Virus record (IMG/VR): IMGVR_UViG_3300005805_000002
Span: 10,190-74,189 of that record
Length of the DNA stretch: 64,000 bases
Reading direction: 5' to 3' (one strand)
Source: a virus
Taxonomy: Duplodnaviria; Caudoviricetes
How positions within the stretch are numbered: the first letter of the stretch is position 1; the number at the start of each line of letters is the position of its first letter. The notes below the pieces were generated by a model. It was not told the origin of the DNA and searched no databases. It saw only the letters and a program-made list of their open reading frames with translations. Both the position numbers and the translations under genes were made by a program. Shown here piece after piece: positions 1-64,000 of the stretch.

Positions 1-2
1 GT

Positions 3-1829
3 AACGACGGGTATGCTAGCCTCGGCACCAAAGGGCAAGCGGAGTCGTATGCTTGGATCTACGCGGATCAAGGGGATTGTAATGCTCGGCTAAGGGCATT
101 TGGAGCGGACGCTTCGTTGGAGGCGTGGAACAACCAACAAGACCGCGCTATTTATCTAAATACTAAGGAGTTTCCGAATACATCGTCTGGTACAAAGAAA
201 AAACGTCTAGTAGCCGCTTCTGAGAGTTATAGCAACGGTGCGAAACCGACTATGGTTAAGCTGCGGGAGCTTGAACTATCGATTCCGCATGGATGTCCTT
301 TTGACATTATTTTCAATGTAGCCGACAGCTCTAATTCGGCGTCCGGCGCTGTCAAACATACGGGATGTGTAAATCAAGACGGAGAGCTTGTCGGCAACGA
401 CGTGTACGAGCGATATGCTGCTGCGAGAGCGGAGTCCGCCCAAACGGGTTTTGTGGCTTACTGGGAGCCGTCGTCTCGCGTTTACCTAGACAACTCTGTT
501 AAGACAGACGAGACATACACCTACGGGTACGCCGACAACGGCACATCGAGCCACAGGCTCCGATCAAAAGCCTTTCGCTCGGAGTTAGAGTTATGGCGAG
601 ATGACGGAGAAGGGTACGCGTTGTTGAGACAAGAATCGTTTGCTACCTCTCTGTGGTGCAACGCTGGGGGTGAAGTATACAACGTAAAAATGGCGGCGGA
701 TACCGGAGCCGACAGCTCGTACTTCAGAGCCTACGGGTCTGGCTCGAACGTGTTCACCTCCATGCATACGGAGCCTGACAAGGCGTCCACGTGGGGCTAC
801 TCCAACAACCAGCAAAATCTTTATACAAATGAAGCGTCGGCCACCGCAGTGTTTTGGCGGGGCTCGATGTCGTCTGCGACTTACAACACGCTGGACGTAA
901 AAGCCGCTGAAGCTGGCGCGTGGGGTTACTGCGCCAGCGCCACGAATCAGTATACCGCAGGTGCTAAAGCTACTGAGGTGTTTTATAGAACGCAGCTTTC
1001 TTCTACGTACAACAGTATGGACGCGAAGTCGGCTGAAGCGGGTAACTGGGGCTACATTAGTAACGGGTCCAACCAGTATACTCTCGGGGCCAAATCTTCT
1101 GAGGTCTTCGTTAGAGCACAACTCTCTTCTACGTACAACAGTATGGACGCCAAGTCGTCCGAAGCGGGAAATTGGGGCTACATATCCGGCGGGTCTAACG
1201 CTTTTACGGCCGGAGCAAAATCTTCGGAGGTATTCTTCCGCGCGCAGCTCTCTTCCGTGTACAGCACGATAGACGCTAAGAGCATTGGAGCTGGGTGTTG
1301 GGGATACACAAACAACGGAACTATTCAGTACACGCTCGGGGCCCAAAGTTCGGAGGCCTTTCTCAGAGGGCAGTACAGCCAGTCATACGTAGGAATTTCT
1401 GTGAAAAACGCGTCTGGCGATATCTGGGGGTATACGTCGGGAACTACCCAGTGGAAAGCAATCGCGACGTCAAGTAATGCCAAGATGCAGGTGTTTAACA
1501 GCTCCGGCTGGGCTGAGATATTTGCGTCTGGAAGCCAAGTCAACTTCGCCGCGTCGCTAAATAACGACTACGCGTACCTCACTCAAAACACGCTTAGTAT
1601 CGAGTATGCGAACGGAGATAGCGCTACAGTCAATCCCGGTGAGGCTTGGCTGAACTACAGCAGCGGTGCATGGCTTCAGTTGTATGGCGGCGGTGTCTAC
1701 ATGAACGACGGGTCAAATTATGTGGATATCCAGCCCCCCAGTGGTAAAGACGCTTACTTCAGGCAGGTGACTCTCTGCGTGAATGGCGAGTCAAAAACGG
1801 CATATTTCTTAATGACTGAACCGGAGTAG
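3..1829 (+). CDS. Tail fibre/spike-like protein, 5'-truncated, with ~42-aa tandem repeats
   Basis: Frame is open from position 3 (NDGYASLGTKG...), so the true start lies upstream of the window. About five repeats of YTxGAKSSEVFxRAQLSSTYNSMDAKSxEAGxWGY. Lies in the structural gene block. Confidence 0.6.
   Translation, partial: NDGYASLGTKGQAESYAWIYADQGDCNARLRAFGADASLEAWNNQQDRAIYLNTKEFPNTSSGTKKKRLVAASESYSNGAKPTMVKLRELELSIPHGCPFDIIFNVADSSNSASGAVKHTGCVNQDGELVGNDVYERYAAARAESAQTGFVAYWEPSSRVYLDNSVKTDETYTYGYADNGTSSHRLRSKAFRSELELWRDDGEGYALLRQESFATSLWCNAGGEVYNVKMAADTGADSSYFRAYGSGSNVFTSMHTEPDKASTWGYSNNQQNLYTNEASATAVFWRGSMSSATYNTLDVKAAEAGAWGYCASATNQYTAGAKATEVFYRTQLSSTYNSMDAKSAEAGNWGYISNGSNQYTLGAKSSEVFVRAQLSSTYNSMDAKSSEAGNWGYISGGSNAFTAGAKSSEVFFRAQLSSVYSTIDAKSIGAGCWGYTNNGTIQYTLGAQSSEAFLRGQYSQSYVGISVKNASGDIWGYTSGTTQWKAIATSSNAKMQVFNSSGWAEIFASGSQVNFAASLNNDYAYLTQNTLSIEYANGDSATVNPGEAWLNYSSGAWLQLYGGGVYMNDGSNYVDIQPPSGKDAYFRQVTLCVNGESKTAYFLMTEPE
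822..1452 (+). repeat. About five tandem 126-bp (42-aa) coding repeats
   Basis: Units start near 822, 951, 1077, 1203 and 1329. Units 2 and 3 differ mostly at synonymous sites. Confidence 0.85.
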
Positions 1830-1835
1830 AAAACA

Positions 1836-2336
1836 GTGGTCGTTCTTCCATCGCCTTATAACGATACTTGCAGCGAAGGCGGGTGCTGCTTGGACGAGGA
1901 GTGCAGCCTCACGTTAATCCATGTAGACGAAAATCGCTGCGAAGATGATATATACGATATCTACGTGGTTAGAGGAGATGGGTCTTGGAGATACATAGAG
2001 CAAATTGACTTGGTGTCGTCCCCGGCTGGGTGCTGTTACGAAGACGAGGATGGTAATGAATGTCCGCAAACTGAAAAACAGGTTAGTTTGACGATATCTA
2101 ATGATGATTTGAATGCTTGTTGTAGATTAAAAATAAGACTGGAACAAGTGGGCTCTAACTGCTGTGGTACGTACACGAGATTCAGTATAGAAGGCCCGTC
2201 AGGAGCAGAAGTATTTAGTTCGTATTTTAGTGGCACATTTGAGGAAGAGTTCGATGCCAGAGAACTGTGCGTGTCTAATAGCGGGGCAGCAGCAGCAGCC
2301 GTGCCGTTTAGCATGGGCGAAATTGGAATTGTGTAA
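1836..2336 (+). CDS. Cys-rich acidic hypothetical protein (possibly tail-associated)
   Basis: 166 aa with several CC pairs; tightly packed after the fibre gene. Confidence 0.6.
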   Translation: MVVLPSPYNDTCSEGGCCLDEECSLTLIHVDENRCEDDIYDIYVVRGDGSWRYIEQIDLVSSPAGCCYEDEDGNECPQTEKQVSLTISNDDLNACCRLKIRLEQVGSNCCGTYTRFSIEGPSGAEVFSSYFSGTFEEEFDARELCVSNSGAAAAAVPFSMGEIGIV

Positions 2337-2339
2337 CGA

Positions 2340-3578
2340 ATGAAATTTCTACACAGCCTGTGCGTAGTGTCACCAGAGCCGATACCCGCGCCGGAAACGC
2401 TTTACGGATACTGGGAAAATTTTGGAAGCATTCAAAGCGGTTTGTGCTGGACGCTGTCTTTCTTGCGGTTGAAAAACTTATGCACGGAACTTGGTGGGAC
2501 TGTAGAGTTTTGGGGCAACGAGCAGGGTATAGACTTTATCAATGAACTCGGGCTTATCTACGATAAGATAGTACACATCAGCAACGAGGACACTGAGAGG
2601 TCGCCGGAGCGCTTCTGGAGCTTTGGAAAAGTGCTTACCTTGTCAAAGCAAACAGTGCCCTTTTTACACGTGGACGGAGATGCTTTCTTTGCGAAGCCGC
2701 CCCCGGAGCAGTGGCTAAACTCAGCGTTCATCGTTCAGGGGAGAGAGGAGTGGAACCCCAACCGAGCATGGTCGTGGTTTTACGGTTTGTTCGCCACGCT
2801 TTCTCGAATAGGAGTTCGCGATCCGTTAATGGACTTGGTGTGGGAGACGGCGCACTCTAGCAAGTGCCAAGGGGACACGAATACGTGGAATTTCGGAGTT
2901 GTAGGCGGGTCCAGTTCATTAATACCTGAAGCATGTGATCAAGTCGTCGAATTTGCTCGGAAGTTCGCGCCAGAAATAGATAAGTGTGGCGGAAAGATCT
3001 TCCCGGCCTGTGTGCTTGAACAGATGTGGGTTCCGCTGCTTCTTAGGGCGAGAGGAGTGGAACCTACCCCGCTTTTGTCGGAAAAAGATTACCAAAAGCA
3101 AGCCGTGGATCTTGGCTACGCTCATTACTTAGAGAATGCTAAAAAAAGCCCCTCTCACTTGAATCAAGTGCGAAATCGAGTGGCTGAGCTTTGGCCCGAG
3201 GCTCCCGTCCTGAAAAGCAAGTACGACATTCGTCCGAAAAGAATTGCAAAACAACTAGAGTATCGGGAACCTTCGTTGAGTAAGAAGGCCCAGTCGTTGT
3301 CTAAAGACATGGCCGCTTGGATGAAGCGCGGACTGCCAACGGTACCGGACTCGGTGTTTGAAAAGCGTCTGGCAATCTGCTCAGACTGTGAGTTCTGGGA
3401 TGAGAAGGGCTTTTTTGGTACGGGTAAGTGCCTAAAATGTGGGTGCTCTTCCAAAGCTAAGCTAAAAATGGCGACATCAAAGTGCCCCGTTGACAAATGG
3501 GGCCCCGAAGAATTTTATGCAAAACCAACAACCAACACCAATGGTGACAATAACAGTAACCCCGCAACAGCTAGTTGA
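2340..3578 (+). CDS. DUF6734-like glycosyltransferase-type domain fused to a C-terminal DUF6171-like Cys cluster
   Basis: WTLSFLRL...FWSFGKVLTLSKQTVPFLHVDGDAFF carries a DxD motif and matches recalled DUF6734 pattern. C-terminus RLAICSDC...KCLKCGC...KCPVDKW. Confidence 0.6.
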   Translation: MKFLHSLCVVSPEPIPAPETLYGYWENFGSIQSGLCWTLSFLRLKNLCTELGGTVEFWGNEQGIDFINELGLIYDKIVHISNEDTERSPERFWSFGKVLTLSKQTVPFLHVDGDAFFAKPPPEQWLNSAFIVQGREEWNPNRAWSWFYGLFATLSRIGVRDPLMDLVWETAHSSKCQGDTNTWNFGVVGGSSSLIPEACDQVVEFARKFAPEIDKCGGKIFPACVLEQMWVPLLLRARGVEPTPLLSEKDYQKQAVDLGYAHYLENAKKSPSHLNQVRNRVAELWPEAPVLKSKYDIRPKRIAKQLEYREPSLSKKAQSLSKDMAAWMKRGLPTVPDSVFEKRLAICSDCEFWDEKGFFGTGKCLKCGCSSKAKLKMATSKCPVDKWGPEEFYAKPTTNTNGDNNSNPATAS

Positions 3579-3723
3579 TCTCCGGACCTTTCTGGAGAGA
3601 ACTGAACTGAAGGGATTCGAGAGCGTCCGGTTCCTTGAGCTGGCTCAGGCCATCGGCCGGGCCAAGGAAGAGCCTTCGGAAGACCGCCCGATTCCTGAAT
3701 TAAAGGTTGAAGAAAAACGGTGA
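3541..3723 (+). CDS. Small hypothetical protein (60 aa)
   Basis: ATG at 3541, MVTITVTPQQLVDLRTFLERTELKG...; fills the gap before the next gene. Confidence 0.55.
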   Translation: MVTITVTPQQLVDLRTFLERTELKGFESVRFLELAQAIGRAKEEPSEDRPIPELKVEEKR

Positions 3724-3743
3724 CGCGGTAAGATACCGCGACA

Positions 3744-4664
3744 ATGTTGACTCTTCAGCAAGCTGTAGAGCAGTTACCCCTGCTCAAGAAATCGCAGACC
3801 GCCGCTTATCAGGTCAATCTGGCCTGTGAGCGGTTGGTCGCGATGGGCAAATTCAAGGGCTGGGTTCTGCCCCTGAATTTACACGTTTACGAGAAAGGCA
3901 CGGTAACCCTCCCGGGGGATTTCGAGACTATGCTAGGGGCTACTTTGAACGGCTCCGCTCAAGAGGTCAAAGACCCTTGGTACGAATTTGCCCCCAGACC
4001 CAACCGAGAGTATAAGCCAGATCCGGAGTTCTATCCTGCGGATCTCGGCGACAAGCATGTGACTTACAGGTCGCCTGCCGGGGCTGCCGAGTTACGGGTT
4101 ACGGCCGCTGACGCGGGCGATGAAAACACGGAAATAACTGTCAAAATCCGACAGTCCAACGACCAAGGCGTCCGAGCCGAAACTTCCGAATGGACCGGGA
4201 CAGTCGCGGACGCCAACGGGTTGTTCAATACAGTACCCATCGACGAAGTGATCAGTTTCTCAAAACCCCGCACCAGCGGGCACCTTGTGCTGTCGGCTAT
4301 GCTGAATGGTCTGTGGGTGGAGGTTGGTCGTTTCCAGCCGCGAGACACCGAGATTAGTTTCCGTAAGTATTCTATTCCCGCCGCCGAAGAAGGGGACACC
4401 GTTGTTGCCTATTGCAAAAAGCGATTCCGCCCCGTGGAGGAGCTGACCGACGAACTTCCCGTAGAATCAATTTATGCCTTGCGTTTGGCGCTCGAAGCAT
4501 TATTGTCCGAAACGGAAGGTGACATCGAAAAAGCGTCTAATTTCTGGGCGCTCTCTCGAAAGGCTCTTTCCGACGCACTGTCAGAATTCCGCAGTTCAGC
4601 AGTGCGCACTGTGCCGATCTATTGTCGTGCCGCTGCGGGATCGAAACTTCGGGCTATCCGATAA
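3744..4664 (+). CDS. Putative virion structural protein (tail tubular/adaptor-like)
   Basis: 306 aa just before the internal-virion genes; function inferred from position only. Confidence 0.4.
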   Translation: MLTLQQAVEQLPLLKKSQTAAYQVNLACERLVAMGKFKGWVLPLNLHVYEKGTVTLPGDFETMLGATLNGSAQEVKDPWYEFAPRPNREYKPDPEFYPADLGDKHVTYRSPAGAAELRVTAADAGDENTEITVKIRQSNDQGVRAETSEWTGTVADANGLFNTVPIDEVISFSKPRTSGHLVLSAMLNGLWVEVGRFQPRDTEISFRKYSIPAAEEGDTVVAYCKKRFRPVEELTDELPVESIYALRLALEALLSETEGDIEKASNFWALSRKALSDALSEFRSSAVRTVPIYCRAAAGSKLRAIR

Positions 4665-4682
4665 TTTCTCCATGCACGACTT

Positions 4683-5705
4683 ATGGCTGAACCATCACTT
4701 GATCAATTAGAAAAGCAAATTGCTGTGCTGCAAGCTCGCGCAGCGCAAATGCGGGGCGGTCAACAACCGACCGCGAACCCGTATAGCATAGCCACTCAGA
4801 TGTCCACTGGGGCCAAGGCGGCAGCAGACGCCGCTGACGCGATGATGCCTCAAGCTCCCGGCGCTCCCGTACCACGTCCGGATTCTAGTCCCGTTCCGGT
4901 TCCCGGTCAGATCGAGGTGTCTCCCGAGGAACAACGCGCTCGTCAGATCGAAGCAGCTCTCAGAAACGTGGGGTTCGCCGGGGCTATGCTGCAAATGGGA
5001 CGCCCTCCTCGTAGACCGATCACGTCATCGAAGATGCCCAGAGACCCGTATGACGACTACGCTGCCGCTCAAATGCAGGGCGTGATTGCTCGTGAATTGG
5101 GGGGCATGGGAGGCATAGGTGGATTCGGCGGGATGCCAAATATCGCCATGCCGAAAGACCCGCAAAACATTTTCCCGCGCAGGCCCCCTGCTGGTGAAGG
5201 GGGCGAGGTAATTCTGCTTGGGGCCGACCGCGCTAACTCGGCTTTTAATAACTTCTTGAGAAGCTCCCCAGCAGATCAAGCTAAACTGGAGCAGCGAGCC
5301 GCTTCGGCCGGAATGGACGTTCGCAACTTCCTTTCGCTTTCTAGTTTGGATCAATACAAAGCCATCAACGGAACGTTGGGTCAACCAACGCCCTCTTCAG
5401 TCGCTACAGGTCGTCCTAGAGAAACAACCAGATATACCGCCAATGGTGCCGAAACTGCTTTTACTAACACACCCCAGCAGTTCCCGGGCGCTGCCCAAAC
5501 TCGCATTGACGCAAGAGGAGTCCAGATTACAAATTACCCCAGCGGGGCAGTCACGATGCTCGGACCGGGAGTCCGGGGAGCCGGGGTTCCCGCGAACTCG
5601 CCGCGAGCTAGCAGCGAAGTTGCTCGGGAACTGACCTATAGAAGCAACCTTGCAGGCGCAGCCCTCAACTCGCTAAATCGCCCGTCTATGCGATTTGGTT
5701 TCTAA
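4683..5705 (+). CDS. Putative internal virion (ejection) protein
   Basis: 340 aa rich in A/G/P/Q/M; podovirus-like position before the giant protein. Confidence 0.45.
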   Translation: MAEPSLDQLEKQIAVLQARAAQMRGGQQPTANPYSIATQMSTGAKAAADAADAMMPQAPGAPVPRPDSSPVPVPGQIEVSPEEQRARQIEAALRNVGFAGAMLQMGRPPRRPITSSKMPRDPYDDYAAAQMQGVIARELGGMGGIGGFGGMPNIAMPKDPQNIFPRRPPAGEGGEVILLGADRANSAFNNFLRSSPADQAKLEQRAASAGMDVRNFLSLSSLDQYKAINGTLGQPTPSSVATGRPRETTRYTANGAETAFTNTPQQFPGAAQTRIDARGVQITNYPSGAVTMLGPGVRGAGVPANSPRASSEVARELTYRSNLAGAALNSLNRPSMRFGF

Positions 5706-5709
5706 GACT

Positions 5710-6822
5710 ATGCCACGAGGAGCCGGACGCAGCATTGACCCTCTGGATGACCGTCTTGTGGCGGTCGGCCAAGCTATGGACATCATGGGTTCCGTAATTG
5801 AGAGGGAGCAAAGCTACCGCCAAGAAGCTAGGGCCCAAGCCGCTCTAGCGCTAGACGCTCAGCGTATTGCTCTCGCCCGTTCTCAAGAAGATCGGATGAT
5901 CATCGACCAGCAACGTCGGATCACGCAGGAACAAAATGCCCAGACTGCTTATCAAACGGCAGCGACTGGTCTCATGCAGATCGATCCGGATACTCCGCAG
6001 GCGGCACAAGAGGTCCTCGCGTGGAAATCCTTTGCTGGAAAACACCTAGACGGAAACCAAATGCGCGAACTCTTCGACCCTATCGAGAGCGCTATCGACG
6101 TAAACACGAGAACCTTCGGAGAGTTGCGCGCGAAAACGGGTATCCGTGATCCGATCATCGGCCAAGACGGTCGTTATGACTGGGACGCTACGTTCGACGC
6201 TGCTCAGAGAAATCTGGACGAGCTTAAACTTCGGACCGAGTCGTGGAGCGACGACGGGCGCTTTCTCTATCACAACCTTCGAGAAAAAGCGGGCTTTGGT
6301 GAATACGAGGCAATGAGCCTCGCTAATCAGAGCGAAGAAGCCCGCCGCTTGATTGAAGGGGCCCAAGCTGCGGCCAAGGAGCTGGGCCAGCCTCTGCTAA
6401 TCGAAAAGGATGACATGGAGCGTATGCGTCGAACCGTTCTTCCCAGCTCTTCCTATGGAGTAAGCGCGGTGCCCCCAGCCGGAGCTTTGGGCACTGACTT
6501 TGTGAATGCTCCCGGTCTCGGCAGCTACATTTATGATTTGGACGAAGTGAAAAACTGGCTCGCGGGCAAAGTAGATCCGGTCATCATCAAAGCGCAAAAC
6601 GACAAACTAAAACGTGCGGATGAAGCGCAAGACGTCTGGATGCAGGGTCAGAAAAACGACGCGGCCGAGTCCGCAGCTCGCGCCAATTACTACAATGCTC
6701 AAGCAGACAAAGCCCGCATGACCACCGTAACTCCCGACAGCCAGCCCTACGTTGATCCGCTCGCCCCGGACGGTGGACAACCAAACCGAGGAAACCTTCC
6801 TTTTGACCCTGTAGGACCCTAG
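5710..6822 (+). CDS. Putative internal virion (ejection) protein
   Basis: ATG at 5710; helical, A/Q/E/R-rich; directly before the giant gene. Confidence 0.45.
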   Translation: MPRGAGRSIDPLDDRLVAVGQAMDIMGSVIEREQSYRQEARAQAALALDAQRIALARSQEDRMIIDQQRRITQEQNAQTAYQTAATGLMQIDPDTPQAAQEVLAWKSFAGKHLDGNQMRELFDPIESAIDVNTRTFGELRAKTGIRDPIIGQDGRYDWDATFDAAQRNLDELKLRTESWSDDGRFLYHNLREKAGFGEYEAMSLANQSEEARRLIEGAQAAAKELGQPLLIEKDDMERMRRTVLPSSSYGVSAVPPAGALGTDFVNAPGLGSYIYDLDEVKNWLAGKVDPVIIKAQNDKLKRADEAQDVWMQGQKNDAAESAARANYYNAQADKARMTTVTPDSQPYVDPLAPDGGQPNRGNLPFDPVGP

Positions 6823-6833
6823 CGGAGAACGTT

Positions 6834-9800
6834 ATGGCCTTTAACGAGTCCGCATTGGAACAACCCTACATGAGCTGGGACGACGTCGTGTCGTCCGAGG
6901 CTTACCGTTCGCGCAATAACGAAGAGCGGCTGGAGACCTTCGACAACTGGTCGGAGTACAATGTCGCTTATCGGCAGAAGCAAATGGGGGGCATGGACCC
7001 CGAAGCTATCAAGCAAGTTGAGCCCGCCTTGAAAGAGGAGGAAGAGTGGATGGTCTCCAAGCGCGAAGAGCTTGCAGGCCGCTATTCCATCCCCGGTCTC
7101 CTCGAACGGGAGGGCGTCCCTGCGGAAGACTCGGGCAGAGTCATTGACATCTTGCAAGACAGTAGCTCCCTCAAACAGCAGGGTTTCTCGGATAAACAAA
7201 TCAGTGAAGCCCGGGAAAAAGTTTGGGACGCCTACGGCCAGTCATTCAAGTTTTCCCAGACCGGACCATCTGGAGAGCTTTCTGAGTCAGACGAAGAGTT
7301 GAAGAAGCGGTTTTGGGAAGACCCGACCGTAGGGGATAACCTCAACACGGTTTGGAATCAGTTCGCCAACAATACGTATACCGTTGCGCTTCGCACGCTC
7401 GCGGGCATTGCCGACTTTTCGGACCGGGGTTCCGCCATGCTCGCCAACGCAGGATCGATGCTCGGTCTACCCGAAGACGAGAAATACACGGACTTTGAGG
7501 GCAAAAAAGACGAGCGCTTCTTTGGGAGTATCGCCAATTGGGCCCGAGGTTTGTCCGACGAGATCAGCGCGGGTCTACCTACAGACCCGAGGCTGGGACG
7601 GTACACGCAAGCGGCCATTGGAGGCGCTACCCAGATGCCCATCAACCTTGTCACGGCTCCGTTCACGGCGCTCAACGCCGTCACAAACTACGGGCAGATG
7701 TACGAGGACAACTACCAAACGTTCAGGGACGCACACGCTCGTGCCATCTATGACGAAGCGGTAGATGCGGGACGAATCTCTCCCGAGACTTCGTTTGACT
7801 TGTGGGAGTCCCGTTTGACAGACGAGGAGAAAGCCGACATCAGCGGGGCAGCCGCGTGGAAAGCGGCCATTGTCGCGGTCCCGCAAGCGGCTCTTGAGAC
7901 GGTAATGGATAAGTTTTTGGTCAACGGCATTCCACTTGAAGGTGTCCCGGGAGGCAAAGTCGTTGGCAGCCTTATGTCGTGGGGTAGGCGCAGTATGCCC
8001 AAGGTCACTGCGGCCACAGCCATATTCGGGTCAGCCACGGCAAAAGGCGTGGGAGAAGCTATTACCGAAGGCCTTCAAGACTTTCCCAAGAACGTCGTTG
8101 AGACGGCCATCGAAGGCAAGGCCACGGGCGTCGGTGATTTCGTTGCTCGCTCTTTCAAAGATTTGGACCTTTCAATGGTTGGCGGGTTTGCGGGCGGTAC
8201 AACTGCTGGAGGCATCACGGCGAATACAACTCTCCGTCAGGAGCGCGCGGCTCAGTGGGCCATCGGCATGGTCGATCAGACCAGCGACGTTTATAAGAAA
8301 GCCGCCGAACGGGTTGAGCAGACCAAGCAGCAGGCCGGAGAGCAGTCGCTCCAATACAAAGAAGCCTCCCGCAATTTTGAGGCTCTTCAGGATCAAGCCC
8401 ACTGGATCCTTAACAAACTCAGTGACCCCAAAGCGGATAGCACTCGTGCGGCAGTGGCCGAGGAGCGGGCTAAAGCAACCAAGACTTTCAGGGACGAGTT
8501 CACCAACTGGGCCAAGCAGAACGGATTCGAGAATGCTCTGGCTGCCGGAACCGAGGGTAACCGTGATTTCAACCGGAAGGTTGCTGAGATTCGCGGCAGG
8601 TTCGCCAACCTCCGTCGCGCTGCGCAATCTCAAGGTCTCACGCAGACTGCTCAAGCTATCAACGAAGCAGAGAGAACCCAAGTAGCCGAGGCTGCCAAAG
8701 AGCTGACCGACAGGCAGAAAGAAGCCCAAGACGCCATCAATGCGTTCATCGGTTCCGTGGATCAGACGGGACCCGGTCGGGCGGCTTACGCTCGTTCGGA
8801 GATCATGCGCGTTTTTCCCGACTTTGCTTTCTCGGAAGATTTCAAAAATGATGACGTGGTCATTGGGATCTTGGATGCCTTGGAAAGCCGGGAGATCAAC
8901 GCCGATACCGACTTGGCTGCATGGCTGCAAAAGGAAATTCCTTCGGCCAAGGTTGAAGACAACGTCGCCAACCCGCCTTCAGAAACTGTTCAAGCCCCGA
9001 CTGCCACACAAACTCAAACCACTCCGCAAGACAATGGGCAGACAAGCACCGAAAATCAAACAAGCGGGGAGACTGCGGCGGTTCCTGATGCAGCAACAGA
9101 TGGATCAGGAACTGGAGTCGGATCTGAGACGGGGGGAACCGGAACAGTATCGGTCGTCGAGACCGCTACAGACACCGGAAACACCCAAGCTCCCGGAACG
9201 ACTACGACCGCCAATGTTCCCGCCGTAAACCTAAGCGCAGACCCCGAACTAGAGACCGCAGTCACGCAAGCAAAGACGGCGGAAGAGTTCGAGGCTTGGG
9301 CCAAAAAGAATAAACGCGACGCAATCCGGCCTCCTGAAGGCGGGATCTATTCTCCGCGAGTCTATTGGTCTACGCGGCAACAGCAGGCGGAAAACCAGAC
9401 TCAACAAGCCCCCGAGGAGACTACTCAGAATGTCGAAACCACTGCCGAGACAGGAGCAACTGGAGAGACTACTCCAGAGTCTACTGCTAATGAGACGCAA
9501 CCTACGCCGCCTCCGGCTGTTGACACGGCCGCAATCGTCGCAGAAGTCGAAGCCAACCCGCAAACGCACTCCCGTAAAGTTGGTCGCAAAACGGAAATCT
9601 CGCGTGAAGCGGCGGTCGCAGCGCTGAGCAAACTTCCCGAAGGGACCATCTCCCGCCGCCAAGCCATTGAGCTTGGAAAGTCGCTCAATTTGTCCGGTCC
9701 GAGAGTCGCGCGGCTGGCCGCTCTGCGTGGGGATGCTGCCGCTGCTTCCGACATTCTTGCCGGAAAGTACGACGCCGATCTCGGCCTGTTCGACCGCGCC

Positions 9801-12800
9801 ACGGCTCCGGTTGCCGAAACGAAAAATGAGATAACGCCTGCTGCTGAAACGAAAAGTGAGATAGCGCCCCCAGCGGAGATAGACCAGACTCCGGATGAAC
9901 GTTGGGTATCTACCTCGCTGACAGCTTTCGAGCAGAAGCTCTCCGAGCTGTCAGGTAAGAAGTACGACAAGATCAAGGCCGCACTGAAAACCGAAGAAGG
10001 ACGCGCGGAACTCCGGAAAAAACTTGGCGGCATCTTCAGCAAGTCACTGAATCAGAACCTCCTCGATGAAGGGGTCAAAGATCCCGTGACCCGGGCCGAG
10101 GCCATCGAGAACGCTCTGTACGGGAAAACCTCTGAAACCACCGGAGAGCTTACCAAGAACGTTCTGTCTGACCTGCTGACGAATTTAGAGAATACGGGAG
10201 ATCCCTTCCAAGTAGCTAAGGGCGTTAACTATGACGCTTGGGGTGCGCGGGGTCGCGACCAGTATCGCCCCGGCATGGAACGCCAAAGCAAGCGAGGCAG
10301 CTTGGTAACGCAAGACGGCAGGACCCAAGAAGTCGCCGACGACGCTCAGGGCGGACGGACTCTTTCCTCCGGAACTGTTCTCGGGGGAGCAACCTCGACA
10401 GCGCAGCAAGAGCGAGAAGCTCGTTTGGCCGAATACGAGGCCCGTAAAAACGAGGCCGTTCAAGAAACGGCCTTGTCTATTGCCCAGAAATACGCGGCCC
10501 AGCTCGGAGAGTCTGTCGAGGATACCCGGCTGGCGATTGCCAAACTCTTGAAAGACAGCTTCGGAGTTGATGTCGACGTTGAAGCGCTGGGTTGGAGAAC
10601 TCCGGGTTCCAAGACCCGCGTTAAGACCAAGCTGGTTGCCAAGCTCAAAGGACAGGGCGACCAGATCTTCAAGGACCTCGCGACCTCTCTCCGCACCAAT
10701 CTCGCCGAGGTCACCGCCGCTGCCCGAGCGGACGGGTTGCTCCAGTCCGAACCCGCTTTCGTGAATTTGCGGCTCATCGATTTGGTCGAGCGCGAGATTG
10801 TCATCGGACTAGAGACAGCCGAGACCCTCAATGCGGCTGCTAACGAAGCCCGCCGTACGGGTTCGATTGCCCCGCTCGAAGCGGCCTTGCGCTACATTAA
10901 AGGGAACGAAGCCATCGGGTATGCGATTTCGGACGCCGTTGCTACGGTCCTGAATAATGGCAAGCCGCTGACCAATCCCGAACGACTTTCCTCCCTGACC
11001 AACGACGACCTACGGGCAGTGGCTCAAAGCCCGCTGCTTCCGGAAGGTGTCGGCGCGGTTCTCTCGGCACTCACCGAAATCGGCGGCGATCCGCTCGACG
11101 TAGTCTCCAAGTCTTCTCGACCGGAGTTCCGGTTGCTTGCCGGGGTCCTCAAGGAAGCCCGGAAGGGAAGCCCCCGGGAGTCCTTGGTATACAACTTTGC
11201 GCTTCTGCCCCAACTCTTCGGCGAGCGCCAGACGGCACAGGGTTACTGGTGGGCCAGCAACAAAGATACCATCTACGTTTCTCCGTTCAGCGAGAGCGTC
11301 GAGGGCACGGCCCTCCACGAGTACCTTCACGCTTTGGTTAACGATAAGTTGGATATTTTCCTCCGCGACCCTGACAGCGAGCTTATCACCGAATCGGAGC
11401 GCGAAGCGTTTAACGAGCTGATCGAACTCAAGACCCAAGTCGAAGCCGAGGCCCTCCAACGGCTCGCAGATGCCGAAGCCCGGGGCATGTCGAAAGACGC
11501 GCTCCGTCAAATGCGTCGCGACCTTCTCGGAGGTGTCAACAACACCAGTATCGATCTGTCTGAGTTTCTCAACGAGTCGCTGAACCACCAGCCGTTCCAG
11601 CAATTCCTCTCGGAACTCAAGTCCGACAAGGCAGGCAAGTCTCTCTACGCAAAAGTCCTCAACGCTATTCTCCGATTTGTCGTCGGCCGTAAAGTCGCAG
11701 CCGATTCAACGCTCCAACGGGCGTTTGAATTGACCGTTTCAATTGCTTCGGATACCCGCCAGAATCTGCCGATCCAGCAGCGCAATCCGACGCAGGTCCA
11801 GTTCATGCGCCGTTTGCAGACGAGACTCGGTCGTCCTCTTACTCCAGAGGAAACGAAACTAGCCGCCCAAGACTTTGCAGTTAAATACCCGCATCCGGCG
11901 TCCGTTGACACCGAGGCTCAGGCTGCCGAGGCAGCCGGGCAACTTAACGAAGCGGGTATCGACTCGTTCAATGCGCTGGCTTTTGAGTTCGTCTCTCCCA
12001 ATGAAAAGGAGGACGTGTCCTTTGAGCAGGCCCTTGCCGAGCTGAATGCCGAACAGCAGGGAGCTTTGAAAGAATTTGGAGACCGCGTCAACGAGGCGCT
12101 GGGGATCACAGGAGCCACTGCAACCGACGCCATCGGAGACTGGGCTGACGGCGCGGAACCGACCACAGTAACCGAGCATCAGAGCGACATCCCGTACGAG
12201 GATCTTAGAATCTTGGCTGCCTTGAAAGCCGCCTTCGCTAACCAGAAGGCTGCTATTGCTTTCAAAGCAGATCCAACGGGAGAGCAGTTCCTGTACGAAC
12301 TGATTATCCCCGGCACTATGGAGGAGGCGCGGGACATCCTTTCCGCCGCCGGAATCCAATATCGCACTTTGATTGAACAAGAGGGCAGCTCGCGTGTCAT
12401 TATATTCGACGCTGACGGGTCGGCCTTTGATTCTTTCGCAGACCTAGTACAATCCAACAACTATGAATTCAACTTCTTCAACGGGCGCGGCGAGTTTATC
12501 GGAAGCGGAGACTCCCGGACCCAAAGCAAGGAAATATACGCCGGAACAATTGCGGCAGAAATTGACCGCCTTGGGCGGCAAGGACAAAACGCTGGACCCG
12601 GCAGCCCCGAGAGCATTCGAGCTACCCGTCTCCGGGAACTCGCCGTCGAAGCCGGACTCGGAGACCAGCCTACCTTACAAGCGAGCGCCCAAGGGTTGGG
12701 ACCCGATAGCGGAAGCAACCAAGTTCAAAGGCAAAACGTTCGGCCCAACGCCGAGCCAAACCCCTTCGTCCAAGAAGGCGTAAGCGGCTACAACCGGAAG

Positions 12801-15800
12801 TTCGGCTTAGGCCGAGTCATTCAGGGGCACTACGCCCCGGTCAACGAGCAGCGGGCCCGCAATATCGCCGCAGCCTACGAGGCTCTCCCGGTCCTCGACA
12901 ACAGTCCGGAAACACTAGAGGCCTATCGCCAACTAGCTTTGGAAATCCAGCGGCAGTGGGACTTTGCCATCAACGAGATGGGGGTCACCTTCGAGCCGTG
13001 GACTAGCGAAGGTCAGCCGTACGCCAACTCACGCGAGATGGTCCGCGACGTTCGCGACAATAAACATCTCTGGTTCTTCACAGGCGGGGAGCCCCATCCG
13101 CTTCTCAACGAGCCCGACGAGAACGGGCTCACGATGAACGACAAACTGCGCGCGATTCACGACCTCTTCGGTCACGCCGCAGAAGACTACCAGTTCGGCG
13201 CTCGTGGAGAGGAGAACGCTTGGATCAAGCATAGCCAAATGTTCTCGCCGCTGGCCCAACGCGCGCTCACGACCGAAACCCGTGGTCAAAATTCTTGGGT
13301 CAACTTCGGCCCGCAAAACTACGCTGCCGACGGCACGAAGATCAGCATTCCCGCCGCCGAGCGCCCGTTCGCCGTGCAAAAAGTGGCTCTGCTTCCCGAG
13401 CAGTTCATGGACTGGCGAGGCGCACTTAATGAAAGCCCCGCGCCAAGTGCCAGCCAACCTACTACGCCTCCGAGGGCTGAGCTTTCCGAAGACGCTTTCG
13501 AGAGCATGATGGAAGCTCGGGAGTACGTTCGCCGCAGGTTCCTCCAAGCAGCGAAGGCCCTGAACACCGATATCTACCCGAATCTCGGAGGTTACACTGC
13601 CCATTACGTTTATAGCGGTCCCAAGGGGTCTCATTTCATCGAGTACAATCCTTACGACTTGGTCGGCATGAACCCCGCTCAAGTGGACGCCATGATGCGT
13701 GAAGAGCTTATTCACGCGGCCAGTGGTCTCGTTCTCCGACAAAAGGGAATAGACTGGGAAGACTTCTATGGTGACCTCGCCAACTCACTGACCAAAAAGC
13801 AACGGGCCCAGCTCAAGCAAGTTTACACATCGGCCAATACTGCGGTGGACGTGGGGGCTGAGTACTTTCGCGCGGGGGTTCAGAAACTCTTGTACGGAAC
13901 GATCACCGAGCAGGAGATGAAAGAAACCGCGATGCAAAAAATCGTGGCTCTTCTCAAGGACGTCGTCGCCTATTTCACTAAGGCGAAAATGTCGCCCGCC
14001 GTACGGGAAGTTTACGATGAGACGGTCAAGATGGTACGCCGGGCGGATCCCAAGTTCGCCGCGAAGGGTCCTTCGGCTAGCGAGGCTCCGGGATTGTCGC
14101 CGCAAGCAGCCTTCACTTACCTAGACGGGTACCAGAGACTTTTGAAGAGCTTCCGCGACGCCGAGATTCGCAGCTTCAAAGAGAAATCGAAGTTCCTCAC
14201 CGAGCCCGAGCGGGCCAAGTTCCGCGAAGATACCCGCAGGACTTTCTTGGAGATATACAAGTCGCTCCCCAGCGAAAAAGAATTCGCCGCCGTCGCTCTC
14301 GGTGGTCAGGCAAAGCGCGGATGGTACGAAAATTCGACCAAGGCCCTCGTCCAAGTATTCGGGGTGGACGCACCAAGATTCGCCGCACTGCTCGCCGCAA
14401 CCAGCCCGCAGACGAGTGTCGAAAACAACTTGGTCAATGCCCTCAACATCTGGAAAAACTGGGTAGCCGCAGGCCGTCCGACGGACCGGACCTCGATTGT
14501 TCGGGTCATGGGCGACTCGGTGATGGGGAATAAAGGTGAGGACAGTGTCTTGGACGCTTGGGTGAACAACAGCGTCCGGGCTCTGGCTTCCGAGTTCCCC
14601 GACGAGCTGACCATCAGCGGGCCCAAGGTCAACTCGTTCATGCTGAACCTGCGCGGGTTCGTTAACGAAGTCACCAACGATGCGTGGATGGCGAACTTCG
14701 CTTTGGTTGATCAAACGATCTTCAGCGGCAGCCTGAATGCGGATGGCACTGACCCCGGAAAACGCCCGGGATACCTAGCCATGTCTGCAAGAGTTCGGGC
14801 GGCGGCGGACTACTTGACCAAACTGACCGGGGAAACTTGGACGCCTGCCGAAGTTCAAGAGACTGTGTGGTCTTGGGCTAAGACTCTTTACGAACTGCAA
14901 GAAAGAAAAGGTGAGACGCGTGACGCTCTGGAAATTCTCCAAGCCGGAGAACTGACCGACGAGGCCATTGCGGCGACACCGGACTTTGCTACATTACTAG
15001 ACGATGGAGACTACAGAAAAATCCTCGAAGAAGCCGGATACGGAGAAGCCCTTGCTGGACTCTCTGGACTCCGTTCTGGACCAGATGGAAGAACCGAGCG
15101 ACGCTTTGCTCCAGAAACAGGCTCGCCTGTTGCAGAAGTTATACGAAAAGGCCAAGAGCGAGCAGCGGCCCGCCTAGCCAAGCTCTACCAAATCAGGGCG
15201 CAGGAAAGCGAAAAGAACCGGATTCCCGGACCGAAAGCCAGCGCCCCCAGTTTTGTCTCCGCCCCCGTTGCCGGGTTTATCCCCAGCACGTTCGGGCCGG
15301 ATGCCCGTACCTCCAGTGAGGCCCTTTACCGTCTGAGGTTCATGTCTCCGGACTACGCTCCGATTGGACGGGCGCTTGCCGACAAAACCCACTTCAAGTG
15401 GACCGAGACTGAAACCAAGGATAAAGCCCTTGAGTTCATCGACGTTGCCCACAACGGAGACCTGAAGGCCGCTTTCTACTCCTCGCTAAACGGGGGAGGT
15501 TTGACCTCCGAACAGGCCGTTATGGTACAGGGTTTTGTCCTGAAAAGAACTCAGGATGCCGCCAATGCCGCGCAAGCTGAAATTGCCAAGCTCGTCAACG
15601 CGGCCAGCACTTCAGTAGACGCCAGCGAGAAGAGCAAAATCTTGAAACGGGTTCGCGACTTGGAGCTTGTTCGAGACCTTCTCCAGCAGGACGCGGACGC
15701 TTTTGCTGACCGAGTTGCCGACTCCGCCAGCGCAGCGGGTTCGGAGCTAAGGGCCTTCCGCTTGCTGGCCGACACATTGGTTCCCCGCTCGTGGGTTCGC

Positions 15801-18800
15801 CAATACGTACGTCCGATCTCCAAGGTTCAGGAGAACGCCGTCAAGAAGGACAAGACTGGCCGAGACATCATGGCCGCGCTGATCAGCGCCCGTCGCGCAG
15901 CCGCGAATAAAGCAGCCAAGCGCATCGATTCGCTTCTCAAGCAAGCAGCCAAGAACTTCGTTCCCAAGAAACTGTCGCAGGAAGAAATCGAAGCGGCCAC
16001 TCAAGTGGCTCGTATGCTGGCAGCTCCCATTCCGGTCCGGGATCAAATTGTTAATGCGGCGGTTGAAGACGCTGTCATACAAGGCTTGGAGACCATCAAG
16101 CGCGGAGTCAACCCGCAGCAGAAAGACCTCCAGTCGATCTTGAACGTTTGGGAGAAACGTCTCCGGGATACCGCGACCGAGCAGCTCAACAAAGGCATTC
16201 AAGACAGGCTGACTGGCGGCTTGGTTGCCTCGCCTCAGCCTACGCTCACCGAAGAAGAGAAGCGCGAAGCCGAGGCCAGAAAGCTCGCCGATTTCTGGAG
16301 AGAGTTCAGCGATCTCCCGTTCGCCGAAACCGTGTTCAATATCGCGCAGTCGAAAATTTCGTCCGCAGATACCCCATACGCCAACTTGGTGAAGGGCGTG
16401 AAGTTTGATCCGGCAGCTAGCGCAATTCTTAAACGCACGGTGCGCGGCTCGATCAATATCGCCGAAGAGATCCGTAAGACAGCGGACGAGCGTGGGTTGA
16501 CTCTCGATGTACTGAAAGCCCGGTTAGCCCAGCATAACCCGAGCCTGACCGACACTCAGCTAGCCCGATTGGCCGAAGCTGTGGAGAAAGTTTACAACGC
16601 CGAAGTTCAGGAAGCCGCTAAGGCCGCGTTGGAACGCATCAAGAAAGCTGCCGTCACACCGGAAGCCAAGCGGATCGTGGACAACAACGTTATCCAGAGG
16701 CTTCTCCCGTTGGTCAACATGGGAGTCTTCTCTGATGAAGCCGCGTACAACGCCGTCGCCGAGAAATACGGCTTGCCGACCTACAACGAGGACGCCGTCA
16801 AACGTCTGGAAAAGATGGCGACCGAATTGCAGGCCCTGCCGGAGGGTTCGTTCCAGCGCCTCGAAGGCGGGCAACGTCTTGCCTTGGAAATTTTGAAAGC
16901 GCACTTCGGAAGCGCGAAAGGAAAGCAAAAACTTCGACACCTTAACAATGTCGCCAGCGCTTTCTGGACTGCGGCTATCCTGAGTGCTCCTCCCACTCAA
17001 ATCGTCAACGCCTCAATGACGTCGGTCTCCGTATTCTTGGAATCTATGGCCGAAGCGACGGGTTACTACTTCGCTGGACGCAGGGCGGGCATGAGCCGTT
17101 CGGACGCACGAGAATTTTTCAAAGACGCAGCCCGCGCGTGGCTCTTCGCCTTCGGCAAGAACGCGTCGAATACTTCTCGTCGAGCCATCGACGAGGCCTA
17201 CATGGCGCTCAAAAAAGGGACGACACGATTCAAAGCCGAGAAGATGGAAGATCTCGCTCCGCTGGAAATGTTCGACTTCGACCCGAAAGTGGCGATCCCG
17301 GGCAACGCGATGATGGACGCGATCTCCTCCGGGGAATTCAAGAAGGCCGGAAAAGCAGCCAAAGAGACCGCCCAAGCTGTGGGCCGCACGATGGCGGGTC
17401 GGGCTAAGGGTGTTGCTCTTGGTCTAGTCTCCGGAGACATGAACCGCGCGGGCAGGTCAGCCAAAGACGCGCTGAAAGACTACGCGGCTACAATGAAAGT
17501 TGTCGGCCGCATGATGCTCGCCGCTGATGCTGTCAATAGCACCTCTGCGACTTCCGCCAAACAGATGATGATGAAAAGGTATCTTATGGCGACGCAGGAC
17601 GGCTTGTCCTCAAGCGAGATCGAAACCCAAATGACTGAAATCCGGAATGGCGGAAACCAGAATATCAAGGACATGGCTCTGGCTACGGCTGAGGATGAAG
17701 CCGTCCGGGGCGACTTCGGTCCTTCGGGAACACGTGAGCACGATATCGCCAAAGCCCGTCGGGTAGAACAGATCATTGAGCAACAGACGTACGGGCCAGA
17801 GGTAATGGATCGGGGGCGCGACTTTGCGGCCGTGGCTTCCTTCAATAGCGATCCGTACGGAGTAGTTGGATGGTTTATGACCTTTCTGTTCGGGAACATG
17901 AACAAGGTCGGGGGAGTAGTTCTCAAGCCGATCAACCCGTTTCCAAAGACCGTATCGAACCTACTTAACGCCGCACTTAACTACACGCCGTACGGAAACT
18001 TGCGGGCTATGGGCTGGAACATCAGCAACCAGTTAGTTTTTGATGAGGATAACAAGTTCTTCCGAGCCGCTCCCGAGACGCACTCACCGGAATGGTACGC
18101 CGCTCATGCGAGGGGATTAGCCGGAACGTCCGCGCTGGTCCTGCTGGGAGCGCTAATCAAAGGGGCTGCTGACGAGCGGGATGAAGGTCGAGTACCGTGG
18201 TTTGAAATTTTTGGAGCGGGCCCAAAGACAGCAAGAGAGCGCCGTCAATGGAGAGAGGCCGGAGGTGTTCAATTCAGTATTAAGATGGGTAATCTGGTCC
18301 TTCGGTACACCGACTGGCCGGGCTTGAGTATCGCGCTTGGGGTGCTTGGAACCCTTTACGACAACCATGTGTGGGGCAACAAAGAGCAGACCTTCGTAGA
18401 CAAGCTCTTCGTTGGCATGACTTCCGTGATCGGCACGACGCTAAACAGGAACATGCTCGGCGGAGCCAGTGTTGTTTTCGATATGGTGTCTTCGAGTACC
18501 TCTGACGACCAGAAGCAGGCGGCGTGGGCGCGGTATTTAGCAAGCTATCCGCAGGGATTTATTCGTCCCGCGCTCGTCCGCTGGGCGGAGACAATCGCTA
18601 CTGGAACATATCAGGAGAACCGCAGTTTGCCGGGCTGGATCCTTTCCCAGATGCCTGTGGTCGGAGCTTTCCGTGGCCGACCTTCACTCAACGTTCTCGG
18701 CGAACCAATACAAATAACCGCATGGGATGCGACAGCAGGGAGACTTGTATCGTTAAAGGATACACACCCGATTCTCTCCCCGCTTACGGACGCCAATTTG

Positions 18801-19079
18801 TTTATCAATCCGGCGCAGGCCTACAAGCTAGTCGATTCCTCCTCTGAAGTGGGCCTGCGGGAGATGTCGCAGTCGGAGCTGTACGACTACGCGAAGATTT
18901 ACGGAGAAGAACTTCGCAGGGTTTTGACCCCGTCTTTGGTGGACAACCTCGTCAAGATGGCCCGACAGAACCCCGAAGCAGCGCAGGACACTCTTAACGA
19001 GTTTGCTCTCGCTGCCAGAAACCGCGCGCAGGCTGCCATGCGGTCGCAACGGAACTTTCAAAAAGCGCCGAACCGATGA
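6834..19079 (+). CDS. Giant (4081 aa) polyvalent internal virion/DNA-ejection protein
   Basis: Helical N- and C-terminal regions flank apparent enzyme-like modules: HEYLH (11316), HDLFGH (13158), REELIH (13698) and an ATSPQ...GPKVNSF...VTNDAWM domain (14379-14691). T/G/P/Q-rich linker at ~8960-9530. Confidence 0.75.
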   Translation: MAFNESALEQPYMSWDDVVSSEAYRSRNNEERLETFDNWSEYNVAYRQKQMGGMDPEAIKQVEPALKEEEEWMVSKREELAGRYSIPGLLEREGVPAEDSGRVIDILQDSSSLKQQGFSDKQISEAREKVWDAYGQSFKFSQTGPSGELSESDEELKKRFWEDPTVGDNLNTVWNQFANNTYTVALRTLAGIADFSDRGSAMLANAGSMLGLPEDEKYTDFEGKKDERFFGSIANWARGLSDEISAGLPTDPRLGRYTQAAIGGATQMPINLVTAPFTALNAVTNYGQMYEDNYQTFRDAHARAIYDEAVDAGRISPETSFDLWESRLTDEEKADISGAAAWKAAIVAVPQAALETVMDKFLVNGIPLEGVPGGKVVGSLMSWGRRSMPKVTAATAIFGSATAKGVGEAITEGLQDFPKNVVETAIEGKATGVGDFVARSFKDLDLSMVGGFAGGTTAGGITANTTLRQERAAQWAIGMVDQTSDVYKKAAERVEQTKQQAGEQSLQYKEASRNFEALQDQAHWILNKLSDPKADSTRAAVAEERAKATKTFRDEFTNWAKQNGFENALAAGTEGNRDFNRKVAEIRGRFANLRRAAQSQGLTQTAQAINEAERTQVAEAAKELTDRQKEAQDAINAFIGSVDQTGPGRAAYARSEIMRVFPDFAFSEDFKNDDVVIGILDALESREINADTDLAAWLQKEIPSAKVEDNVANPPSETVQAPTATQTQTTPQDNGQTSTENQTSGETAAVPDAATDGSGTGVGSETGGTGTVSVVETATDTGNTQAPGTTTTANVPAVNLSADPELETAVTQAKTAEEFEAWAKKNKRDAIRPPEGGIYSPRVYWSTRQQQAENQTQQAPEETTQNVETTAETGATGETTPESTANETQPTPPPAVDTAAIVAEVEANPQTHSRKVGRKTEISREAAVAALSKLPEGTISRRQAIELGKSLNLSGPRVARLAALRGDAAAASDILAGKYDADLGLFDRATAPVAETKNEITPAAETKSEIAPPAEIDQTPDERWVSTSLTAFEQKLSELSGKKYDKIKAALKTEEGRAELRKKLGGIFSKSLNQNLLDEGVKDPVTRAEAIENALYGKTSETTGELTKNVLSDLLTNLENTGDPFQVAKGVNYDAWGARGRDQYRPGMERQSKRGSLVTQDGRTQEVADDAQGGRTLSSGTVLGGATSTAQQEREARLAEYEARKNEAVQETALSIAQKYAAQLGESVEDTRLAIAKLLKDSFGVDVDVEALGWRTPGSKTRVKTKLVAKLKGQGDQIFKDLATSLRTNLAEVTAAARADGLLQSEPAFVNLRLIDLVEREIVIGLETAETLNAAANEARRTGSIAPLEAALRYIKGNEAIGYAISDAVATVLNNGKPLTNPERLSSLTNDDLRAVAQSPLLPEGVGAVLSALTEIGGDPLDVVSKSSRPEFRLLAGVLKEARKGSPRESLVYNFALLPQLFGERQTAQGYWWASNKDTIYVSPFSESVEGTALHEYLHALVNDKLDIFLRDPDSELITESEREAFNELIELKTQVEAEALQRLADAEARGMSKDALRQMRRDLLGGVNNTSIDLSEFLNESLNHQPFQQFLSELKSDKAGKSLYAKVLNAILRFVVGRKVAADSTLQRAFELTVSIASDTRQNLPIQQRNPTQVQFMRRLQTRLGRPLTPEETKLAAQDFAVKYPHPASVDTEAQAAEAAGQLNEAGIDSFNALAFEFVSPNEKEDVSFEQALAELNAEQQGALKEFGDRVNEALGITGATATDAIGDWADGAEPTTVTEHQSDIPYEDLRILAALKAAFANQKAAIAFKADPTGEQFLYELIIPGTMEEARDILSAAGIQYRTLIEQEGSSRVIIFDADGSAFDSFADLVQSNNYEFNFFNGRGEFIGSGDSRTQSKEIYAGTIAAEIDRLGRQGQNAGPGSPESIRATRLRELAVEAGLGDQPTLQASAQGLGPDSGSNQVQRQNVRPNAEPNPFVQEGVSGYNRKFGLGRVIQGHYAPVNEQRARNIAAAYEALPVLDNSPETLEAYRQLALEIQRQWDFAINEMGVTFEPWTSEGQPYANSREMVRDVRDNKHLWFFTGGEPHPLLNEPDENGLTMNDKLRAIHDLFGHAAEDYQFGARGEENAWIKHSQMFSPLAQRALTTETRGQNSWVNFGPQNYAADGTKISIPAAERPFAVQKVALLPEQFMDWRGALNESPAPSASQPTTPPRAELSEDAFESMMEAREYVRRRFLQAAKALNTDIYPNLGGYTAHYVYSGPKGSHFIEYNPYDLVGMNPAQVDAMMREELIHAASGLVLRQKGIDWEDFYGDLANSLTKKQRAQLKQVYTSANTAVDVGAEYFRAGVQKLLYGTITEQEMKETAMQKIVALLKDVVAYFTKAKMSPAVREVYDETVKMVRRADPKFAAKGPSASEAPGLSPQAAFTYLDGYQRLLKSFRDAEIRSFKEKSKFLTEPERAKFREDTRRTFLEIYKSLPSEKEFAAVALGGQAKRGWYENSTKALVQVFGVDAPRFAALLAATSPQTSVENNLVNALNIWKNWVAAGRPTDRTSIVRVMGDSVMGNKGEDSVLDAWVNNSVRALASEFPDELTISGPKVNSFMLNLRGFVNEVTNDAWMANFALVDQTIFSGSLNADGTDPGKRPGYLAMSARVRAAADYLTKLTGETWTPAEVQETVWSWAKTLYELQERKGETRDALEILQAGELTDEAIAATPDFATLLDDGDYRKILEEAGYGEALAGLSGLRSGPDGRTERRFAPETGSPVAEVIRKGQERAAARLAKLYQIRAQESEKNRIPGPKASAPSFVSAPVAGFIPSTFGPDARTSSEALYRLRFMSPDYAPIGRALADKTHFKWTETETKDKALEFIDVAHNGDLKAAFYSSLNGGGLTSEQAVMVQGFVLKRTQDAANAAQAEIAKLVNAASTSVDASEKSKILKRVRDLELVRDLLQQDADAFADRVADSASAAGSELRAFRLLADTLVPRSWVRQYVRPISKVQENAVKKDKTGRDIMAALISARRAAANKAAKRIDSLLKQAAKNFVPKKLSQEEIEAATQVARMLAAPIPVRDQIVNAAVEDAVIQGLETIKRGVNPQQKDLQSILNVWEKRLRDTATEQLNKGIQDRLTGGLVASPQPTLTEEEKREAEARKLADFWREFSDLPFAETVFNIAQSKISSADTPYANLVKGVKFDPAASAILKRTVRGSINIAEEIRKTADERGLTLDVLKARLAQHNPSLTDTQLARLAEAVEKVYNAEVQEAAKAALERIKKAAVTPEAKRIVDNNVIQRLLPLVNMGVFSDEAAYNAVAEKYGLPTYNEDAVKRLEKMATELQALPEGSFQRLEGGQRLALEILKAHFGSAKGKQKLRHLNNVASAFWTAAILSAPPTQIVNASMTSVSVFLESMAEATGYYFAGRRAGMSRSDAREFFKDAARAWLFAFGKNASNTSRRAIDEAYMALKKGTTRFKAEKMEDLAPLEMFDFDPKVAIPGNAMMDAISSGEFKKAGKAAKETAQAVGRTMAGRAKGVALGLVSGDMNRAGRSAKDALKDYAATMKVVGRMMLAADAVNSTSATSAKQMMMKRYLMATQDGLSSSEIETQMTEIRNGGNQNIKDMALATAEDEAVRGDFGPSGTREHDIAKARRVEQIIEQQTYGPEVMDRGRDFAAVASFNSDPYGVVGWFMTFLFGNMNKVGGVVLKPINPFPKTVSNLLNAALNYTPYGNLRAMGWNISNQLVFDEDNKFFRAAPETHSPEWYAAHARGLAGTSALVLLGALIKGAADERDEGRVPWFEIFGAGPKTARERRQWREAGGVQFSIKMGNLVLRYTDWPGLSIALGVLGTLYDNHVWGNKEQTFVDKLFVGMTSVIGTTLNRNMLGGASVVFDMVSSSTSDDQKQAAWARYLASYPQGFIRPALVRWAETIATGTYQENRSLPGWILSQMPVVGAFRGRPSLNVLGEPIQITAWDATAGRLVSLKDTHPILSPLTDANLFINPAQAYKLVDSSSEVGLREMSQSELYDYAKIYGEELRRVLTPSLVDNLVKMARQNPEAAQDTLNEFALAARNRAQAAMRSQRNFQKAPNR

Positions 19080-19741
19080 AGGAGATGCGGTTGGTTGACG
19101 TGGCCCGCGTACCCGGCGAAGGCTGGAAAGCCAAGCAGCCGGAGACCGGATTTGTGGTTAAAGGCCAAAGCCTTCCCGGACTTATCCGGAATGTGCTGGT
19201 TTACCGGAATGCCAATCAGCTTCCGTGTCCGGCAAACTATAAGCGCATGGTAGAAAGCCAAGTTTGCGCGACCATGCCCGCCGACGAAGCTCTCGAAAAA
19301 TGCATGGCTTTGGCGAAAGACGACCAGCAAAACCCGCCCGAGCTTCGACAGCGGCGGTCCTCTATAGAAGACCTAAAGAACTTTGCCTTGGCCGTGGAAG
19401 GTCTCATTGAATCCAGAGCCACGGGTACGCGTGTCCATGTGGACAAGGAAGAAGCTGAGCGCCGTGCGGAGATCTGCGCCAAGTGCCCCAAGAATCTTCC
19501 GGTCGGAAACTGCTGGGGATGCGGGGTTCTTGGAAACCTTTACCGCAAGCTGCTTGGGCACCTTTCCTCGTCCAAAGATCCGGTGCTCCAATCCTGCGAC
19601 GTATGCGGATGCGACAACAAGGTCAGCGTTCACCTCGCCGACGATGTCCACGCTTTAGTTGCCGAGAAGCAGGGGCTTTCGGCCGACGAGTTTCCAAGCC
19701 CGTGTTGGAAGAAAGACATACTTAGAGGGGGTGCCGTATGA
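19076..19741 (+). CDS. Cys-rich protein with a DUF6171-like metal-binding cluster
   Basis: RRAEICAKCP...CWGC...CDVCGC...CW; start overlaps the previous stop (ATGA). Confidence 0.6.
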   Translation: MKEMRLVDVARVPGEGWKAKQPETGFVVKGQSLPGLIRNVLVYRNANQLPCPANYKRMVESQVCATMPADEALEKCMALAKDDQQNPPELRQRRSSIEDLKNFALAVEGLIESRATGTRVHVDKEEAERRAEICAKCPKNLPVGNCWGCGVLGNLYRKLLGHLSSSKDPVLQSCDVCGCDNKVSVHLADDVHALVAEKQGLSADEFPSPCWKKDILRGGAV

Positions 19742-21237
19742 GCACTCCCCGCAGAGCCACTGTTCGTATCCAGCTTCCTCCCCGCTCGGGGCTGCGACCG
19801 ATAAGCCCAGATACTATTTTCGACCCCAGACTCCGTGGAGCAGACCTCCCGCCGCCTCCCGAAATCTCTAACCCAGAGCTAGCAAGGCAGCAGCAAGCAT
19901 ACGCGGCAGATAAATCGGCTGCAAGGAACGCGAGATACCAAAACCCAACAATAGTAGACCCAGCGCTGGTTCCGGCGTCTCGACCCCCTGTCGGGGAAGG
20001 TGTAACTACAGACGCTAGGGGCAACATGATTCGCGTGCCCGTAGAGCCAGACCCGTCGACATCCAAAAACAAGTCTAAGCCAGACGTAGTGCTTCGACGG
20101 CAGTTAATCCGTGCTGGCGACGGCACCGTTAGGCCAGTCCCGAAGGGGACTCGAACGCTGGCTGTCGTGGCGAAAGAAGCGGCCCAAGCAGGTGGAGATC
20201 TTCCCGTTTCAGGGACCCTTAAATACTACCCAACCCCTGTCAGTAAGGACTCCTCTTTGCCAAAGTGGCTCGGCGGCAAGCCGACCGTACAGCAAATGCT
20301 GGGCATAGACTATATGCGCTCTTACGAAAAGGGTTCGGCTTTCACCGCGTTCCAGAAGTTGGTCGAGCTGTCCGAGAGATCGGGTCGGCCGATCTACTCC
20401 GGAACAATAGTTCCGCAGTTGTCCAAAGCGACACCCCCTCTTTTGTCCCAGTCGCCGCTGCTGGACGTGGGGAAAGCTCTCGGAGAAAAGGCTACAACGT
20501 ACGACGTTCTCAAGAAAGACTACCCGCAACTCAGGTACCGCGAAGTCCCGGGACTAACAACGTCTGGGAGATTCTGGGCCAACGTATACCCGCCCATCAG
20601 CGGAAGGGCCGAAGCTACGGTTAACGATGGCCCCGGACCGTACCAGATCGGGGGCAAGTTCAGAACTTTGGACGAGTTCCGCTCAATCGTAAACCAGATC
20701 CCGAAAGAGAGCTTATACAACCGCAACACCAGCTTTAAGATTGACGGGCTTGTCTCCACAACCAGACCGGACATGGTGCAGCGGGCGCTCAACGTGGGAT
20801 ACCAAGTTGGCCCCGTCGCTGCCGAGACAGTCCCGAAACTTGTACGGGGCGGTCTCCCGATAGCAGCTCAAGTTGCCGCCGAAGACGTTATCCGAGCTGG
20901 GCTTAACCAAGCCCCCGCCGCAGCGGGATACGCTGCCACTCAGAGCGGATCCGGTACGGTGGCCGACCGCTTGAACCGATTTGCATCGAGGGTCACCGCA
21001 GGCGCAGCAGTTGGCGGGGCCGTGGGAATAGGTACGGGACCCGGCGCTCTCGCTACGGCTACGACGGGAGCAGTGGCAGCAGGCGCTTACGACTTGGCCG
21101 AAACAGGGGTAGAGCTAGCTCGTCGGTACTACCAGAACGTTGAAGTTCCCGTGAGGGAACGATTGAACACCCGGCCTAGCTTTACGGCTCAAATGTACCC
21201 GAACGGGTATCCCGGACTTCCTACCAACATTCGTTGA
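19738..21237 (+). CDS. Hypothetical protein with C-terminal Gly/Ala hydrophobic zipper (possibly virion-associated)
   Basis: 499 aa; VTAGAAVGGAVGIGTGPGALATATTGAVAAGA segment. Confidence 0.55.
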   Translation: MSTPRRATVRIQLPPRSGLRPISPDTIFDPRLRGADLPPPPEISNPELARQQQAYAADKSAARNARYQNPTIVDPALVPASRPPVGEGVTTDARGNMIRVPVEPDPSTSKNKSKPDVVLRRQLIRAGDGTVRPVPKGTRTLAVVAKEAAQAGGDLPVSGTLKYYPTPVSKDSSLPKWLGGKPTVQQMLGIDYMRSYEKGSAFTAFQKLVELSERSGRPIYSGTIVPQLSKATPPLLSQSPLLDVGKALGEKATTYDVLKKDYPQLRYREVPGLTTSGRFWANVYPPISGRAEATVNDGPGPYQIGGKFRTLDEFRSIVNQIPKESLYNRNTSFKIDGLVSTTRPDMVQRALNVGYQVGPVAAETVPKLVRGGLPIAAQVAAEDVIRAGLNQAPAAAGYAATQSGSGTVADRLNRFASRVTAGAAVGGAVGIGTGPGALATATTGAVAAGAYDLAETGVELARRYYQNVEVPVRERLNTRPSFTAQMYPNGYPGLPTNIR

Positions 21238-21240
21238 CCT

Positions 21241-21462
21241 ATGAAGCGCGACTACAAGAAAGAGTATCGAGAGTACCACGGGACAGCCGAGCAAATCCGC
21301 CGCAGATCTTCGCGTAATAAAGCTAGGCGGCGTCTGGCAAAAGACGGCCTAGTCCGCAAAGGAGATAATCGCGACGTTCATCACCGCGACAATAATCCCC
21401 TGAACAACTCTAGGCGGAATCTTCGGGCGACGAGTCGGTCGTGGAATCGGGCTCAGAAATAA
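21241..21462 (+). CDS. Small HNH endonuclease-like protein
   Basis: DVHHRDNNPLNNSRRNL HNH motif; MKRDYKKEY start is typical of small podovirus HNH proteins. Confidence 0.75.
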   Translation: MKRDYKKEYREYHGTAEQIRRRSSRNKARRRLAKDGLVRKGDNRDVHHRDNNPLNNSRRNLRATSRSWNRAQK

Positions 21463-22465
21463 TAGGGTAAGCCCCCAAGAGGTCCGCGTAAAAAGCGGCA
21501 TCCGCCAAATCTTTTTCTCTATTGTAACAGCATTTCATATGCAACACATGGTGGGGATTATTAACTTTTAAGGTAAAACCCAAAATGTCGGTGTAAATAG
21601 CGTTATCGAGACAGCTTGGATACGCATAGTCAACACATACACCCTGCGGAAAATTTTGTCTTTCACGGCTGCACCACAAGTCAAGCGTCAGCCGTGAAAT
21701 GCGATGCCGAAAGTTCCATCGAAGATTAAGAAGACTAGCGCCCAATCGAACTCTGTAAAATAAACCTCCGTAGTCGGACAAAGAAAGACGGGGCGAGCAC
21801 CAAAAAGCGAGAACTTTACCCCGCACTTCTCCATCGTGGTGCCACATACTTTGAACGACTTTTACTGGGGACCCCGTCTCCGTGTCGTAAAATATTACGA
21901 GCACCTCTCTGTGACGCGCTACTTGGTTTGTGGCTACCCAAAGTGTAAAACTCCCGTCTTCGTGAAGCTGGCAAAAGGGCTCTCCTGTATCCGTAGTAAG
22001 ATGCGGGCTGTGAATAGCGAATAAAATATCCCCAACCGGAGGAATATTTAGAGGCGCGGGATCAAACACGCACGCGAAAGATCCTGAGTGGGATACAGCA
22101 AACAGTGCGGAAGAGCTTTCATCGAAGCGGCATTTAGGAGGCGTGGGTCCGGCATATATTAAGTCACGACCCTCAACAAAGGCTTTAAGGACTTCTTCGT
22201 GTTTGTAGTTAAGGTCCCACTGCCAAGAAGAGTTCAGTTTACCTAAAAACGGAAGAATGTGCTGGCTTCCCACCATGATATCCAAGTCATTTGGTGGGCG
22301 ATAGTACCGCTTTGAAAGGAGAATGAGACTAGTGAGGCCAAGAACAGTGAAAGGCAGCCCGAATAAAGCAAGCTCCTCTAGAGCGTCATAGACCCGATCT
22401 AACGATCCGGGCGACGGCTCCTGTAAATCTTGGAAAGACTGCGGACGTATGGCTTCGCGTCCCAT
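21410..22465 (-). CDS. Pol-beta-fold nucleotidyltransferase-like protein
   Basis: GLTSL...RPPNDLDIMV (DxD) near the N-terminus; LHMK...REKDLAD at the C-terminus. Confidence 0.55.
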   Translation of the reverse strand: MGREAIRPQSFQDLQEPSPGSLDRVYDALEELALFGLPFTVLGLTSLILLSKRYYRPPNDLDIMVGSQHILPFLGKLNSSWQWDLNYKHEEVLKAFVEGRDLIYAGPTPPKCRFDESSSALFAVSHSGSFACVFDPAPLNIPPVGDILFAIHSPHLTTDTGEPFCQLHEDGSFTLWVATNQVARHREVLVIFYDTETGSPVKVVQSMWHHDGEVRGKVLAFWCSPRLSLSDYGGLFYRVRLGASLLNLRWNFRHRISRLTLDLWCSRERQNFPQGVCVDYAYPSCLDNAIYTDILGFTLKVNNPHHVLHMKCCYNREKDLADAAFYADLLGAYPIISEPDSTTDSSPEDSA

Positions 22466-22474
22466 TGTTCTGCG

Positions 22475-22726
22475 TTACTGATCCGCTCCCAAATCAGGCC
22501 CAGAAATAACTACGGGAGACTCGATAACTTCCGGCAGGACCTGAAGCGACGGCGCTACTTTCTGATGGATCATAGCTGAAGCATCCAGCAGTGCATTCCA
22601 GATATCCTCGGAAGGATTCGACGTGCGGTCGGCTACAACCGAAGTGATCTGATTTTCGTCGAGATCAGCGATGGCAACAGCCGAAGCATTTTCTAGTTCT
22701 TCTATACGAAGTAAAAATTTTCTCAT
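22475..22726 (-). CDS. Hypothetical protein (83 aa)
   Basis: Packed ORF in the minus-strand run. Confidence 0.55.
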   Translation of the reverse strand: MRKFLLRIEELENASAVAIADLDENQITSVVADRTSNPSEDIWNALLDASAMIHQKVAPSLQVLPEVIESPVVISGPDLGADQ

Positions 22727-22731
22727 AGGTA

Positions 22732-23268
22732 TTAATCTAGCTCAGAAAGCTGTTTCGCCAAGGACTTACATTCGGCTTTAACATATTCAAACGTCCGGTA
22801 TTCAGCTTCCGGCACTTTGGGTATCTCGGGGTTCGGAGACAGGTCGTCCATGTGGTTACAATCGAAACCCCACCACCACCCGTTGAGGATCTCGTCATCC
22901 GACATCATACCGGGCCCCGCGTAAGTGACGCCACCGTGAACGTCCACAAGGAGACCAGCGTGGATATGGCCCTCTATCACACTTATGAGAACCTGCGCTG
23001 GGGGGCGATTGCCAAGGGGCTCCTCTAACATCTGCTCTTCACGATCCCGCAACCTGCCCGGCACGGGGGCGTTGGGCTCTACTCGAAACAGGGGGTGATC
23101 GCCGGGTATCCGGACGTAACCGCACAGATGACCAAAGTAATGGCGGGCAACCCTGCAATCGTACCCAGTCTCGGGATCAGTCCATTCCTCAAAGCTGGGC
23201 TCGTCTGACCAAGGGCCTGCGGGGCACGAGCACGAGAAACAAGAGCATGTGACGTTGCTGGTCTTCAT
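22732..23268 (-). CDS. Conserved phage hypothetical protein (GHLCGYV / HGGVTY / WWWGFDCNH motifs)
   Basis: Motifs recalled as widespread in phages; start taken as MKTSNV at 23268. Confidence 0.7.
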   Translation of the reverse strand: MKTSNVTCSCFSCSCPAGPWSDEPSFEEWTDPETGYDCRVARHYFGHLCGYVRIPGDHPLFRVEPNAPVPGRLRDREEQMLEEPLGNRPPAQVLISVIEGHIHAGLLVDVHGGVTYAGPGMMSDDEILNGWWWGFDCNHMDDLSPNPEIPKVPEAEYRTFEYVKAECKSLAKQLSELD

Positions 23269-23420
23269 TTGGATCCGTAGAGGCAGATGAAAAGGAATCC
23301 GGCGTTCCCGATTGTGTATCCAAGGAAGGCTATCCCGAGACCTATTTGGCCTTCTCTGAAGAAGCCTATCGAAGTCAGGACATAGCAAGCGGTGCAGATT
23401 GCGAGAGGAATGAGAGTCAT
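23265..23420 (-). CDS. Small two-TM membrane protein
   Basis: MTLIPLAICTACYVLTSIGFF...GLGIAFLGYTIGNAGFLFI. Confidence 0.6.
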   Translation of the reverse strand: MTLIPLAICTACYVLTSIGFFREGQIGLGIAFLGYTIGNAGFLFICLYGSK

Positions 23421-23635
23421 GTAAAGGGGTGCTGGTTTATACGCAGAGCCAGCGTGCGCCACTTGTCCTACTACCCACTTAAAAACTAATACGGGTCGAA
23501 ACAGGGCCGGAGAACGTGGGATGCTCCGGTAGTGAATAGGTTGTAGGCTTCTCCTGCTGCGCCGAACGGAAGAGGGCCCATCCGGCTGCGGATAGAAGAA
23601 GCGATAGAAGTAGCAAAAGTAGTGTCTTTCTTGTC

Positions 23636-23842
23636 CTACTTGTCGTGGCTAGCTTCGAGTTCGACCGCTTCGGCCCAGTCCAGCAGGCAGTTGATAAGCC
23701 ACTGGTTAAAATCAATCGGTTGCTTCGAGATGTGCTCGATATCGTATTGGTATGCACTAATAATTCGTTCATAGGTTGGTCGGTCAAAGTTAAGGGTGAG
23801 CGAGTGGGAGGTTTTGGCGGGTGAGCTTTGTACTACTTCCAT
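23636..23842 (-). CDS. Hypothetical protein (68 aa)
   Basis: ORF with plausible composition downstream of a GGTTTAAGA motif. Confidence 0.5.
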   Translation of the reverse strand: MEVVQSSPAKTSHSLTLNFDRPTYERIISAYQYDIEHISKQPIDFNQWLINCLLDWAEAVELEASHDK

Positions 23843-23969
23843 ATAGGTGGGATGTGTTTTTGATTGTTTTGTTTTGGTTACAGGGTGCTTGCTTTCCTTT
23901 AGGGCGTAGTGAGTTCGTAATTAGACATCATCTTAAACCCAATGTTCAACGGAAATTTTGTGTTTAGTG

Positions 23970-24206
23970 TCATAAACCGACTCTTAATGCTGAGAGCGCA
24001 GGATTAAATCGCGTCCCTCCAGCAACGATTTTTGACATCCAGATCTTACCAAGCCAGAGATTGAACTCCCGATCCCGGGCCCAGTCCCTTGGCTTCTTGG
24101 TCGTCGACTTGCCAACCGCCCCGGGCAGGGCGGCAATCCGGCGGGAGCCAACGTACAAGTCACAGGAGTAGTGGGTCGATTTGACATGGACGGCGTTGGG
24201 TTTCAT
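23970..24206 (-). CDS. Hypothetical protein (78 aa)
   Basis: ATG at 24206 overlaps the upstream stop (ATGA); MKPNAVHVKSTHYSCDLYVG... Confidence 0.5.
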   Translation of the reverse strand: MKPNAVHVKSTHYSCDLYVGSRRIAALPGAVGKSTTKKPRDWARDREFNLWLGKIWMSKIVAGGTRFNPALSALRVGL

Positions 24207-24469
24207 GGGTGCGGCTTGAATTGAAGGTCTGTGAACTCGCCCATAAACTCGGCGACGGTGACGTGGACGGCCTGACCTTGCAGGTCGCGATGTGTGTATA
24301 CGGCGTCGCGTATGTTCAAGTCGGCGGCGTATGTGTCGGCTTCGGCGAGAACGAAGCCCGCTTTCTCCAGCAGGTTTCGGACTTGGTCGAAGTGATTGCC
24401 CTCGGCCATCCAAGAGTGCTGGTCTCGGATAGCCGTGCGCACGGTTTTGCCTACAGTTTGTTTGGTCAT
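24203..24469 (-). CDS. Hypothetical protein (88 aa)
   Basis: MTKQTVGKTV...; preceded by the A/C-rich leader. Confidence 0.6.
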   Translation of the reverse strand: MTKQTVGKTVRTAIRDQHSWMAEGNHFDQVRNLLEKAGFVLAEADTYAADLNIRDAVYTHRDLQGQAVHVTVAEFMGEFTDLQFKPHP

Positions 24470-24482
24470 GGTAGTCGTGTGA

Positions 24483-24896
24483 TTAAACGGGCCAGACGTA
24501 CGGGAGATCGTCGGGTACGTTGGGGAAGTGCGGAGTGTAGTGCTCCGGCAGTTTCCGGAGTAAGTTGGATTGATGGGACGTGCATAGCTCGTCGTTGAGC
24601 CACGGTATACGCGCGGCCCCGTTCGGATACAGCTTGTGGAACTCGGAGATCTTGCCGAAACAAGTATCCTTGAATCCACGGCTGACCCATTCGAGACAGA
24701 CAGCGTAACCGTAGACGACAAGCTGGTGCTCGAACCCGCGCCACATCTTGACGGCCGGATGGTTTTGCCAGCCGTAAGACGGGAGCGTTAGAGCTTTGAG
24801 GATCTGGAGACACTCGACGCGTTGTTTGCCAAGGCGCTTGGAATCCAAGACTCGGGCCGAGTCGGTGAACGATGGGAATGGTAGGAATGTTTGCAT
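24483..24896 (-). CDS. MSMEG_6728-family pyrimidine-dimer DNA glycosylase/endonuclease V-like protein
   Basis: MQTFLP...LDSKRLGKQRVECLQIL...GWQNHPAVKMWRG...SHQSNLLRK...Y...F...DDLPYVWP. Confidence 0.85.
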   Translation of the reverse strand: MQTFLPFPSFTDSARVLDSKRLGKQRVECLQILKALTLPSYGWQNHPAVKMWRGFEHQLVVYGYAVCLEWVSRGFKDTCFGKISEFHKLYPNGAARIPWLNDELCTSHQSNLLRKLPEHYTPHFPNVPDDLPYVWPV

Positions 24897-25102
24897 TAGT
24901 GCTGCGCGTGTTTTAGCGGTCGGTGGATTTCTTCTTTGATATCAAGAAGCTGTCGGTTGGATTTGTATTTAGGAATGTACGTAAGTACGGAACTCTCCTC
25001 GTGACGGGAGAAAAACTTTCGTATGGGGTTGCCCGGCCAATCGACGTAATCGTGCTGGTAGTGATCATCGAGAGAGTCTCGGTCGTATTGTTGCTGGTTC
25101 AT
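24896..25102 (-). CDS. Hypothetical protein (68 aa)
   Basis: Stop abuts the next start. Confidence 0.5.
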   Translation of the reverse strand: MNQQQYDRDSLDDHYQHDYVDWPGNPIRKFFSRHEESSVLTYIPKYKSNRQLLDIKEEIHRPLKHAQH

Positions 25103-25123
25103 TGAAAGGGTTGCCCGCCCCGC

Positions 25124-25143
25124 CTAACCGGAATCTTGGTTAA
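25124..25143. repeat. 20-bp palindrome copy ctaaccggaatcttggttaa
   Basis: Embedded in a longer GC hairpin (gccccgc...gcggggc) after the VWA gene; may also act as a terminator. Confidence 0.75.
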
Positions 25144-25164
25144 GCGGGGCAAGGCGGGTTTGGT

Positions 25165-26811
25165 TCAGTTATGCACGGCTTCCATCTGAACGGCGTGGAA
25201 GTTAACGAACTTGCCGAAGGGCATACGGTAGTTGTCCCCTCCGTACAGATACCTTTGACAAGTATTGATCCAGAGCGTGGGGATACCGGGATCCGGCGTA
25301 CGCCACCAGCTCCACTGCATGTCGGAGACAACGACGATCCAGTCGTACTCGGACCTGCGGTTCTTGGCCCAGTTGAAGGCGGGCATGAGGTCGGTCGCAC
25401 CGCGTCCGGCCCAGCCTTGGAACTCGGTGATCGGGAAGTCACAGGACCTGTAGTCGCGTGACGCCCGAACGGAGGTGTCGCAATGCAGCAACGTGACGGT
25501 CGACTGCGGGAACAGCGACAGCACTTTGCCGAGATGCGTCAGGGCTTGGTTGCAGTCCGCGTCGCTCATCGAGCCGGACGTATCTACAATGAAGAGACCA
25601 CGGGTCTTGCTACGGGCGCGGCGAGCCGGAAGCAGCAGGTCCTTACGATGGCTGTGCCTGCGGGACGGCCTGTCGTATTTCCAGCCTGCGGCGTGTTGGG
25701 TCCGGAGAAACTTCTCCAGTTCCTTGCGCCAGTTGATCGACGCGGCCAACTCGGGGTCTCCCTCGATGCGCTCCTTGTACTGGGAGATGATATCACCCAG
25801 ACCAGTCGGGCTGTAGGTCGAGCTACCGAGCAGCGCTTCGAGGATGAGCTTGGCCTCGTCTTCGCGAAGCGTGACTTCTTCGGGCGCGTCTTCAATGCCG
25901 CCGCCGAAGGTCTCGGTCGGATCGGGCATGTTGGCGAAGGGGTCGTGCTCGGCGTTGGAGTCGGAGCCCGCCTTGGCGGGGTCGCCGCTCTCGGAGTCGG
26001 AGTCGGAGTCGTCAGCGTCCTCGAAGTCCGACCCGTCGAAGGGTTGGCTGTCGTTGCCTGAGCCAGAGGAATCCTCGTCGTCACCGTCCTCGTCCTTGTC
26101 GGATTCGCCGGAGCCAGAGGAGTCATCGTCTGAGTCATCGGAGTCGGAGTCGCCGACCTCGTTCTCGTCCCAGTCGTGGACGCCATCGTCATCCTCATCA
26201 TCGGAGGAGCCGGGCTTATCCTTGTTGGATCGAGTCTTGGTCACTTGGGTGCCTTCCTGACCTTCCTCGCCTTCCTCGCAGGGCTCGCCGTCGACAGGTA
26301 CCTCGTTGGTAGGAGGCTGAGGCGGCGGAGGCGGGTTGAGCTGCTTGAGCAGGTCGTAGTACTCCTCGGCGCTCTTGTTGTACGGGAGACCCTCGAAGGA
26401 TTTGAAGCCGACGAAGCAGCCGCCCGAGACTTTCGAGTCGATCAGCTCGGCTTGCAGTTTGACGGTGTCGCCTTGGAACGCCTCACGGTAGCCCTTGTAG
26501 AGCATACAGTTGAGCGCGAGATCGGCGGCGATGTTGTAACCCTTGGGGTTTCGTTTGCCACGGCGGTGCTGGTGATTGGACAGCACGTGACCGACCTCGT
26601 GCAGCACGATGGCCTTGGCGGCGGACAAGGACAGCTTGTCGACGAACGAGGGATTGTACGTGAGAGTCCGGCCGTTGGTCGCCATCGTGGACAAGGAGCC
26701 GGACGGCTTGACCGACCAGCGTGACAGCACGACTGGTATGGCTATGGGTTCGAGCCGAGCGACCCAGTCGAGTGCGACTTTGATCTTTTCAGCAGAGGTA
26801 AGTTGAGTCAT
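25165..26811 (-). CDS. DUF2201-like metallopeptidase-VWA protein with long acidic linker
   Basis: LHEVGHV (HExxH); IVDTSGSMS (MIDAS DxSxS); central D/S/E-rich tract. Confidence 0.85.
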   Translation of the reverse strand: MTQLTSAEKIKVALDWVARLEPIAIPVVLSRWSVKPSGSLSTMATNGRTLTYNPSFVDKLSLSAAKAIVLHEVGHVLSNHQHRRGKRNPKGYNIAADLALNCMLYKGYREAFQGDTVKLQAELIDSKVSGGCFVGFKSFEGLPYNKSAEEYYDLLKQLNPPPPPQPPTNEVPVDGEPCEEGEEGQEGTQVTKTRSNKDKPGSSDDEDDDGVHDWDENEVGDSDSDDSDDDSSGSGESDKDEDGDDEDSSGSGNDSQPFDGSDFEDADDSDSDSESGDPAKAGSDSNAEHDPFANMPDPTETFGGGIEDAPEEVTLREDEAKLILEALLGSSTYSPTGLGDIISQYKERIEGDPELAASINWRKELEKFLRTQHAAGWKYDRPSRRHSHRKDLLLPARRARSKTRGLFIVDTSGSMSDADCNQALTHLGKVLSLFPQSTVTLLHCDTSVRASRDYRSCDFPITEFQGWAGRGATDLMPAFNWAKNRRSEYDWIVVVSDMQWSWWRTPDPGIPTLWINTCQRYLYGGDNYRMPFGKFVNFHAVQMEAVHN

Positions 26812-26885
26812 GGTTGGATTGTTCTAACGTGGTAGTTGGGACGATGTGTCAGGGGGCCCCCGCAAGGAGGCCCCCTGATCTTTGG

Positions 26886-28013
26886 TTAGCCGACGATGGC
26901 CTTGTAGGCATCGAGGCCTGCGAGGCTGGGCAGCTTGGCCCCGGCCACGCGGAACCACCAAGCCACAGCCTCACGGCAGGCGGGGTTCTCGGTAGCGCAG
27001 CGGGCGAAGTAGTCAGCCACAGCCTTGGTGTGCGCCGGATTGACCTCGGGCGAGAGGTTGCGCTTGGCCTGCTCGGGGTCGAGCAAGCGGACAGCGAACG
27101 ACTCACCGAGTGCGTACAGGACGCCGATCTGGTCGGCCGGAGGAGTCGGCGCGGAGGCCGGATCCTTGACGACTTTCTCGAAGGTCGGGCACTGCGAGAG
27201 GACCTCGCGGTACGCGATGTATTCGCGGCCAGCGGTCTGACCGACCAAGCCGAAGACGATGGCGTCTCCGACCTCCGGTGTGAGCGGGGTCTGGGCCAGC
27301 ACGTCGAGAGCCGCCGCAGCCCACGTGAAGGTACGAGGGTTAGGACGTTGCTGCTCGATGTACTCGTGTTTGCCGCCGCCGAAGATGTTCGGGCGGAAGC
27401 GGGCATAGCCAACCAGAGCGGCATCAATGCCGTTGCCGTTAGCCCAGTCGATCCAGTGGTCCAAGGCGCGGGGGCCGTGGGTGTCCACGTAGAAGTGGGC
27501 CAGACGGGTAGCCGCCGCAGTGGTCAGCTCGGTCGTGCCCGTGTCGGTCGTGCCGTTGCCAGCGCAAACAATGTGCGTCAGCTTGGACAGCTTGCGGCCG
27601 TTGACGCCACGGTCGAGCAGGATCTGCAAGGCCACGTTGAGGACGTCGATGGACGTGCGGTCGACCTCGTCGAAGAACAGGATGCACTCATAGTCGTCTC
27701 CGTAGAGATCGGCCCACGGGAGCAACGAGTTGGCGAGGTAGGACAGGACCTTGCGGACCTCGCCATCGATCTCCTGATCCACGGGGTACGGGATGCCGCC
27801 GAGATCGGTGGGCTCCTTGTCCGACAGGCGGACGTCATGGAGCGGCAGGCCGAGATCGGCGGTGAGCGACTTGATCGTAGCGGACTTGGTCCAGCCGACC
27901 GGACCCCAGATTACGGGGACCAGATCGAGTGTGGGGACCCAGCACACGGCGATGCACTGCTTGATGGTGGACAGCGGAAAAGCCGCTGCGGGGACAGGTT
28001 TATGATTTTGCAT
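26886..28013 (-). CDS. MoxR-like AAA+ ATPase
   Basis: WGPVGWTKS (variant Walker A), LFFDEVDR (Walker B), CAGN sensor; adjacent to the VWA gene; start MQNHKP. Confidence 0.85.
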   Translation of the reverse strand: MQNHKPVPAAAFPLSTIKQCIAVCWVPTLDLVPVIWGPVGWTKSATIKSLTADLGLPLHDVRLSDKEPTDLGGIPYPVDQEIDGEVRKVLSYLANSLLPWADLYGDDYECILFFDEVDRTSIDVLNVALQILLDRGVNGRKLSKLTHIVCAGNGTTDTGTTELTTAAATRLAHFYVDTHGPRALDHWIDWANGNGIDAALVGYARFRPNIFGGGKHEYIEQQRPNPRTFTWAAAALDVLAQTPLTPEVGDAIVFGLVGQTAGREYIAYREVLSQCPTFEKVVKDPASAPTPPADQIGVLYALGESFAVRLLDPEQAKRNLSPEVNPAHTKAVADYFARCATENPACREAVAWWFRVAGAKLPSLAGLDAYKAIVG

Positions 28014-28059
28014 GGTGGTAGTTGTGTGGTTGTGGTGGTTGGGAAAAGGGGCCCTCCGG

Positions 28060-28079
28060 CTAACCGGAGATCGGGTTAA
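28060..28079. repeat. 20-bp palindrome copy ctaaccggagatcgggttaa
   Basis: Flanked by the extra stem gccctccgg/ccggagggc; followed on the minus strand by the A/C leader of the AAA gene. Confidence 0.8.
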
Positions 28080-28096
28080 CCGGAGGGCGGATCGGG

Positions 28097-28315
28097 CTAG
28101 AGCGTCGAGCCCTTGCTCGGGAAGCCGTTGACGTGATTGATGATCCACTGGCGGACCATCCCGTTGAGTTTGTCGAGCGTTTGGCGGGACACCCGAGTGA
28201 ACTTGTGGTGACGCGTCTTCTTGGCGTGGTCCAGCATGAAGGTGCGGACCTTGCTTTCGACGATGAGAGACGCGCTGATGCGCGCTACGACTTGATCGAG
28301 TTCGGATTCAGACAT
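28097..28315 (-). CDS. Hypothetical protein (72 aa)
   Basis: Preceded by the conserved leader. Confidence 0.65.
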   Translation of the reverse strand: MSESELDQVVARISASLIVESKVRTFMLDHAKKTRHHKFTRVSRQTLDKLNGMVRQWIINHVNGFPSKGSTL

Positions 28316-28344
28316 GGTGGTAGTTGTGTGGTTGTGGTTGTGGT

Positions 28345-29277
28345 TTAGGAGACCTGAGCTTTGACGGCTCCGGCCTTGAGCTTGGACAGGATGTCGCCAG
28401 CCTGCTTGGCAATCTCCGACCGGACCTCGGTGCCCTTGTCGGTCTTCTTGTCGCGGAGGACATTGGACTGAGCGGCTTTGACGAGTCCGGCGACGAGGTC
28501 GCGGGCACGGGTCACGGCAGCGGTGATGGTGCGGTCGTTGTTGACGTTGAGCGCAGGCAGGGCCTCGACCAGTTCTTCGAGGTTGGTGACCATCGTGTCC
28601 TCGAAGCGGGCGATCTTACCGGAGTTGAACTCGGTAAGACTGCTGACGACACGGGACAGCGCGGCCTCCAGCCTCTCGACGACAGTCTTGTGCAGGTCCT
28701 TGACCTTGTCCGCGTATTCCTTGCGGGTGCTGTCCTCGATGGCAGCGCGGGCCTTGGCCGACACGTGGTTGAGGCGGATGTCGTCGGGGTGCGTGATGGC
28801 GCTCTGCTTGATCTCGAACTTGTAGCGTTCACGCACCTCGTCCTCGGTCGGGAAACCGAGTCGGTCGAAGGCTCCGTTGAGATCGACCCGGGCTTGGTCG
28901 CGGAGTTTAGGGAGGCTCTTGCAGAGCTTGTCGACGGAGTCGTAGAACTCGGCGCGGAAGGCTTCGAGTTTCTGGACAACCGAGTCGAGCTTGGTGTTAA
29001 CGACTGCGAACGAACCCTTGCCGTCCCAGCGGAAGCCCGTGGGGAAGTCAAGGTAGCGGCGAGCCTCGGAGAGCTTCTGCTGCGGAGGCAGGCGGTCCTC
29101 CTTGGTCAGTCGCTGCACGTAGGCAGTGAAACGGTCGGAGGCAGCGTGATCGGCGCTGGCCGCGTTGGCGGCAGCTTGGTCGTCGCGTTTGCTCCACGGG
29201 AACAGCGAGCCCTCGATGCTGACGAGGGTGCAGTCACGGGCGATGTCGAATGCGTTGGTAGTTTTGTATTCAGTCAT
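28345..29277 (-). CDS. DUF3150-like protein
   Basis: Pattern LNGAFDRLGFPTEDEVRERYKF and position upstream of an AAA+/VWA pair match recalled DUF3150-type genes. Confidence 0.6.
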   Translation of the reverse strand: MTEYKTTNAFDIARDCTLVSIEGSLFPWSKRDDQAAANAASADHAASDRFTAYVQRLTKEDRLPPQQKLSEARRYLDFPTGFRWDGKGSFAVVNTKLDSVVQKLEAFRAEFYDSVDKLCKSLPKLRDQARVDLNGAFDRLGFPTEDEVRERYKFEIKQSAITHPDDIRLNHVSAKARAAIEDSTRKEYADKVKDLHKTVVERLEAALSRVVSSLTEFNSGKIARFEDTMVTNLEELVEALPALNVNNDRTITAAVTRARDLVAGLVKAAQSNVLRDKKTDKGTEVRSEIAKQAGDILSKLKAGAVKAQVS

Positions 29278-29327
29278 GGTGGTAGTTGGTTGTGTGGTTG
29301 ATGGCGAACGCCGACGTCGTCTTAAAC

Positions 29328-29414
29328 CTACCGATCAAAATATGAGCGGGAGATGAACAAGGCGACGAGCAGCGAGGCCAGAAGGTAGAGAACGAAGTGG
29401 GCTTCGGGAATCAT
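29328..29414 (-). CDS. 28-aa single-TM micropeptide
   Basis: MIPEAHFVLYLLASLLVALFISRSYFDR. Confidence 0.45.
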   Translation of the reverse strand: MIPEAHFVLYLLASLLVALFISRSYFDR

Positions 29415-29467
29415 GGCGGCAATATAGTTAGACAACTCTCGGAGCAATTCGTTCAAATTATTTTTCG

Positions 29468-29842
29468 TCAGTGTTTCCAAAGGGGCGGTTTGACGCGCAG
29501 CTTCACGGGGTAGCGGTGCTCTCCGGCACGCTCGGCGGGTCGGATGAAACAGAAGTCATACTTCTTTCCATTGTAGACATAGTTGAAGCCGCCGTGCTCG
29601 TCGTGTTCTACATTGACGCTGCCGTGGTTGTCGTGCTCGTTCGAGTAGAACTCCAAGACCGAGTACGGTCGCTGAGTCTTCTCATCCTTGTATCCGAGCG
29701 GTTCGACGTAGCCTGCGAAGAAGTAGACGCAGTCTTTGGTCGTGAGTTTGCTGGCGTTGCTCGCAGTCGGATCCACGTCGCAGTTGCGAAGGAAGACCAT
29801 GAGCTTGTCGTCGGGATGGGGTATGTTGGTTTTGTATTTCAT
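29468..29842 (-). CDS. Hypothetical protein
   Basis: MKYKTNIPHP...; packed in the operon. Confidence 0.6.
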   Translation of the reverse strand: MKYKTNIPHPDDKLMVFLRNCDVDPTASNASKLTTKDCVYFFAGYVEPLGYKDEKTQRPYSVLEFYSNEHDNHGSVNVEHDEHGGFNYVYNGKKYDFCFIRPAERAGEHRYPVKLRVKPPLWKH

Positions 29843-29844
29843 GG

Positions 29845-30135
29845 TTATTTCTCGGGCCAAGCCGAGTAGATGGGTTTCAATCCTTTGTCATCGAAGAAGC
29901 TGACTACGCGGCCTCGGTGAGTGAGGCGACTGGCGTGGGCTCCGACTGAACGGGGTCGCACTTCACAGGTAGGGTAGCCCCTATAAAATCCCGTGAACTT
30001 GCTTTCCAATAACACCTCGATGTTGTGCTCTTTGGCGCTACCGCAGCGGGACTTTATGTATCCCGTGCCGCTATGCTTTCCTTTCGGGTCGTCGAAGTAG
30101 ACGCGTTGCAGGACGAATGTGTCTGAGAATTTCAT
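29845..30135 (-). CDS. Hypothetical protein (96 aa)
   Basis: Packed ORF. Confidence 0.6.
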   Translation of the reverse strand: MKFSDTFVLQRVYFDDPKGKHSGTGYIKSRCGSAKEHNIEVLLESKFTGFYRGYPTCEVRPRSVGAHASRLTHRGRVVSFFDDKGLKPIYSAWPEK

Positions 30136-30473
30136 TAGTGTTTGATCAGATCGTGGAGCGCGTCATCGGCGCTAATGAGAGGGACATTTTCGAGTACGTA
30201 GGTGTCGTTGACTCTTATGCCCACGAGTAAGCCGTGGGAGCCGTCGAGACACTGGGCTACTGCTCGCATTCCGCAGAGCGTGTCCTCAGCGCCCGAAAGG
30301 CCCAGACCGGAACCGGAGTTGTAAACGGCGTTGGCTTTGGCGGCGTCTTCATAAGACGCGTAAACGTGCGGGTTCCATACCCAGAAGTTGACGTCTTCGA
30401 TCTCGATAGCTCGGTCGAAAGGCTTCTGGTCAGGTGGAACCGGATAGGGAATGTGAATGTGTTGTGAGTTCAT
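30135..30473 (-). CDS. Hypothetical protein (112 aa)
   Basis: Preceded by palindrome plus leader. Confidence 0.65.
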   Translation of the reverse strand: MNSQHIHIPYPVPPDQKPFDRAIEIEDVNFWVWNPHVYASYEDAAKANAVYNSGSGLGLSGAEDTLCGMRAVAQCLDGSHGLLVGIRVNDTYVLENVPLISADDALHDLIKH

Positions 30474-30506
30474 AATGGTAGTTGGTTGTGGTAGTTAACT
30501 TATGGG

Positions 30507-30526
30507 TTAACCGGATATCCGGTTAA
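30507..30526. repeat. Perfect 20-bp palindrome ttaaccggatatccggttaa
   Basis: Contains the TAA stop of the 196-aa ORF (30523-25). Confidence 0.9.
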
Positions 30527-31113
30527 GCAGAGGGGACTTCGCAATACTTCAACAAGAAGGGGAAAAACCATTCCTCGGCTACCCTTTCAAGTTCTCGAAA
30601 GGCTTGAAGAGTCTGGTCCTGCTCAAGCGGTTCTTCATTGTGAAACGTGACGTCAATCCCGTGTATCGGGCGCTCAAGCCACGTGCCCTCGTAGCGGTCA
30701 ACCATATTGGAACGAAGGTAAACGGTGCTCGCGTAGTCGCCCTTGGCATGTTCGGTGTAAATGACCAGTGTCTGCGAGGTGCTGAGGAGGAAATCGAACG
30801 AGTGGTCTTTTCGCCACTCGTTACTGACGCTCAGATGCTTTCTGCTCTCGGTAAGCCACGTCTCCAGAGTCATCCACGCGGGGCGTCGGAAGTGCGGGTC
30901 TTTTATGTGCAGAGCGTGGTAAACCTTTTCAGCTACATCAGGTTTTAAGCGGAGATGTCGAGTATCGAGGTAGAGCTTATACACCGGACCGAATGCGACT
31001 CGAACGCGGTAATCGCGAGCGCGTTGCATTTTGTCCTTCTGTCGCTGCTCTTCATCTTGTTGCTGTTTCGCGGAGACGAGGCGAGCAAGAGTGGGGTTAG
31101 TGGATTCTTTCAT
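30523..31113 (-). CDS. Hypothetical protein (196 aa)
   Basis: Bounded by leader upstream and palindrome at the stop. Confidence 0.7.
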   Translation of the reverse strand: MKESTNPTLARLVSAKQQQDEEQRQKDKMQRARDYRVRVAFGPVYKLYLDTRHLRLKPDVAEKVYHALHIKDPHFRRPAWMTLETWLTESRKHLSVSNEWRKDHSFDFLLSTSQTLVIYTEHAKGDYASTVYLRSNMVDRYEGTWLERPIHGIDVTFHNEEPLEQDQTLQAFRELERVAEEWFFPFLLKYCEVPSA

Positions 31114-31132
31114 AGTGGTAGTTGTGTGGTTG

Positions 31133-31152
31133 TTAACCGGATATCCGGTTAA
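31133..31152. repeat. Perfect 20-bp palindrome ttaaccggatatccggttaa
   Basis: Contains the TAA stop of the 71-aa ORF (31149-51). Confidence 0.9.
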
Positions 31153-31364
31153 AGTTCGTAGGAAGCGTCGAGGTTATCGACAAACTCCCGCATGGATGAG
31201 GTGAGATCTGCTTCGGAGATGGCAACGTGCATGGCACGTATACCTTCGCCGTCCGGTGTCTTGTATAAACAGACGACTCGGAAGTTGGTGAGCTGTAGAC
31301 CAAGGGCCAGCATTCTCATGCCGACCCAGTCACAGATGGCGGTGTAAGTGCGTTCGAGGATCAT
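31149..31364 (-). CDS. Hypothetical protein (71 aa)
   Basis: ATGA overlap with the upstream gene; stop inside the palindrome. Confidence 0.6.
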   Translation of the reverse strand: MILERTYTAICDWVGMRMLALGLQLTNFRVVCLYKTPDGEGIRAMHVAISEADLTSSMREFVDNLDASYEL

Positions 31365-31519
31365 TCTTCGTTTTCGGCGGGGTAGACGACGAGCTTGGCC
31401 TGATTGCCTTCGCCTATGGCGAAATCCAGTCCATACTCATACCAGTTGTAGTCTTGCACGATGATCTCCGACTCGGGGTCGTGCTTCTGTAAGTGATCGA
31501 TGAGTTCTTTAACTTTCAT
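31361..31519 (-). CDS. Small phage protein (52 aa)
   Basis: MKVKELIDHLQKHDPESEIIVQ, a common small-phage-protein start; below the ORF-track length cutoff. Confidence 0.6.
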   Translation of the reverse strand: MKVKELIDHLQKHDPESEIIVQDYNWYEYGLDFAIGEGNQAKLVVYPAENEE

Positions 31520-31521
31520 GG

Positions 31522-31767
31522 TCAGTTGATGGTTGCGTGGAAGTAGACGCCGCGTTCATCGTTCCGGTCTTGGAGTTGAATGCTCCGAGCTTTGCCGGAG
31601 ATGACGCAGCGGGGTTGCGACTTTCGGTCGCGGGTTGCGGTTGGGACGTTGCAGGACAGACTCTCGACAAAGAGGCAGGCCCCCTTGTAGTGAATCGACA
31701 GCACGTTGCGGCCCCACTTTTGTGATAGAGGCTTGTTGTAGTGGTAGAAGAATGTGAATGGTTTCAT
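31522..31767 (-). CDS. Hypothetical protein (81 aa)
   Basis: MKPFTFFYHYNKP...; packed ORF. Confidence 0.6.
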   Translation of the reverse strand: MKPFTFFYHYNKPLSQKWGRNVLSIHYKGACLFVESLSCNVPTATRDRKSQPRCVISGKARSIQLQDRNDERGVYFHATIN

Positions 31768-32102
31768 TGGTCTTCGAGTTTGGAATTGATGAGGGCGCGA
31801 ACGTCCGGTTCGATCTTGGCGAAAGCCAATCGCAGGCTTTTGGGCACTTGATCGGGTGCTGGTCCGTCGTCGAAGGTGTCAATGCGGTTGCGGGAATACC
31901 GGATGCATCCTTCCTCGAAGGGACCAACGAACGGTGAGCGGCGGGCATCTTCGCGATAAACGCGGAGCAAATACTCCTCGTCGGTCGGCATGACCGCGTA
32001 TATGTCGCAGTCAATGTAACCGTCGCAGTTGATGATGGCCCAGTCGAAGCGGATGCCAGTGCCCGGATCGGTGAATGTTGTTCTGTTTTTCATTGCGGTC
32101 AT
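31764..32102 (-). CDS. Hypothetical protein (112 aa)
   Basis: ATGA overlaps at both ends. Confidence 0.6.
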   Translation of the reverse strand: MTAMKNRTTFTDPGTGIRFDWAIINCDGYIDCDIYAVMPTDEEYLLRVYREDARRSPFVGPFEEGCIRYSRNRIDTFDDGPAPDQVPKSLRLAFAKIEPDVRALINSKLEDQ

Positions 32103-32335
32103 AGGGCTCCTCTTTCTCCTCCGGTCGGCGGGTTGATGAGTCCGGCTTCGATCATGCGGACAGCCGTGCGTCCGTAGAATCCCTGCAACGTCCATGCCAT
32201 TCCCGTATCTACGAGGTATTGGAATAGGCGGAGGGTCCCTTCGGTGCTGAGGCTGCCTTGCTCGAAGTCGATGAGTTCGGTGGTGAGATCGAATGATTCG
32301 GTGGTGTTCACGGGTGGTAAGGAATCGATGTGCAT
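32099..32335 (-). CDS. Conserved small phage protein (FQYLVDTGMAWTLQGFYGRTA)
   Basis: Motif recalled from many phages (DUF7417-like). Confidence 0.7.
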   Translation of the reverse strand: MHIDSLPPVNTTESFDLTTELIDFEQGSLSTEGTLRLFQYLVDTGMAWTLQGFYGRTAVRMIEAGLINPPTGGERGAL

Positions 32336-32341
32336 GGTGTG

Positions 32342-32818
32342 TTAAGCGAGTGCGCGTTGCAGGCCAGCGTGCAGGACGCCGCCATACCACGCGGGGTTCT
32401 TTTCTTTGAGGATGGTGAGGGGAGCTTTACCCGCGTCTAACTCGGCGAAGTATTGCTCCGGTGTGTGACTGGCGATCAGCTCTTTGCGGAACTTCGCCAG
32501 CGTGAAAGGTCCCCCGTGTTTGAAACGGGCGACGAACTTGCGGTCGGGTCCGAAGAGCAGGTATTGCCCCTCTCGGAACAGTTGATCTTTGGTGAACTTG
32601 GTCATGGTAGTTGGTGGTTTGGTGACGTAGAGAAGCGGGGGATACTCGTTCCGCTTCTCCAACTTGGTGGTCAGATGAGTGCCCCTGCAATGGGGGCAGG
32701 AGTAGACTCCGTATTGCTTGTTGCGCTTCCGGCGGAAGCGTTCCGCGTGTTCTTCGTAATCGGACCAGCCAAGATTGATTTTGCCTCGGCATCCTCGTTC
32801 CAAGCTGGGTGGTTTCAT
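32342..32818 (-). CDS. Two-part ORF: YxCPxCxGxHLT domain fused in frame to a second ORF starting at 32605
   Basis: Internal leader ccaccaactaccATG at 32605 (translated KPPTTM). Confidence 0.6.
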   Translation of the reverse strand: MKPPSLERGCRGKINLGWSDYEEHAERFRRKRNKQYGVYSCPHCRGTHLTTKLEKRNEYPPLLYVTKPPTTMTKFTKDQLFREGQYLLFGPDRKFVARFKHGGPFTLAKFRKELIASHTPEQYFAELDAGKAPLTILKEKNPAWYGGVLHAGLQRALA

Positions 32819-32825
32819 GGATGCC

Positions 32826-32845
32826 TTAACCGAGATTCGGGTTAG
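32826..32845. repeat. 20-bp palindrome variant ttaaccgagattcgggttag
   Basis: Contains the stop of the 60-aa ORF at the distal TAA. Confidence 0.7.
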
Positions 32846-33008
32846 GCTCGGCGAGCTTGATGGCCGCGCGGAGTTCCTTGATGGTAATCCACGCGGGGTG
32901 TTCGCGGTCTCCGCTCGGCTCGAACTCGGGCATGATACCTTCGAGATCGGCGAGCGCGCATTTGGCAGCGTCGAGCAGCATTTTGAATGATCGAGTGTGT
33001 TTTTTCAT
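32826..33008 (-). CDS. Hypothetical protein (60 aa)
   Basis: MKKHTRSFKMLLDAAKCAL... Confidence 0.55.
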   Translation of the reverse strand: MKKHTRSFKMLLDAAKCALADLEGIMPEFEPSGDREHPAWITIKELRAAIKLAEPNPNLG

Positions 33009-33355
33009 TGGGTGATGGTTGAGGTTTCGTAAGGGACGCAGTCGTTATCCAAGCCGAACTTGGACAGCATCTCGTCCGAGCAGTATCCGTTGTCATTGGG
33101 CGCGCAGTTGGGATGCCCGTAAATGCAGGAGCAGGGATGCTCGGCGACCATTTGCAGGTAACGCTTTGCGTATGCCTGTCGCTTGCGGTCGCAGATCTCG
33201 ACGAGATCCTTCTGGGTAATACGGGTCCCGCATACTGCGGTGTAATCGATGAGCTGGTCGGGGAAGACCGGACTCGTGACACGCTTGCCGTCGAAGAGGA
33301 CTTCAAACTCCTCTCCGGCGATGTTGAGGATGATGGGTATGGGATCGATGGTCAT
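33005..33355 (-). CDS. Hypothetical protein with Cys/His cluster
   Basis: HPCSCIYGHPNC...YC; start MTIDPIP. Confidence 0.55.
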   Translation of the reverse strand: MTIDPIPIILNIAGEEFEVLFDGKRVTSPVFPDQLIDYTAVCGTRITQKDLVEICDRKRQAYAKRYLQMVAEHPCSCIYGHPNCAPNDNGYCSDEMLSKFGLDNDCVPYETSTITQ

Positions 33356-33357
33356 GG

Positions 33358-33927
33358 TTAATTCCTTCCGGACATTTGCTTCCACACACCGAGATCGAAC
33401 TCGGCGAACGTGAGATGGGGGAACTTGGTCCGCACCATGCGCTTCGCCTTCTCCTCGATCTTGAGGTAGGTCGGCGACAGCTTATTCGGCGTGGTCGCAG
33501 GGATGCCCCTCATGCGGCACTCCTCGCGGAGATAGCGCAGCATATGGACGTCGAGGACCACGAGTTCCTCGTCCGGTCGGCTATGCAGCAGGAACATCCG
33601 CGCGGTCTTGTGCCCAATCCCGTGGATGGACAGCAGGTCGTGCAAGGTGCAAGTGCGGAGGTTCAAGTTAAGAACCCCGGCCACAGCGGGAGCGTTCTTG
33701 TTGTAAGGTGCGAGATGCCACTCTTCGAGAATCTCGGCAATGCTCATGCCGTGATACGGAGAGCGGAACGCATCGAACAGCGATCCGTTGGTGCGGGCGA
33801 TGAGTCGATTGACCAGTCGCGCAGTGGAGTCGGAGTTGTGTCCGGCCACGGCGATGCAGAAGAGCATGAACTCTTCCAGTTCCTCGTCGCTGCGGTGGTA
33901 GTTGGTGACTTGTGTGGGTTCGATCAT
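33358..33927 (-). CDS. HhH-GPD superfamily DNA glycosylase/lyase (OGG2/EndoIII-like)
   Basis: LLSIHGIGHKTARMFL helix-hairpin-helix with Lys; VVLDVHM with the Asp. Confidence 0.75.
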   Translation of the reverse strand: MIEPTQVTNYHRSDEELEEFMLFCIAVAGHNSDSTARLVNRLIARTNGSLFDAFRSPYHGMSIAEILEEWHLAPYNKNAPAVAGVLNLNLRTCTLHDLLSIHGIGHKTARMFLLHSRPDEELVVLDVHMLRYLREECRMRGIPATTPNKLSPTYLKIEEKAKRMVRTKFPHLTFAEFDLGVWKQMSGRN

Positions 33928-33945
33928 GGGTGGTGTGGTAGTTGG

Positions 33946-33965
33946 TTAACCGGAATTCCGGTTAA
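33946..33965. repeat. Perfect 20-bp palindrome ttaaccggaattccggttaa
   Basis: Contains the stop (33962-64) of the upstream ORF. Confidence 0.9.
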
Positions 33966-34471
33966 GCAGCCTCCCGCCAGTCGTGGGGTCGGCTGTAGAA
34001 TCCGAACGAGGGATCGTCCTCGCTCGGGGTGAAGGTGGCGGTGAAGGTGACACGCTTGCCGTCCTCGGTGGCCGCGCGGGAGGGTTTGGATCCCCAGACC
34101 TTGGCCCCGTCCGGCAATTGGATGAGGCACTTGATCGAGTCGCCGAACTTGGTCGCAACGAGCTTCTGCTTGAGGATCACGCCCGTGACCTCGGTCCGGC
34201 CGAGCGGGGCGCGGATGCCAGCGGCAACCCGTTTGGCCCGTTCCTCGGCGCGCTCGTCGGCCCACTTCATTTTCTGAAGCGACTCCTTGTGGAGTTTGAT
34301 AGCGAAGGCTGCCTGTTTTGGAGTCAACGACTTATACCGGACGAGCTTGACGGCCATGTCCTGTAGGATGTTGACGCCCCATGAGATGCGGTCCCACGCG
34401 GGGTGCGACTGCAATGACGAGTCCGCGCCAAAGTGGAGCGCGGCATTCAACTCGGAGTTATTGGTATCCAT
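33962..34471 (-). CDS. Conserved phage protein with OB-fold-like C-terminus
   Basis: GRTEVTGVILKQK...KVWGS...VTFTATF...DDPSFGFYSRP. Confidence 0.6.
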   Translation of the reverse strand: MDTNNSELNAALHFGADSSLQSHPAWDRISWGVNILQDMAVKLVRYKSLTPKQAAFAIKLHKESLQKMKWADERAEERAKRVAAGIRAPLGRTEVTGVILKQKLVATKFGDSIKCLIQLPDGAKVWGSKPSRAATEDGKRVTFTATFTPSEDDPSFGFYSRPHDWREAA

Positions 34472-34518
34472 AGTGGTAGTTGGTGGTGGTGGTGAAAAAG
34501 CCTCTATCACGTTTCCGG

Positions 34519-34608
34519 TCAGTCGGTTACGAGGCAGATGGCGATCCCGAGCAGGGTGAGTCCGCAGAAGATTTCCAGTGCGGTCTGGAGAATGTCGTAG
34601 GGTATCAT
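34519..34608 (-). CDS. 29-aa single-TM micropeptide
   Basis: MIPYDILQTALEIFCGLTLLGIAICLVTD; GGTTTAAGA motif about 25 nt upstream. Confidence 0.45.
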   Translation of the reverse strand: MIPYDILQTALEIFCGLTLLGIAICLVTD

Positions 34609-34718
34609 ACTGATGCGAGTATATGTAGACGTCTTAAACCTTGGGTTGTTCAATCTTGGGTGCTTGGAATCCTCGGCCCCCGAACGGATGGGACGTAGCG
34701 GGAACGAGGTGATGGGAC

Positions 34719-34907
34719 CTAACGGATGGACTGCGGGTCGTCGGTCTTGCGGATCTCGACTTTCGTCGTGGGATCCCAGTTCGCCTTGACGCGAAGCCAA
34801 AGCTCCGCCTCGGACGAGGCCGACTCATGCGTCCGGTGGTTCGTTGAGGAGACGCGGCGTTTGTCGCGCGTCACCACGTAGACGAACTCCTTTTCGTAGT
34901 TGGGCAT
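34719..34907 (-). CDS. Hypothetical protein (62 aa)
   Basis: Preceded by palindrome plus leader. Confidence 0.65.
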   Translation of the reverse strand: MPNYEKEFVYVVTRDKRRVSSTNHRTHESASSEAELWLRVKANWDPTTKVEIRKTDDPQSIR

Positions 34908-34939
34908 GGTGGTAGTTGGTCGGGTTGTTGCGGTGGTGG

Positions 34940-34959
34940 TTAACCGGAAATCGGGTTAG
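34940..34959. repeat. 20-bp palindrome variant ttaaccggaaatcgggttag
   Basis: Contains the stop of the 56-aa ORF 34940-35110. Confidence 0.85.
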
Positions 34960-35110
34960 CGGAGAGCTTCACGTTGTGAAACTCCTCGAACAGGCGTTGA
35001 TACTCCTTGGCCTTCTCGTCGGTATTGATCGGGCCGAGAGCGATGATTGCGTTCAAGTATTGCCGGAAGCTCGGGTCGTCGTAGCTGGGTGGTGCAGGAT
35101 TGTAAGGCAT
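34940..35110 (-). CDS. Hypothetical protein (56 aa)
   Basis: MPYNPAPPSYDDPSFRQYLNAIIALG...; judged more plausible than the track's 34956-35144 frame. Confidence 0.55.
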   Translation of the reverse strand: MPYNPAPPSYDDPSFRQYLNAIIALGPINTDEKAKEYQRLFEEFHNVKLSANPISG

Positions 35111-35160
35111 AAGAAAGGGGCGGGGCTTTTTCGGCTAACCCCAAGCCGCGTTGCGGTTGG

Positions 35161-35361
35161 TTAGATGAAGTCGTCGTGCGAGACTTCAGCGGAGGGACGC
35201 CATTCGTTGAAACGATTGCGGTAGGCGTTGAACGCGTCGAAGCACTGGTCGAGGGCCTTGGGATCGTAGGCCGTGAGAAACTTGCGTATCTCCGGCGACA
35301 GGACGATGACCGAGACGGCCTTGTTCAGTTGTTCGAGCAGCAGTTGTGTTGCGTTTTCCAT
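35161..35361 (-). CDS. Hypothetical protein (66 aa)
   Basis: Preceded by palindrome plus leader. Confidence 0.65.
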   Translation of the reverse strand: MENATQLLLEQLNKAVSVIVLSPEIRKFLTAYDPKALDQCFDAFNAYRNRFNEWRPSAEVSHDDFI

Positions 35362-35386
35362 GCGGTAGTTGGTGTTGTTGTGTTGG

Positions 35387-35406
35387 TTAACCGGAGATCC
35401 GGTTAG
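35387..35406. repeat. 20-bp palindrome ttaaccggagatccggttag
   Basis: Lies just downstream of the tRNA-like RNA. Confidence 0.9.
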
Positions 35407-35458
35407 GAAAGGGGCATCCCTTGTAGGCGTGTAATGACGCCTCGTTAGTTGTCAGAGC

Positions 35459-35616
35459 AGACGGCGAGGGGAATCGAACCCCCATCTCCCATAACTCCAT
35501 CTCGCGGTGATCAGCCGAGAGTCATCGTCTGTCTGCGACCGAGATCACGCGTAATCCAGTGCAGGTCGGCGATGAATTCATGGAGGGGCGTGTTACCAGT
35601 TGAACACTACGCCGCC
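35459..35616 (-). ncRNA. tRNA-like RNA with a ~80-nt structured insert replacing the anticodon loop
   Basis: Acceptor GGCGGCG/CGCCGTC, T8A9, D-arm GTGT-TCAACTGGTA-ACAC, T-arm GGGGG-TTCGATT-CCCCT, discriminator T, no encoded CCA. Confidence 0.75.
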
Positions 35617-35769
35617 ATCGTTGATCGATTTCCCTCTGACCTCTGGGATGAGTGGGGCTTTGTTGCCTGACCCCAAGGCAGGGACCGCTAACGCGTGATC
35701 CCTATTACGGACAATCTGGTGACCCCGATTGACAGGGGGCCATTCGGAATTCGCGAATGGCGAAAGTGG

Positions 35770-36195
35770 TTAGCCCCAGCAGAGCCCGCCGAAGTCGTCG
35801 GGCGAGAATCCGGCGGGGAGTTCGACTCCCTGCAACAAGAGGATGTTCCGGCAGAAGTCAATATCGTCGCAGGACGCGCAGTAGATGTCGTCCCCATCGA
35901 CCATGTCGGGGTGCTTCTTGAGCAAATCCCAGACAGGTCCGCGCAGCTTGCCCCAGCCGAAGGTGAGGAACGAGTCGAGGGAAGCGAGAGCCTCGACGCG
36001 GTGGACCTCCTTGTAGAGCCGATACGAGAGCCGCTCGCAGCGGAGGAAGGCGGACTCGTCGGTCGGAAGTTGACTGGCGAGGTTGGAGTAACGGCCTTGA
36101 AGTGCCGTCAGCCGGGCGTAAGTGCCGGGATGGACTTGAGCCAGACGCTCAAGGATTTCGGGGTTGGTGGTTTTCGGATACAGGCGTGTTCCCAT
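35770..36195 (-). CDS. Conserved phage hypothetical protein (141 aa)
   Basis: MGTRLYPKT...FLTFGWGKL; preceded by palindrome plus leader. Confidence 0.7.
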   Translation of the reverse strand: MGTRLYPKTTNPEILERLAQVHPGTYARLTALQGRYSNLASQLPTDESAFLRCERLSYRLYKEVHRVEALASLDSFLTFGWGKLRGPVWDLLKKHPDMVDGDDIYCASCDDIDFCRNILLLQGVELPAGFSPDDFGGLCWG

Positions 36196-36220
36196 AGGTG
36201 TTGGTGTGGTTGTGGTTAGA

Positions 36221-36240
36221 TTAACCGGAGATCCGGTTAA
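36221..36240. repeat. 20-bp palindrome ttaaccggagatccggttaa
   Basis: Contains the stop (36237-39) of a 33-aa peptide. Confidence 0.9.
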
Positions 36241-36338
36241 CGGAGAGCGAGGAGAAGGCAGGGAGCGACTCCGACAATTGCGGCCAAGATATACAGGGCC
36301 AAAAGCCAGAGGGGCTCGCGTTGGTTTTGATTTTTCAT
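36237..36338 (-). CDS. 33-aa single-TM micropeptide
   Basis: MKNQNQREPLWLLALYILAAIVGVAPCLLLALR; stop inside the palindrome. Confidence 0.5.
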   Translation of the reverse strand: MKNQNQREPLWLLALYILAAIVGVAPCLLLALR

Positions 36339-36407
36339 GGAGTTGGGGGAGGTGTAAGCCTCGCTTCTACTCCCCGTCACGGGCACGGGGAGCAGGTGCG
36401 ATTCCAA

Positions 36408-36494
36408 TCACCAGTCGAGCAGGCTACGAATGAATCCGTAGATCAGCAGGAATGATCCGATCAGAGTCATGGAGACCAAGATGTCTGGACTCAT
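36408..36494 (-). CDS. 28-aa single-TM micropeptide
   Basis: MSPDILVSMTLIGSFLLIYGFIRSLLDW. Confidence 0.45.
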   Translation of the reverse strand: MSPDILVSMTLIGSFLLIYGFIRSLLDW

Positions 36495-36501
36495 GGCTGC
36501 C

Positions 36502-36642
36502 TTACTCGTTGAAGTCGTCGGCCGAGATCGGGGCCTCGACCCAGACCCAGTGCAGCGGGCTATGGTCGTCCTCGGTGAAGGACGGGGCCACGTTGACACG
36601 GGCGGGGACTTGATCGACGGGTTGGTTGTAGTTGTCTTCCAT
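36502..36642 (-). CDS. 46-aa acidic peptide
   Basis: MEDNYNQPVDQVP...; preceded by palindrome plus full leader. Confidence 0.55.
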   Translation of the reverse strand: MEDNYNQPVDQVPARVNVAPSFTEDDHSPLHWVWVEAPISADDFNE

Positions 36643-36678
36643 AGTGGTAGTTGGATGGTTGTTATGGTTGTGGTTGTG

Positions 36679-36698
36679 TTAACCGGAGATCCGGTTAA
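36679..36698. repeat. 20-bp palindrome ttaaccggagatccggttaa
   Basis: Followed on the minus strand by the leader. Confidence 0.9.
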
Positions 36699-36763
36699 CG
36701 AGAGCGGAGTCACTCCAACACCTGCACCAGTGGTTGGCAGTCCCACTGGTGAGGTGCTGACGC

Positions 36764-36780
36764 GAACCCGTTCCGGTTAG
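36764..36780. repeat. Palindrome half-site gaacccgttccggttag
   Basis: Holds the stop (36777-79) of the 155-aa ORF. Confidence 0.5.
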
Positions 36781-37244
36781 GACTGGGCCTTGGCCTGCTT
36801 GGTCAGCCAAGCGCGGCGGAGAGCAGAGACCGCGTCCTCGCCAGCCTCGGCCTCGGCGAGAGCGATGAGCTTCTCGATGACGGGGGCGAGCTTTGCGTCC
36901 TTCTCTTTCTTGCTCTTGCTCTCGGACTTCTGGGCACGTTCGCGGAGGCCCAGAGCAACGAACGCATCGGAGGCACGGCGTTCGGACTCGGCCTTGGCCT
37001 GCTTCTCGGTCTTGCCGTCAGCGAGGTAGGCCTCGACCAGCGCGGCTTTGACTTGCGCCTTGAGGTCCTTGATTGCGGCTTTGCGGTCCGCGCCAGAGGC
37101 GGCGATCTCGCTGGAGATGCGCGCCTTGATTGCGTCTTTCAACGCGGCGAGGTTGGAGTTCGCCACGGCGAACGTGACGATGTCGGTGATGACGTCCTCG
37201 GTGAAGGAGAGGACGCTGCGGAGGTTGGCAATGATGTTGCTCAT
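36777..37244 (-). CDS. Ala/Lys-rich helical protein (155 aa), first gene of the early run
   Basis: MSNIIANLRS...; strongly G/C-ending codons. Confidence 0.7.
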   Translation of the reverse strand: MSNIIANLRSVLSFTEDVITDIVTFAVANSNLAALKDAIKARISSEIAASGADRKAAIKDLKAQVKAALVEAYLADGKTEKQAKAESERRASDAFVALGLRERAQKSESKSKKEKDAKLAPVIEKLIALAEAEAGEDAVSALRRAWLTKQAKAQS

Positions 37245-37279
37245 AGTGGTAGTTGTGGTTAGTCGCTGGATCACGATGC

Positions 37280-37299
37280 TTAACCGGAAACTCGGTTAG
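37280..37299. repeat. 20-bp palindrome variant ttaaccggaaactcggttag
   Basis: Lies between the candidate ncRNA and the first early gene. Confidence 0.85.
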
Positions 37300-38190
37300 C
37301 CACGGGTCGGTCGTCGTCAGCACTCGGAGACCAATCCGAATGGACAGGGGAGATGAATCCGCAATGGGTAGTTCACGATCCCCTGTTTCGACCTTTATTC
37401 AGCAGTCAGCGCACGTTCAGCAGAGGAAGCGATTGGCGAGTGGGATGCGGACAAGTGGAGCCGCAAAGTTATAAGTGCCGTTCGTATCTGCTCGTCCCGA
37501 TTCGGTGTTCTACCGACATACCTCGAAAGGCATGACCGCAAACCAATGCGGTGGCAGGCTTGACTACCTGCTGCTCCGTTACCGGACCGAGCGCACGCCC
37601 CGTTTGAGGCGTTGCTGGTCTATGGTCGGAGAGGACTGCAACTGACTTCAGTCTTGCGCCCGTTTGTAATCACGGGCATCCGTTCGCGCTACGTTTCCTC
37701 ACGCTACAAGGCAATCCACAAGGGGACGAACCCCTTGGCCGGAACTGGTCTGCACCAGTGTCGCGTCCGGTCTGCCAACCCCGCCCTTACGCACCTCTAC
37801 TCGGGGACTCCAAAGCCTAACTCCCATCCCGCTGGAGACGATCCAGCGCGGCGAGAGGTCAGCAAACCCCTTTCGGGCCTCGATCAGTGTTGGCCTGATT
37901 TCGCGTCTGCTCGCGCACCTTGAGGGGTCTCGTCTCCCGTCCACGATCCTCGCCGCGCGGCCCTTCATCAGTAGCCCCTATGCGGTTCAACGGATCATCC
38001 AACTGGTGGACTTCGTTTCGATACCTCCCCTCGCCTTGCGGTCGAGTCTGAATGTCAAAGAACTGAAGGCTGCCTCGATCCCTTCTGCTGTCGGTCGGGA
38101 GTCGATCCCGTCTCGCGCTTCTGGTCTCTCGGTCTGCTACCTATTGGGGACCTCGGAGGAATTAGGTTGCCAACAGAGTAAGAAAGGGTA
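37300..38190 (-). ncRNA. Candidate large structured ncRNA (~890 nt)
   Basis: No convincing ORF; more than ten hairpins plus long-range helices; GNRA/UUCG tetraloops when read on the minus strand. Strand is tentative. Confidence 0.55.
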
Positions 38191-38196
38191 TGTTGG

Positions 38197-38216
38197 CTAA
38201 CCGGAACACTGGTTTA
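38197..38216. repeat. 20-bp palindrome variant ctaaccggaacactggttta
   Basis: Ends 4 nt before the ATG of the HTH gene. Confidence 0.7.
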
Positions 38217-38220
38217 CTGG

Positions 38221-38745
38221 ATGCCTGCCTCGCACGATCCCAAGCTGAAAGAAGAAGCTCGCCGCCTCATGGAGGAGGAAGGCTTTACTCTGACCGAGAC
38301 CGCTCGGCGGGTAGGAGTGTCGAAGGCAGTGATCAGTGACTGGGCGACAGCAGGTGAATGGAGGAGGACAGAAGTCGTTCGACAGGTTAGGATACAGGAA
38401 CAGAAACTGGTAACTGATCCGGTGTTAGATGCTGCGATCAAGCGACTTACGACAATGCCGAGAGGTCAACGGGAAGCGGAGTATGATGAGGCAATGCACC
38501 TTTGGGCTACCTCGATCCCGATTCTGTTGAAGCAAATCCCTCACAATGAATTAGTTACAAAGGCCGACAAGGTTGCAAAGCTCATCGAGGTATCGAGGAA
38601 AGTGCTTGGAAAAGAGGAAGGCAAATCGAAACCTGCCATGCTATCTGTCGGAATCCTGTCGTCGTCTCCCATCCCCAGCAGGATTCCCCAGCCGCTGGAA
38701 ATCCTTGATGCACAGGTGGATACGCTAACCGAAGATGCGGTTTAG
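38221..38745 (+). CDS. N-terminal HTH DNA-binding protein (small terminase-like or regulator)
   Basis: ARRLMEEEGFTLTETARRVGVSKAVISDWATAGEW; isolated plus-strand gene. Confidence 0.65.
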   Translation: MPASHDPKLKEEARRLMEEEGFTLTETARRVGVSKAVISDWATAGEWRRTEVVRQVRIQEQKLVTDPVLDAAIKRLTTMPRGQREAEYDEAMHLWATSIPILLKQIPHNELVTKADKVAKLIEVSRKVLGKEEGKSKPAMLSVGILSSSPIPSRIPQPLEILDAQVDTLTEDAV

Positions 38746-38889
38746 GTAGCGGGTTGCCTACCTGCTACCGGAAAAAGGATTCTTTTTCTGGCGGACACTG
38801 ACGGCAGGGGTCTCCCCCCGGACCCTGTTCCGCAACCCACTACATTATATGTACGAAGGTTATAAAAAAGTGCCCGTTTTTCTAACAGG

Positions 38890-39335
38890 GCCCTCTCTGT
38901 AGCCTCTCTGTAGCCGGGTTCATCGACACGTCGCGAGAACATGTCGACGTTCGACCACTTTATCGACATGTCGCCGAACGACCACACCCGCCGGAGGGCT
39001 TCGCCACGAACGGGTGGCCGTTAGGGGGAAACTCAGGGGGAAAGGGGGAAACTGTTTTTGGTAGTTTCCCCCCATCCAAAACCGCTCCGTTTACTCTGTT
39101 ATTTTAGGGGGTAGGGGGGAAAGGGGGGAAACTATTTCTCTATTTCTACGGGAAGATGAAAATAAATAGATACGATGTAAAAAAAACCCGTATTATGTAT
39201 TTTAGGTAGACTTTTCAAAACATCTCCCCCTTTCCCCCCTTTCCCCCCAGTTGGACGCCAAGCCGTTCGTAAGCAGGTGCTTACGCCGAAAAATTTCGGA
39301 AAAATCCTTCCCCCCGCCGAAAAGTTTCCCCCGGT
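38890..39335. repeat. AT-rich region with direct repeats and opposed G5-6/C5-6 tracts (candidate origin or packaging region)
   Basis: ctctctgtagc x2; tcgaca/gtcg repeats; (ggggg aaa)n at 39024-48 and 39107-28 versus (ccccc ttt)n at 39225-48; palindrome gtaagcaggtgcttac. Confidence 0.55.
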
Positions 39336-39366
39336 TAGTGGTAACCAAGTACTAAGGAACCCCTAA

Positions 39367-39585
39367 TTAGTGGATCCTAAGACCCCGGTCATTGAGGATC
39401 TCCCAAAGCCGATCCCACACCCGCTCGAAGGTCCTGTACTCCTCAATCGTATTCTCCCCGTGCTTGATCTGCGACCGGAGGTAGTTCTGGAGGTCGTCCA
39501 TTGCGAACTTCCAGTCCGAGCCCTTGAGGGCGTCGAGATGGGCGTCTTCGTCTTCGGGTAGCTCGAACTCAAGGGTCGCTTTCAT
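39367..39585 (-). CDS. Conserved small phage protein (72 aa)
   Basis: MKATLEFELPEDEDAH...DLQNYLRSQIKH. Confidence 0.7.
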   Translation of the reverse strand: MKATLEFELPEDEDAHLDALKGSDWKFAMDDLQNYLRSQIKHGENTIEEYRTFERVWDRLWEILNDRGLRIH

Positions 39586-39604
39586 AGATTAACACATAGG
39601 ATAA

Positions 39605-40018
39605 CTACGGCAGGTGAACTGGCAGTTCATCAGTGCAAAGGGGGTCACGGATTCCTGCTATCTCTACAGCTTTCAGGAAAGCCTGCTTTGTCCCCCCTGA
39701 TTTCCACAGCAAGCTCGCAAAGGCTACGCGTTGCTTGTTTTCTATGGGCCTCCAAAGGTCCGTGAAGAAAGCCTCCATCAGCCTCAAGAAAGCCGCCCCG
39801 TTCTTGTAGTCCATGCCTTCCATGTGCTTGTTACCCACCCACGCGAAGAAGTGGCTGTACTTGTGGAAGCGGTCCCTGTGTGCCCGAACGCGGGAGAAAA
39901 TGCACGTGGCCTTGCCGACGTACATGCACTCTTTTTCTTTGAAGAACGCGTAGCATCCCGTGAGGCCCCGGTAGCGCTCGAATTCTTGAAGGTAGGAGTT
40001 TAGGGGCTTGTGCTTCAT
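39605..40018 (-). CDS. GIY-YIG nuclease-like protein
   Basis: GCYAFF...YVGKA...RVRAH...E...N. Confidence 0.7.
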   Translation of the reverse strand: MKHKPLNSYLQEFERYRGLTGCYAFFKEKECMYVGKATCIFSRVRAHRDRFHKYSHFFAWVGNKHMEGMDYKNGAAFLRLMEAFFTDLWRPIENKQRVAFASLLWKSGGTKQAFLKAVEIAGIRDPLCTDELPVHLP

Positions 40019-40422
40019 GGGATGTGGCGAAGCTGGATCCCAAGATGCCGGGCTACTTGGATGCATTGAGCCGGGTCTCCAAATCTTGGGACCGTGGAGT
40101 AATAGACATCCGAGATCCTGTACGACGCGATCAGGGTGAGGCAGTTGGTACAGGGGAGCAGGGTTACCGCCAGCAGCTCACCCTCGCCGGGGCTGATATA
40201 CCGCAGAGCATTGGTCTCGGCATGGATCACATACTGGCGGCGGGTGTCCCGATCCGACCAGTCGATCTGGACTCCGGTGGGCCCTCCGTTGTACCCGACA
40301 CCCCCGACGCTGTAGTCTTTTCTCAAGACGCAGGCTCCCACTTTGACGTAGGGGTCCTCGGACCGGGTGCAGGCAGCGTAAGCCAGTTTCATGGCGAACT
40401 CGGGCCAACTGGGTCTCTTCAT
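40015..40422 (-). CDS. dCMP deaminase (CDA/ComEB family)
   Basis: RSEDP..KVGA, GYNG, IHAETNAL (HAE), PCTNC (PCxxC). Confidence 0.9.
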   Translation of the reverse strand: MKRPSWPEFAMKLAYAACTRSEDPYVKVGACVLRKDYSVGGVGYNGGPTGVQIDWSDRDTRRQYVIHAETNALRYISPGEGELLAVTLLPCTNCLTLIASYRISDVYYSTVPRFGDPAQCIQVARHLGIQLRHIP

Positions 40423-40470
40423 TCCGTCCATAGTCGTCACCAAAAGTGCGCAGTTTGTGTTACTTCGTGT

Positions 40471-40719
40471 TTAGTCCCAGTATCTTTGGCTCCCGGTCAG
40501 ATGGCCCGAAAACATCCGTTCAAGAACGGCTTCGACGTCCCACGCGTAGGGGCCCCCGGCGAACATGGTTTGGATACCGAACATTTCCCCGAATCGCTTC
40601 CGGTCGATGTTTGCGTCGGCGAGTTTCTCATCCAGCTCGGTCCACGTGACGTGGGCTATGGGGTTCTTCCGAACCTCGCAGCCTATCTGTTTGAGACGGG
40701 GGAACTCGGTTGCGGTCAT
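40471..40719 (-). CDS. Hypothetical protein (82 aa)
   Basis: ATGA overlap; MTATEFPRL... Confidence 0.6.
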   Translation of the reverse strand: MTATEFPRLKQIGCEVRKNPIAHVTWTELDEKLADANIDRKRFGEMFGIQTMFAGGPYAWDVEAVLERMFSGHLTGSQRYWD

Positions 40720-41003
40720 AAGGGGAGAAGAATAGGAACGATCCACTTCACCTTATTTGCCCAATATGCCGCACTCATCTTACCCTTCTTGATGTTGCTG
40801 GCGTGACGAGCTTTGAACGACTCCCGGCGTTTGCGATACGATGCGGACTCTCCGGCTTTCTTCGGCGATCCGCTTACTCCCTGCTGCCCGAAGCGAATGA
40901 TTTTCTCCTGACCGCCGGAGCACGCTTTAACGACGTGACTCTTGGTCGGATGACTCGGCGTTCGCTTCGGCGAGTTGCACTTCATTTTGGATTTGTTGAT
41001 CAT
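40716..41003 (-). CDS. DUF5872-like basic phage protein
   Basis: KSHVVKAC.GG.EKIIRFGQQG...RRESFKARH...MSAAYWANKVKW. Confidence 0.7.
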   Translation of the reverse strand: MINKSKMKCNSPKRTPSHPTKSHVVKACSGGQEKIIRFGQQGVSGSPKKAGESASYRKRRESFKARHASNIKKGKMSAAYWANKVKWIVPILLPL

Positions 41004-41007
41004 AAGT

Positions 41008-41094
41008 TTAGTCTCTCCAATCCCAGACGAGGACGAGGAGGCTGACGACCGTAGCGCTTGCAACGATCAGAGCCGCCCAGTCCCCCGCGTTCAC
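41008..41094 (-). CDS. 28-aa single-TM micropeptide
   Basis: GTG start overlapping the upstream stop; NAGDWAALIVASATVVSLLVLVWDWRD. Confidence 0.45.
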   Translation of the reverse strand: MNAGDWAALIVASATVVSLLVLVWDWRD

Positions 41095-41483
41095 GGGTTC
41101 TCCTCCTTGTCGCGCCAGTCGGCGTATTGCACGAGGTTCGGGAAGTACATGTCGGTCACCTCGTCGTACTCGTAGACCATCCCATCGATTGTCTTCTTGC
41201 GTGGAGTTGTCAGTTTTCGCCAGTTGTCGACAGCGTTCTGCCAGCTCGTCTCCATTGGTTGGTTCCATTCACGAGCCGGAGGAAAGTTCCACGGGTAGGG
41301 GCGAGGAGCTGCTGCGCAACCGCCAAAAGCCACAAGACCGAAGCAAGCGTAGAGCGCGGCCAGTGTTACGGCAGCCCGGTGACCGGGCCGCTGAGGAATC
41401 CCGGCGATCAAGGAGCGAATAGCCCTCGGAATATCTTCTAGGACTTCGTCAAGCCCCTTACTCTGCGCCATCCGTCTTTCCAT
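41091..41483 (-). CDS. Membrane/lipoprotein-like hypothetical protein
   Basis: Hydrophobic segment ending in GGC. Confidence 0.5.
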   Translation of the reverse strand: MERRMAQSKGLDEVLEDIPRAIRSLIAGIPQRPGHRAAVTLAALYACFGLVAFGGCAAAPRPYPWNFPPAREWNQPMETSWQNAVDNWRKLTTPRKKTIDGMVYEYDEVTDMYFPNLVQYADWRDKEENP

Positions 41484-41713
41484 AAAATTGTTGTCAGTCG
41501 TTTAGCGATCCCCCGGACCTGCATCTCGTTTAGCTTTGGAAACAGAATGTGCGTTGCTTCGTGCAGCATTGTGTCCAGCCGTTCTTTTTCGCCTTGTCTT
41601 GGGTCGATTTCGACCAGCGGCTTTGTTCCGTCCCACGCCAGACCGTCGGCTTTTTCCCGGCCGAGCTTTCGCTCCCTGACCCGGATTCTCTTCGGAAGTT
41701 TCTTTGCAATCAT
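41438..41713 (-). CDS. Small zincin-like (HExxH) protein
   Basis: LDTMLHEATHILFP. Confidence 0.7.
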   Translation of the reverse strand: MIAKKLPKRIRVRERKLGREKADGLAWDGTKPLVEIDPRQGEKERLDTMLHEATHILFPKLNEMQVRGIAKRLTTILWKDGWRRVRGLTKS

Positions 41714-41846
41714 GTCTCGGCTCTGGCGCGGTTTGTGCTATCGTCTTAAACCATGAAAGGAGGTGTTTCCAAATGTATTTCATTAGTGCTTCGGGGTTGG
41801 TTTACGGCCCCTATGGTGGAATAGGTATAGTCCCCAAGCGGGCTCG

Positions 41847-42161
41847 TCAAGGGGGTGTCGTGACTCCCTCTCGATTTTCCCGTTTGGTTCGGAATATAAC
41901 CCGTGCCACTCTGCGTATAATGCGGATGATGTAGTTACCGCCCTGCGGTTTCTCCACCACCTCCGGTTCGTCCACGATATCCAGCGTTCCGTTGGGCAAC
42001 GCTCGAATCTGGTCCGACCGGAGGTGGACAATTCCCCCGCCCTTCTCCAGCGCTACCGTCCAGATATCGTTCGCTAAGTGGCTTTCTTTACAGACGTAGA
42101 TTGTCCAGCCGTACCCCAGAGGGGTCCATACGCAGAACGGTTTCTGAAACTCCAGCATCAT
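41847..42161 (-). CDS. Hypothetical protein
   Basis: MMLEFQKPFCVWTPLGYG...; ATGA overlap. Confidence 0.6.
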   Translation of the reverse strand: MMLEFQKPFCVWTPLGYGWTIYVCKESHLANDIWTVALEKGGGIVHLRSDQIRALPNGTLDIVDEPEVVEKPQGGNYIIRIIRRVARVIFRTKRENREGVTTPP

Positions 42162-42679
42162 GGGGTTACTTGATCCCATCGAACTTGGACCAAAAGTTCC
42201 CGGCCGACTTTGAGGATTTCTACGCCGGGAAGCCTCTTGGCTACGGCCTTCATGGCCCGCGTTACCTGCGTGGAGAACGGCACGCCCGTCATTGGGTAGA
42301 GAACGGTCCGGTGGAATTCCTCTAATTTTCCGCTCCAAGTTAAAACGTTCGTTTCCTCGTAACCGGAATCGGAATAGACCTGAATGGCTTCGATGAATTG
42401 GTCGGCCAAGGTCTTCTCTTTCTTGGTTCCACCGACTTCAATAGACGCGATCAGGTGGTCCTCAGCCGAGAGACTGTAGTTTTGCAAGAACGCCGACGCC
42501 TCCGTCGCGTTCCAGTATCGGATCGTGCCGCGACGTGCAGCGAAGGCCCCTACCACGGCCGATCCTGCTGGACCTCCCGGCGCAAACTCCACGCTTATAC
42601 CGTGCTTCTCGGCTTTGAAGACGACGTAGTCCCCCTCTTTGACGATAGCGGCCAGCGTTCCTGCTTCAGATATTTTCAT
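42158..42679 (-). CDS. Hypothetical protein (173 aa)
   Basis: Packed ORF. Confidence 0.6.
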   Translation of the reverse strand: MKISEAGTLAAIVKEGDYVVFKAEKHGISVEFAPGGPAGSAVVGAFAARRGTIRYWNATEASAFLQNYSLSAEDHLIASIEVGGTKKEKTLADQFIEAIQVYSDSGYEETNVLTWSGKLEEFHRTVLYPMTGVPFSTQVTRAMKAVAKRLPGVEILKVGRELLVQVRWDQVTP

Positions 42680-43070
42680 CGGATCTTTCCAAGAACATTG
42701 GGGTTGACGGGCCCACGTAAGCTCCCGCCGTGTTGTACTCGAAATACTCTTCGGCCTCTTCCAAAGATGTGCCTAAATTTTTGGCGAGAATTTCGATGCA
42801 CTTGGCCCGGTCGTAGACGGCAATCGGGTCTCCGTTGAGCCGCCACCGATCCCGTATGATACCGACTAGCGCTCCCTCAAGCCCGTCGGCTAGCAGCGGA
42901 GGGGTCTCACCTTCTCCCAGTAACCACTCGATAGTTGGGGTGCTTCGAGTGTTTCGGCCACGGGCTCGATCTAAATCTTGCCGGAGTTCTTCGATCTTCC
43001 AGTTCAAACGGTCGTTTTCCATGCGCGCTTCACTAAGCTGAACTTGAAGCTGCATCTCTTGCGCGGTCAT
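42666..43070 (-). CDS. Conserved phage protein
   Basis: LLADGLEGALVG...AVYDRAKCIEIL...EEAEEYFEYNTAGAYVGPSTP. Confidence 0.7.
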   Translation of the reverse strand: MTAQEMQLQVQLSEARMENDRLNWKIEELRQDLDRARGRNTRSTPTIEWLLGEGETPPLLADGLEGALVGIIRDRWRLNGDPIAVYDRAKCIEILAKNLGTSLEEAEEYFEYNTAGAYVGPSTPMFLERSDENI

Positions 43071-43447
43071 ATGCTTCCCTCCATTGTGTTGATTTCTCCT
43101 CCACAGGCGGCGTAGCCCGCGAGGTCGATCCAGTTGTCTTCTTTCGGAACGTGCGCCTGACGCCCCAACTTCACGCAGCACATAATGGCCGCGATGTCTG
43201 ACGCCGTGACTTTGACCTCTTTTCCGTTGGTGCGGGACAGATACGCCGAGATCATTGCGGCCTGACATTTGAAGTCTTCGATTGGAGGACCGTAACTGTC
43301 GTTGCGGGGTCCGCATACCGCGTTGACGGCTTTGCTCAAGATGATCTCCGCCGGGCGCGGGTCTCTGCTTTGATCCTCAAAGAGAAGGGTCTCTATAAAC
43401 TTTTTCGCTTTTGAGGGACGCTGGGTTTGTTCGGATTTAGGTGCCAT
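43067..43447 (-). CDS. DUF6378-like protein
   Basis: RNDSYGPP.EDF...M...KLGR...DNWIDLAGYAA. Confidence 0.75.
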   Translation of the reverse strand: MAPKSEQTQRPSKAKKFIETLLFEDQSRDPRPAEIILSKAVNAVCGPRNDSYGPPIEDFKCQAAMISAYLSRTNGKEVKVTASDIAAIMCCVKLGRQAHVPKEDNWIDLAGYAACGGEINTMEGSI

Positions 43448-43452
43448 AGTGT

Positions 43453-45672
43453 TTAATCGTCATGCAGGCTGGGCGGATGGATCGTGTAACGGACCGAGTG
43501 CTTCTTGCTCTTGGACTTCGTCTCGACCACGACCCCGCTTCCTTTGGTTTTTGAGAGTTTGTTGAGGCGCATCCCCACGGCTCGGACGTTGAGAGAACTC
43601 ATCGTCGGAGCGAGGTTGCGGTGGGCCACGATCAGGGCAGTTAGTTCGGCAGCAGTGCCCGTCCACGGCTGTTTCTGGTTGCGCAGGCTGACCAGCTCGT
43701 CGTCCGTGTCCCACAGGATGGTCAGGACTCCAAGGATATCGGAGTCGAAGGAGTTGATGGCCGCATCCCGACGCGTAGCTTCGTGAATGTAGTTGCGCAT
43801 CCCGAGCCGATACTTCGGGTTTACCAACCACGTCGGGGGAGTCCACTCCTCCAACCAATGGCAAAGCATCTTGAGTTCAGCTTTGAGTATCTTTTTGACC
43901 TGATCTTGCCCCGGGAATCTGAATGGGGAGTCTGGACTGCAACGAAGTACAATGACCTTGTCCTCATTGTTCATGTCCAAGTCCGGGATCATAAGGAGGC
44001 TGTTTGGATCCTCGTTGAGAGAGATCATAATCCTTCCGTTGAACGGGATCTGAATGGGATCGGTGTACATCGGTCGGTACATGATGTTCGGATTGGCGAT
44101 AAGTGCTTTTAGGATTTCCGAGAACTGTGTGTGCTCAGTTTTGTTCGCCGCTGCCATGTTGTCGTCGATGTGCCAGTGCCCCACTTCGAGCATGTTCTTG
44201 TTGAAGGGTTCTCGGCCGAGCAGGTACTTACCCGCATCGAATCCGCCGCCCATGATCTGGGGTATAATCACGGCGTTCAGCAGGGTCTTTCCTTTGTTGG
44301 TTCCTCCCACGAGGAAGACAGCGTGGCCCCGTCTTGGGTTGCCCTGCCTTGCGCCGACATACATCGTCTTCAACCACGCCAATAAATAAACGAGCTGTTT
44401 ACGGGGAGCGAACATGTGCCAGAGAAATTCGGCCAACCACGGGAAGCCGTCACCGAATTTGGGGTTGGGGATCGACTTGTCCGGCTCCATAGGCCGAACG
44501 CGGGACGTGTTGAGGTATTTCTGCCCGGCCATCTCCACGACTTCCCGTTTGTCGAAGATGAAGGGCACCGCCCCGTCGATAATACGCGTTTGCTGGACGT
44601 ACATCAGAGCCATTTCGATTTCTGAGGGCCCCATGTTTGAGGCTTTGGTGCGGTTCAACTGCTGGTTGCACATGAGGTGCAGCGAAAGGTCTTCTTTGTT
44701 CTGAGATCGCCAGTGTCCGTCGGGCCACTTGCGGTAGTAGCCGATTTTAGGTTGGTAGTAGACACCGTCGGTAGCCGCGCCGATTTTGTTCTCTTCCCAC
44801 TTGCGCGTGAAGTCCGCCCCAAGGATTTCTTTCCAAGGTTTGAACAGCTTTTCTTCGGCAGAGAAGCAGTAGACACCGTGAGCGCGGAACACTGTGCTTC
44901 GAGGATTGGTGGCATCCGGATCCCAGAAGGCTGGGCCTTGGCAACCGTCTTTGAACTCAACGTCGGCGGGCCACTTGCCGGGGTACGCCTTGTCGATCTG
45001 CGCTTTAATTTCGGGAAAAGGGATCTCCGGAAGGCCTCCTGAATTTTTACCCCGGGAGCCTTTTTTGACAGCTCGGACGAAAGCACCTTTCGCTTCATCC
45101 AAGTTCAGCGCATCCGGATTGAATCGATCCCACGTTCCGCCGATATCGTAGTAGGTCGAGGTCTTCTTGAGAGCCCCCTCGTCGAGTCCCGCTAACAGAA
45201 GATCGAGCTTCAGCAGTTTGCGCATTTCGTCGATAAAGTGCGGCAGAAAGATGTCCGGCGCGTCTCCCACGTTGAAGGGTTCGTTGAATTCCCAAACAAG
45301 GCGCATGTTGCCACTGGGGCTGATCACTACCCACTGGGGAATCAGTGCTGGAGTAGCCGAGAGGATCTGTTCGATGTTCGCCTTGATCTGGGGGATGGTC
45401 CCGGGTGACGGGGCATCGTAGTCAGTCACCAAACCGTGCATCCGGAATACGGGGTTGCCCGCCTTCGCGTTAATACGCTGCTCCGGGTTCACGCCTTCCC
45501 AGATCGAGAAGATGCAGGCGTCGCTCTTTTCCGAAGCGAGCCACTTGCGTCGAGTTTCTTTATCAATTAAGCCGGGCGGCTCTTTTGTTTTGGAGGCCGC
45601 GCACTCAGCTTGAGGGTCCGAGAACGTATAGACGTCTGAGGCCCGGAGGTTTTTGATGGCGAAGTAGGTCAT
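43453..45672 (-). CDS. Primase-helicase (C-terminal SF3/DUF5906-like NTPase)
   Basis: FLVGGTNKGKT Walker A; N-terminal primase-like region; located in the replication block. Confidence 0.7.
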   Translation of the reverse strand: MTYFAIKNLRASDVYTFSDPQAECAASKTKEPPGLIDKETRRKWLASEKSDACIFSIWEGVNPEQRINAKAGNPVFRMHGLVTDYDAPSPGTIPQIKANIEQILSATPALIPQWVVISPSGNMRLVWEFNEPFNVGDAPDIFLPHFIDEMRKLLKLDLLLAGLDEGALKKTSTYYDIGGTWDRFNPDALNLDEAKGAFVRAVKKGSRGKNSGGLPEIPFPEIKAQIDKAYPGKWPADVEFKDGCQGPAFWDPDATNPRSTVFRAHGVYCFSAEEKLFKPWKEILGADFTRKWEENKIGAATDGVYYQPKIGYYRKWPDGHWRSQNKEDLSLHLMCNQQLNRTKASNMGPSEIEMALMYVQQTRIIDGAVPFIFDKREVVEMAGQKYLNTSRVRPMEPDKSIPNPKFGDGFPWLAEFLWHMFAPRKQLVYLLAWLKTMYVGARQGNPRRGHAVFLVGGTNKGKTLLNAVIIPQIMGGGFDAGKYLLGREPFNKNMLEVGHWHIDDNMAAANKTEHTQFSEILKALIANPNIMYRPMYTDPIQIPFNGRIMISLNEDPNSLLMIPDLDMNNEDKVIVLRCSPDSPFRFPGQDQVKKILKAELKMLCHWLEEWTPPTWLVNPKYRLGMRNYIHEATRRDAAINSFDSDILGVLTILWDTDDELVSLRNQKQPWTGTAAELTALIVAHRNLAPTMSSLNVRAVGMRLNKLSKTKGSGVVVETKSKSKKHSVRYTIHPPSLHDD

Positions 45673-45884
45673 ACAGATAGGGGAATGTTGGGGATTGGGC
45701 CGTGAAAGAATGCTTTGTCTCCATAGATTCTGTGGGTGGGGTCGTCTTCTCCCCCGTAATAAAGGACGTCGAAACCAAATCCTCGCTCCCACACCAAGTA
45801 GAATCCGGGTGTGGTCGGTTTTGTTCGGCTCCAGCTTTTTTCTATCTGCATACCCGGCGGGTCTTTTGCTTCAGATGGGGTCAT
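45669..45884 (-). CDS. Hypothetical protein (71 aa)
   Basis: ATGA overlap with the polymerase stop; KPTTPGFYLVW. Confidence 0.55.
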   Translation of the reverse strand: MTPSEAKDPPGMQIEKSWSRTKPTTPGFYLVWERGFGFDVLYYGGEDDPTHRIYGDKAFFHGPIPNIPLSV

Positions 45885-47794
45885 TTTGCGTTTGAGTATT
45901 TGTCTGCGATGGTGGCTTCCGCCTCGACAGGAAGACGTTTCGCCCACGACGGGGATTGGCCCATGATTTTGAGCACGTCTTCTTTGGCGGTGTCTGCTTT
46001 GTGTTTTGGAACTTCCAGCACAAGCTCGTCGTGAACGTGGAAAATTACTTTGTAGCCTGCCTCGGACACGTTGATTAGGCAGTCCCTAAATGCATCTCTG
46101 GCGATACTTTGGCAGAGGTTTTCGATCAGTATCCCTTGGTGAATCCGACTGGTTTGAACCATGCCATTCCGGATGATGTCTGCGACTACTTCGGTGGTTT
46201 TACCGTTTTTCTGGCCTGTGACTTTTCTGTTGCGCGCGTGTTTGTAGACCAGCGTACGACCGCTCGGCAGTTCTAGCTCGATATGCTCAGCTTTGTTCGC
46301 CGAGTATTTGGCTAATTCGCCTAGACGCTTCCACAGAGCAACTAGTTTGGGCCGTCCGCGCCGGAATTGTTGGATAATCTCCCAGCTTCTGAGGAGTTTT
46401 GCCTGCAATACGGCGTCCGCTTCTCTCCACAGCTTGATCCATTCAGCGTTTCCGACCGTTTCGAGGTACTCTTCGTAGTCCTCCTTGGTCTCATCGTGTT
46501 CGGGACCCGACTCTAGAATATCTTCCATGCCCACAGCGCGCAGAAGATCACAAAAACGGTGGTGACCTGCACAGTAACTGGCCCCCAAAACGGACATTTT
46601 TGCGATCTTGTAACGCGGATCGGACTTATCCCATGTCTCATTCTCCCCTAAACCCATCGCTTGCCGCGCGTAAACAATGTACGGAGACACCCCAGCCGCC
46701 ATTTGGGCCAGTTCTTTGTCCTCACCCGCCAAAAATGACGCAACTCGGGGCTCAATTTGGGCCAAGTCGGCCGCGATGATCACGTGACCCGGGGGTGCAA
46801 CCAGCATGTCCCGCATATTGACCCCGTAAAGCTCTTTGGAGCTGAAATTCTGTACATTTACGCCTCCGGCTCCGCTCCAGCGAAGGGTCATTCCGGCTCC
46901 GTAGGTCTTGATTTCGTACCGGAACCTCCCGTCGATGACTCGGACTTGCATGGCCTCAAGTTTTTTCAAAATCGCATTGGCTCTGCGCCAATCTCGCATG
47001 GCGCTAACCCACTTGTACGTGTCTCCGTACTTTTCCATCCACTGGTCACACTCTTCGTCTCCAATAGCTAGAGATTTAGGTGTCGGGATACCCGCTTTGC
47101 GGCACTCTAAGGCCAAAGCCTTGGGGGAAAGCGGGGCTGCGTCGTCGCTAACAACCCACGGAAGCTCTCTGGCAGCGCTCCAGATAACGTGTTTGAGACT
47201 CGCCACGGCCTTATCCATTGCGTCTTGGTCAACGTGGATGCCCTCGGCTGCCCATTCTCTAGCTAGTCTGGAAATTAAGCGCTCTTCGTCAGGCCACCTT
47301 GGCGAAAGTTCGTCCCACAAGCGTAAGGTCAGCCGAGCGTCTTCGAGAGCGTACTCTTTTACCTCTTTTTGAAGATCTTCAGGCATGTCGTTCCATGCCT
47401 TGTCCTTCATTGCTTTGTCCCGGATGTCTTTGTCGACTACTTTACCCCACATAGCAAAAGCTGCGTTTTTCAAACCACGTGGAATGCCGCAATAAGCTGC
47501 TAAATCGGCTGAGTCTTCCGTGACAGCGGGAAGGGGTATTTGCAGTCCCAGCTCCCGCAGACGGCGCATAGCTTCTTCGTCGAAACCTGCGTTGTGGTGA
47601 ATTACCCGGCTGTCTTTTACAAAGCCCCAGTTAAGCGTCTTCGGGCTACCTACGTACTCAAACCCTTCTCCGCAGACGCTGACCAGATAGATTTGGTCCA
47701 GAGACAAACGCTTGAAGTACTGCTTGGAGCCTAGCGTCCGGACACTCAATTCCCCGCCGTATTCTGTCTCAAAGTCTATTGCGTAGGTTTTCAT
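45881..47794 (-). CDS. polA: Family A DNA polymerase with 3'-5' exonuclease
   Basis: Exonuclease IDFET, HNAGFD, YALED; motif A ADLAQIEPR; motif B RYKIAKMSVLGASY; motif C HVHDELV. Confidence 0.92.
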   Translation of the reverse strand: MKTYAIDFETEYGGELSVRTLGSKQYFKRLSLDQIYLVSVCGEGFEYVGSPKTLNWGFVKDSRVIHHNAGFDEEAMRRLRELGLQIPLPAVTEDSADLAAYCGIPRGLKNAAFAMWGKVVDKDIRDKAMKDKAWNDMPEDLQKEVKEYALEDARLTLRLWDELSPRWPDEERLISRLAREWAAEGIHVDQDAMDKAVASLKHVIWSAARELPWVVSDDAAPLSPKALALECRKAGIPTPKSLAIGDEECDQWMEKYGDTYKWVSAMRDWRRANAILKKLEAMQVRVIDGRFRYEIKTYGAGMTLRWSGAGGVNVQNFSSKELYGVNMRDMLVAPPGHVIIAADLAQIEPRVASFLAGEDKELAQMAAGVSPYIVYARQAMGLGENETWDKSDPRYKIAKMSVLGASYCAGHHRFCDLLRAVGMEDILESGPEHDETKEDYEEYLETVGNAEWIKLWREADAVLQAKLLRSWEIIQQFRRGRPKLVALWKRLGELAKYSANKAEHIELELPSGRTLVYKHARNRKVTGQKNGKTTEVVADIIRNGMVQTSRIHQGILIENLCQSIARDAFRDCLINVSEAGYKVIFHVHDELVLEVPKHKADTAKEDVLKIMGQSPSWAKRLPVEAEATIADKYSNAK

Positions 47795-47938
47795 TAAGAA
47801 ATTTGGTGCGCTTCCGGAGTTTCCGACGACTGCGCACAGGTCGCTTGTGGGTGAAATCGGATCAGCCAACTACCACAGGAGCTGACCCTAAAAGACCCTC
47901 GGTTTTTAACGGGCACTTCCGGCTTGCCCGATGTGGCC

Positions 47939-48172
47939 CTATCGGGCCGCAGTAAGTTCTTTGATTTCGGAAGCTCTGAGCGTCTCGAAAGCCGCCCAAA
48001 ACTCATATCCCCCCGGGAGATCTTCCCAGATTTCTGGAAAGTCTTTCGCCGTCATGGCGATTTCCCACAAGTCTTCCGCAGGGACGTTACAACTTTCGGA
48101 GAACTCCCTCAGCCTTGCCTCCGCTTTTAGGCGGAGGAGGCCGAGAGGATCTCTTGTAAGGGACGCCGTCAT
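47939..48172 (-). CDS. Hypothetical protein (77 aa)
   Basis: Packed ORF. Confidence 0.55.
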   Translation of the reverse strand: MTASLTRDPLGLLRLKAEARLREFSESCNVPAEDLWEIAMTAKDFPEIWEDLPGGYEFWAAFETLRASEIKELTAAR

Positions 48173-48426
48173 GCTGCTCGGGCTAAGCTATTCGCTAGGT
48201 CTTCGAGTGTGCCGCCGTGCCCCATCAGCTCTTTGACTGTCACAGTACCGAACACTGCTGCGCGCACCCTCGGGATGACAGGCAGGTCAAGCTGCTCAGT
48301 CGCGATTCGGTGCGCTTGAAATCGCAGCCACTGGAACCGGATATTCGGCCCCTTATCTACGATTTCAAGGCCCGGATAGCGCTTCTGGACTTTCGCGAGC
48401 GTGATGTGGTCTTTCGCCTTTCGCAT
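48169..48426 (-). CDS. Hypothetical protein (85 aa)
   Basis: Start MRKAK, 1 nt after the upstream stop. Confidence 0.55.
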   Translation of the reverse strand: MRKAKDHITLAKVQKRYPGLEIVDKGPNIRFQWLRFQAHRIATEQLDLPVIPRVRAAVFGTVTVKELMGHGGTLEDLANSLARAA

Positions 48427-48427
48427 A

Positions 48428-49180
48428 TTAGGACCCCAGTTTACGGAGGTACTCTGCCAAGGCTTCCGATGTTTTCCCTGCGGGACGCAGACGCGGCAAA
48501 AGCCACGAGTTGCCATTACGAGTTTCCTTAGTTGCGTACATGTCCCACCACTGCATTACTAGACCTCCACGGGCTTTGCTCAGATTCGTTTGTTTCGCGT
48601 GAGACAACGTTTTTCCTACCGTTCCATGCGTTGTGCGAGCTGCGAAGAACTTGGCGATTGTGCCGGGCCCTTCGGGTCCATCCATCACGAACACGTGAGG
48701 CGCGTCAACTCCTTCGGGTTGCGGAATCCAGAATAACGTTCTGAGCGCTTCTGCGGCTGCACCGGGCGCTTTCCAGTCCTCAAGTTGTAGCCCCGCTTTG
48801 TAGACTTCTTCACTCGTCTTGAAAATGCGGGGGCGTCCTGCGCCGAACGGCAACACTTCTTGGTAAACTTTTTGGATCCACACGGCCACGAGCTTTAGCG
48901 GGTCCTTGTTTACGTTTCCTACCGGAGTCTCTTTGTTCAAAACCCAAGTCCCGATTCCGAGTGTTTCCGCGTTAGCAGAAGTCTTGGTGACGAGGCTTAG
49001 AGAGGGCCAGATGATATCGCGTGCGGAGAACTCTCCCTCGGCGTCTTCATCTTCGATGTATATGGCCGGGCTACGCGTTGCGGCCACGGCTACTGCTTTG
49101 CTGGACGGCTCTTCGACTAGTTCGGCCTCGATTACTTTTGCAGACGCCTTGTCGGCGTCACTGAATGACATGCTACCCAT
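48428..49180 (-). CDS. Putative ssDNA-binding/recombination protein
   Basis: Position between nuclease and polymerase; beta-rich with GNSWLLPRL; inferred from synteny only. Confidence 0.45.
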   Translation of the reverse strand: MGSMSFSDADKASAKVIEAELVEEPSSKAVAVAATRSPAIYIEDEDAEGEFSARDIIWPSLSLVTKTSANAETLGIGTWVLNKETPVGNVNKDPLKLVAVWIQKVYQEVLPFGAGRPRIFKTSEEVYKAGLQLEDWKAPGAAAEALRTLFWIPQPEGVDAPHVFVMDGPEGPGTIAKFFAARTTHGTVGKTLSHAKQTNLSKARGGLVMQWWDMYATKETRNGNSWLLPRLRPAGKTSEALAEYLRKLGS

Positions 49181-49211
49181 ATATGTTTATTCTATGATTT
49201 ATGTTCTATGT

Positions 49212-51677
49212 TTACTTGAGTTCCCGAAGCATATGCACCGGGGCCCCCGAACTGACGGCGTCGTAGTCTGTTAAACGACCCATCAGTTCTTTCTTCGCCG
49301 CAGCTTTGCCGCCTTTCGGGGCTTTAGCTGCGTAGAGATCTTCCAAAGCGGTTATCTGCACATCGCAGGCCGTGATAAAGTCTTCGACATTGACTCGGTC
49401 TTTGACGGCTTCGTAAGCCGCGTGGGGATCCCGGATAACGCGAGTTCCCCGCCGCTCCACGAGTTCTAGACCCGGTATGTCTTCTCCTTCCAAGCGCTTG
49501 GCGAGGGCTGCTTTACGCCACCCGTCAGCCGCTTTTTGTACAAGAGGGGCCAACCGCCACAGGACAGCCAACGTCTCCGGATCCCCAATATCCGAACCGT
49601 GGACTGAGCCCTGCGGCAGTTGAAATTTTTTCCCCTGTTCTATGTACCTGTTTGCGATCTCGACGCCCAACTCGGCCCACTTTCGACAGGACTTGAGACG
49701 GCCGCAATAGGTGCAATGCTTGCCGATCTTAAACGAGTCAGGGTTCGGGTCCTCTGCGCTGCGGATGATTCTGGCTACGGTTGCTGAGAGGCGGTCGTAG
49801 TCGTCGTCCCGCGTGAAAGTCTCGATGTCGATGTGATCTAAGAATGGGTGGAGGACCCATACTTTTATTTCATTGATCTCAGGGAACTTATCCCAAACCC
49901 CGAGCGAGTACGCCCAGAACTGCGCCGTGTCAGCGCCGTAGATGTTTCGCGCAAATTTGAGGTCGACGAGGTCGGCGGTCCCGTCTTTATGTACGAAGAG
50001 GTGATCAAGGTGTCCGTACTGGTCTAGAATTTGCAGTCGGAGTTCTTTGTAGTGCTTGGACTCTGGCTTATAAAAGCGTTGCAGGAACGAGTGGCATGTT
50101 TTCGCCGCAGACGTTAGCTCTAGATCGTTCGGAGCGAGGTCAAAGTCTTCTTTCTCGACCATCTCGTGACCCAAGGTCCCCCGATCCGCTGCCGTAGTGT
50201 CACGATTCGGGTCAGGATCATTGAACCATCCCTCGCACTTCGCTTTGTTTTCCAAAGACGACGGCGAGTGTTTAGAGTGACTGCGCTCGGCATGGGCCGG
50301 AGGCTGTGTGGTAGTGGGAACAGACGTCATATGTATTCGTTTTAAACCCGGCGCAGTATGAGACACGGGATCGTGCGAGTCGTTCAAATTTTTTTCGGAC
50401 ATTTCGAGGTCTCCGTCATTTAGTAAGTCTAGGCGTTTGAGTTTTGATTGAACGCGCATACACACTTTCTCTTCTATGGTACTCGCCGCGAACAAGATAC
50501 GCTGGAGAGACTTTCCCCCGCCTGCTCGATGAACTCGTCCGAGAGCTTGCCGCAAATCGGTAGCCGAGAAAGTCGGACAGATCAAAGCGACGCGGGGACT
50601 CTTTCCGCTTTCATCGTGAAGGCTCAGAGACACTCCGCCCGCTTGAATGTTCACGACAATTATTCGCTCCTTGTTTTTCTGGAACGCTTCGATGCATTGC
50701 TGCCTAACGACGGGGGATTGGTCCCCGTAGATCGCGCAGTCGGTGTCTAGCTTTTCGCAAAGTGCGTCTAGCGTAGCGCGGAAATTCGTGAAGATAGCAA
50801 CCGACTCACCGCTTTCGACGAAGTCCTTGGCGAGCGATACGATACCGGGGACTTTGCACAGCTCGACCCGTTGTCTCGCTCGCAGTTGAATTGTGAGTTG
50901 CTGTGCGGGTTTGTCTGTTGCCTCTGCCTCTTCGAGGGCCGACAGCTCCTTCTCCATTTCTTGGTAGATCGAGTCGATTTGATCTCCGAAGTCCAAAGCC
51001 TCTGCCGAGATTTGTGTCTCGGGAAACTTATCCCCAAGGTCAGCAATGCGGATGCGACTGCCGCGCTTTTTGAAAAACTCGGTATGCAAGGCAGACAGGA
51101 CGTCCGTCCGGCGTTTGTCGAAACTGATACCGAAGCGTCCTTTGTAGCACCCGTTGTGTCTGGCCCATCCCCAGAATGCGTACCAATCCGCTAGTCCAGC
51201 TACATGGCTCGCCGCCCTAAGATCAAGAGGGCTTTCGGCAAGTGTTGCCGAGAGGATCAGATTACGTTGCCCCTTGGAGTCCCGGAGCATTTTAGCATTC
51301 TGTGAGTCTTGCCCCTTGCAGCGGTGCGCTTCGTCCCAGATAAGCAGGGTCTTTTCCGGAAGGGTCCATTCAAACGACCGTTTGCTTTTCCATTGTCCGT
51401 ATCCGGTATTCCCCATGCGCAGTTTCTCATAGTTGACTACGTCTAGCACGGGCACGCCGAACCCGCTCAAGACTCGTTTCCACACGGGTATAGATACCTT
51501 TGGGACAATCGCTAACACCCGCTCGATGCGGTTTTCCGAGTGCAGCGCTTTTGCAGCGAACGAGGCCACGAAAGTTTTGCCCGTTCCCGGGTCGCTTCCA
51601 TCAAACGCGAGCCCGTCCCTTCGGAGAGCGCTCGTTATGATTTCCGCGTGGGGTTTCTGGTAGTCGAGAAGGTTCAA
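49212..51677 (-). CDS. SF2 (SNF2-like) helicase fused in frame to a DUF2800/Cas4-like PD-(D/E)XK nuclease
   Basis: DPGTGKT, WDEAHR, LSAT, QALGRVHR; then HSKHSPSS...C, RGTLGH, GHLD...DLK, CTYC...C. TTG start overlaps the RuvC stop. Confidence 0.8.
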   Translation of the reverse strand: MNLLDYQKPHAEIITSALRRDGLAFDGSDPGTGKTFVASFAAKALHSENRIERVLAIVPKVSIPVWKRVLSGFGVPVLDVVNYEKLRMGNTGYGQWKSKRSFEWTLPEKTLLIWDEAHRCKGQDSQNAKMLRDSKGQRNLILSATLAESPLDLRAASHVAGLADWYAFWGWARHNGCYKGRFGISFDKRRTDVLSALHTEFFKKRGSRIRIADLGDKFPETQISAEALDFGDQIDSIYQEMEKELSALEEAEATDKPAQQLTIQLRARQRVELCKVPGIVSLAKDFVESGESVAIFTNFRATLDALCEKLDTDCAIYGDQSPVVRQQCIEAFQKNKERIIVVNIQAGGVSLSLHDESGKSPRVALICPTFSATDLRQALGRVHRAGGGKSLQRILFAASTIEEKVCMRVQSKLKRLDLLNDGDLEMSEKNLNDSHDPVSHTAPGLKRIHMTSVPTTTQPPAHAERSHSKHSPSSLENKAKCEGWFNDPDPNRDTTAADRGTLGHEMVEKEDFDLAPNDLELTSAAKTCHSFLQRFYKPESKHYKELRLQILDQYGHLDHLFVHKDGTADLVDLKFARNIYGADTAQFWAYSLGVWDKFPEINEIKVWVLHPFLDHIDIETFTRDDDYDRLSATVARIIRSAEDPNPDSFKIGKHCTYCGRLKSCRKWAELGVEIANRYIEQGKKFQLPQGSVHGSDIGDPETLAVLWRLAPLVQKAADGWRKAALAKRLEGEDIPGLELVERRGTRVIRDPHAAYEAVKDRVNVEDFITACDVQITALEDLYAAKAPKGGKAAAKKELMGRLTDYDAVSSGAPVHMLRELK

Positions 51678-52141
51678 AGTTTTTCTGCGAAGTCCAAAAT
51701 GAGTAGGGCGTCTGCCGTCGCTAGCGTCGCGTTGGCCCCGGGAAATTTTCGCTGTGCCAGACTCTTGAGCTTGTTCTTCCACTCCTGCTGGGAGACGCAG
51801 GCTGAAGCCGTGCCGATACCCAGATGTTTTTGCCATTTCTGGGGAGTCACCATTTCCAGAGGAATCTCCAAGGACATTATAACACCGATCAGGAAGCCGT
51901 TGTGCCTTCCAAATTTGAACATGGCGGAACCGGGCTGGGGTCTCCCTATGTAGCCGCCTACTTGTTCTAAGAAAATGACATCACACGAAGTCTTCAACCC
52001 GCGCAACAAGGAGAGGATGTCTCCTTCTGTGTCCGGCATTTTTTGCGCTTGGATCTGGCCCGCTTCGGCTCTCCAAGCAATACCTCCACTAGATCCGGGG
52101 TCGATTGCGACGATTCGTTTTTTGAGTGTGTCTGAAACCAT
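51674..52141 (-). CDS. RuvC-like Holliday junction resolvase
   Basis: IVAIDPG, FLEQV, FKFG, ADALLI. Confidence 0.85.
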   Translation of the reverse strand: MVSDTLKKRIVAIDPGSSGGIAWRAEAGQIQAQKMPDTEGDILSLLRGLKTSCDVIFLEQVGGYIGRPQPGSAMFKFGRHNGFLIGVIMSLEIPLEMVTPQKWQKHLGIGTASACVSQQEWKNKLKSLAQRKFPGANATLATADALLILDFAEKL

Positions 52142-52281
52142 CTCTGCAAGTCTGAGGGCTCCACCCTAACAGTTGCACCGATCTTATAGTGTCTTAAACC
52201 CCTCCGCAACCAGTTAGCCACGGTTCGGGGAGAAACTTTTGCGATTTCAGCCACGTCTTTTGGCGTTAAGTACTTATCCAA
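51994..52281 (-). CDS. Excisionase-like HTH protein
   Basis: YLTPKDVAEIAKVSPRTVANWLRRG...KIGATVRVEPSDL; tail overlaps the RuvC gene. Confidence 0.7.
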   Translation of the reverse strand: MDKYLTPKDVAEIAKVSPRTVANWLRRGLRHYKIGATVRVEPSDLQRWFQTHSKNESSQSTPDLVEVLLGEPKRARSKRKKCRTQKETSSPCCAG

Positions 52282-52284
52282 GGT

Positions 52285-52620
52285 TTACCTCCTTTTTTGG
52301 TTTGCTAGGTATGCATAAACCGCCTTGCGAACGACCGCCGACAAGTCCTGTCGGTTGTCTTTGGCGAAGGCTAGCAGAATGTCTGCTACGTCCGACCATT
52401 CCGCGTAGGACACGCGCTTGATCGGCGCGTCTGGGTCGAGCGGTTTTTCATAGTCGACTGGTTTCCACGTCTTTCGTTTTAGAGCGAGCACAAACTCCTG
52501 TGTTGCTTGCCGTAGTACCGAACTTCGATCAGTTCGGGTTCTATGAGCGAATTTGTTTACTTCGTCGAACACATCGGAGAATTCCGTGTAGGTTATCCGG
52601 CGTTTCGATGGGCTTAGCAT
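52285..52620 (-). CDS. Tandem ribbon-helix-helix regulator
   Basis: Two RHH-like repeats: RRITYTEFSDVFDEV...DRSSVLRQATQEF and KRVSYAEWSDVADIL...DLSAVVRKAVYAY. Confidence 0.65.
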   Translation of the reverse strand: MLSPSKRRITYTEFSDVFDEVNKFAHRTRTDRSSVLRQATQEFVLALKRKTWKPVDYEKPLDPDAPIKRVSYAEWSDVADILLAFAKDNRQDLSAVVRKAVYAYLANQKRR

Positions 52621-52621
52621 G

Positions 52622-53836
52622 TTAGGCATCTTGTGCCTCCTTTCCGTTCAATTTACTTTCTTCTCGGTCTTTTGGTTTTATCTCGAACCACGCTTTAGCT
52701 TGGCTGAGAGGGATAAGTTTGAGATAGCAAGTGAGCAAAGTATCGAGGCTGTGTCCGGAAGTCTTGCATGTACGAGGCGGGTCTTTGTGGACTTCTAAAT
52801 GAGCGCTGACGAAGGTGTGACGCAGGCAGTTGTGCCCCCACTTGACGCCTTGTTTATCGCAGAGTTTTGCAAGGCCCTTGTAAAGGTAGAAGTATTTGTC
52901 TTCAGGATATGTGATCAAATCGTCGTCGTTCCCGCGCAAGTCTTTTACCCACAACTTGAGGTTGTCCGCAACCTCGGCAAGCCGTCTCCTTTTGGTTTTG
53001 GTTTTATCGGAGCCGAGAATGACACAGTCGTCTTTGATGTCCCGCCACCGGAGCCGTTGGATCTCAGCAGACCGGATGCCGGAGAACGCTCCAACAACCA
53101 GAAACGCTTTGATTTTCTTGTCCTCGCACCCTTCCAGCATTTTCGCTAAATCCGACGGGGACAGGGTCGGGGGGTCTGCGGGCTCCGTGCGAGGCGACTC
53201 AGTGCGGTCAGCGGCAGTCGGCCCGTGGGGTAGGAAGCCCTTTCGCTGAGCGAACTTGAAGACACTGCAAATGGTACCCCTGTGGTTCTTCCGTGTCTTA
53301 GGGTGCTCCATAGTAAGGAGGTAGTCATCCAGCGCAGCGACCGTGACCTTTTGGATGGGCCCTGAGAAAGCGGCCTTGAACTTCTTCAGGTGCCCTTTGA
53401 CTGACTTCTTGTGCTTAGCGCTACGCCCGGCAATCGACGTCTCGAAGGCCTCGCATATGTCCGTCACGCTGACTGTCTGATGCTGAGCGTGCTCGCGGTA
53501 GAACTTAGCCAAATCGATAAGGTTCACACCCTGAAGGAGGGCGTCCGCTTGAAGGAATTCTTTGATTCTCTCTTGGTTGATGCTAGCGTGTGACGATGTC
53601 TCCTCATTTACGGCGAGGGCCCCGACGACTTTTTTGGCTTGGTGGAGAGCTTTCTCGGGGTCTGTGGTCTCAAAGCGTTTACGCTCGCTTCCCGAGTACC
53701 ACACGACGGTAAAACGCGGCCTAACACCACCACTTGAATAGACCTTGACCTTACTTTGACCGACCCTTACTGAAACCGAAATACCTTGCTGAATGGCTGA
53801 TTCAATTTTGGATACTTGTGCTTCAAAATTTGTCAT
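52622..53836 (-). CDS. int: Tyrosine integrase
   Basis: GIRSAEI (R), KTK (K), NCLRHTF (HxxR with H replaced by N), GHS, CY (catalytic Tyr). Confidence 0.9.
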   Translation of the reverse strand: MTNFEAQVSKIESAIQQGISVSVRVGQSKVKVYSSGGVRPRFTVVWYSGSERKRFETTDPEKALHQAKKVVGALAVNEETSSHASINQERIKEFLQADALLQGVNLIDLAKFYREHAQHQTVSVTDICEAFETSIAGRSAKHKKSVKGHLKKFKAAFSGPIQKVTVAALDDYLLTMEHPKTRKNHRGTICSVFKFAQRKGFLPHGPTAADRTESPRTEPADPPTLSPSDLAKMLEGCEDKKIKAFLVVGAFSGIRSAEIQRLRWRDIKDDCVILGSDKTKTKRRRLAEVADNLKLWVKDLRGNDDDLITYPEDKYFYLYKGLAKLCDKQGVKWGHNCLRHTFVSAHLEVHKDPPRTCKTSGHSLDTLLTCYLKLIPLSQAKAWFEIKPKDREESKLNGKEAQDA

Positions 53837-53969
53837 ACCTCATCAGACAAGAATACGACAAAAATGTTCATTTGTTTTCATTTCAGTGCATATCTTTGCA
53901 TAAACCCCATGCTGACAGTCAACGACTTACCGCAAAAAATAAGAGGAGGGTTTAAGAATGGGTAGCAGT

Positions 53970-53989
53970 TTCAAATCCCGCCCCCGCAA
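53970..53989 (+). mobile_element. attP core: copy of an initiator tRNA-Met 3' end
   Basis: TTCAAATCCCGCCCCCGCAA resembles T-loop to discriminator of bacterial tRNA-fMet; ~130 bp upstream of int; no 5' tRNA half present. Confidence 0.7.
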
Positions 53990-54090
53990 TTTTTTATTTT
54001 TTGGTTATCTCGCTGATAACCAACGGATTACGAGTAAGAAATCGTGTGTAATCCGTCGCACCCGACAACATCCGACAAACTCGTCGCGCT

Positions 54091-55977
54091 ATGTCCACCA
54101 TTAAATCCCGCAAGCGGGTAAAACCCGCTACCACTGCGGCTACAGCAACCCCCGTACTTCCGGGAAATTTTAAGTACGGTCGCGACTGGGGTGAATCGAC
54201 TCCGTTTGACATTGAGCTGTACAGCTTCCGCGACGGTCTGAGTGTTGCGGACGGCGGTCTCGGCAAGGCCGAGCATTTCTGGAATGTCGTTACTTTCCTC
54301 TGGCCTGCCACCAGCCGAAAACCCTTCCTGCGTAATCCGTGGAGCGAGCGCATGGTTGAAGCAGCTTGCACACACAACTTCCTCTCCGTTTCCGGCTGCG
54401 CCTCGTCTTCCAAGACGGACACATTCGCAGTCTGGGCCATCGTAAATTGGTTGGCCGACCCTCTGAATACGAAGGTGCTTTGTACCAGTACGACGCTGCG
54501 TGAGAGCCGCAAGCGTATCTGGGGCTCTATCGAGGACTATTGGATGGCTATGCCCGACGATGTCAGGAGGGTCGGCAAGCTGGTTTCGTCCTTCGGTTTG
54601 ATCCGGGTCTCCGAGAACACTGGATACAAGGCGAGTGAGAAGAGTGGTATCGAGCTGATCCCCGGCGAGAAGAAGCGGGAGCGCGAAGCCACCGGAAAGA
54701 TCATCGGTATCAAGAACAAGCGGGTCTTCTTGATCGCGGACGAGTTGCCCGAGCTGTCCCCCGCCATCATGCAGGCGGCGATTTCCAACCTCACGGCCAA
54801 CCCGTTCTGTCAGGCCATCGGTCTGGGCAACCCCGCCAGCTACTACGATGCCCACGGGATTTTCTCCACACCCAAAGCGGGGTGGAAATCAGTCAGTCCC
54901 GAGGACTTCGAGTGGGAGACGATTTACGGCTATGCCATCCGATTCGATGCTACTCTGTCCCCGAACATTCTGGCCGACGACGACACTTTGTATCCTTGGT
55001 TACCTACGAAGGCTCGCCTTGAGGAGGCGAAGAAGAACATGGGCGAGGAGTCCTTCGGCTTTTGGCGGCAGTGGCGCGGGTTCTTCCCTCCAGAGGGCGG
55101 GGACAAGACCGTCTTCTCCGACGTCGACATTGTTTTCTTCGGGGCTGACCGCAAGGACGTCAACTGGATGGAGCCCCCTACAGCAGTGGCAGGGCTCGAC
55201 CCCGGTTTTACCAACGAGGGTGACCGCTCCATTGCTTATTTCGGGTTGCTCGGAGAGGAGGCCGACTCCGGTCTGTCGATCCTGCTCTTGAATGACTACA
55301 TCGTCCTGAAGGACGACATGACCGACAAGAATACTCCAAGAAACTTTCAGATCGCACAGGCTTACAAGACTGAGTGTCAAAGACGCGGGGTAGCTTCCCG
55401 TCATGCCGCCGTAGACGTTTCAGGATCTCCGGCCTTCGGCGATATATTGGCCCGCGTTTGGGCCGGGGATGTTTACCGAGGGCAGTTTGGCGGCAAGTCG
55501 ACCATGCACCGGGTCGGCGAAGACCGAGCGATGGCAAAAGACAGGTACGCCAATAGGGCGACCGAGTTGTGGTTTGAGGCCCGCAACTACATGGAGAGCG
55601 GCCAGATTCGTGGCGTAGGTCCAGATCTAGCTCGCGAGCTAACGGCTCGTCGCTACACTACGGGGGCTACGGCCGGAAGTGTTGATGCTACAGTCGCTAT
55701 CGAACCCAAGCGCAAGATGAAGGCTAGATCCGGGGTCTCGCCCGACATTGCCGACGCTTGTCTCATGCTTTTCGATCTCTGCCGTACACGTCTTGGTTTC
55801 CGTAATAAGATGGGCCGCACCACGGTGAAGCGCAAAAATGAGGCGTGGGATAAGTTCCGGAACAAAGCAGCCCGGAAGCCGGGAGGGAAAAAGCTAAGCC
55901 TGAAGTCGTTGATCATCGAGAGGGGCACCCCCAAGGTGTTTTTGGGACGTGCGCGCGGGCTCAACTTTGTCCGTTGA
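54091..55977 (+). CDS. terL: Terminase large subunit
   Basis: SGCASSSKT (Walker A-like), FLIADE (Walker B), GLGNP coupling motif, AGLDPG and SPDIADA nuclease motifs. Confidence 0.88.
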   Translation: MSTIKSRKRVKPATTAATATPVLPGNFKYGRDWGESTPFDIELYSFRDGLSVADGGLGKAEHFWNVVTFLWPATSRKPFLRNPWSERMVEAACTHNFLSVSGCASSSKTDTFAVWAIVNWLADPLNTKVLCTSTTLRESRKRIWGSIEDYWMAMPDDVRRVGKLVSSFGLIRVSENTGYKASEKSGIELIPGEKKREREATGKIIGIKNKRVFLIADELPELSPAIMQAAISNLTANPFCQAIGLGNPASYYDAHGIFSTPKAGWKSVSPEDFEWETIYGYAIRFDATLSPNILADDDTLYPWLPTKARLEEAKKNMGEESFGFWRQWRGFFPPEGGDKTVFSDVDIVFFGADRKDVNWMEPPTAVAGLDPGFTNEGDRSIAYFGLLGEEADSGLSILLLNDYIVLKDDMTDKNTPRNFQIAQAYKTECQRRGVASRHAAVDVSGSPAFGDILARVWAGDVYRGQFGGKSTMHRVGEDRAMAKDRYANRATELWFEARNYMESGQIRGVGPDLARELTARRYTTGATAGSVDATVAIEPKRKMKARSGVSPDIADACLMLFDLCRTRLGFRNKMGRTTVKRKNEAWDKFRNKAARKPGGKKLSLKSLIIERGTPKVFLGRARGLNFVR

Positions 55978-56002
55978 CATCGGGTTTAAGATGACGTATG
56001 CA
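55974..56002 (+). promoter_or_regulatory. Sigma70-like promoter containing the GGTTTAAGA motif
   Basis: TTGACA-17 nt-TATGCA before the portal gene. Confidence 0.45.
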
Positions 56003-56037
56003 ATTCGGGAAATTCACGATCAGAGTGTTTCAATCGC

Positions 56038-58320
56038 GTGAGGGACAAATCTAAGCAATCCATTTTACAGCGCCCGCCAGAGTCTAAACCTGTGAAGACT
56101 GCCCCGGGCGAATTGACGCCTTTTCCGGAAAAGGGAAAGCCGTCCCCTCGCGTCAAAGATCTCAAGTCGTTGTATTCCGTTTACACGCGGTTCCTTAAAG
56201 ACGACGAAAAGTCCGCCTATAATAGATCGCTCGTCCGTGATGCCGCTGACGGCGCACCTCCGTTCGATGCACCGGACCTCGAACAGGAAGGGCGTTTCAA
56301 TCTCAACTTTCACGATTTGTCCGGTTTGCTGGACGAGCGCAATGCGACCTACACCGATCTGATCGATTCTACGTCGGAACTCGCGCGTTTATTTTACCCC
56401 GAGATCGTTGACGACACCGGGAGCAGCGAGCGTGAGGAGAAGGCTTCGATTATCGCCGAAGAGTTCACCCAGCTTAACCGTAACGACTGGGCCGATTTTT
56501 ACCCGAACTGGGACATTCTCATTAATGAGCTGATTCAGCATGGTCTTTCGATGGCTTACTTCCCTAACGAGCACACGTGGAAGTGGAGCGCTGCCGGAAT
56601 GGATGACTTTCTCATCGCTCGTCAGACTCGCGCCTCCGAAGACGCCATCGATCTGATGTTCATCCGGGAGAAAATTCCCGCCCACAAATTTTATTCGTAC
56701 ATCAAGGACGAGAGCATCGCTGGCAAAGCGGGCTGGAAATTAGACGCTTCCAAAGCTGCCCTCGTTAAAGCCACGACGGGAAGCGCAGTCAAAAGCCGTT
56801 CGTGGGGGCGTTATTGGAGCGAGACCGTCGACGAGTTGGCAAACAACGACTATGGAACTTCATACTCCAAGTCGACCGACGTTGATTGCATTCACGCTTT
56901 GGTGCGCGAGTACGATGGGACTTTCTCACACTACATTTTCCCCGAAGACGGGAGCGGGGATAACTTCCTTTTTGAGAGGCGCAATCGCTACAAAGCCAAC
57001 GAAGACATGTTCACGATCTTCACGGCGCGCGTGGGACGAAATGGGAAGTACCACTCGGTGCGCGGGGACCTATGGCGCGCTTACCCCGAGGCGCAGGCTT
57101 TGAATCGTCTGCGTTGCGCAGCCCTCGATTCCACGGCGCACTCGATGGCAATCCTTTTGCAGCCTAACGATCCTGAAGCGATGGAAGATTTCGCTTTGGT
57201 GCTCAACGGCCCGGTAGCTTGGTTGCCTCCGGAGGCCACGGTCATCCAGCAGCGGAACAATCCCAATCTGTCAGGGAACGTTCTGCCTATGATCCAAGAC
57301 TTGTCGCAGACTATGCGGACAAATCTCGGCCTGCCCGGCCCGCAGGGCGAGATCCAGCAGGCCAACACCAAGTACGGTCAGATTTACCAGCAGCTACAGG
57401 CGGGCTCCTTGACCGGGGCTCAAGTCACACGTTTCTATCGTTCTTGGCGTCGTCTGTTGGCTGCCCAGTTCCGGCGGATTCAGGCCATCGGTCCCAACGA
57501 CCAGCGCTACCCCGAGATCCAAAGATTTTACGGACGACTCATGCTTCGCGGCGTTAGTCCCGAAGACGTATTCGGTGTCGAGCGCGTCGAGCCTTATCGG
57601 GCTGCGGGGGCGGGTTCGGTGGGGGCCCGTCTCCGCGCCTACGATGGCGGCATGGAGACTGTCGGTATGCTCGACGAAGTCGGCCGTAATCGCTTTCTCC
57701 GCGATTTCTACGCAGAGCAATTCGGTCGGGATTTGGCTTCGCAGTACGTTGGACGGGCCCAGAAGCCCCGCTTTGTGATCGACGCCAGAATGGCTGAACT
57801 TGAGCACACGACCCTGAAAGAGAACCCGGCACTCGTTCCTATGCCCGGCGAGAATGATCTCGTTCATGCACAGATCCATCTAGGTAGAGCTTTCCAAGAA
57901 ATAGAGGCTGTGACCGAGTTTCTGACGCAGAAGGGTGACATCGACCCGAATCAAGTCGTTCCTATCTTACAATTTGTGGAGGCCCTGCTCGGCCACACAG
58001 GGCCCCACATCGAGGCTTTGGCGGCGGATCCTACCCGCCAACGTGAGTTCTCGGAGCTGCGCAAGCTGTATCAGCAAGTCGGCGCTCGTTGGGAGAGTAT
58101 GGCCGAATTGGCGCAGCGTTTGCGGCCCTCCGAAGAGCAGCAGCAGGAGCAAATGACCAAGATGCAAATGAAGATGCAGGAGCATCAATTAAACATGCGC
58201 ATCAAAGCAGAAGAGCACCAATTGAAGATGGTCGCTAAACAACAAGAAGTCTCGAACCGTTTGAATCTCCGGCGAATCCAGACCGACGCTAAAATAGCTA
58301 CGCAAATCGCTCGCCGATAA
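56038..58320 (+). CDS. Portal protein
   Basis: 760 aa right after terL and before scaffold/capsid; Q/M-rich C-terminal tail. Assigned by synteny. Confidence 0.7.
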   Translation: MRDKSKQSILQRPPESKPVKTAPGELTPFPEKGKPSPRVKDLKSLYSVYTRFLKDDEKSAYNRSLVRDAADGAPPFDAPDLEQEGRFNLNFHDLSGLLDERNATYTDLIDSTSELARLFYPEIVDDTGSSEREEKASIIAEEFTQLNRNDWADFYPNWDILINELIQHGLSMAYFPNEHTWKWSAAGMDDFLIARQTRASEDAIDLMFIREKIPAHKFYSYIKDESIAGKAGWKLDASKAALVKATTGSAVKSRSWGRYWSETVDELANNDYGTSYSKSTDVDCIHALVREYDGTFSHYIFPEDGSGDNFLFERRNRYKANEDMFTIFTARVGRNGKYHSVRGDLWRAYPEAQALNRLRCAALDSTAHSMAILLQPNDPEAMEDFALVLNGPVAWLPPEATVIQQRNNPNLSGNVLPMIQDLSQTMRTNLGLPGPQGEIQQANTKYGQIYQQLQAGSLTGAQVTRFYRSWRRLLAAQFRRIQAIGPNDQRYPEIQRFYGRLMLRGVSPEDVFGVERVEPYRAAGAGSVGARLRAYDGGMETVGMLDEVGRNRFLRDFYAEQFGRDLASQYVGRAQKPRFVIDARMAELEHTTLKENPALVPMPGENDLVHAQIHLGRAFQEIEAVTEFLTQKGDIDPNQVVPILQFVEALLGHTGPHIEALAADPTRQREFSELRKLYQQVGARWESMAELAQRLRPSEEQQQEQMTKMQMKMQEHQLNMRIKAEEHQLKMVAKQQEVSNRLNLRRIQTDAKIATQIARR

Positions 58321-58325
58321 ACTTT

Positions 58326-58694
58326 ATGGCAACCAAGAAAGCGGCGCGCTTAAACCCCGCGCGAAGAGTGGAACTTCCGAAACCTTTGAGTTTGGAAGAG
58401 TGGGCGAAAGACGAAGTTCGTAGGGCTCGTTTAACCGAGATCCTTACTGATCCCGTTCTGCAAGAGGCTCTAGTCACGTTGGAATCTTCGTACAGTCCTT
58501 CCGTTCCATCTTTTATTGCGTCTGAGTCGAGTACGACTACGCCTTCTTCCGTCGATCTAAACAATCTGTTGGCGCTTCGGCACGTTCACCGCGCGGGCTT
58601 TTTTGGATTTCCGACAGCCCTTCGCAATCTAACTCGCGAGCGAGTTTTGAAACGCGCTGAACGCGCGCCTTGGGGAGACCTGATCCCTGACTGA
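58326..58694 (+). CDS. Head-associated hypothetical protein
   Basis: Between portal and scaffold. Confidence 0.6.
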   Translation: MATKKAARLNPARRVELPKPLSLEEWAKDEVRRARLTEILTDPVLQEALVTLESSYSPSVPSFIASESSTTTPSSVDLNNLLALRHVHRAGFFGFPTALRNLTRERVLKRAERAPWGDLIPD

Positions 58695-58698
58695 TTTT

Positions 58699-59955
58699 AT
58701 GGCAGACACACCAACCAATACGCAGGCTAGCCCCGCCCCGAGCGAGGCGACTTCTTCACCCTCTACTTCGACTACTAGTCAGAGTAATACGCCAACCACG
58801 TCTTCTGCCCCTCCGTCACAGGAAGCTGCGTCGTCAAAGACCAGTTCTTTCATCGAGAGTGCTCTTGGGGCCATCAAGACTGAGATGAGTGGAGCTTCTG
58901 TTTCGGATACTCCGGAGATCCCGAAAGAGGAGCCTACGACGACCAAGGCTGTGGAGGCTGAAAAGCAGACTGCCGTGCAAGACGATGAGGACAGTCGGGC
59001 TGAGGCCGACATCAAGCGCGAAACGTCTACTATGTCAGCAGCTCACCGCGCGGCGTTCACTAAGCTCCGCTACGAGGCTCGTGACCTGAAGCGCCAGCTC
59101 AAGGCGGCGACTGAAGCCAAAGAGGCTGCGTCAACTCCAGCTCAAAACGCCGAGGCGTCCGCTGATATCGAGCGGCTTCGCTCTGAGTATGATGCCATGA
59201 AGGCTAAAGTCGCCGAATTTGAACAAGAGGCTTACGCCACTCGTCTGGAGTCGACGGAAAAGTACAAGACCGAGGTAGCCCAGCCGCGAGATCAAGTGGC
59301 GTCAGCCATCGGGGAAATCTCCAAGCGCTACGAGGCCATCGACCCAGAGTCGATAATTCTCGCTGTCCGCTCCGGAGACGCTGAGCGAGTTTCCCGCGTT
59401 ACTGCGGACATGACCGAGTTTGACCGCTACAGGTTTTACAACCTCGTAGACCAGTTCCACAGCATCAACAGTCGCGAGGAGGCGATGCGAGCTAACGCCA
59501 AAGAAACAATCGAATCGAGCTACCGCGCACAGAGAGAGCGGGAGGAGGCCAAAGCAGCCGAAGAAAAAGAGGCGTGGTCCAAGTCTTTGGATTCCGTTTG
59601 GTCCCAGCTAGAGGAAGAGTTTCCCGTGCTCGCTCCTGTTGATGGAGACGAGGACTGGAACTCCAAAGTAACAGCGGTGAAGAACTTCGCGACGCCGGAT
59701 CGATTCAACGCTCTGACAGTGAGAGAACGCGCCGAAACTCTGTACCGAGCCGCCGCGTTTCCAGTGCTGGTCGCCGAGTTGGAATCCGCAGTGGAGGAAA
59801 TGAAGTCCGCTCAGGAAAAGCTCAGCAAGTACGAGAGCGCGACTCCCGGAGTGCAAAGTAGCGGTTCGGAGTCCGACGATTTTGATTCCGTTCCTTCGTC
59901 CGGTTCTTTCATGGACAACGCTCTGGCTGCTTTGCGGAAAGCCGGGTCCCGATAA
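58699..59955 (+). CDS. Capsid scaffolding protein
   Basis: S/T/P-rich N-terminus, long acidic coiled coil, basic C-terminal tip, upstream of the capsid gene. Confidence 0.65.
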   Translation: MADTPTNTQASPAPSEATSSPSTSTTSQSNTPTTSSAPPSQEAASSKTSSFIESALGAIKTEMSGASVSDTPEIPKEEPTTTKAVEAEKQTAVQDDEDSRAEADIKRETSTMSAAHRAAFTKLRYEARDLKRQLKAATEAKEAASTPAQNAEASADIERLRSEYDAMKAKVAEFEQEAYATRLESTEKYKTEVAQPRDQVASAIGEISKRYEAIDPESIILAVRSGDAERVSRVTADMTEFDRYRFYNLVDQFHSINSREEAMRANAKETIESSYRAQREREEAKAAEEKEAWSKSLDSVWSQLEEEFPVLAPVDGDEDWNSKVTAVKNFATPDRFNALTVRERAETLYRAAAFPVLVAELESAVEEMKSAQEKLSKYESATPGVQSSGSESDDFDSVPSSGSFMDNALAALRKAGSR

Positions 59956-59960
59956 AATAA

Positions 59961-59992
59961 ATTTGACGGACGTACAGCTTACGATTACATAC
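59961..59992 (+). promoter_or_regulatory. Sigma70-like promoter
   Basis: aaataaatTTGACG-17 nt-TACATA; a similar element occurs at ~60343. Confidence 0.4.
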
Positions 59993-60000
59993 AACATCAT

Positions 60001-60342
60001 ATGGCATTCAATAAGGCACCTTCTAATTGGCTGACCGGGTATTCGTTGAATACGAACACGGTCAATGTGCAGACCTCTAACGCGGGGGCGACGGCCACTT
60101 TCCCTGAGCTTACGAGCGCCGAGGCCAACGCCACTACGGGTGATATCCGCAAGATCGTTTACGCGGTTATCGAACAGCTTTACCAAAAATTTCAGGCTAC
60201 CACGGCAGCAGATCGTCCTAATCGGATGAGCATCTCCCGTTCTTCTACGGTTGGAGCGGATAATACTGTGAACCACACGTATGTCCTTTCTCTGACCTTG
60301 TCGGCGGCGGGCGGTTTGGACGTTGCTGACGAGGCGACCTAA
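60001..60342 (+). CDS. Small virion/structural protein (113 aa)
   Basis: T/A/N-rich; in the head module. Confidence 0.55.
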   Translation: MAFNKAPSNWLTGYSLNTNTVNVQTSNAGATATFPELTSAEANATTGDIRKIVYAVIEQLYQKFQATTAADRPNRMSISRSSTVGADNTVNHTYVLSLTLSAAGGLDVADEAT

Positions 60343-60377
60343 AATAATTTGACGGGTTTGCGTGAATAGCGTAAACC
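60343..60377 (+). promoter_or_regulatory. Sigma70-like promoter for the capsid gene
   Basis: aataatTTGACG-17 nt-TAAACC. Confidence 0.4.
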
Positions 60378-60391
60378 TACAACTATAGCGC

Positions 60392-60530
60392 TCTGGCCCT
60401 GCTTAGGTCAGACGGTGCTGCGTGAGACCGTAACCTCATCGCCGACAAACTAATGAAGCCGTAACCCGCATGTGCGGGCAGCGGAATTCTTACTGGAAGC
60501 AATTTCAGTAATAGTCGGCTAACGGTCTTC
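60392..60530 (+). ncRNA. Structured 5' leader of the major capsid gene
   Basis: Nested helices gagaccgt/acggtctt and gccgac/gtcggc enclosing cccgc-atgt-gcggg and ttactgga/ttcagtaa. Confidence 0.5.
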
Positions 60531-60561
60531 ATAAGAAACGCAACCTTTAAGAATTAATCTT

Positions 60562-61722
60562 ATGGCAGCACCTAATATCAATAACGTCATGCGCCAGTTG
60601 GAAGGCCAGATTGCCGGGGAAATCTACTCCCGCAACCTGCACTCTTCCGTCTGGGTTGACCTTCCCAAACAAGAGGCTTGGCCCGAAGGCCAAGGCAATG
60701 TCATTCAGGCTTTGACCCTGAACCGTTCGCTTCCGGCTAACACGCTTTCGTGGTCGGATATCGACGCTTCGGCGGGCGAAGCTGGTGGAACCTGTATTCC
60801 TCCGGTTCAACGTCTCAACATCACCAACAGTGTCACCGAGTACAACCTCCAGCACACTGCTTTGGAGAGCCCCGATCTGTGCTTGCACGATCTGATGAAC
60901 TCCTATCGTGCGCAGGAGCAACTCTCGCACTTGATGGAAGTTCTCAGTGAGAACACGCGTCAGGTCTGGATCGACCGTCACCGCACGGAGTACACCCGCA
61001 TCGCTGCGCACAAGCTCGTTGCGACTGGTACGGGCTTCCTCGAACCCGTCAGCGGAGCTTTCGCGGCCCCGACTGGCACTGGAGCTACCGCTCCGGCCAA
61101 GCTCAAAGGCTTGCACCTCAAACAGGCTTACGCCCGTTCGGTGCGCTTGGGCGCTGGCGCTCGCGGCAACTACGGCACCGTCAACGGTCGCCCGTCGTTC
61201 CTCGCGCTCGTCGGCATGGAAACCAGCGAGCAGATCGCTACCGAGACTGACTACCGTCAGGACACTCGTTACAGCGACCGCGTTCCTGAGCTTCTGGCTC
61301 CTCTCGGTATCGAGCGGATGTTCAAAGGCTTCTGGCTGGCAGACGAAGTCTTCCCGCCCCGCTACAACTACACCAGCGGAGCTTGGGTCGAAGTTAAGCC
61401 GTACATCTGGTCTGGCACTGGCGCTAGCGCCGTCCTGATCGAGAATCCGGCTTACGAGACAGCGACCTACGAAGACACCATCGTCTACAACAGCGAGGTG
61501 ATGCGTAGTGTGATCATGCCGCCCGCCCGTAACTACGGTCAGGCGTCCTTCGATCCTCAGCGTTATCGCGGAGATTGGGCATGGAAAAATATCGTCGAGC
61601 GCAACGATAATCCGGACGGTAACTACGGTTTCTTCCGGGGCGTCTTCGCCAGCGGTACCAAGCCTGTCTTCCCGCAGTACGGCATCGTGATCCGCCACCT
61701 GCGCGGAACCATCGAAGCCTAA
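60562..61722 (+). CDS. Major capsid protein
   Basis: 386 aa after the scaffold; strongly biased codons suggesting high expression; size fits an HK97-fold capsid protein. Confidence 0.78.
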   Translation: MAAPNINNVMRQLEGQIAGEIYSRNLHSSVWVDLPKQEAWPEGQGNVIQALTLNRSLPANTLSWSDIDASAGEAGGTCIPPVQRLNITNSVTEYNLQHTALESPDLCLHDLMNSYRAQEQLSHLMEVLSENTRQVWIDRHRTEYTRIAAHKLVATGTGFLEPVSGAFAAPTGTGATAPAKLKGLHLKQAYARSVRLGAGARGNYGTVNGRPSFLALVGMETSEQIATETDYRQDTRYSDRVPELLAPLGIERMFKGFWLADEVFPPRYNYTSGAWVEVKPYIWSGTGASAVLIENPAYETATYEDTIVYNSEVMRSVIMPPARNYGQASFDPQRYRGDWAWKNIVERNDNPDGNYGFFRGVFASGTKPVFPQYGIVIRHLRGTIEA

Positions 61723-61841
61723 TCTGTAGATAGCTTCTTCACACTGCCGATCCCGTTATAACAGAATCCCGCTGAAGAGGGAGGAAAATTCCCCTTGTGG
61801 GTAGTTGGGATCGGCAGTCTTGGAGGCTAATTACAAGTATT

Positions 61842-62876
61842 ATGGCAATTCGCTCGCTTGAACTTGGCACGCAAAGTGTGCCCCCGGCAGTACCCCCTAC
61901 GGGAAAGCGAAAGCTGTTTCTAGATGCGAACGGGGAACTTCAATACCTTTTGTCTTCTGGAGCAGTAGAGCCAGTAGGCTCAGAGGATTACGAATCAGCA
62001 GTAGGAGACACCGTATTAAGTACTACGGTCGGGGGTGCAGCTCCACAAGCGGCGAGCGTGTGGAAGACTAGAACTTTGTCTCAGGCGTTAGACGTAATTT
62101 TGTTTCCGACAGTAAACCCGTCTATTTCTACACCCAAATCGGCTCAGCTATCGGTATCCGGCAGCACTGGCGTTCAGGAAGTCGGCAGCGCCGAAGCAAG
62201 GACTCTCACCAAAGTTTTTGATCGCGGTCGCATCACCAACGGCGACGGGTCACTTGGGCCGCTATTGGTAGGAGCTGAGACCTCAACCGTTTATTCTGGC
62301 ACGGGCGTTCTGGGGGGCACTGGCAACAATTCTCTAGGGACTGTTGCAGTGGTTCTAGGTGCAAACCAGTGGACTGCCACAGTATCTCATGCCGCCGGAA
62401 CGGGAGCTTACTTTGACAACAAGGGAGTCGCCAGCACTGCTCTCGACGGCAGCCGCGTAGCTGGCACGGTGACTGCCAGCACTGCGGCGTTTACGGGAGT
62501 CTATCCTTGGTATCACCTCAAGTCTCCGGTTGCATTCACTGCGACTCAGTTCGCCGCTGCGATTTCGGCAGGCAGCGCCTCAAGCATTCACGCATCCGCA
62601 GTCCTGACTAAAGTCATCGCGGACGCCAGCGGAACAATCTCCATCCCATACAATGTCAGTGGTCAGTTCGTTGGCGCAGCTTACGAGGCGACTTTGACTA
62701 CCAAGACCCGGTATTATGTCACCGCTCTCGACAACGGAGCAATTACTGCCGTTTTCAATGCAGTGGTGACACAGAACAACGTCGCGACTGCTCTGTGGAC
62801 TCGTAATTACAAGATGCACATCAGCACAAACCCGCTAACCAACTCAAACCCAACTCTTGAACTGAGGAACTTCTAA
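61842..62876 (+). CDS. Virion structural/fibre-like protein
   Basis: G/T/S/A/V-rich, beta-rich; follows the capsid gene. Confidence 0.55.
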   Translation: MAIRSLELGTQSVPPAVPPTGKRKLFLDANGELQYLLSSGAVEPVGSEDYESAVGDTVLSTTVGGAAPQAASVWKTRTLSQALDVILFPTVNPSISTPKSAQLSVSGSTGVQEVGSAEARTLTKVFDRGRITNGDGSLGPLLVGAETSTVYSGTGVLGGTGNNSLGTVAVVLGANQWTATVSHAAGTGAYFDNKGVASTALDGSRVAGTVTASTAAFTGVYPWYHLKSPVAFTATQFAAAISAGSASSIHASAVLTKVIADASGTISIPYNVSGQFVGAAYEATLTTKTRYYVTALDNGAITAVFNAVVTQNNVATALWTRNYKMHISTNPLTNSNPTLELRNF

Positions 62877-64000
62877 TGCCTTCCGGAATTGAACTTTCAA
62901 GTGGCGTAGTCGTCGGCTCTCCGAAATCGCTCGACGCGAAATACGGACCTTACGACACCGTTGCACTCGCTCTCGCTGATCTCACTTCTAGTCTGCGCTA
63001 CCAAGGTCTCACGGTCGGCATCAAGAGCGGGGGTTCCATCGTGGAGTATTGGTTCAAAGACGGCACCGCAGATGCAAACTTCGTTGAGAAGGTAGTCGCG
63101 GCCAACTGGGATACTCTACTTAATAAACCGTCCACGTTCGCCCCATCTTCTCACACACATCCGATCAGCGAAGTGACGAACTTGCAGACGATACTGGACG
63201 GCAAGCAACCCAGTGGAAACTACGCCACTCTCGAAAGTGGCAAGGTGCCAGCAAGCCAATTGCCGTCCTACGTCGATGACGTGTTGGAGTTTTCTTCGCA
63301 GGCCACCCTTCCCGCAACGGGTGAGACAGGGAAAATTTACGTCGCTCTCGACACTAACAAAATCTACCGCTGGTCTGGTTCTACTTACGTCGAGATTTCT
63401 TCAGGCACTACTGGCACTACTGATTGGAATGCTCTCACCAATAAACCTTCGACGTTTCCGCCATCATCTCACACGCACCAGATAAGCGAAGTGACCGGGT
63501 TGGAGACCGCGCTAGAGCAGAAAGAGTCTAGAATATCTTTCGCTGCCGGAGGGGTGACAAATGCCGATTCCGTAGTGCCAGCCGGAAGGAACCAAATTTT
63601 CACGTTTGAATCATACAACTTCTCACAAAACAGAAGTGTCACTTTGCCAAGGTCGAATGATGGGGCGCAGCCCGGAGATACCCTGACCTTCACCCACAAA
63701 GCCCAGTTCCACGTCGGGGGACCGTGGAGCGTCGTTCTCAGACAATATGAGGTAGTCGCACCCCAAGGGAGTCCGCAATACGGCACTGGTTTTACAAACC
63801 TGATAACTCTGGCTGATGGAGAGACTGTCGAACTGGTTGCAGTTGGTGGTGGTGGTAACACTCCCGTCACTTGGACGATCAAGAACCTCTCAACGCACAC
63901 GCACCCAACAGCTACGACTACAACGTCGGGGTTCATGTCGTCCAGTGACAAGACAAAGCTCGACGGCATTGCCAGCGGAGCCGAGGTCAACGTCAATGCG
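62876..64000 (+). CDS. Fibre protein with phage tail repeats, 3'-truncated
   Basis: Frame translates MPSGIELSSG... to the window end. Two W..L.NKPSTF.PSSHTH.ISEV..L repeats; GKVPASQLPSYVDDVLE...LPATGETGKIYVALDTNKIYRWSGSTYVEIS. Absent from the ORF track because it has no stop in the window. Confidence 0.75.
   Translation, partial: MPSGIELSSGVVVGSPKSLDAKYGPYDTVALALADLTSSLRYQGLTVGIKSGGSIVEYWFKDGTADANFVEKVVAANWDTLLNKPSTFAPSSHTHPISEVTNLQTILDGKQPSGNYATLESGKVPASQLPSYVDDVLEFSSQATLPATGETGKIYVALDTNKIYRWSGSTYVEISSGTTGTTDWNALTNKPSTFPPSSHTHQISEVTGLETALEQKESRISFAAGGVTNADSVVPAGRNQIFTFESYNFSQNRSVTLPRSNDGAQPGDTLTFTHKAQFHVGGPWSVVLRQYEVVAPQGSPQYGTGFTNLITLADGETVELVAVGGGGNTPVTWTIKNLSTHTHPTATTTTSGFMSSSDKTKLDGIASGAEVNVNA

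Follow-up and report, generated by a model that had tools for sequence, protein, structure and literature searches.

The palindrome array and its gene junctions

The early operon of this uncultured, temperate phage of about 74 kb carries one 20-base palindrome that marks twelve of its gene junctions. The genome comprises 74,189 bp and its ends overlap by 99 bp, so it is circular; positions are those of the window, the stretch of 64,000 nucleotides that was analysed. Scanning the whole circular genome with the consensus TTAACCGG-N4-CCGGTTAA returned 12 matches at up to three mismatches (Table 1), compared with a mean of 0.21 and a maximum of 2 in shuffled sequence, and the rest of the complete 74,189-bp genome holds no further copy at this threshold. 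Allowing four mismatches adds two matches, at 11117 and 38725, which is the number predicted by chance. All copies are confined to 25.1-38.2 kb, in the operon adjoining the helix-turn-helix (HTH) gene, and the replication and structural operons are free of them. An earlier note on this DNA had read the same twelve copies from it, three of them perfect palindromes and none outside 25-38.3 kb, and had read them as dividing the early region into cassettes; positions and codon-usage scoring put all 12 copies at gene boundaries of this hypervariable region, and the half-site it noted near 36764 is real (TAACCGGA at 36772-36779, minus strand).

Both 8-nt arms are perfect in six of the 12 copies, including the three perfect 20-mers, whereas the 4 bp at the centre are variable (AT[AC]T, AATT, ATTT, GATT, GTGT). 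Conserved arms around a variable centre would fit a dimer contacting two half-sites. The outer Y position varies alike on both arms (C1 in four copies, G20 in three), and half of these changes would disrupt an RNA pair. On the plus strand, 11 of the 12 copies retain an unaltered left arm TAACCGG, which had suggested one nearly invariant and one drifting arm; the imbalance of six variant arms versus one is not significant, and it is missing in the closest relative, G002 (two versus three).

Seven gene ends lie inside elements (the half-site included), as had been proposed and as codon-usage scoring supports; in two genes, 32826-33008 and 34940-35110, the reading frame runs across the entire palindrome. 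Supplying stops is nevertheless not a property of the system: in G002 the stops lie upstream of the palindrome, the 5' arm of which is stop-free, and the in-element stop codons are peculiar to the sequence of this phage. In the interval from 26.8 to 37.3 kb, some 13 genes on the minus strand have a leader of the AACTACC type. Such leaders follow eight of the 12 copies and also head five genes without a palindrome; palindrome and leader are separable modules. Intrinsic terminators were considered as the identity of the elements and rejected: none of the 12 terminator-like matches coincides with a palindrome, and the stems are followed by CA-rich leaders, not by a T/U tract.

Table 1. Palindrome copies and associated features of the early region (positions in the window)
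Feature	Position	Strand	Context
Palindrome, 3 mismatches	25124..25143	.	3' of DUF2201/VWA gene, tip of 7-bp GC extension gccccgc/gcggggc; RNA fold -33.4 kcal/mol, z -5.9
Plain GC hairpin, without palindrome core	26845..26885	-	After ATPase gene; the corresponding hairpin in relatives is palindrome-tipped
G-free, Shine-Dalgarno-less leader, example CAACCACACAACTACCACC	28014..28035	-	Precedes ATG
Palindrome, 2 mismatches	28060..28079	.	Before AAA ATPase gene; stem longer by 8-9 bp, ccctccgg/ccggaggg; RNA fold -31 kcal/mol
Perfect palindrome	30507..30526	.	Contains TAA stop of gene 30523-31113
Perfect palindrome	31133..31152	.	Contains stop of gene 31149-31364; leader CAACCACACAACTACCACTATG next
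Palindrome, 3 mismatches	32826..32845	.	Gene 32826-33008 ends at last TAA; next ATG 7 nt downstream
Perfect palindrome	33946..33965	.	Contains stop of gene 33962-34471
Palindrome, 2 mismatches	34940..34959	.	Read through by gene 34940-35110; RNA fold at shuffle level
Palindrome, 1 mismatch	35387..35406	.	After ORF-free stretch bearing tRNA-like element
Palindrome, perfect arms	36221..36240	.	Contains stop of gene 36237-36407
Palindrome, perfect arms	36679..36698	.	Then 36-nt G-free leader and ATG of gene 36502-36642
Remnant half-site CTAACCGGAACGGGTT	36764..36780	-	Arms AACC/GGTT, spacer 4 nt too short; stop of gene 36777-37244 inside
Palindrome, 2 mismatches	37280..37299	.	Between hammerhead ribozyme and first early gene's leader
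Type II hammerhead ribozyme candidate	37302..37393	-	Ends 2 nt before palindrome (37299)
ORF-free stretch, sense strand G-rich	37394..38196	-	Control region to hammerhead; all ORFs score 0 or less
CCTAATTCC-N12-CCAATAGG box	38135..38170	-	Common to both relatives downstream of HTH genes
Palindrome, most degenerate, 3 mismatches	38197..38216	.	Divergent control region, 4 nt upstream of HTH start codon
HTH protein, 174 aa	38221..38745	+	Candidate binder; N-terminal three-helix HTH and helical C-terminal part
Weak palindrome-like, 4 mismatches	38725..38744	.	Last HTH codons; chance level, doubtful

Palindromes and gene turnover in related phages

Each relative has a palindrome family of its own in the corresponding operon. 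G002 carries 11 copies of TTATCCGG-AATT-CCGGATAA and G001 four copies of CTTGTCCG-AATY-CGGACAAG, both in 8-4-8 geometry, and the distant relative G003 has 10 copies of the AT-rich 8-2-8 family TTATACTT-NN-AAGTATAA. Every copy within a genome is that phage's version (12 here, 11 in G002, 4 in G001), and no mixture of types was found inside one genome. Downstream of the DUF2201 gene, at an orthologous junction, the phages retain the flank AAACCC(G/A)C but have different cores.

Phages whose ATPases are 66-80% identical have only the DUF3150, ATPase, DUF2201, first early and HTH genes in common; the remaining small early genes all differ, which amounts to near-complete replacement. This turnover is what would be expected if palindrome and repeated leader were portable punctuation with recombination as its main consequence, genes being gained, lost or swapped in a PeSL-like manner, a reading that we consider improbable. 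The slot between the DUF3150 and ATPase genes points in the same direction, being empty in G001 but filled by a gene plus palindrome here and by a palindrome plus another gene in G002, as do the 72-aa gene 28097-28315, which is found at another place in G001, the leaders, which recur within each genome as exact 18-25-mers, and a possible hybrid site in G002 (L073 4020), one arm of which is of the G001 type. Import of foreign cassettes would, however, predict mixtures where each genome has a single palindrome type. Paralogous gene-plus-palindrome units were not found, palindromes also flank conserved core genes without any insertion (in G002, after the ATPase gene), and the 4-bp spacer is too short for the core site of a tyrosine recombinase, with the integrase 14 kb off. 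No breakpoint was placed at a palindrome, the available relatives being too distant for such mapping.

Lineage specificity is also a trait of T7-group promoters, and the palindromes might be phage-specific promoters or promoter parts, either factor-dependent or of the N4-like hairpin kind, that start one transcript per unit. Start codons lie 7-46 nt downstream of palindromes, and in G001 an oriented motif, GTTTCCAATAGGNTGTGA, stands at two sites where the other phages have palindromes, one of them the position expected for the early promoter. We nevertheless judge a promoter function very improbable: an RNA polymerase domain or DxDGD motif is absent from the 4,081-aa virion protein and elsewhere, a sense-strand scan found no sigma-70-like promoter at any copy (with a total at chance level and a consensus that may not be that of the host), the distance to the ATG goes down to 7 nt, two copies lie within coding sequence, and palindromy is unexpected in a promoter.

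Hairpins and ribozymes in the early transcript

Some copies lie at the tips of intercistronic RNA hairpins, so that the same DNA also specifies a transcript stem-loop. The folding energy is -10 to -15 kcal/mol for perfect copies and -24 to -33 kcal/mol for extended ones, with z down to -7. The flanks are not conserved, yet they are complementary for 4-9 pairs in seven copies (the null for at least four pairs is 0.4%), and covarying stems of 4-9 extra pairs outside the core occur in two of the 12 copies here and five of the 11 in G002. The drift without compensation described earlier holds for the inner stem, the variants of which are uncompensated, but not for these outer flanks. Junctions that lack the palindrome often bear an unrelated GC hairpin in the corresponding position (after the ATPase gene here, before it in G002), the sense strand of the early operon is G-poor, and the HTH gene on the opposite strand likewise begins right after a copy. 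These observations argue for a mainly RNA-level function, in which stem-loops between the cistrons of a G-poor early transcript that otherwise lacks structure would serve to stabilise processed mRNAs or set their limits, to attenuate transcription, or to present a target for an RNA-binding or RNA-cutting factor of the phage; the unstructured CA-rich leader after each of them would allow initiation independent of a Shine-Dalgarno sequence. We regard this alternative as serious but rather unlikely, given that several copies fold at shuffle level, that the loop is the least conserved part, unlike in most RNA-protein sites, that no copy is followed by a T tract or called terminator-like, and that copy 38197 sits in a divergent control region. 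A generic hairpin role would also leave one uniform, lineage-specific sequence in a single operon unexplained.

At one orthologous junction the palindrome adjoins a ribozyme, of the hammerhead class in this phage and of the twister class in G002, and the transcript is therefore predicted to be cut there. This junction is where an ORF-free RNA ends, adjacent to the palindrome and ahead of the first early gene's leader; the sequence of this ORF-free stretch is not conserved, and the relatives have ORF-free stretches of 550-900 nt at the equivalent place. A type II hammerhead is defined by a three-way junction whose core consists of CUGANGA, GAAA and an NUH triplet that can be cleaved. All core positions of the full-length model (RF02276) are present (CUGACGA, GAAA, GUC cleavage triplet), and the unconstrained minimum-energy fold reproduces the three-way junction. 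The score of 30.7 bits (E about 1e-4 to 1e-2, by bases searched) does not reach the gathering score of 37, which is due to a 28-nt insert in stem III. It seems quite improbable that the palindromes are the RNA hairpins of a sequence-specific phage RNA-binding or RNA-cutting factor that, with the ribozyme, dices the early transcript into single Shine-Dalgarno-less messages. If true, hairpin and reader would co-evolve as the parts of an "operon punctuation" system of the phage, with the ribozyme serving the first junction, where the phage protein is not yet present.

The candidate HTH regulator and parallels in other phages

The restriction of the sites to the early operon, together with the relatives' own versions, suggests that the palindromes are most likely docking sites for the neighbouring HTH regulator. 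We tentatively read them, with not quite even confidence, as multi-copy operators or roadblock sites for this protein, like phiC31 CIRs (conserved inverted repeats) and stoperators. They would be DNA sites for a two-fold symmetric, phage-encoded regulator, most likely the 174-aa HTH protein; copy 38197, just downstream of the likely HTH promoter, would mediate autoregulation, and the eleven copies within the leftward early operon may be extra operators or roadblocks that silence or time it, for example in the lysogen. Binding and repression by the HTH protein are predicted from the sites, their position and the variable recognition helix. A stoperator-like site recognised as DNA by a protein, as suggested earlier, remains the best reading; the covarying flanks point to RNA roles.

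HTH orthologues are present in both close relatives (G001, G002), at the head of the array in all three phages. The start of the recognition helix (residues 33-40) has a mean entropy of 1.55 versus 0.68-0.88 in conserved blocks, and the most variable structured residues of the protein lie in this helix. Each of the three phages combines a palindrome of its own with a recognition helix of its own (SKAVISD, AKEVIHG, NADTVRR), and these three HTH-palindrome pairs are too few for proof of co-variation. The 4-nt distance between the last copy and the HTH gene agrees with the earlier note, and the G002 orthologue has a copy 9 nt away (L073 4587). In both phages a -10-like hexamer lies just upstream of this palindrome on the HTH strand, here within a sigma-70-like TTGCCA-16-TATGTT on the plus strand. 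G001 has no clear copy adjoining the HTH start, and no HTH homologue was detectable in G003 (record 74% complete), though palindromes are present; both observations speak against operators. The AF2 (AlphaFold2) model of the HTH protein is poor (pLDDT 64, pTM 0.28), and its best structural matches, though weak, are double-stranded-DNA regulators.

The CCTAATTCC-N12-CCAATAGG box is a candidate early promoter. It is overlapped by no copy, with copy 38197 about 75 nt upstream, and classical operator repression of the early operon is therefore not evident. Copies 34940, 37280 and 38197 keep TAACC...GGTTA yet fold at shuffle level as RNA, and the AT-rich palindromes of G003 mostly fold no better than shuffles, both of which favour operators; covarying flank extensions and adjacent self-cleaving ribozymes weigh on the other side by suggesting RNA-level roles. 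The leaders are repeated and phage-specific without a trans-acting factor, so within-genome uniformity can come from duplication or recombination alone.

The parallel to integron attC sites drawn in the earlier note fails on length, structure and recombinase. An attC site is a palindrome that spans 57-141 bp, pairs imperfectly, contains R''/L''-L'/R' boxes and extrahelical bases, and is accompanied by IntI, attI and Pc, whereas the element here is 20 bp with a 4-bp centre and there is no recombinase other than a generic tyrosine integrase at a distance of 14 kb. In T4-type phages, PeSL (promoter-early stem-loop) cassettes consist of a strong promoter of the sigma-70-like kind and a terminator; they recombine and form mini-circles (PMC2839356). 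Both arrangements place repeated stem-loop punctuation among the small, non-essential genes of an early region that is hyperplastic; here the stem-loop is present, but the sense-strand scan detected no promoter or T tract. Hammerhead and twister ribozymes of bacteria and phages have a known, unexplained association with phage genes (PMC6765202, PMC4604425). As in those cases, two unrelated classes share a genetic context near phage genes; unlike in earlier cases, one class stands in for the other at a single orthologous junction in two related phages, a useful side-finding to the palindrome array.

Cluster O mycobacteriophages carry more than 30 genome-wide copies of the 17-bp dyad TGTTCGG-N3-CCGAACA, identical in all five phages (PMC4351075). 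Invariant arms, a variable centre and positions mostly between genes or at gene starts are shared, whereas here the sequence differs from relative to relative, and an evident candidate regulator is encoded next to the array. Cluster A stoperators (L5 gp71 type) are short repressor sites of 13-14 bp in short intergenic gaps or start/stop codon overlaps, asymmetric, oriented with transcription, bound by a monomer and spread genome-wide, with one site at the early promoter region and elongation block as the proposed action; from one related phage to another, their consensus changes with the repressor (PMC9283540, PMC6550527). The array resembles them in its many copies, its gaps or start/stop overlaps and a site near the control region, and differs in being a 20-bp palindrome without significant arm asymmetry and in the confinement of all sites to 25.1-38.2 kb of a 74-kb genome.

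An arrangement of this type is already known from other phages. The c repressor of Streptomyces phage phiC31 reportedly binds the CIRs, its operators, and autoregulates (Ingham et al. 1994 NAR; Wilson et al. 1995 Mol Microbiol). In phiC31 (AJ006589, re-derived), CCTACTCACGTGAGTAGG is a perfect palindrome with 15 near-identical copies at gene junctions just after stops, a precedent in favour of operators; several copies lie inside longer GC stems and several extended copies have T runs. Here, too, one palindrome of about 16-20 bp recurs in many near-identical copies (12) at gene junctions, some of them in longer stems (25124 with 7 and 28060 with 9 additional pairs), though without a T run. CIRs are spread over the whole genome from 1.2 to 41 kb, in contrast to the single 13-kb operon, and the phiC31 repressor is a large, unrelated protein, the 174-aa HTH protein being a candidate binder only. 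For comparison with the position of the phiC31 repressor operator, the copy before the HTH ATG is preceded by a promoter-like hexamer pair that ends 3 nt ahead of it.

Palindromes, gene ends and leaders in the early operon

The phage is represented by a single contig of 74,189 bp (55% GC), whose ends overlap by 99 bp and which is therefore a complete circular genome. Structural genes occupy the plus strand; among them, a 4,081-aa protein of the structural module has hits only to DUF7178 and to two PHROGs of unknown function. The minus-strand block runs from the integrase gene through an RHH gene, an SNF2/DUF2800 helicase-nuclease, DNA polymerase A and a primase down to 21.4 kb, and is broken solely by the plus-strand HTH gene. 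Directly downstream of the latter lies the palindrome-bearing minus-strand stretch of about 28 mostly small genes, including the trio DUF3150, MoxR-like AAA ATPase and DUF2201/VWA. Scans of genome contigs for prophage relatives that would assign a host found none, the sole name being a MAG contig labelled "Proteobacteria bacterium".

All twelve palindromes that the earlier note had placed between 25124 and 38216 were recovered at exactly their coordinates with the pattern TTAACCGG-N4-CCGGTTAA (up to three mismatches), against 0.21 expected from shuffled sequence, and a whole-genome scan confirmed their confinement to 25-38.3 kb by returning no further copy. Shuffle counts and genome scan together rule out a chance or genome-wide motif. 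A weak match inside coding sequence was discarded, the number of such matches being at chance level. The half-site is real, a truncated remnant with a spacer 4 nt too short.

Several genes had been proposed to terminate within the element, and a simple codon-usage score, trained on long genes of the same phage, supports these gene ends: five genes take their stop codon from the TAA that occupies positions 2-4 of the element or remnant, while two small genes traverse the palindrome and use its last TAA. By the same score, 37300-38200 holds no coding ORF. Stop-codon supply as the palindrome's function is contradicted by G002 (contig L073), one of two close relatives, in which the stops of upstream genes precede the palindrome and the 5' arm contains no stop codon; the stops here are therefore an accident of TTAACC.

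The leader reported to follow the copies, G-free and ending AACTACCAC(C/T)ATG, does so in eight of twelve cases, but it also precedes five palindrome-free genes, so that leader and palindrome are separate modules. At minus-strand gene starts between 26.8 and 37.3 kb, these Shine-Dalgarno-less leaders are likewise phage-specific (CAACTACCACYATG in this phage; CCAACCATAGAAAAACCAATACAATG, three times, in G002; AACCAAACCAAACC..ATG in G001, the other close relative, contigs L009, L011 and L012). Genes elsewhere in the genome lack the leader, and AAGGAGG is present at two genes outside the early operon.

Other elements lie nearby. A tRNA-like element with acceptor stem, D arm and T arm (GGGGGTTCGATTCCCCC) has about 100 nt inserted where the anticodon would be and is called by neither ARAGORN nor Rfam. 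An ORF-free region dense in GGGGG(G)AAAGGGGG(G)AAACT words, direct and inverted, is a candidate replication origin or protein-binding array.

Coordinates of features in this phage (window positions) and in contigs of its close relatives
Feature	Genome	Position	Strand
4,081-aa structural-module protein	this phage	6834-19079	+
Basic 72-aa gene	this phage	28097-28315	-
Small genes traversing a palindrome	this phage	32826-33008; 34940-35110	
Genes with leader, without palindrome	this phage	26837; 28325; 29287; 32612; 34481	-
tRNA-like element	this phage	35459-35616	-
Half-site (remnant)	this phage	36772-36779	-
Type II hammerhead candidate	this phage	37302-37393	-
ORF-free stretch, HTH gene to first early gene	this phage	37394-38196	-
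CTAATTC..CAATAG box	this phage	38166-38138	
HTH gene	this phage	38221-38745	+
Weak palindrome match	this phage	38725	
Word array	this phage	38990-39350	
Genes with AAGGAGG	this phage	52281; 52629	
Integrase gene	this phage	52622-53836	-
ORF-free stretch, HTH gene to first early gene	G002	L073 4607-5465	
Type-P1 twister candidate	G002	L073 5495-5565	+
ORF-free stretch, HTH gene to first early gene	G001	L011 6100-6620	
GTTTCCAATAGGNTGTGA motif	G001	62087, 1458, 3222 (L011 6087; L012 1458, 3222)	
15-bp palindrome in HTH gene	G001	L011 5524-5538	

Lineage-specific palindromes and the adjacent HTH gene

In no other IMG/VR or JGI metagenome contig was the palindrome, searched in its exact form by itself or together with the leader, a multi-copy element; every hit was a lone copy, mostly in unrelated DNA of 40% GC, which rules out a shared mobile element. 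INPHARED phages gave no match. Relatives were found by protein searches using the ATPase, and every related contig has a palindrome family of its own at the corresponding location: TTATCCGG-AATT-CCGGATAA in G002 (ATPase 80% identical; 11 copies, all within 24.5-33.3 kb of the 33-kb contig), CTTGTCCG-AATY-CGGACAAG in G001 (66%; 4 copies) and TTATACTT-NN-AAGTATAA in the distant G003 (contig L076; 33%; 10 copies within 4.5 kb upstream of the ATPase gene, 0-23 nt ahead of start codons). The architecture is thus conserved and the sequence lineage-specific. Differences between phages are symmetric across both arms, the palindromes of the three related phages differing at one or two symmetric positions. 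G001 also carries three copies of an oriented motif, GTTTCCAATAGGNTGTGA, after which come a small covarying hairpin and a CA leader. At two of its three positions the other phages have palindromes, and both this phage and G002 have a related box downstream of their HTH genes. Within the G001 HTH gene, a perfect palindrome (TTGTCCG-C-CGGACAA), which encodes LSGGQ, equals that phage's two half-sites with a 1-nt spacer and is unlikely to be due to chance (about 1e-3).

Uniform sequence, lineage specificity, a variable centre, confinement to a single operon and the location next to the HTH gene lead us to favour the reading that the palindromes are candidate DNA sites for the adjacent HTH regulator, quite possibly akin to the conserved inverted repeats of phiC31 or the stoperators of Cluster A mycobacteriophages. 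The conserved arms enclose four variable central bases; the outer Y is as variable on one arm as on the other, half of the changes being such as would disrupt an RNA pair; and degenerate copies retain TAACC...GGTTA but, as RNA, fold no better than shuffles. An orthologue of the 174-aa HTH protein heads the array in all three close phages, the palindrome lying 4 nt from its start codon here and 9 nt in G002, where a second copy is found 44 nt past the HTH stop. Of the structured segments compared in 20 homologues, the most variable, with an entropy of 1.55 versus 0.68-0.88 in conserved blocks, is the beginning of the recognition helix (SKAVISD in this phage, AKEVIHG in G002, NADTVRR in G001). 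The structural model of the protein was poor, and its weak matches were to generic HTH regulators only.

At the HTH gene of this phage, 3 nt separate the palindrome from the end of a preceding TTGCCA-16-TATGTT hexamer pair, so that HTH transcription would start inside the palindrome; the promoter scan was at chance level overall, and the pair counts as evidence of position only. That the palindromes themselves act as promoters is unlikely, indeed highly so. A virion RNA polymerase using hairpin promoters was rejected, since neither a polymerase domain nor a DxDGD motif was found, the 4,081-aa protein included.

The region is hyperplastic, which fits the cassette picture of the earlier note: the three close phages have in common only DUF3150, ATPase, DUF2201 and the HTH and first early genes, and all remaining small early genes differ. 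Between DUF3150 and the ATPase gene, this phage has a 72-aa gene and then a palindrome, G002 a palindrome and then an unrelated 125-aa gene, and G001 neither gene nor palindrome. At the evolutionary distance of these relatives, however, no breakpoint could be assigned to a palindrome; foreign palindrome types occur within none of the genomes examined, and paralogous duplications of gene plus palindrome were not found. Recombination at the repeats is improbable as their main function and plausible as a by-product, and the analogy to integrons fails on every defining feature. The 72-aa gene is among the few small genes in common with G001, whose counterpart lies downstream of DUF2201 and not between DUF3150 and the ATPase gene. 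Closer relatives are known as proteins (ATPase up to 86% identical, contigs of 45-75 kb).

RNA structures and candidate ribozymes at the first junction

The reading that the palindromes act primarily at the RNA level is kept alive by the hairpin extensions and the ribozymes; we regard it as possible but rather doubtful, and it neither excludes DNA sites for the HTH regulator nor is excluded by them. In seven copies (two here, five in G002), the flanks are non-conserved yet complementary and lengthen the stem by 4-9 pairs, whereas only 0.4% of random positions reach four flank pairs. Folding energies of the extended copies lie between -24 and -33 kcal/mol. These copies flank conserved core genes, and palindrome-free junctions of this kind often carry an unrelated GC hairpin instead (after the ATPase gene here, before it in G002). 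Inner-stem mismatches are present in most of the extended copies, and none has a T tract or was called terminator-like.

In all three related phages, the HTH gene is separated from the first early gene by a stretch of 550-900 nt devoid of ORFs; no sequence similarity that would indicate homology was found among the three stretches, and here the sense strand of the stretch is G-rich, contrary to the rest of the operon. In this phage it ends in the hammerhead candidate, which stops 2 nt short of the palindrome at 37299 and covers the full model with all core nucleotides, at 30.7 bits (gathering score 37; E from 1e-4 to 1e-2 according to the bases searched); besides it, no Rfam family was found in 21-41 kb. 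The twister candidate of G002 begins 4 nt past the palindrome at 5471-5490; beyond it lie a leader and, at 5589, the true ATG of the orthologue of the first early gene. It also covers the full model with an intact core, scoring 51.8 bits (E 7.7e-9), below the Rfam gathering score of 67.2. Unconstrained folding reproduced both architectures, and these candidate ribozymes show a transcript that is processed at the first junction.

Relation to known systems

The regulator and its sites would give this uncultured phage lineage a clean regulator-site pair, in which a small adjacent HTH protein has a different recognition helix in each phage, and a compact system for the joint specificity change of a regulator and a dozen sites. 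Why hammerhead and twister ribozymes share gene neighbourhoods is listed as open by the field (PMC6765202), and the first junction, between ORF-free RNA and first early message, provides a concrete setting for the question. Their shared gene contexts are known yet unexplained (PMC6765202, PMC4604425), and the two classes at one orthologous junction here match them. Junction palindromes as such have precedents in phiC31 and among Cluster A and Cluster O mycobacteriophages. Our re-analysis of phiC31 revealed the same design, with 15 copies of CCTACTCACGTGAGTAGG directly after stop codons, some of them inside longer GC stems.

Follow-up and report, generated by a model that had tools for sequence, protein, structure and literature searches.

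Neither hammerhead ribozymes in phage operons nor large, ornate RNAs of phages are new. To our knowledge, the biological role of phage self-cleaving ribozymes has remained largely unexplained since 2011, and we know of very few RNAs longer than 500 nt in bacteria and phages besides rRNA, introns, GOLLD, ROOL and OLE, each of which is structurally remarkable. The P4 CI RNA and the P1 c4 RNA, regulatory RNAs of temperate phages that are about 80 nt long, are made by the host RNase P and base-pair with repeated targets. Orphan structured RNAs near genes that are associated with twister and hammerhead ribozymes, the RAGATH motifs, were reportedly described by Weinberg et al. in 2015 and 2017. Ornate RNAs of the GOLLD and ROOL kind have been visualized by cryo-EM as homo-oligomeric assemblies consisting of RNA only (PMC12286853). 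The type II hammerheads of phage and prophage operons, finally, lie between transcription units, cut at C17, and possess a pseudoknot between loop I and the tail, which is the hallmark of natural type II hammerheads and is required for fast cleavage (Perreault et al. 2011, PMC3088659). What is new at the locus presented here is an uncatalogued RNA body family that is paired with an interchangeable ribozyme and heads an early operon, a combination not described in the literature that we searched.

The window, that is, the whole stretch of 64,000 nucleotides that was analysed, corresponds to bases 10190-74189 of a virus record of 74,189 bp with terminal repeats. The sequencing runs containing this stretch in full are lake-water DNA metagenomes, with no RNA run among those listed. 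The plus strand carries the structural and packaging genes, including those for a 4081-aa protein and the large terminase. Two gene blocks run leftward: a replication block from 53836 to 39605, which encodes a family A DNA polymerase, a primase-helicase and an SNF2 helicase, and a block of small genes from 37274 to 21410, which extends over 16 kb on the same strand. Between these two blocks are found, in order, the gap at 37300-38190, a gene for an HTH DNA-binding protein on the plus strand, and an iteron-rich, gene-free stretch (38750-39570). The initial annotation had proposed that the gap encodes a giant non-coding RNA, belonging to a known class or to a new one, at the head of the early transcript. 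The RNA described below runs in the same direction as the early genes.

Several further features of this part of the genome were observed. The second gene-free stretch, located directly after the HTH gene, contains G5-A3-G5-type repeats in both orientations and inverted pairs of up to 22 nt around an A+T-rich centre, and may serve as an origin of replication or as a site of packaging. A weak tyrosine-recombinase (integrase) match was obtained for 52622-53836, at the far end of the replication block, and raises the possibility of a temperate phage. A duplicate of the start region of the first early gene occurs 600 bp downstream (36567-36582 is the same as 37193-37208, and 36640-36653 the same as 37242-37255), where it precedes a 46-codon ORF (36502-36642) that looks like a truncated paralogue of that gene.

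The gap is bracketed by two palindromes, in agreement with the initial annotation (Table 1). Both are members of a family whose ~15 copies are confined to 24430-38743 (16 matches versus 2.05 expected). These palindromes of 18-20 bp punctuate the minus-strand early block, and each is followed by a G-poor leader without a Shine-Dalgarno sequence. As they lack a U-tract, they are not classic terminators. In the relatives assigned below to clades B and C, a variant palindrome occurs in which both half-sites have changed together (A-C-C to T-C-C); this is compatible with a hairpin and equally with a site that binds a dimeric protein, for example the neighbouring HTH protein. A search for a promoter of the RNA returned no convincing sigma-70, sigma-54 or ECF-like match, and the 5' end was not identified.

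A blastn search of the region against 50,697 phage records gave no match, and nothing was found by scanning IMG/VR with protein patterns of the HTH protein and the primase-helicase, by scanning IMG/VR with DNA patterns for relatives of the region, or in a first metagenome pattern scan. Both flanking proteins have relatives in freshwater metagenomes, and the succession of HTH gene, a gap of 590-1000 nt and a homologue of the first early gene is kept in all of the relatives' loci examined, this homologue coming after the RNA in every relative. Eight distinct sequences possess the RNA body: five form clade A (the window, L054, L002, L003 and L005) and three form clade B (L008, L012 and L007). L054 is 92% identical to the window, while L002, L003 and L005 are ~72-78% identical to it and to each other. 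More distant relatives (L014, L015, L017, L020 and L023) constitute clade C, and the gap of L011 is also a clade C leader. L054 is a contig of 2803 bp (JBMUAP010000520.1) that was binned in a Blastocatellia (Acidobacteriota) MAG, which is either a weak host hint or a case of a mis-binned phage contig.

Table 1. Positions of the features of the locus in the window, and of the twister ribozymes in clade C loci (numbered as in each locus).
Feature	Position	Strand	Remarks
First early gene	36777..37244	-	155 aa, no known family; G-poor leader without Shine-Dalgarno sequence
Downstream palindrome	37281..37298		Between hammerhead and leader of first early gene
Type II hammerhead ribozyme (RF02276)	37302..37393	-	Permissive Rfam scan, full-length match
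Hammerhead stem II	37390-37393 with 37309-37312	-	4 bp, open, formed by the two ends
Hammerhead GAA	37387-37389	-	
Hammerhead stem III	37379-37386 with 37344-37351	-	8 bp plus long variable insertion
Hammerhead A15.1-U16.1 pair	37386/37344	-	
Hammerhead C17	37343	-	Predicted cut 37343/37342
Hammerhead stem I hairpin	37321-37342	-	8 bp, 6-nt loop
Hammerhead CUGACGA	37314-37320	-	Followed by one extra nucleotide at 37313
Pseudoknot of loop I and tail	37329-37332 with 37305-37308	-	GGUC/GACC
Putative large structured ncRNA, ~800-850 nt	37343..38190	-	Covariation, hairpins, non-coding tests, MFE z
Hairpin with conserved loop UAGUCAA	37554..37571	-	Covarying stem
Hairpin Pe	37657..37678	-	Invariant 8-nt loop GAUUACAA, covarying stem
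Core helix Pa, CCGGA/UCCGG	37738..37770	-	Encloses hairpin Pb (37744-37759, loop UGCAGA)
Invariant block UUUGGAGUC	37806..37814	-	May form a pseudoknot with the GAUUACAA loop
Hairpin with conserved loop AUCGUCU	37830..37848	-	Covarying stem; clade A only
Conserved single-stranded block UUUGACA	38053..38059	-	5' domain; clades A and B, partly clade C
Upstream degenerate palindrome copy	38198..38215		Just before the RNA (minus) and just before the HTH gene ATG (plus)
Divergent HTH DNA-binding protein gene	38221..38745	+	Regulator-like or small-terminase-like; flanks the RNA on its other side, conserved
Twister-P1, L014	1485-1554	- of locus	
Twister-P1, L015	1606-1675	- of locus	
Twister-P1, L017	1195-1264	- of locus	
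Twister-P1, L020	702-770	- of locus	
Twister-P1, L023	147-215	- of locus	

The 3' end of the RNA carries a type II hammerhead, which the initial annotation had missed and which gives both the strand and one end of the RNA. The window hammerhead scores 30.7 bits, with E-values of 0.0005 for a 1-kb search and 0.031 for the 64-kb search, where the Rfam gathering score is 37. A hammerhead occupies the same spot in every clade A and B relative, ~60 nt ahead of the first early ATG; that of L002 reaches 38.5 bits, above the gathering score, and the others 24.5-34.8 bits. The core (CUGANGA, GAA, the A-U pair and H17) is kept in all eight sequences, H17 being a C except for a U in L003, and the topology conforms as well, with stems I and III closed by loops and stem II open. 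Directly after stem II follows the tail strand of the loop I pseudoknot, a contact that the Rfam covariance model does not score and that reads GGUC/GACC in clade A and GGC/GCC in clade B. Compensatory changes were observed in 6 of the 21 hammerhead pairs. Between A9 and stem II there is an extra nucleotide of variable identity (C, U, A or none), which deviates from the type II core. The predicted cut is positioned 98 nt before the first early ATG. As far as sequence comparison can establish it, a complete hammerhead with its pseudoknot is conserved on the minus strand, while self-cleavage is inferred. Over its 92 nt, it agrees in all defining features, namely the core, C17 cut site, pseudoknot and position between transcription units, with the type II hammerheads of phage and prophage operons (PMC3088659), but differs from these in the extra nucleotide, the long stem III insertion and a score in the window that is under the gathering score. 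Furthermore, the unit upstream of it is an 800-nt structured RNA rather than a gene.

A helix that the initial annotation had drawn between 37321-37342 and 37431-37442 is better read as stem I of this self-folding hammerhead. On the RNA strand, the 12-nt segment at 37431-37442 is complementary to 37321-37336 (loop I and the 3' strand of stem I), and this complementarity is partly kept in L003 and L005. Since the pairing would compete with stem I and the pseudoknot, it might form an 'off' conformer. Two other candidates were rejected: a second hammerhead at ~37970-38020, suggested by a CGAAAC...CUGAUGA string, is not conserved in the relatives, and a trans-cleaving hammerhead seems improbable, as after a type II cut neither fragment would retain a whole core.

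The absence of a credible ORF from 37300-38190, also part of the initial annotation, was borne out. The ORFs of this region are short and scattered over both strands, the longest comprising 103 aa on the plus strand and 89 aa on the minus strand, and a Pfam search with the ORFs of the region produced no match. An unrecognised or decayed protein-coding gene might still be suspected, since automatic gene calling yielded ORFs of 90-173 aa within the gaps of some relatives (151 aa in L005; 173 aa in L008, on the strand opposite to that of the L005 ORF; and 90 aa in L004). These ORFs, however, sit on differing strands and in differing frames, and they are broken in sister sequences. Every frame contains stop codons, with 5-18 per frame in the six full-length clade A and B sequences and 2-6 in the partial L007. 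Furthermore, 99 of 114 pairwise indels are not multiples of three, and the substitutions are without 3-nt codon periodicity. No conserved ORF, which if translated would have refuted the proposal of a non-coding RNA, was found in the gap. These comparisons, which are comparisons of sequences only, show the region to be non-coding, and we attach next to no credence to a coding gene.

The hairpin-rich character of the stretch, likewise pointed out beforehand, is reflected in its folding energy. On the minus strand the region is more stable than its dinucleotide shuffles (z = -2.78, with 0/20 as good), as opposed to z = -0.42 on the plus strand. This asymmetry between minus and plus recurs in two of three relatives (-4.0 versus -0.2 in L008, and -1.6 versus -0.15 in L012), the values for L002 being -4.5 and -4.4. 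The minus-strand tetraloop hairpins listed in the initial annotation are present (UUCG at 37517-37534, GUAA at ~37580, GAAA at ~37872 and GCAA at ~38037), and GNRA/UNCG tetraloops number four on the minus strand versus none on the plus strand. The 10-nt long-range complement (~37847/~37949) is present as well. Wobble counts (9 versus 5) are indecisive as to strand. The slight preference for the minus strand that had been expressed at the outset is hence supported by the hammerhead and, more weakly, by the MFE asymmetry and the tetraloops.

The relatives allowed covariation to be checked, and the stems covary above both shuffled and slid controls. For clade A, an RNAalifold model of four sequences comprises 229 pairs, of which 63 have changed on both sides, with 92.6% of cells paired; the shuffled controls gave 26.9 ± 3.7 (0/500), and sliding by 1-3 columns gave 9-13. 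For the core, a hand-curated model of seven sequences of clades A and B, in which the candidate pseudoknot is included, comprises 29 pairs with 92.5% of cells paired and 11 pairs changed on both sides, compared to 5.2 ± 1.4 in the shuffled controls (0/500) and 2-4 after sliding. It should be kept in mind that the clade A pairs were counted on the very alignment from which their structure had been inferred. The substitutions of L054 touch 24 of the scored RNAalifold pairs, of which 13 are kept (four by double changes) and 11 are broken. Two of the four double changes are located in the UGCAGA hairpin, and the broken pairs belong mostly to long-range or weak helices. Since the RNAalifold model is thus only partly right, we claim the well-supported helices and a multi-domain architecture, and not a finished fold.

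The core helix Pa and its enclosed hairpin Pb have stems that covary in all sequences, and it is here that L054 adds two of its double changes. The flanking proteins of the relatives are only ~52-62% identical to those of the window, yet several loops and single-stranded blocks of the RNA are invariant. Across seven sequences, the UGCAGA, GAUUACAA and UAGUCAA hairpins present invariant loops on differing stems. The candidate pseudoknot between the UUUGGAGUC block and the GAUUACAA loop would consist of 7 pairs, one of which shows a compensatory change from A-U to U-A. A second pseudoknot of this loop-strand kind is proposed between 38053-38059 and the loop of the hairpin at 37554-37571. The 3' end of the RNA is predicted at the hammerhead C17; the 5' end is unmapped, and the covarying helices begin by ~38137. 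The combined evidence supports the view that 37300-38190 specifies a conserved, folded, minus-strand non-coding RNA of ~800 nt, of an uncatalogued family and of unknown function. What stands of the giant RNA proposed by the initial annotation is therefore a structured minus-strand RNA at the head of the leftward early block, although its transcription itself has not been shown.

The same hairpins could be incidental to an element that operates at the DNA level, such as a set of protein sites, promoters, an origin or a packaging site. The location of the region between divergent genes, beside that of an HTH DNA-binding protein and 560 bp from the iteron-rich stretch, would suit such an element, as would the overlap of the block at 38160-38195 with a sigma-70-like promoter match for the HTH gene and the fact that the two strands of the alignment fold with equal significance. 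DNA-binding sites do not, however, require compensatory stems with fixed loops, and neither the contiguous and conserved strand-specific ribozyme with its pseudoknot nor the strand-asymmetric stability of the single sequences is in keeping with them. We regard a DNA-level element as very improbable.

Rfam presumably contains GOLLD, ROOL, OLE, HEARO, RNase P, tmRNA, group I and II introns and the RAGATH motifs. The Rfam search that the initial annotation had recommended returned nothing at the gathering score for the whole window, and at E ≤ 0.5 only the hammerhead. The RNA body had no Rfam match at E ≤ 10 (1 kb, permissive filters), E ≤ 5 (2.7 kb) or E ≤ 1 (15 related loci), and in the same searches the covariance models of GOLLD (RF01998) and ROOL (RF03087) matched neither the window nor its relatives. 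The RNA resembles GOLLD and ROOL in being hundreds of nt long, with many helices, phage-borne, from a lake source, with tRNA genes near some relatives and without a known function. No tRNA or tmRNA was found in the window (using ARAGORN for tRNA); tRNA genes are present in the early regions of L002 (3138-3209) and L003 (1892-1963 and 6069-6139). In contrast to GOLLD and ROOL, this RNA has a 3' end defined by a ribozyme and a fixed position at the head of an early operon, besides lacking a match to their models. One could argue, on the basis of the similar size, the lake-water phage and the tRNA genes nearby in L002 and L003, that it is a very divergent GOLLD or ROOL beyond the reach of the Rfam models; given that even the permissive searches yielded no match, we give this hardly any weight. 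Accordingly, from among the classes considered in the initial annotation it is the new family that remains, and not GOLLD or ROOL.

As with the RAGATH motifs, we are dealing with a structured RNA of unknown function that is found in phage-like DNA and adjoins apparently interchangeable hammerhead and twister ribozymes, but it has no RAGATH match in Rfam and is several times larger. As with the P4 CI and P1 c4 RNAs, an RNA would be cut from the untranslated leader of an operon beside a phage control region. In contrast to these, an inspection by eye found no conserved complementarity of the RNA loops to the early-gene leaders or palindromes. The UAGUCAA hairpin was considered as an antisense to the ACUACC leader and rejected, as the 6-nt match is lost in L008 and L007.

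Clade C phages retain the locus, with a gap of 700-1000 nt that is devoid of genes and has stops in all frames, and lack the hammerhead and most of the RNA body. In five of their loci a twister-P1 ribozyme (RF03160) was detected on the same strand, with full-length matches of 45-58.5 bits (E = 4.5e-7 to 6.2e-11), all under the gathering score of 67.2. The twister is located directly before the first early gene in L014 and L015, and one gene later in L017, L020 and L023. Each immediately follows a palindrome and precedes the leader of the early gene that comes next. The presence of two unrelated self-cleaving folds at one genomic address argues that selection maintains the cut itself. The gaps of L011, L014, L015 and L017 contain two to three copies of a ~21-nt hairpin module (stem CUUG/CAAG), and the clade C leaders share with the window RNA only some 5' blocks, namely CAAUAG, UUUGACA and the GGUAUCGAAAC block. 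These leaders thus appear to evolve by module exchange and, as clade C swaps most of the body while keeping the locus, the exact fold may not be essential.

A metagenome pattern scan identified 29 loci with similar type II hammerheads, none of which possesses the RNA body. Most of these hammerheads are squeezed in between two ORFs, with 0-30 nt separating them from the preceding one and ~35 nt from the following one. A few are preceded by 560 to >1200 nt devoid of any ORF on the same strand, and may represent further cases of an RNA plus a ribozyme. Unrelated metagenomic contigs with hammerheads of the same core include L027, L042 and L046, as well as L031, with three hammerheads at distances of 450-600 nt, and L035/L053, with two that are 913 nt apart. 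Because most similar hammerheads are tightly intercistronic, the window ribozyme is in itself an unremarkable cutter of phage operons; what is out of the ordinary is the large folded RNA that forms the unit upstream of it.

These data bear on whether the RNA acts after or before its release. The RNA might be a cis-acting, structured 5' leader that is active only while attached or during transcription, for instance by shielding the start of the operon from Rho or RNases, by modifying RNA polymerase like the HK022 put RNA, or by sensing a signal. The ribozyme would then merely uncouple the leader, and the 5'-OH hairpin end left on the early mRNA would be the real point of the cut. That the RNA exactly heads a 16-kb block of same-strand genes fits such a leader, as do the intercistronic position of most such hammerheads, which precede an ORF by ~35 nt, and the swapping of the body between clades while its position is kept. 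In L017, L020 and L023, where the twister comes after the first gene, leader and gene would remain joined. The invariance of loops and blocks between clades whose flanking proteins share only ~52-57% identity speaks instead for specific contacts and not for a generic shield, and intergenic palindromes without U-tracts provide no obvious terminators to be read through. A leader acting in cis is, in our estimation, a possibility that cannot be set aside, if on the whole an unlikely one.

We incline, with limited confidence, towards the interpretation that 38190 to 37343 is a non-coding RNA of a new family that is freed by its ribozyme and persists in free, stable form, either to act on a protein or to self-assemble. 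Leftward early transcription would start near 38190-38260, with the early genes co-transcribed (both of these being inferences), and the first 800-850 nt would form an untranslated first 'cistron' that folds into a compact multi-domain RNA. The hammerhead would then cut the transcript between 37343 and 37342, self-cleavage in vivo being inferred. This would free an RNA of ~800-850 nt with a 2',3'-cyclic phosphate at a 3' end that is flush against stem III, and the early mRNA would begin with a 5'-OH that is capped by the hairpin of stem I. In bacterial RNA decay, 5'-OH and 2',3'-cyclic phosphate ends should slow exonucleases and the 5'-end-dependent RNase E, and both cut products are inferred to be stable. 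The freed RNA, kept compact by long-range contacts between loops and strands, would be stable early in infection and is inferred to act in trans. Its likeliest mode would be the binding of a host or phage protein, or self-assembly, as in other ornate phage RNAs. It is the invariant loops, maintained across deep divergence, which suggest specific contacts and hence favour a stable free RNA. The evidence is limited in that only eight distinct sequences carry the body and no RNA data are available. Moreover, as most similar hammerheads are plain intercistronic cutters, it may be the mRNA, and not the RNA, that the ribozyme serves.

The locus offers practical handles for further work, namely a defined strand, a 3' end predicted to one nucleotide, and a fixed genomic address. 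The replacement of the hammerhead by a twister furthermore gives phage ribozymes a testable job, that of separating a structured RNA from the early messages. More tentatively, and as a proposal of which we are far from convinced, the RNA may represent a new class of giant ornate RNA of ~800 nt, characterised by invariant loops and long-range pseudoknots, that is freed as a particle by a plug-in 3' module, either hammerhead or twister. If this were true, ribozyme-ended early RNAs would constitute a widespread and unrecognised layer of early phage functions, such as host takeover or counter-defence.
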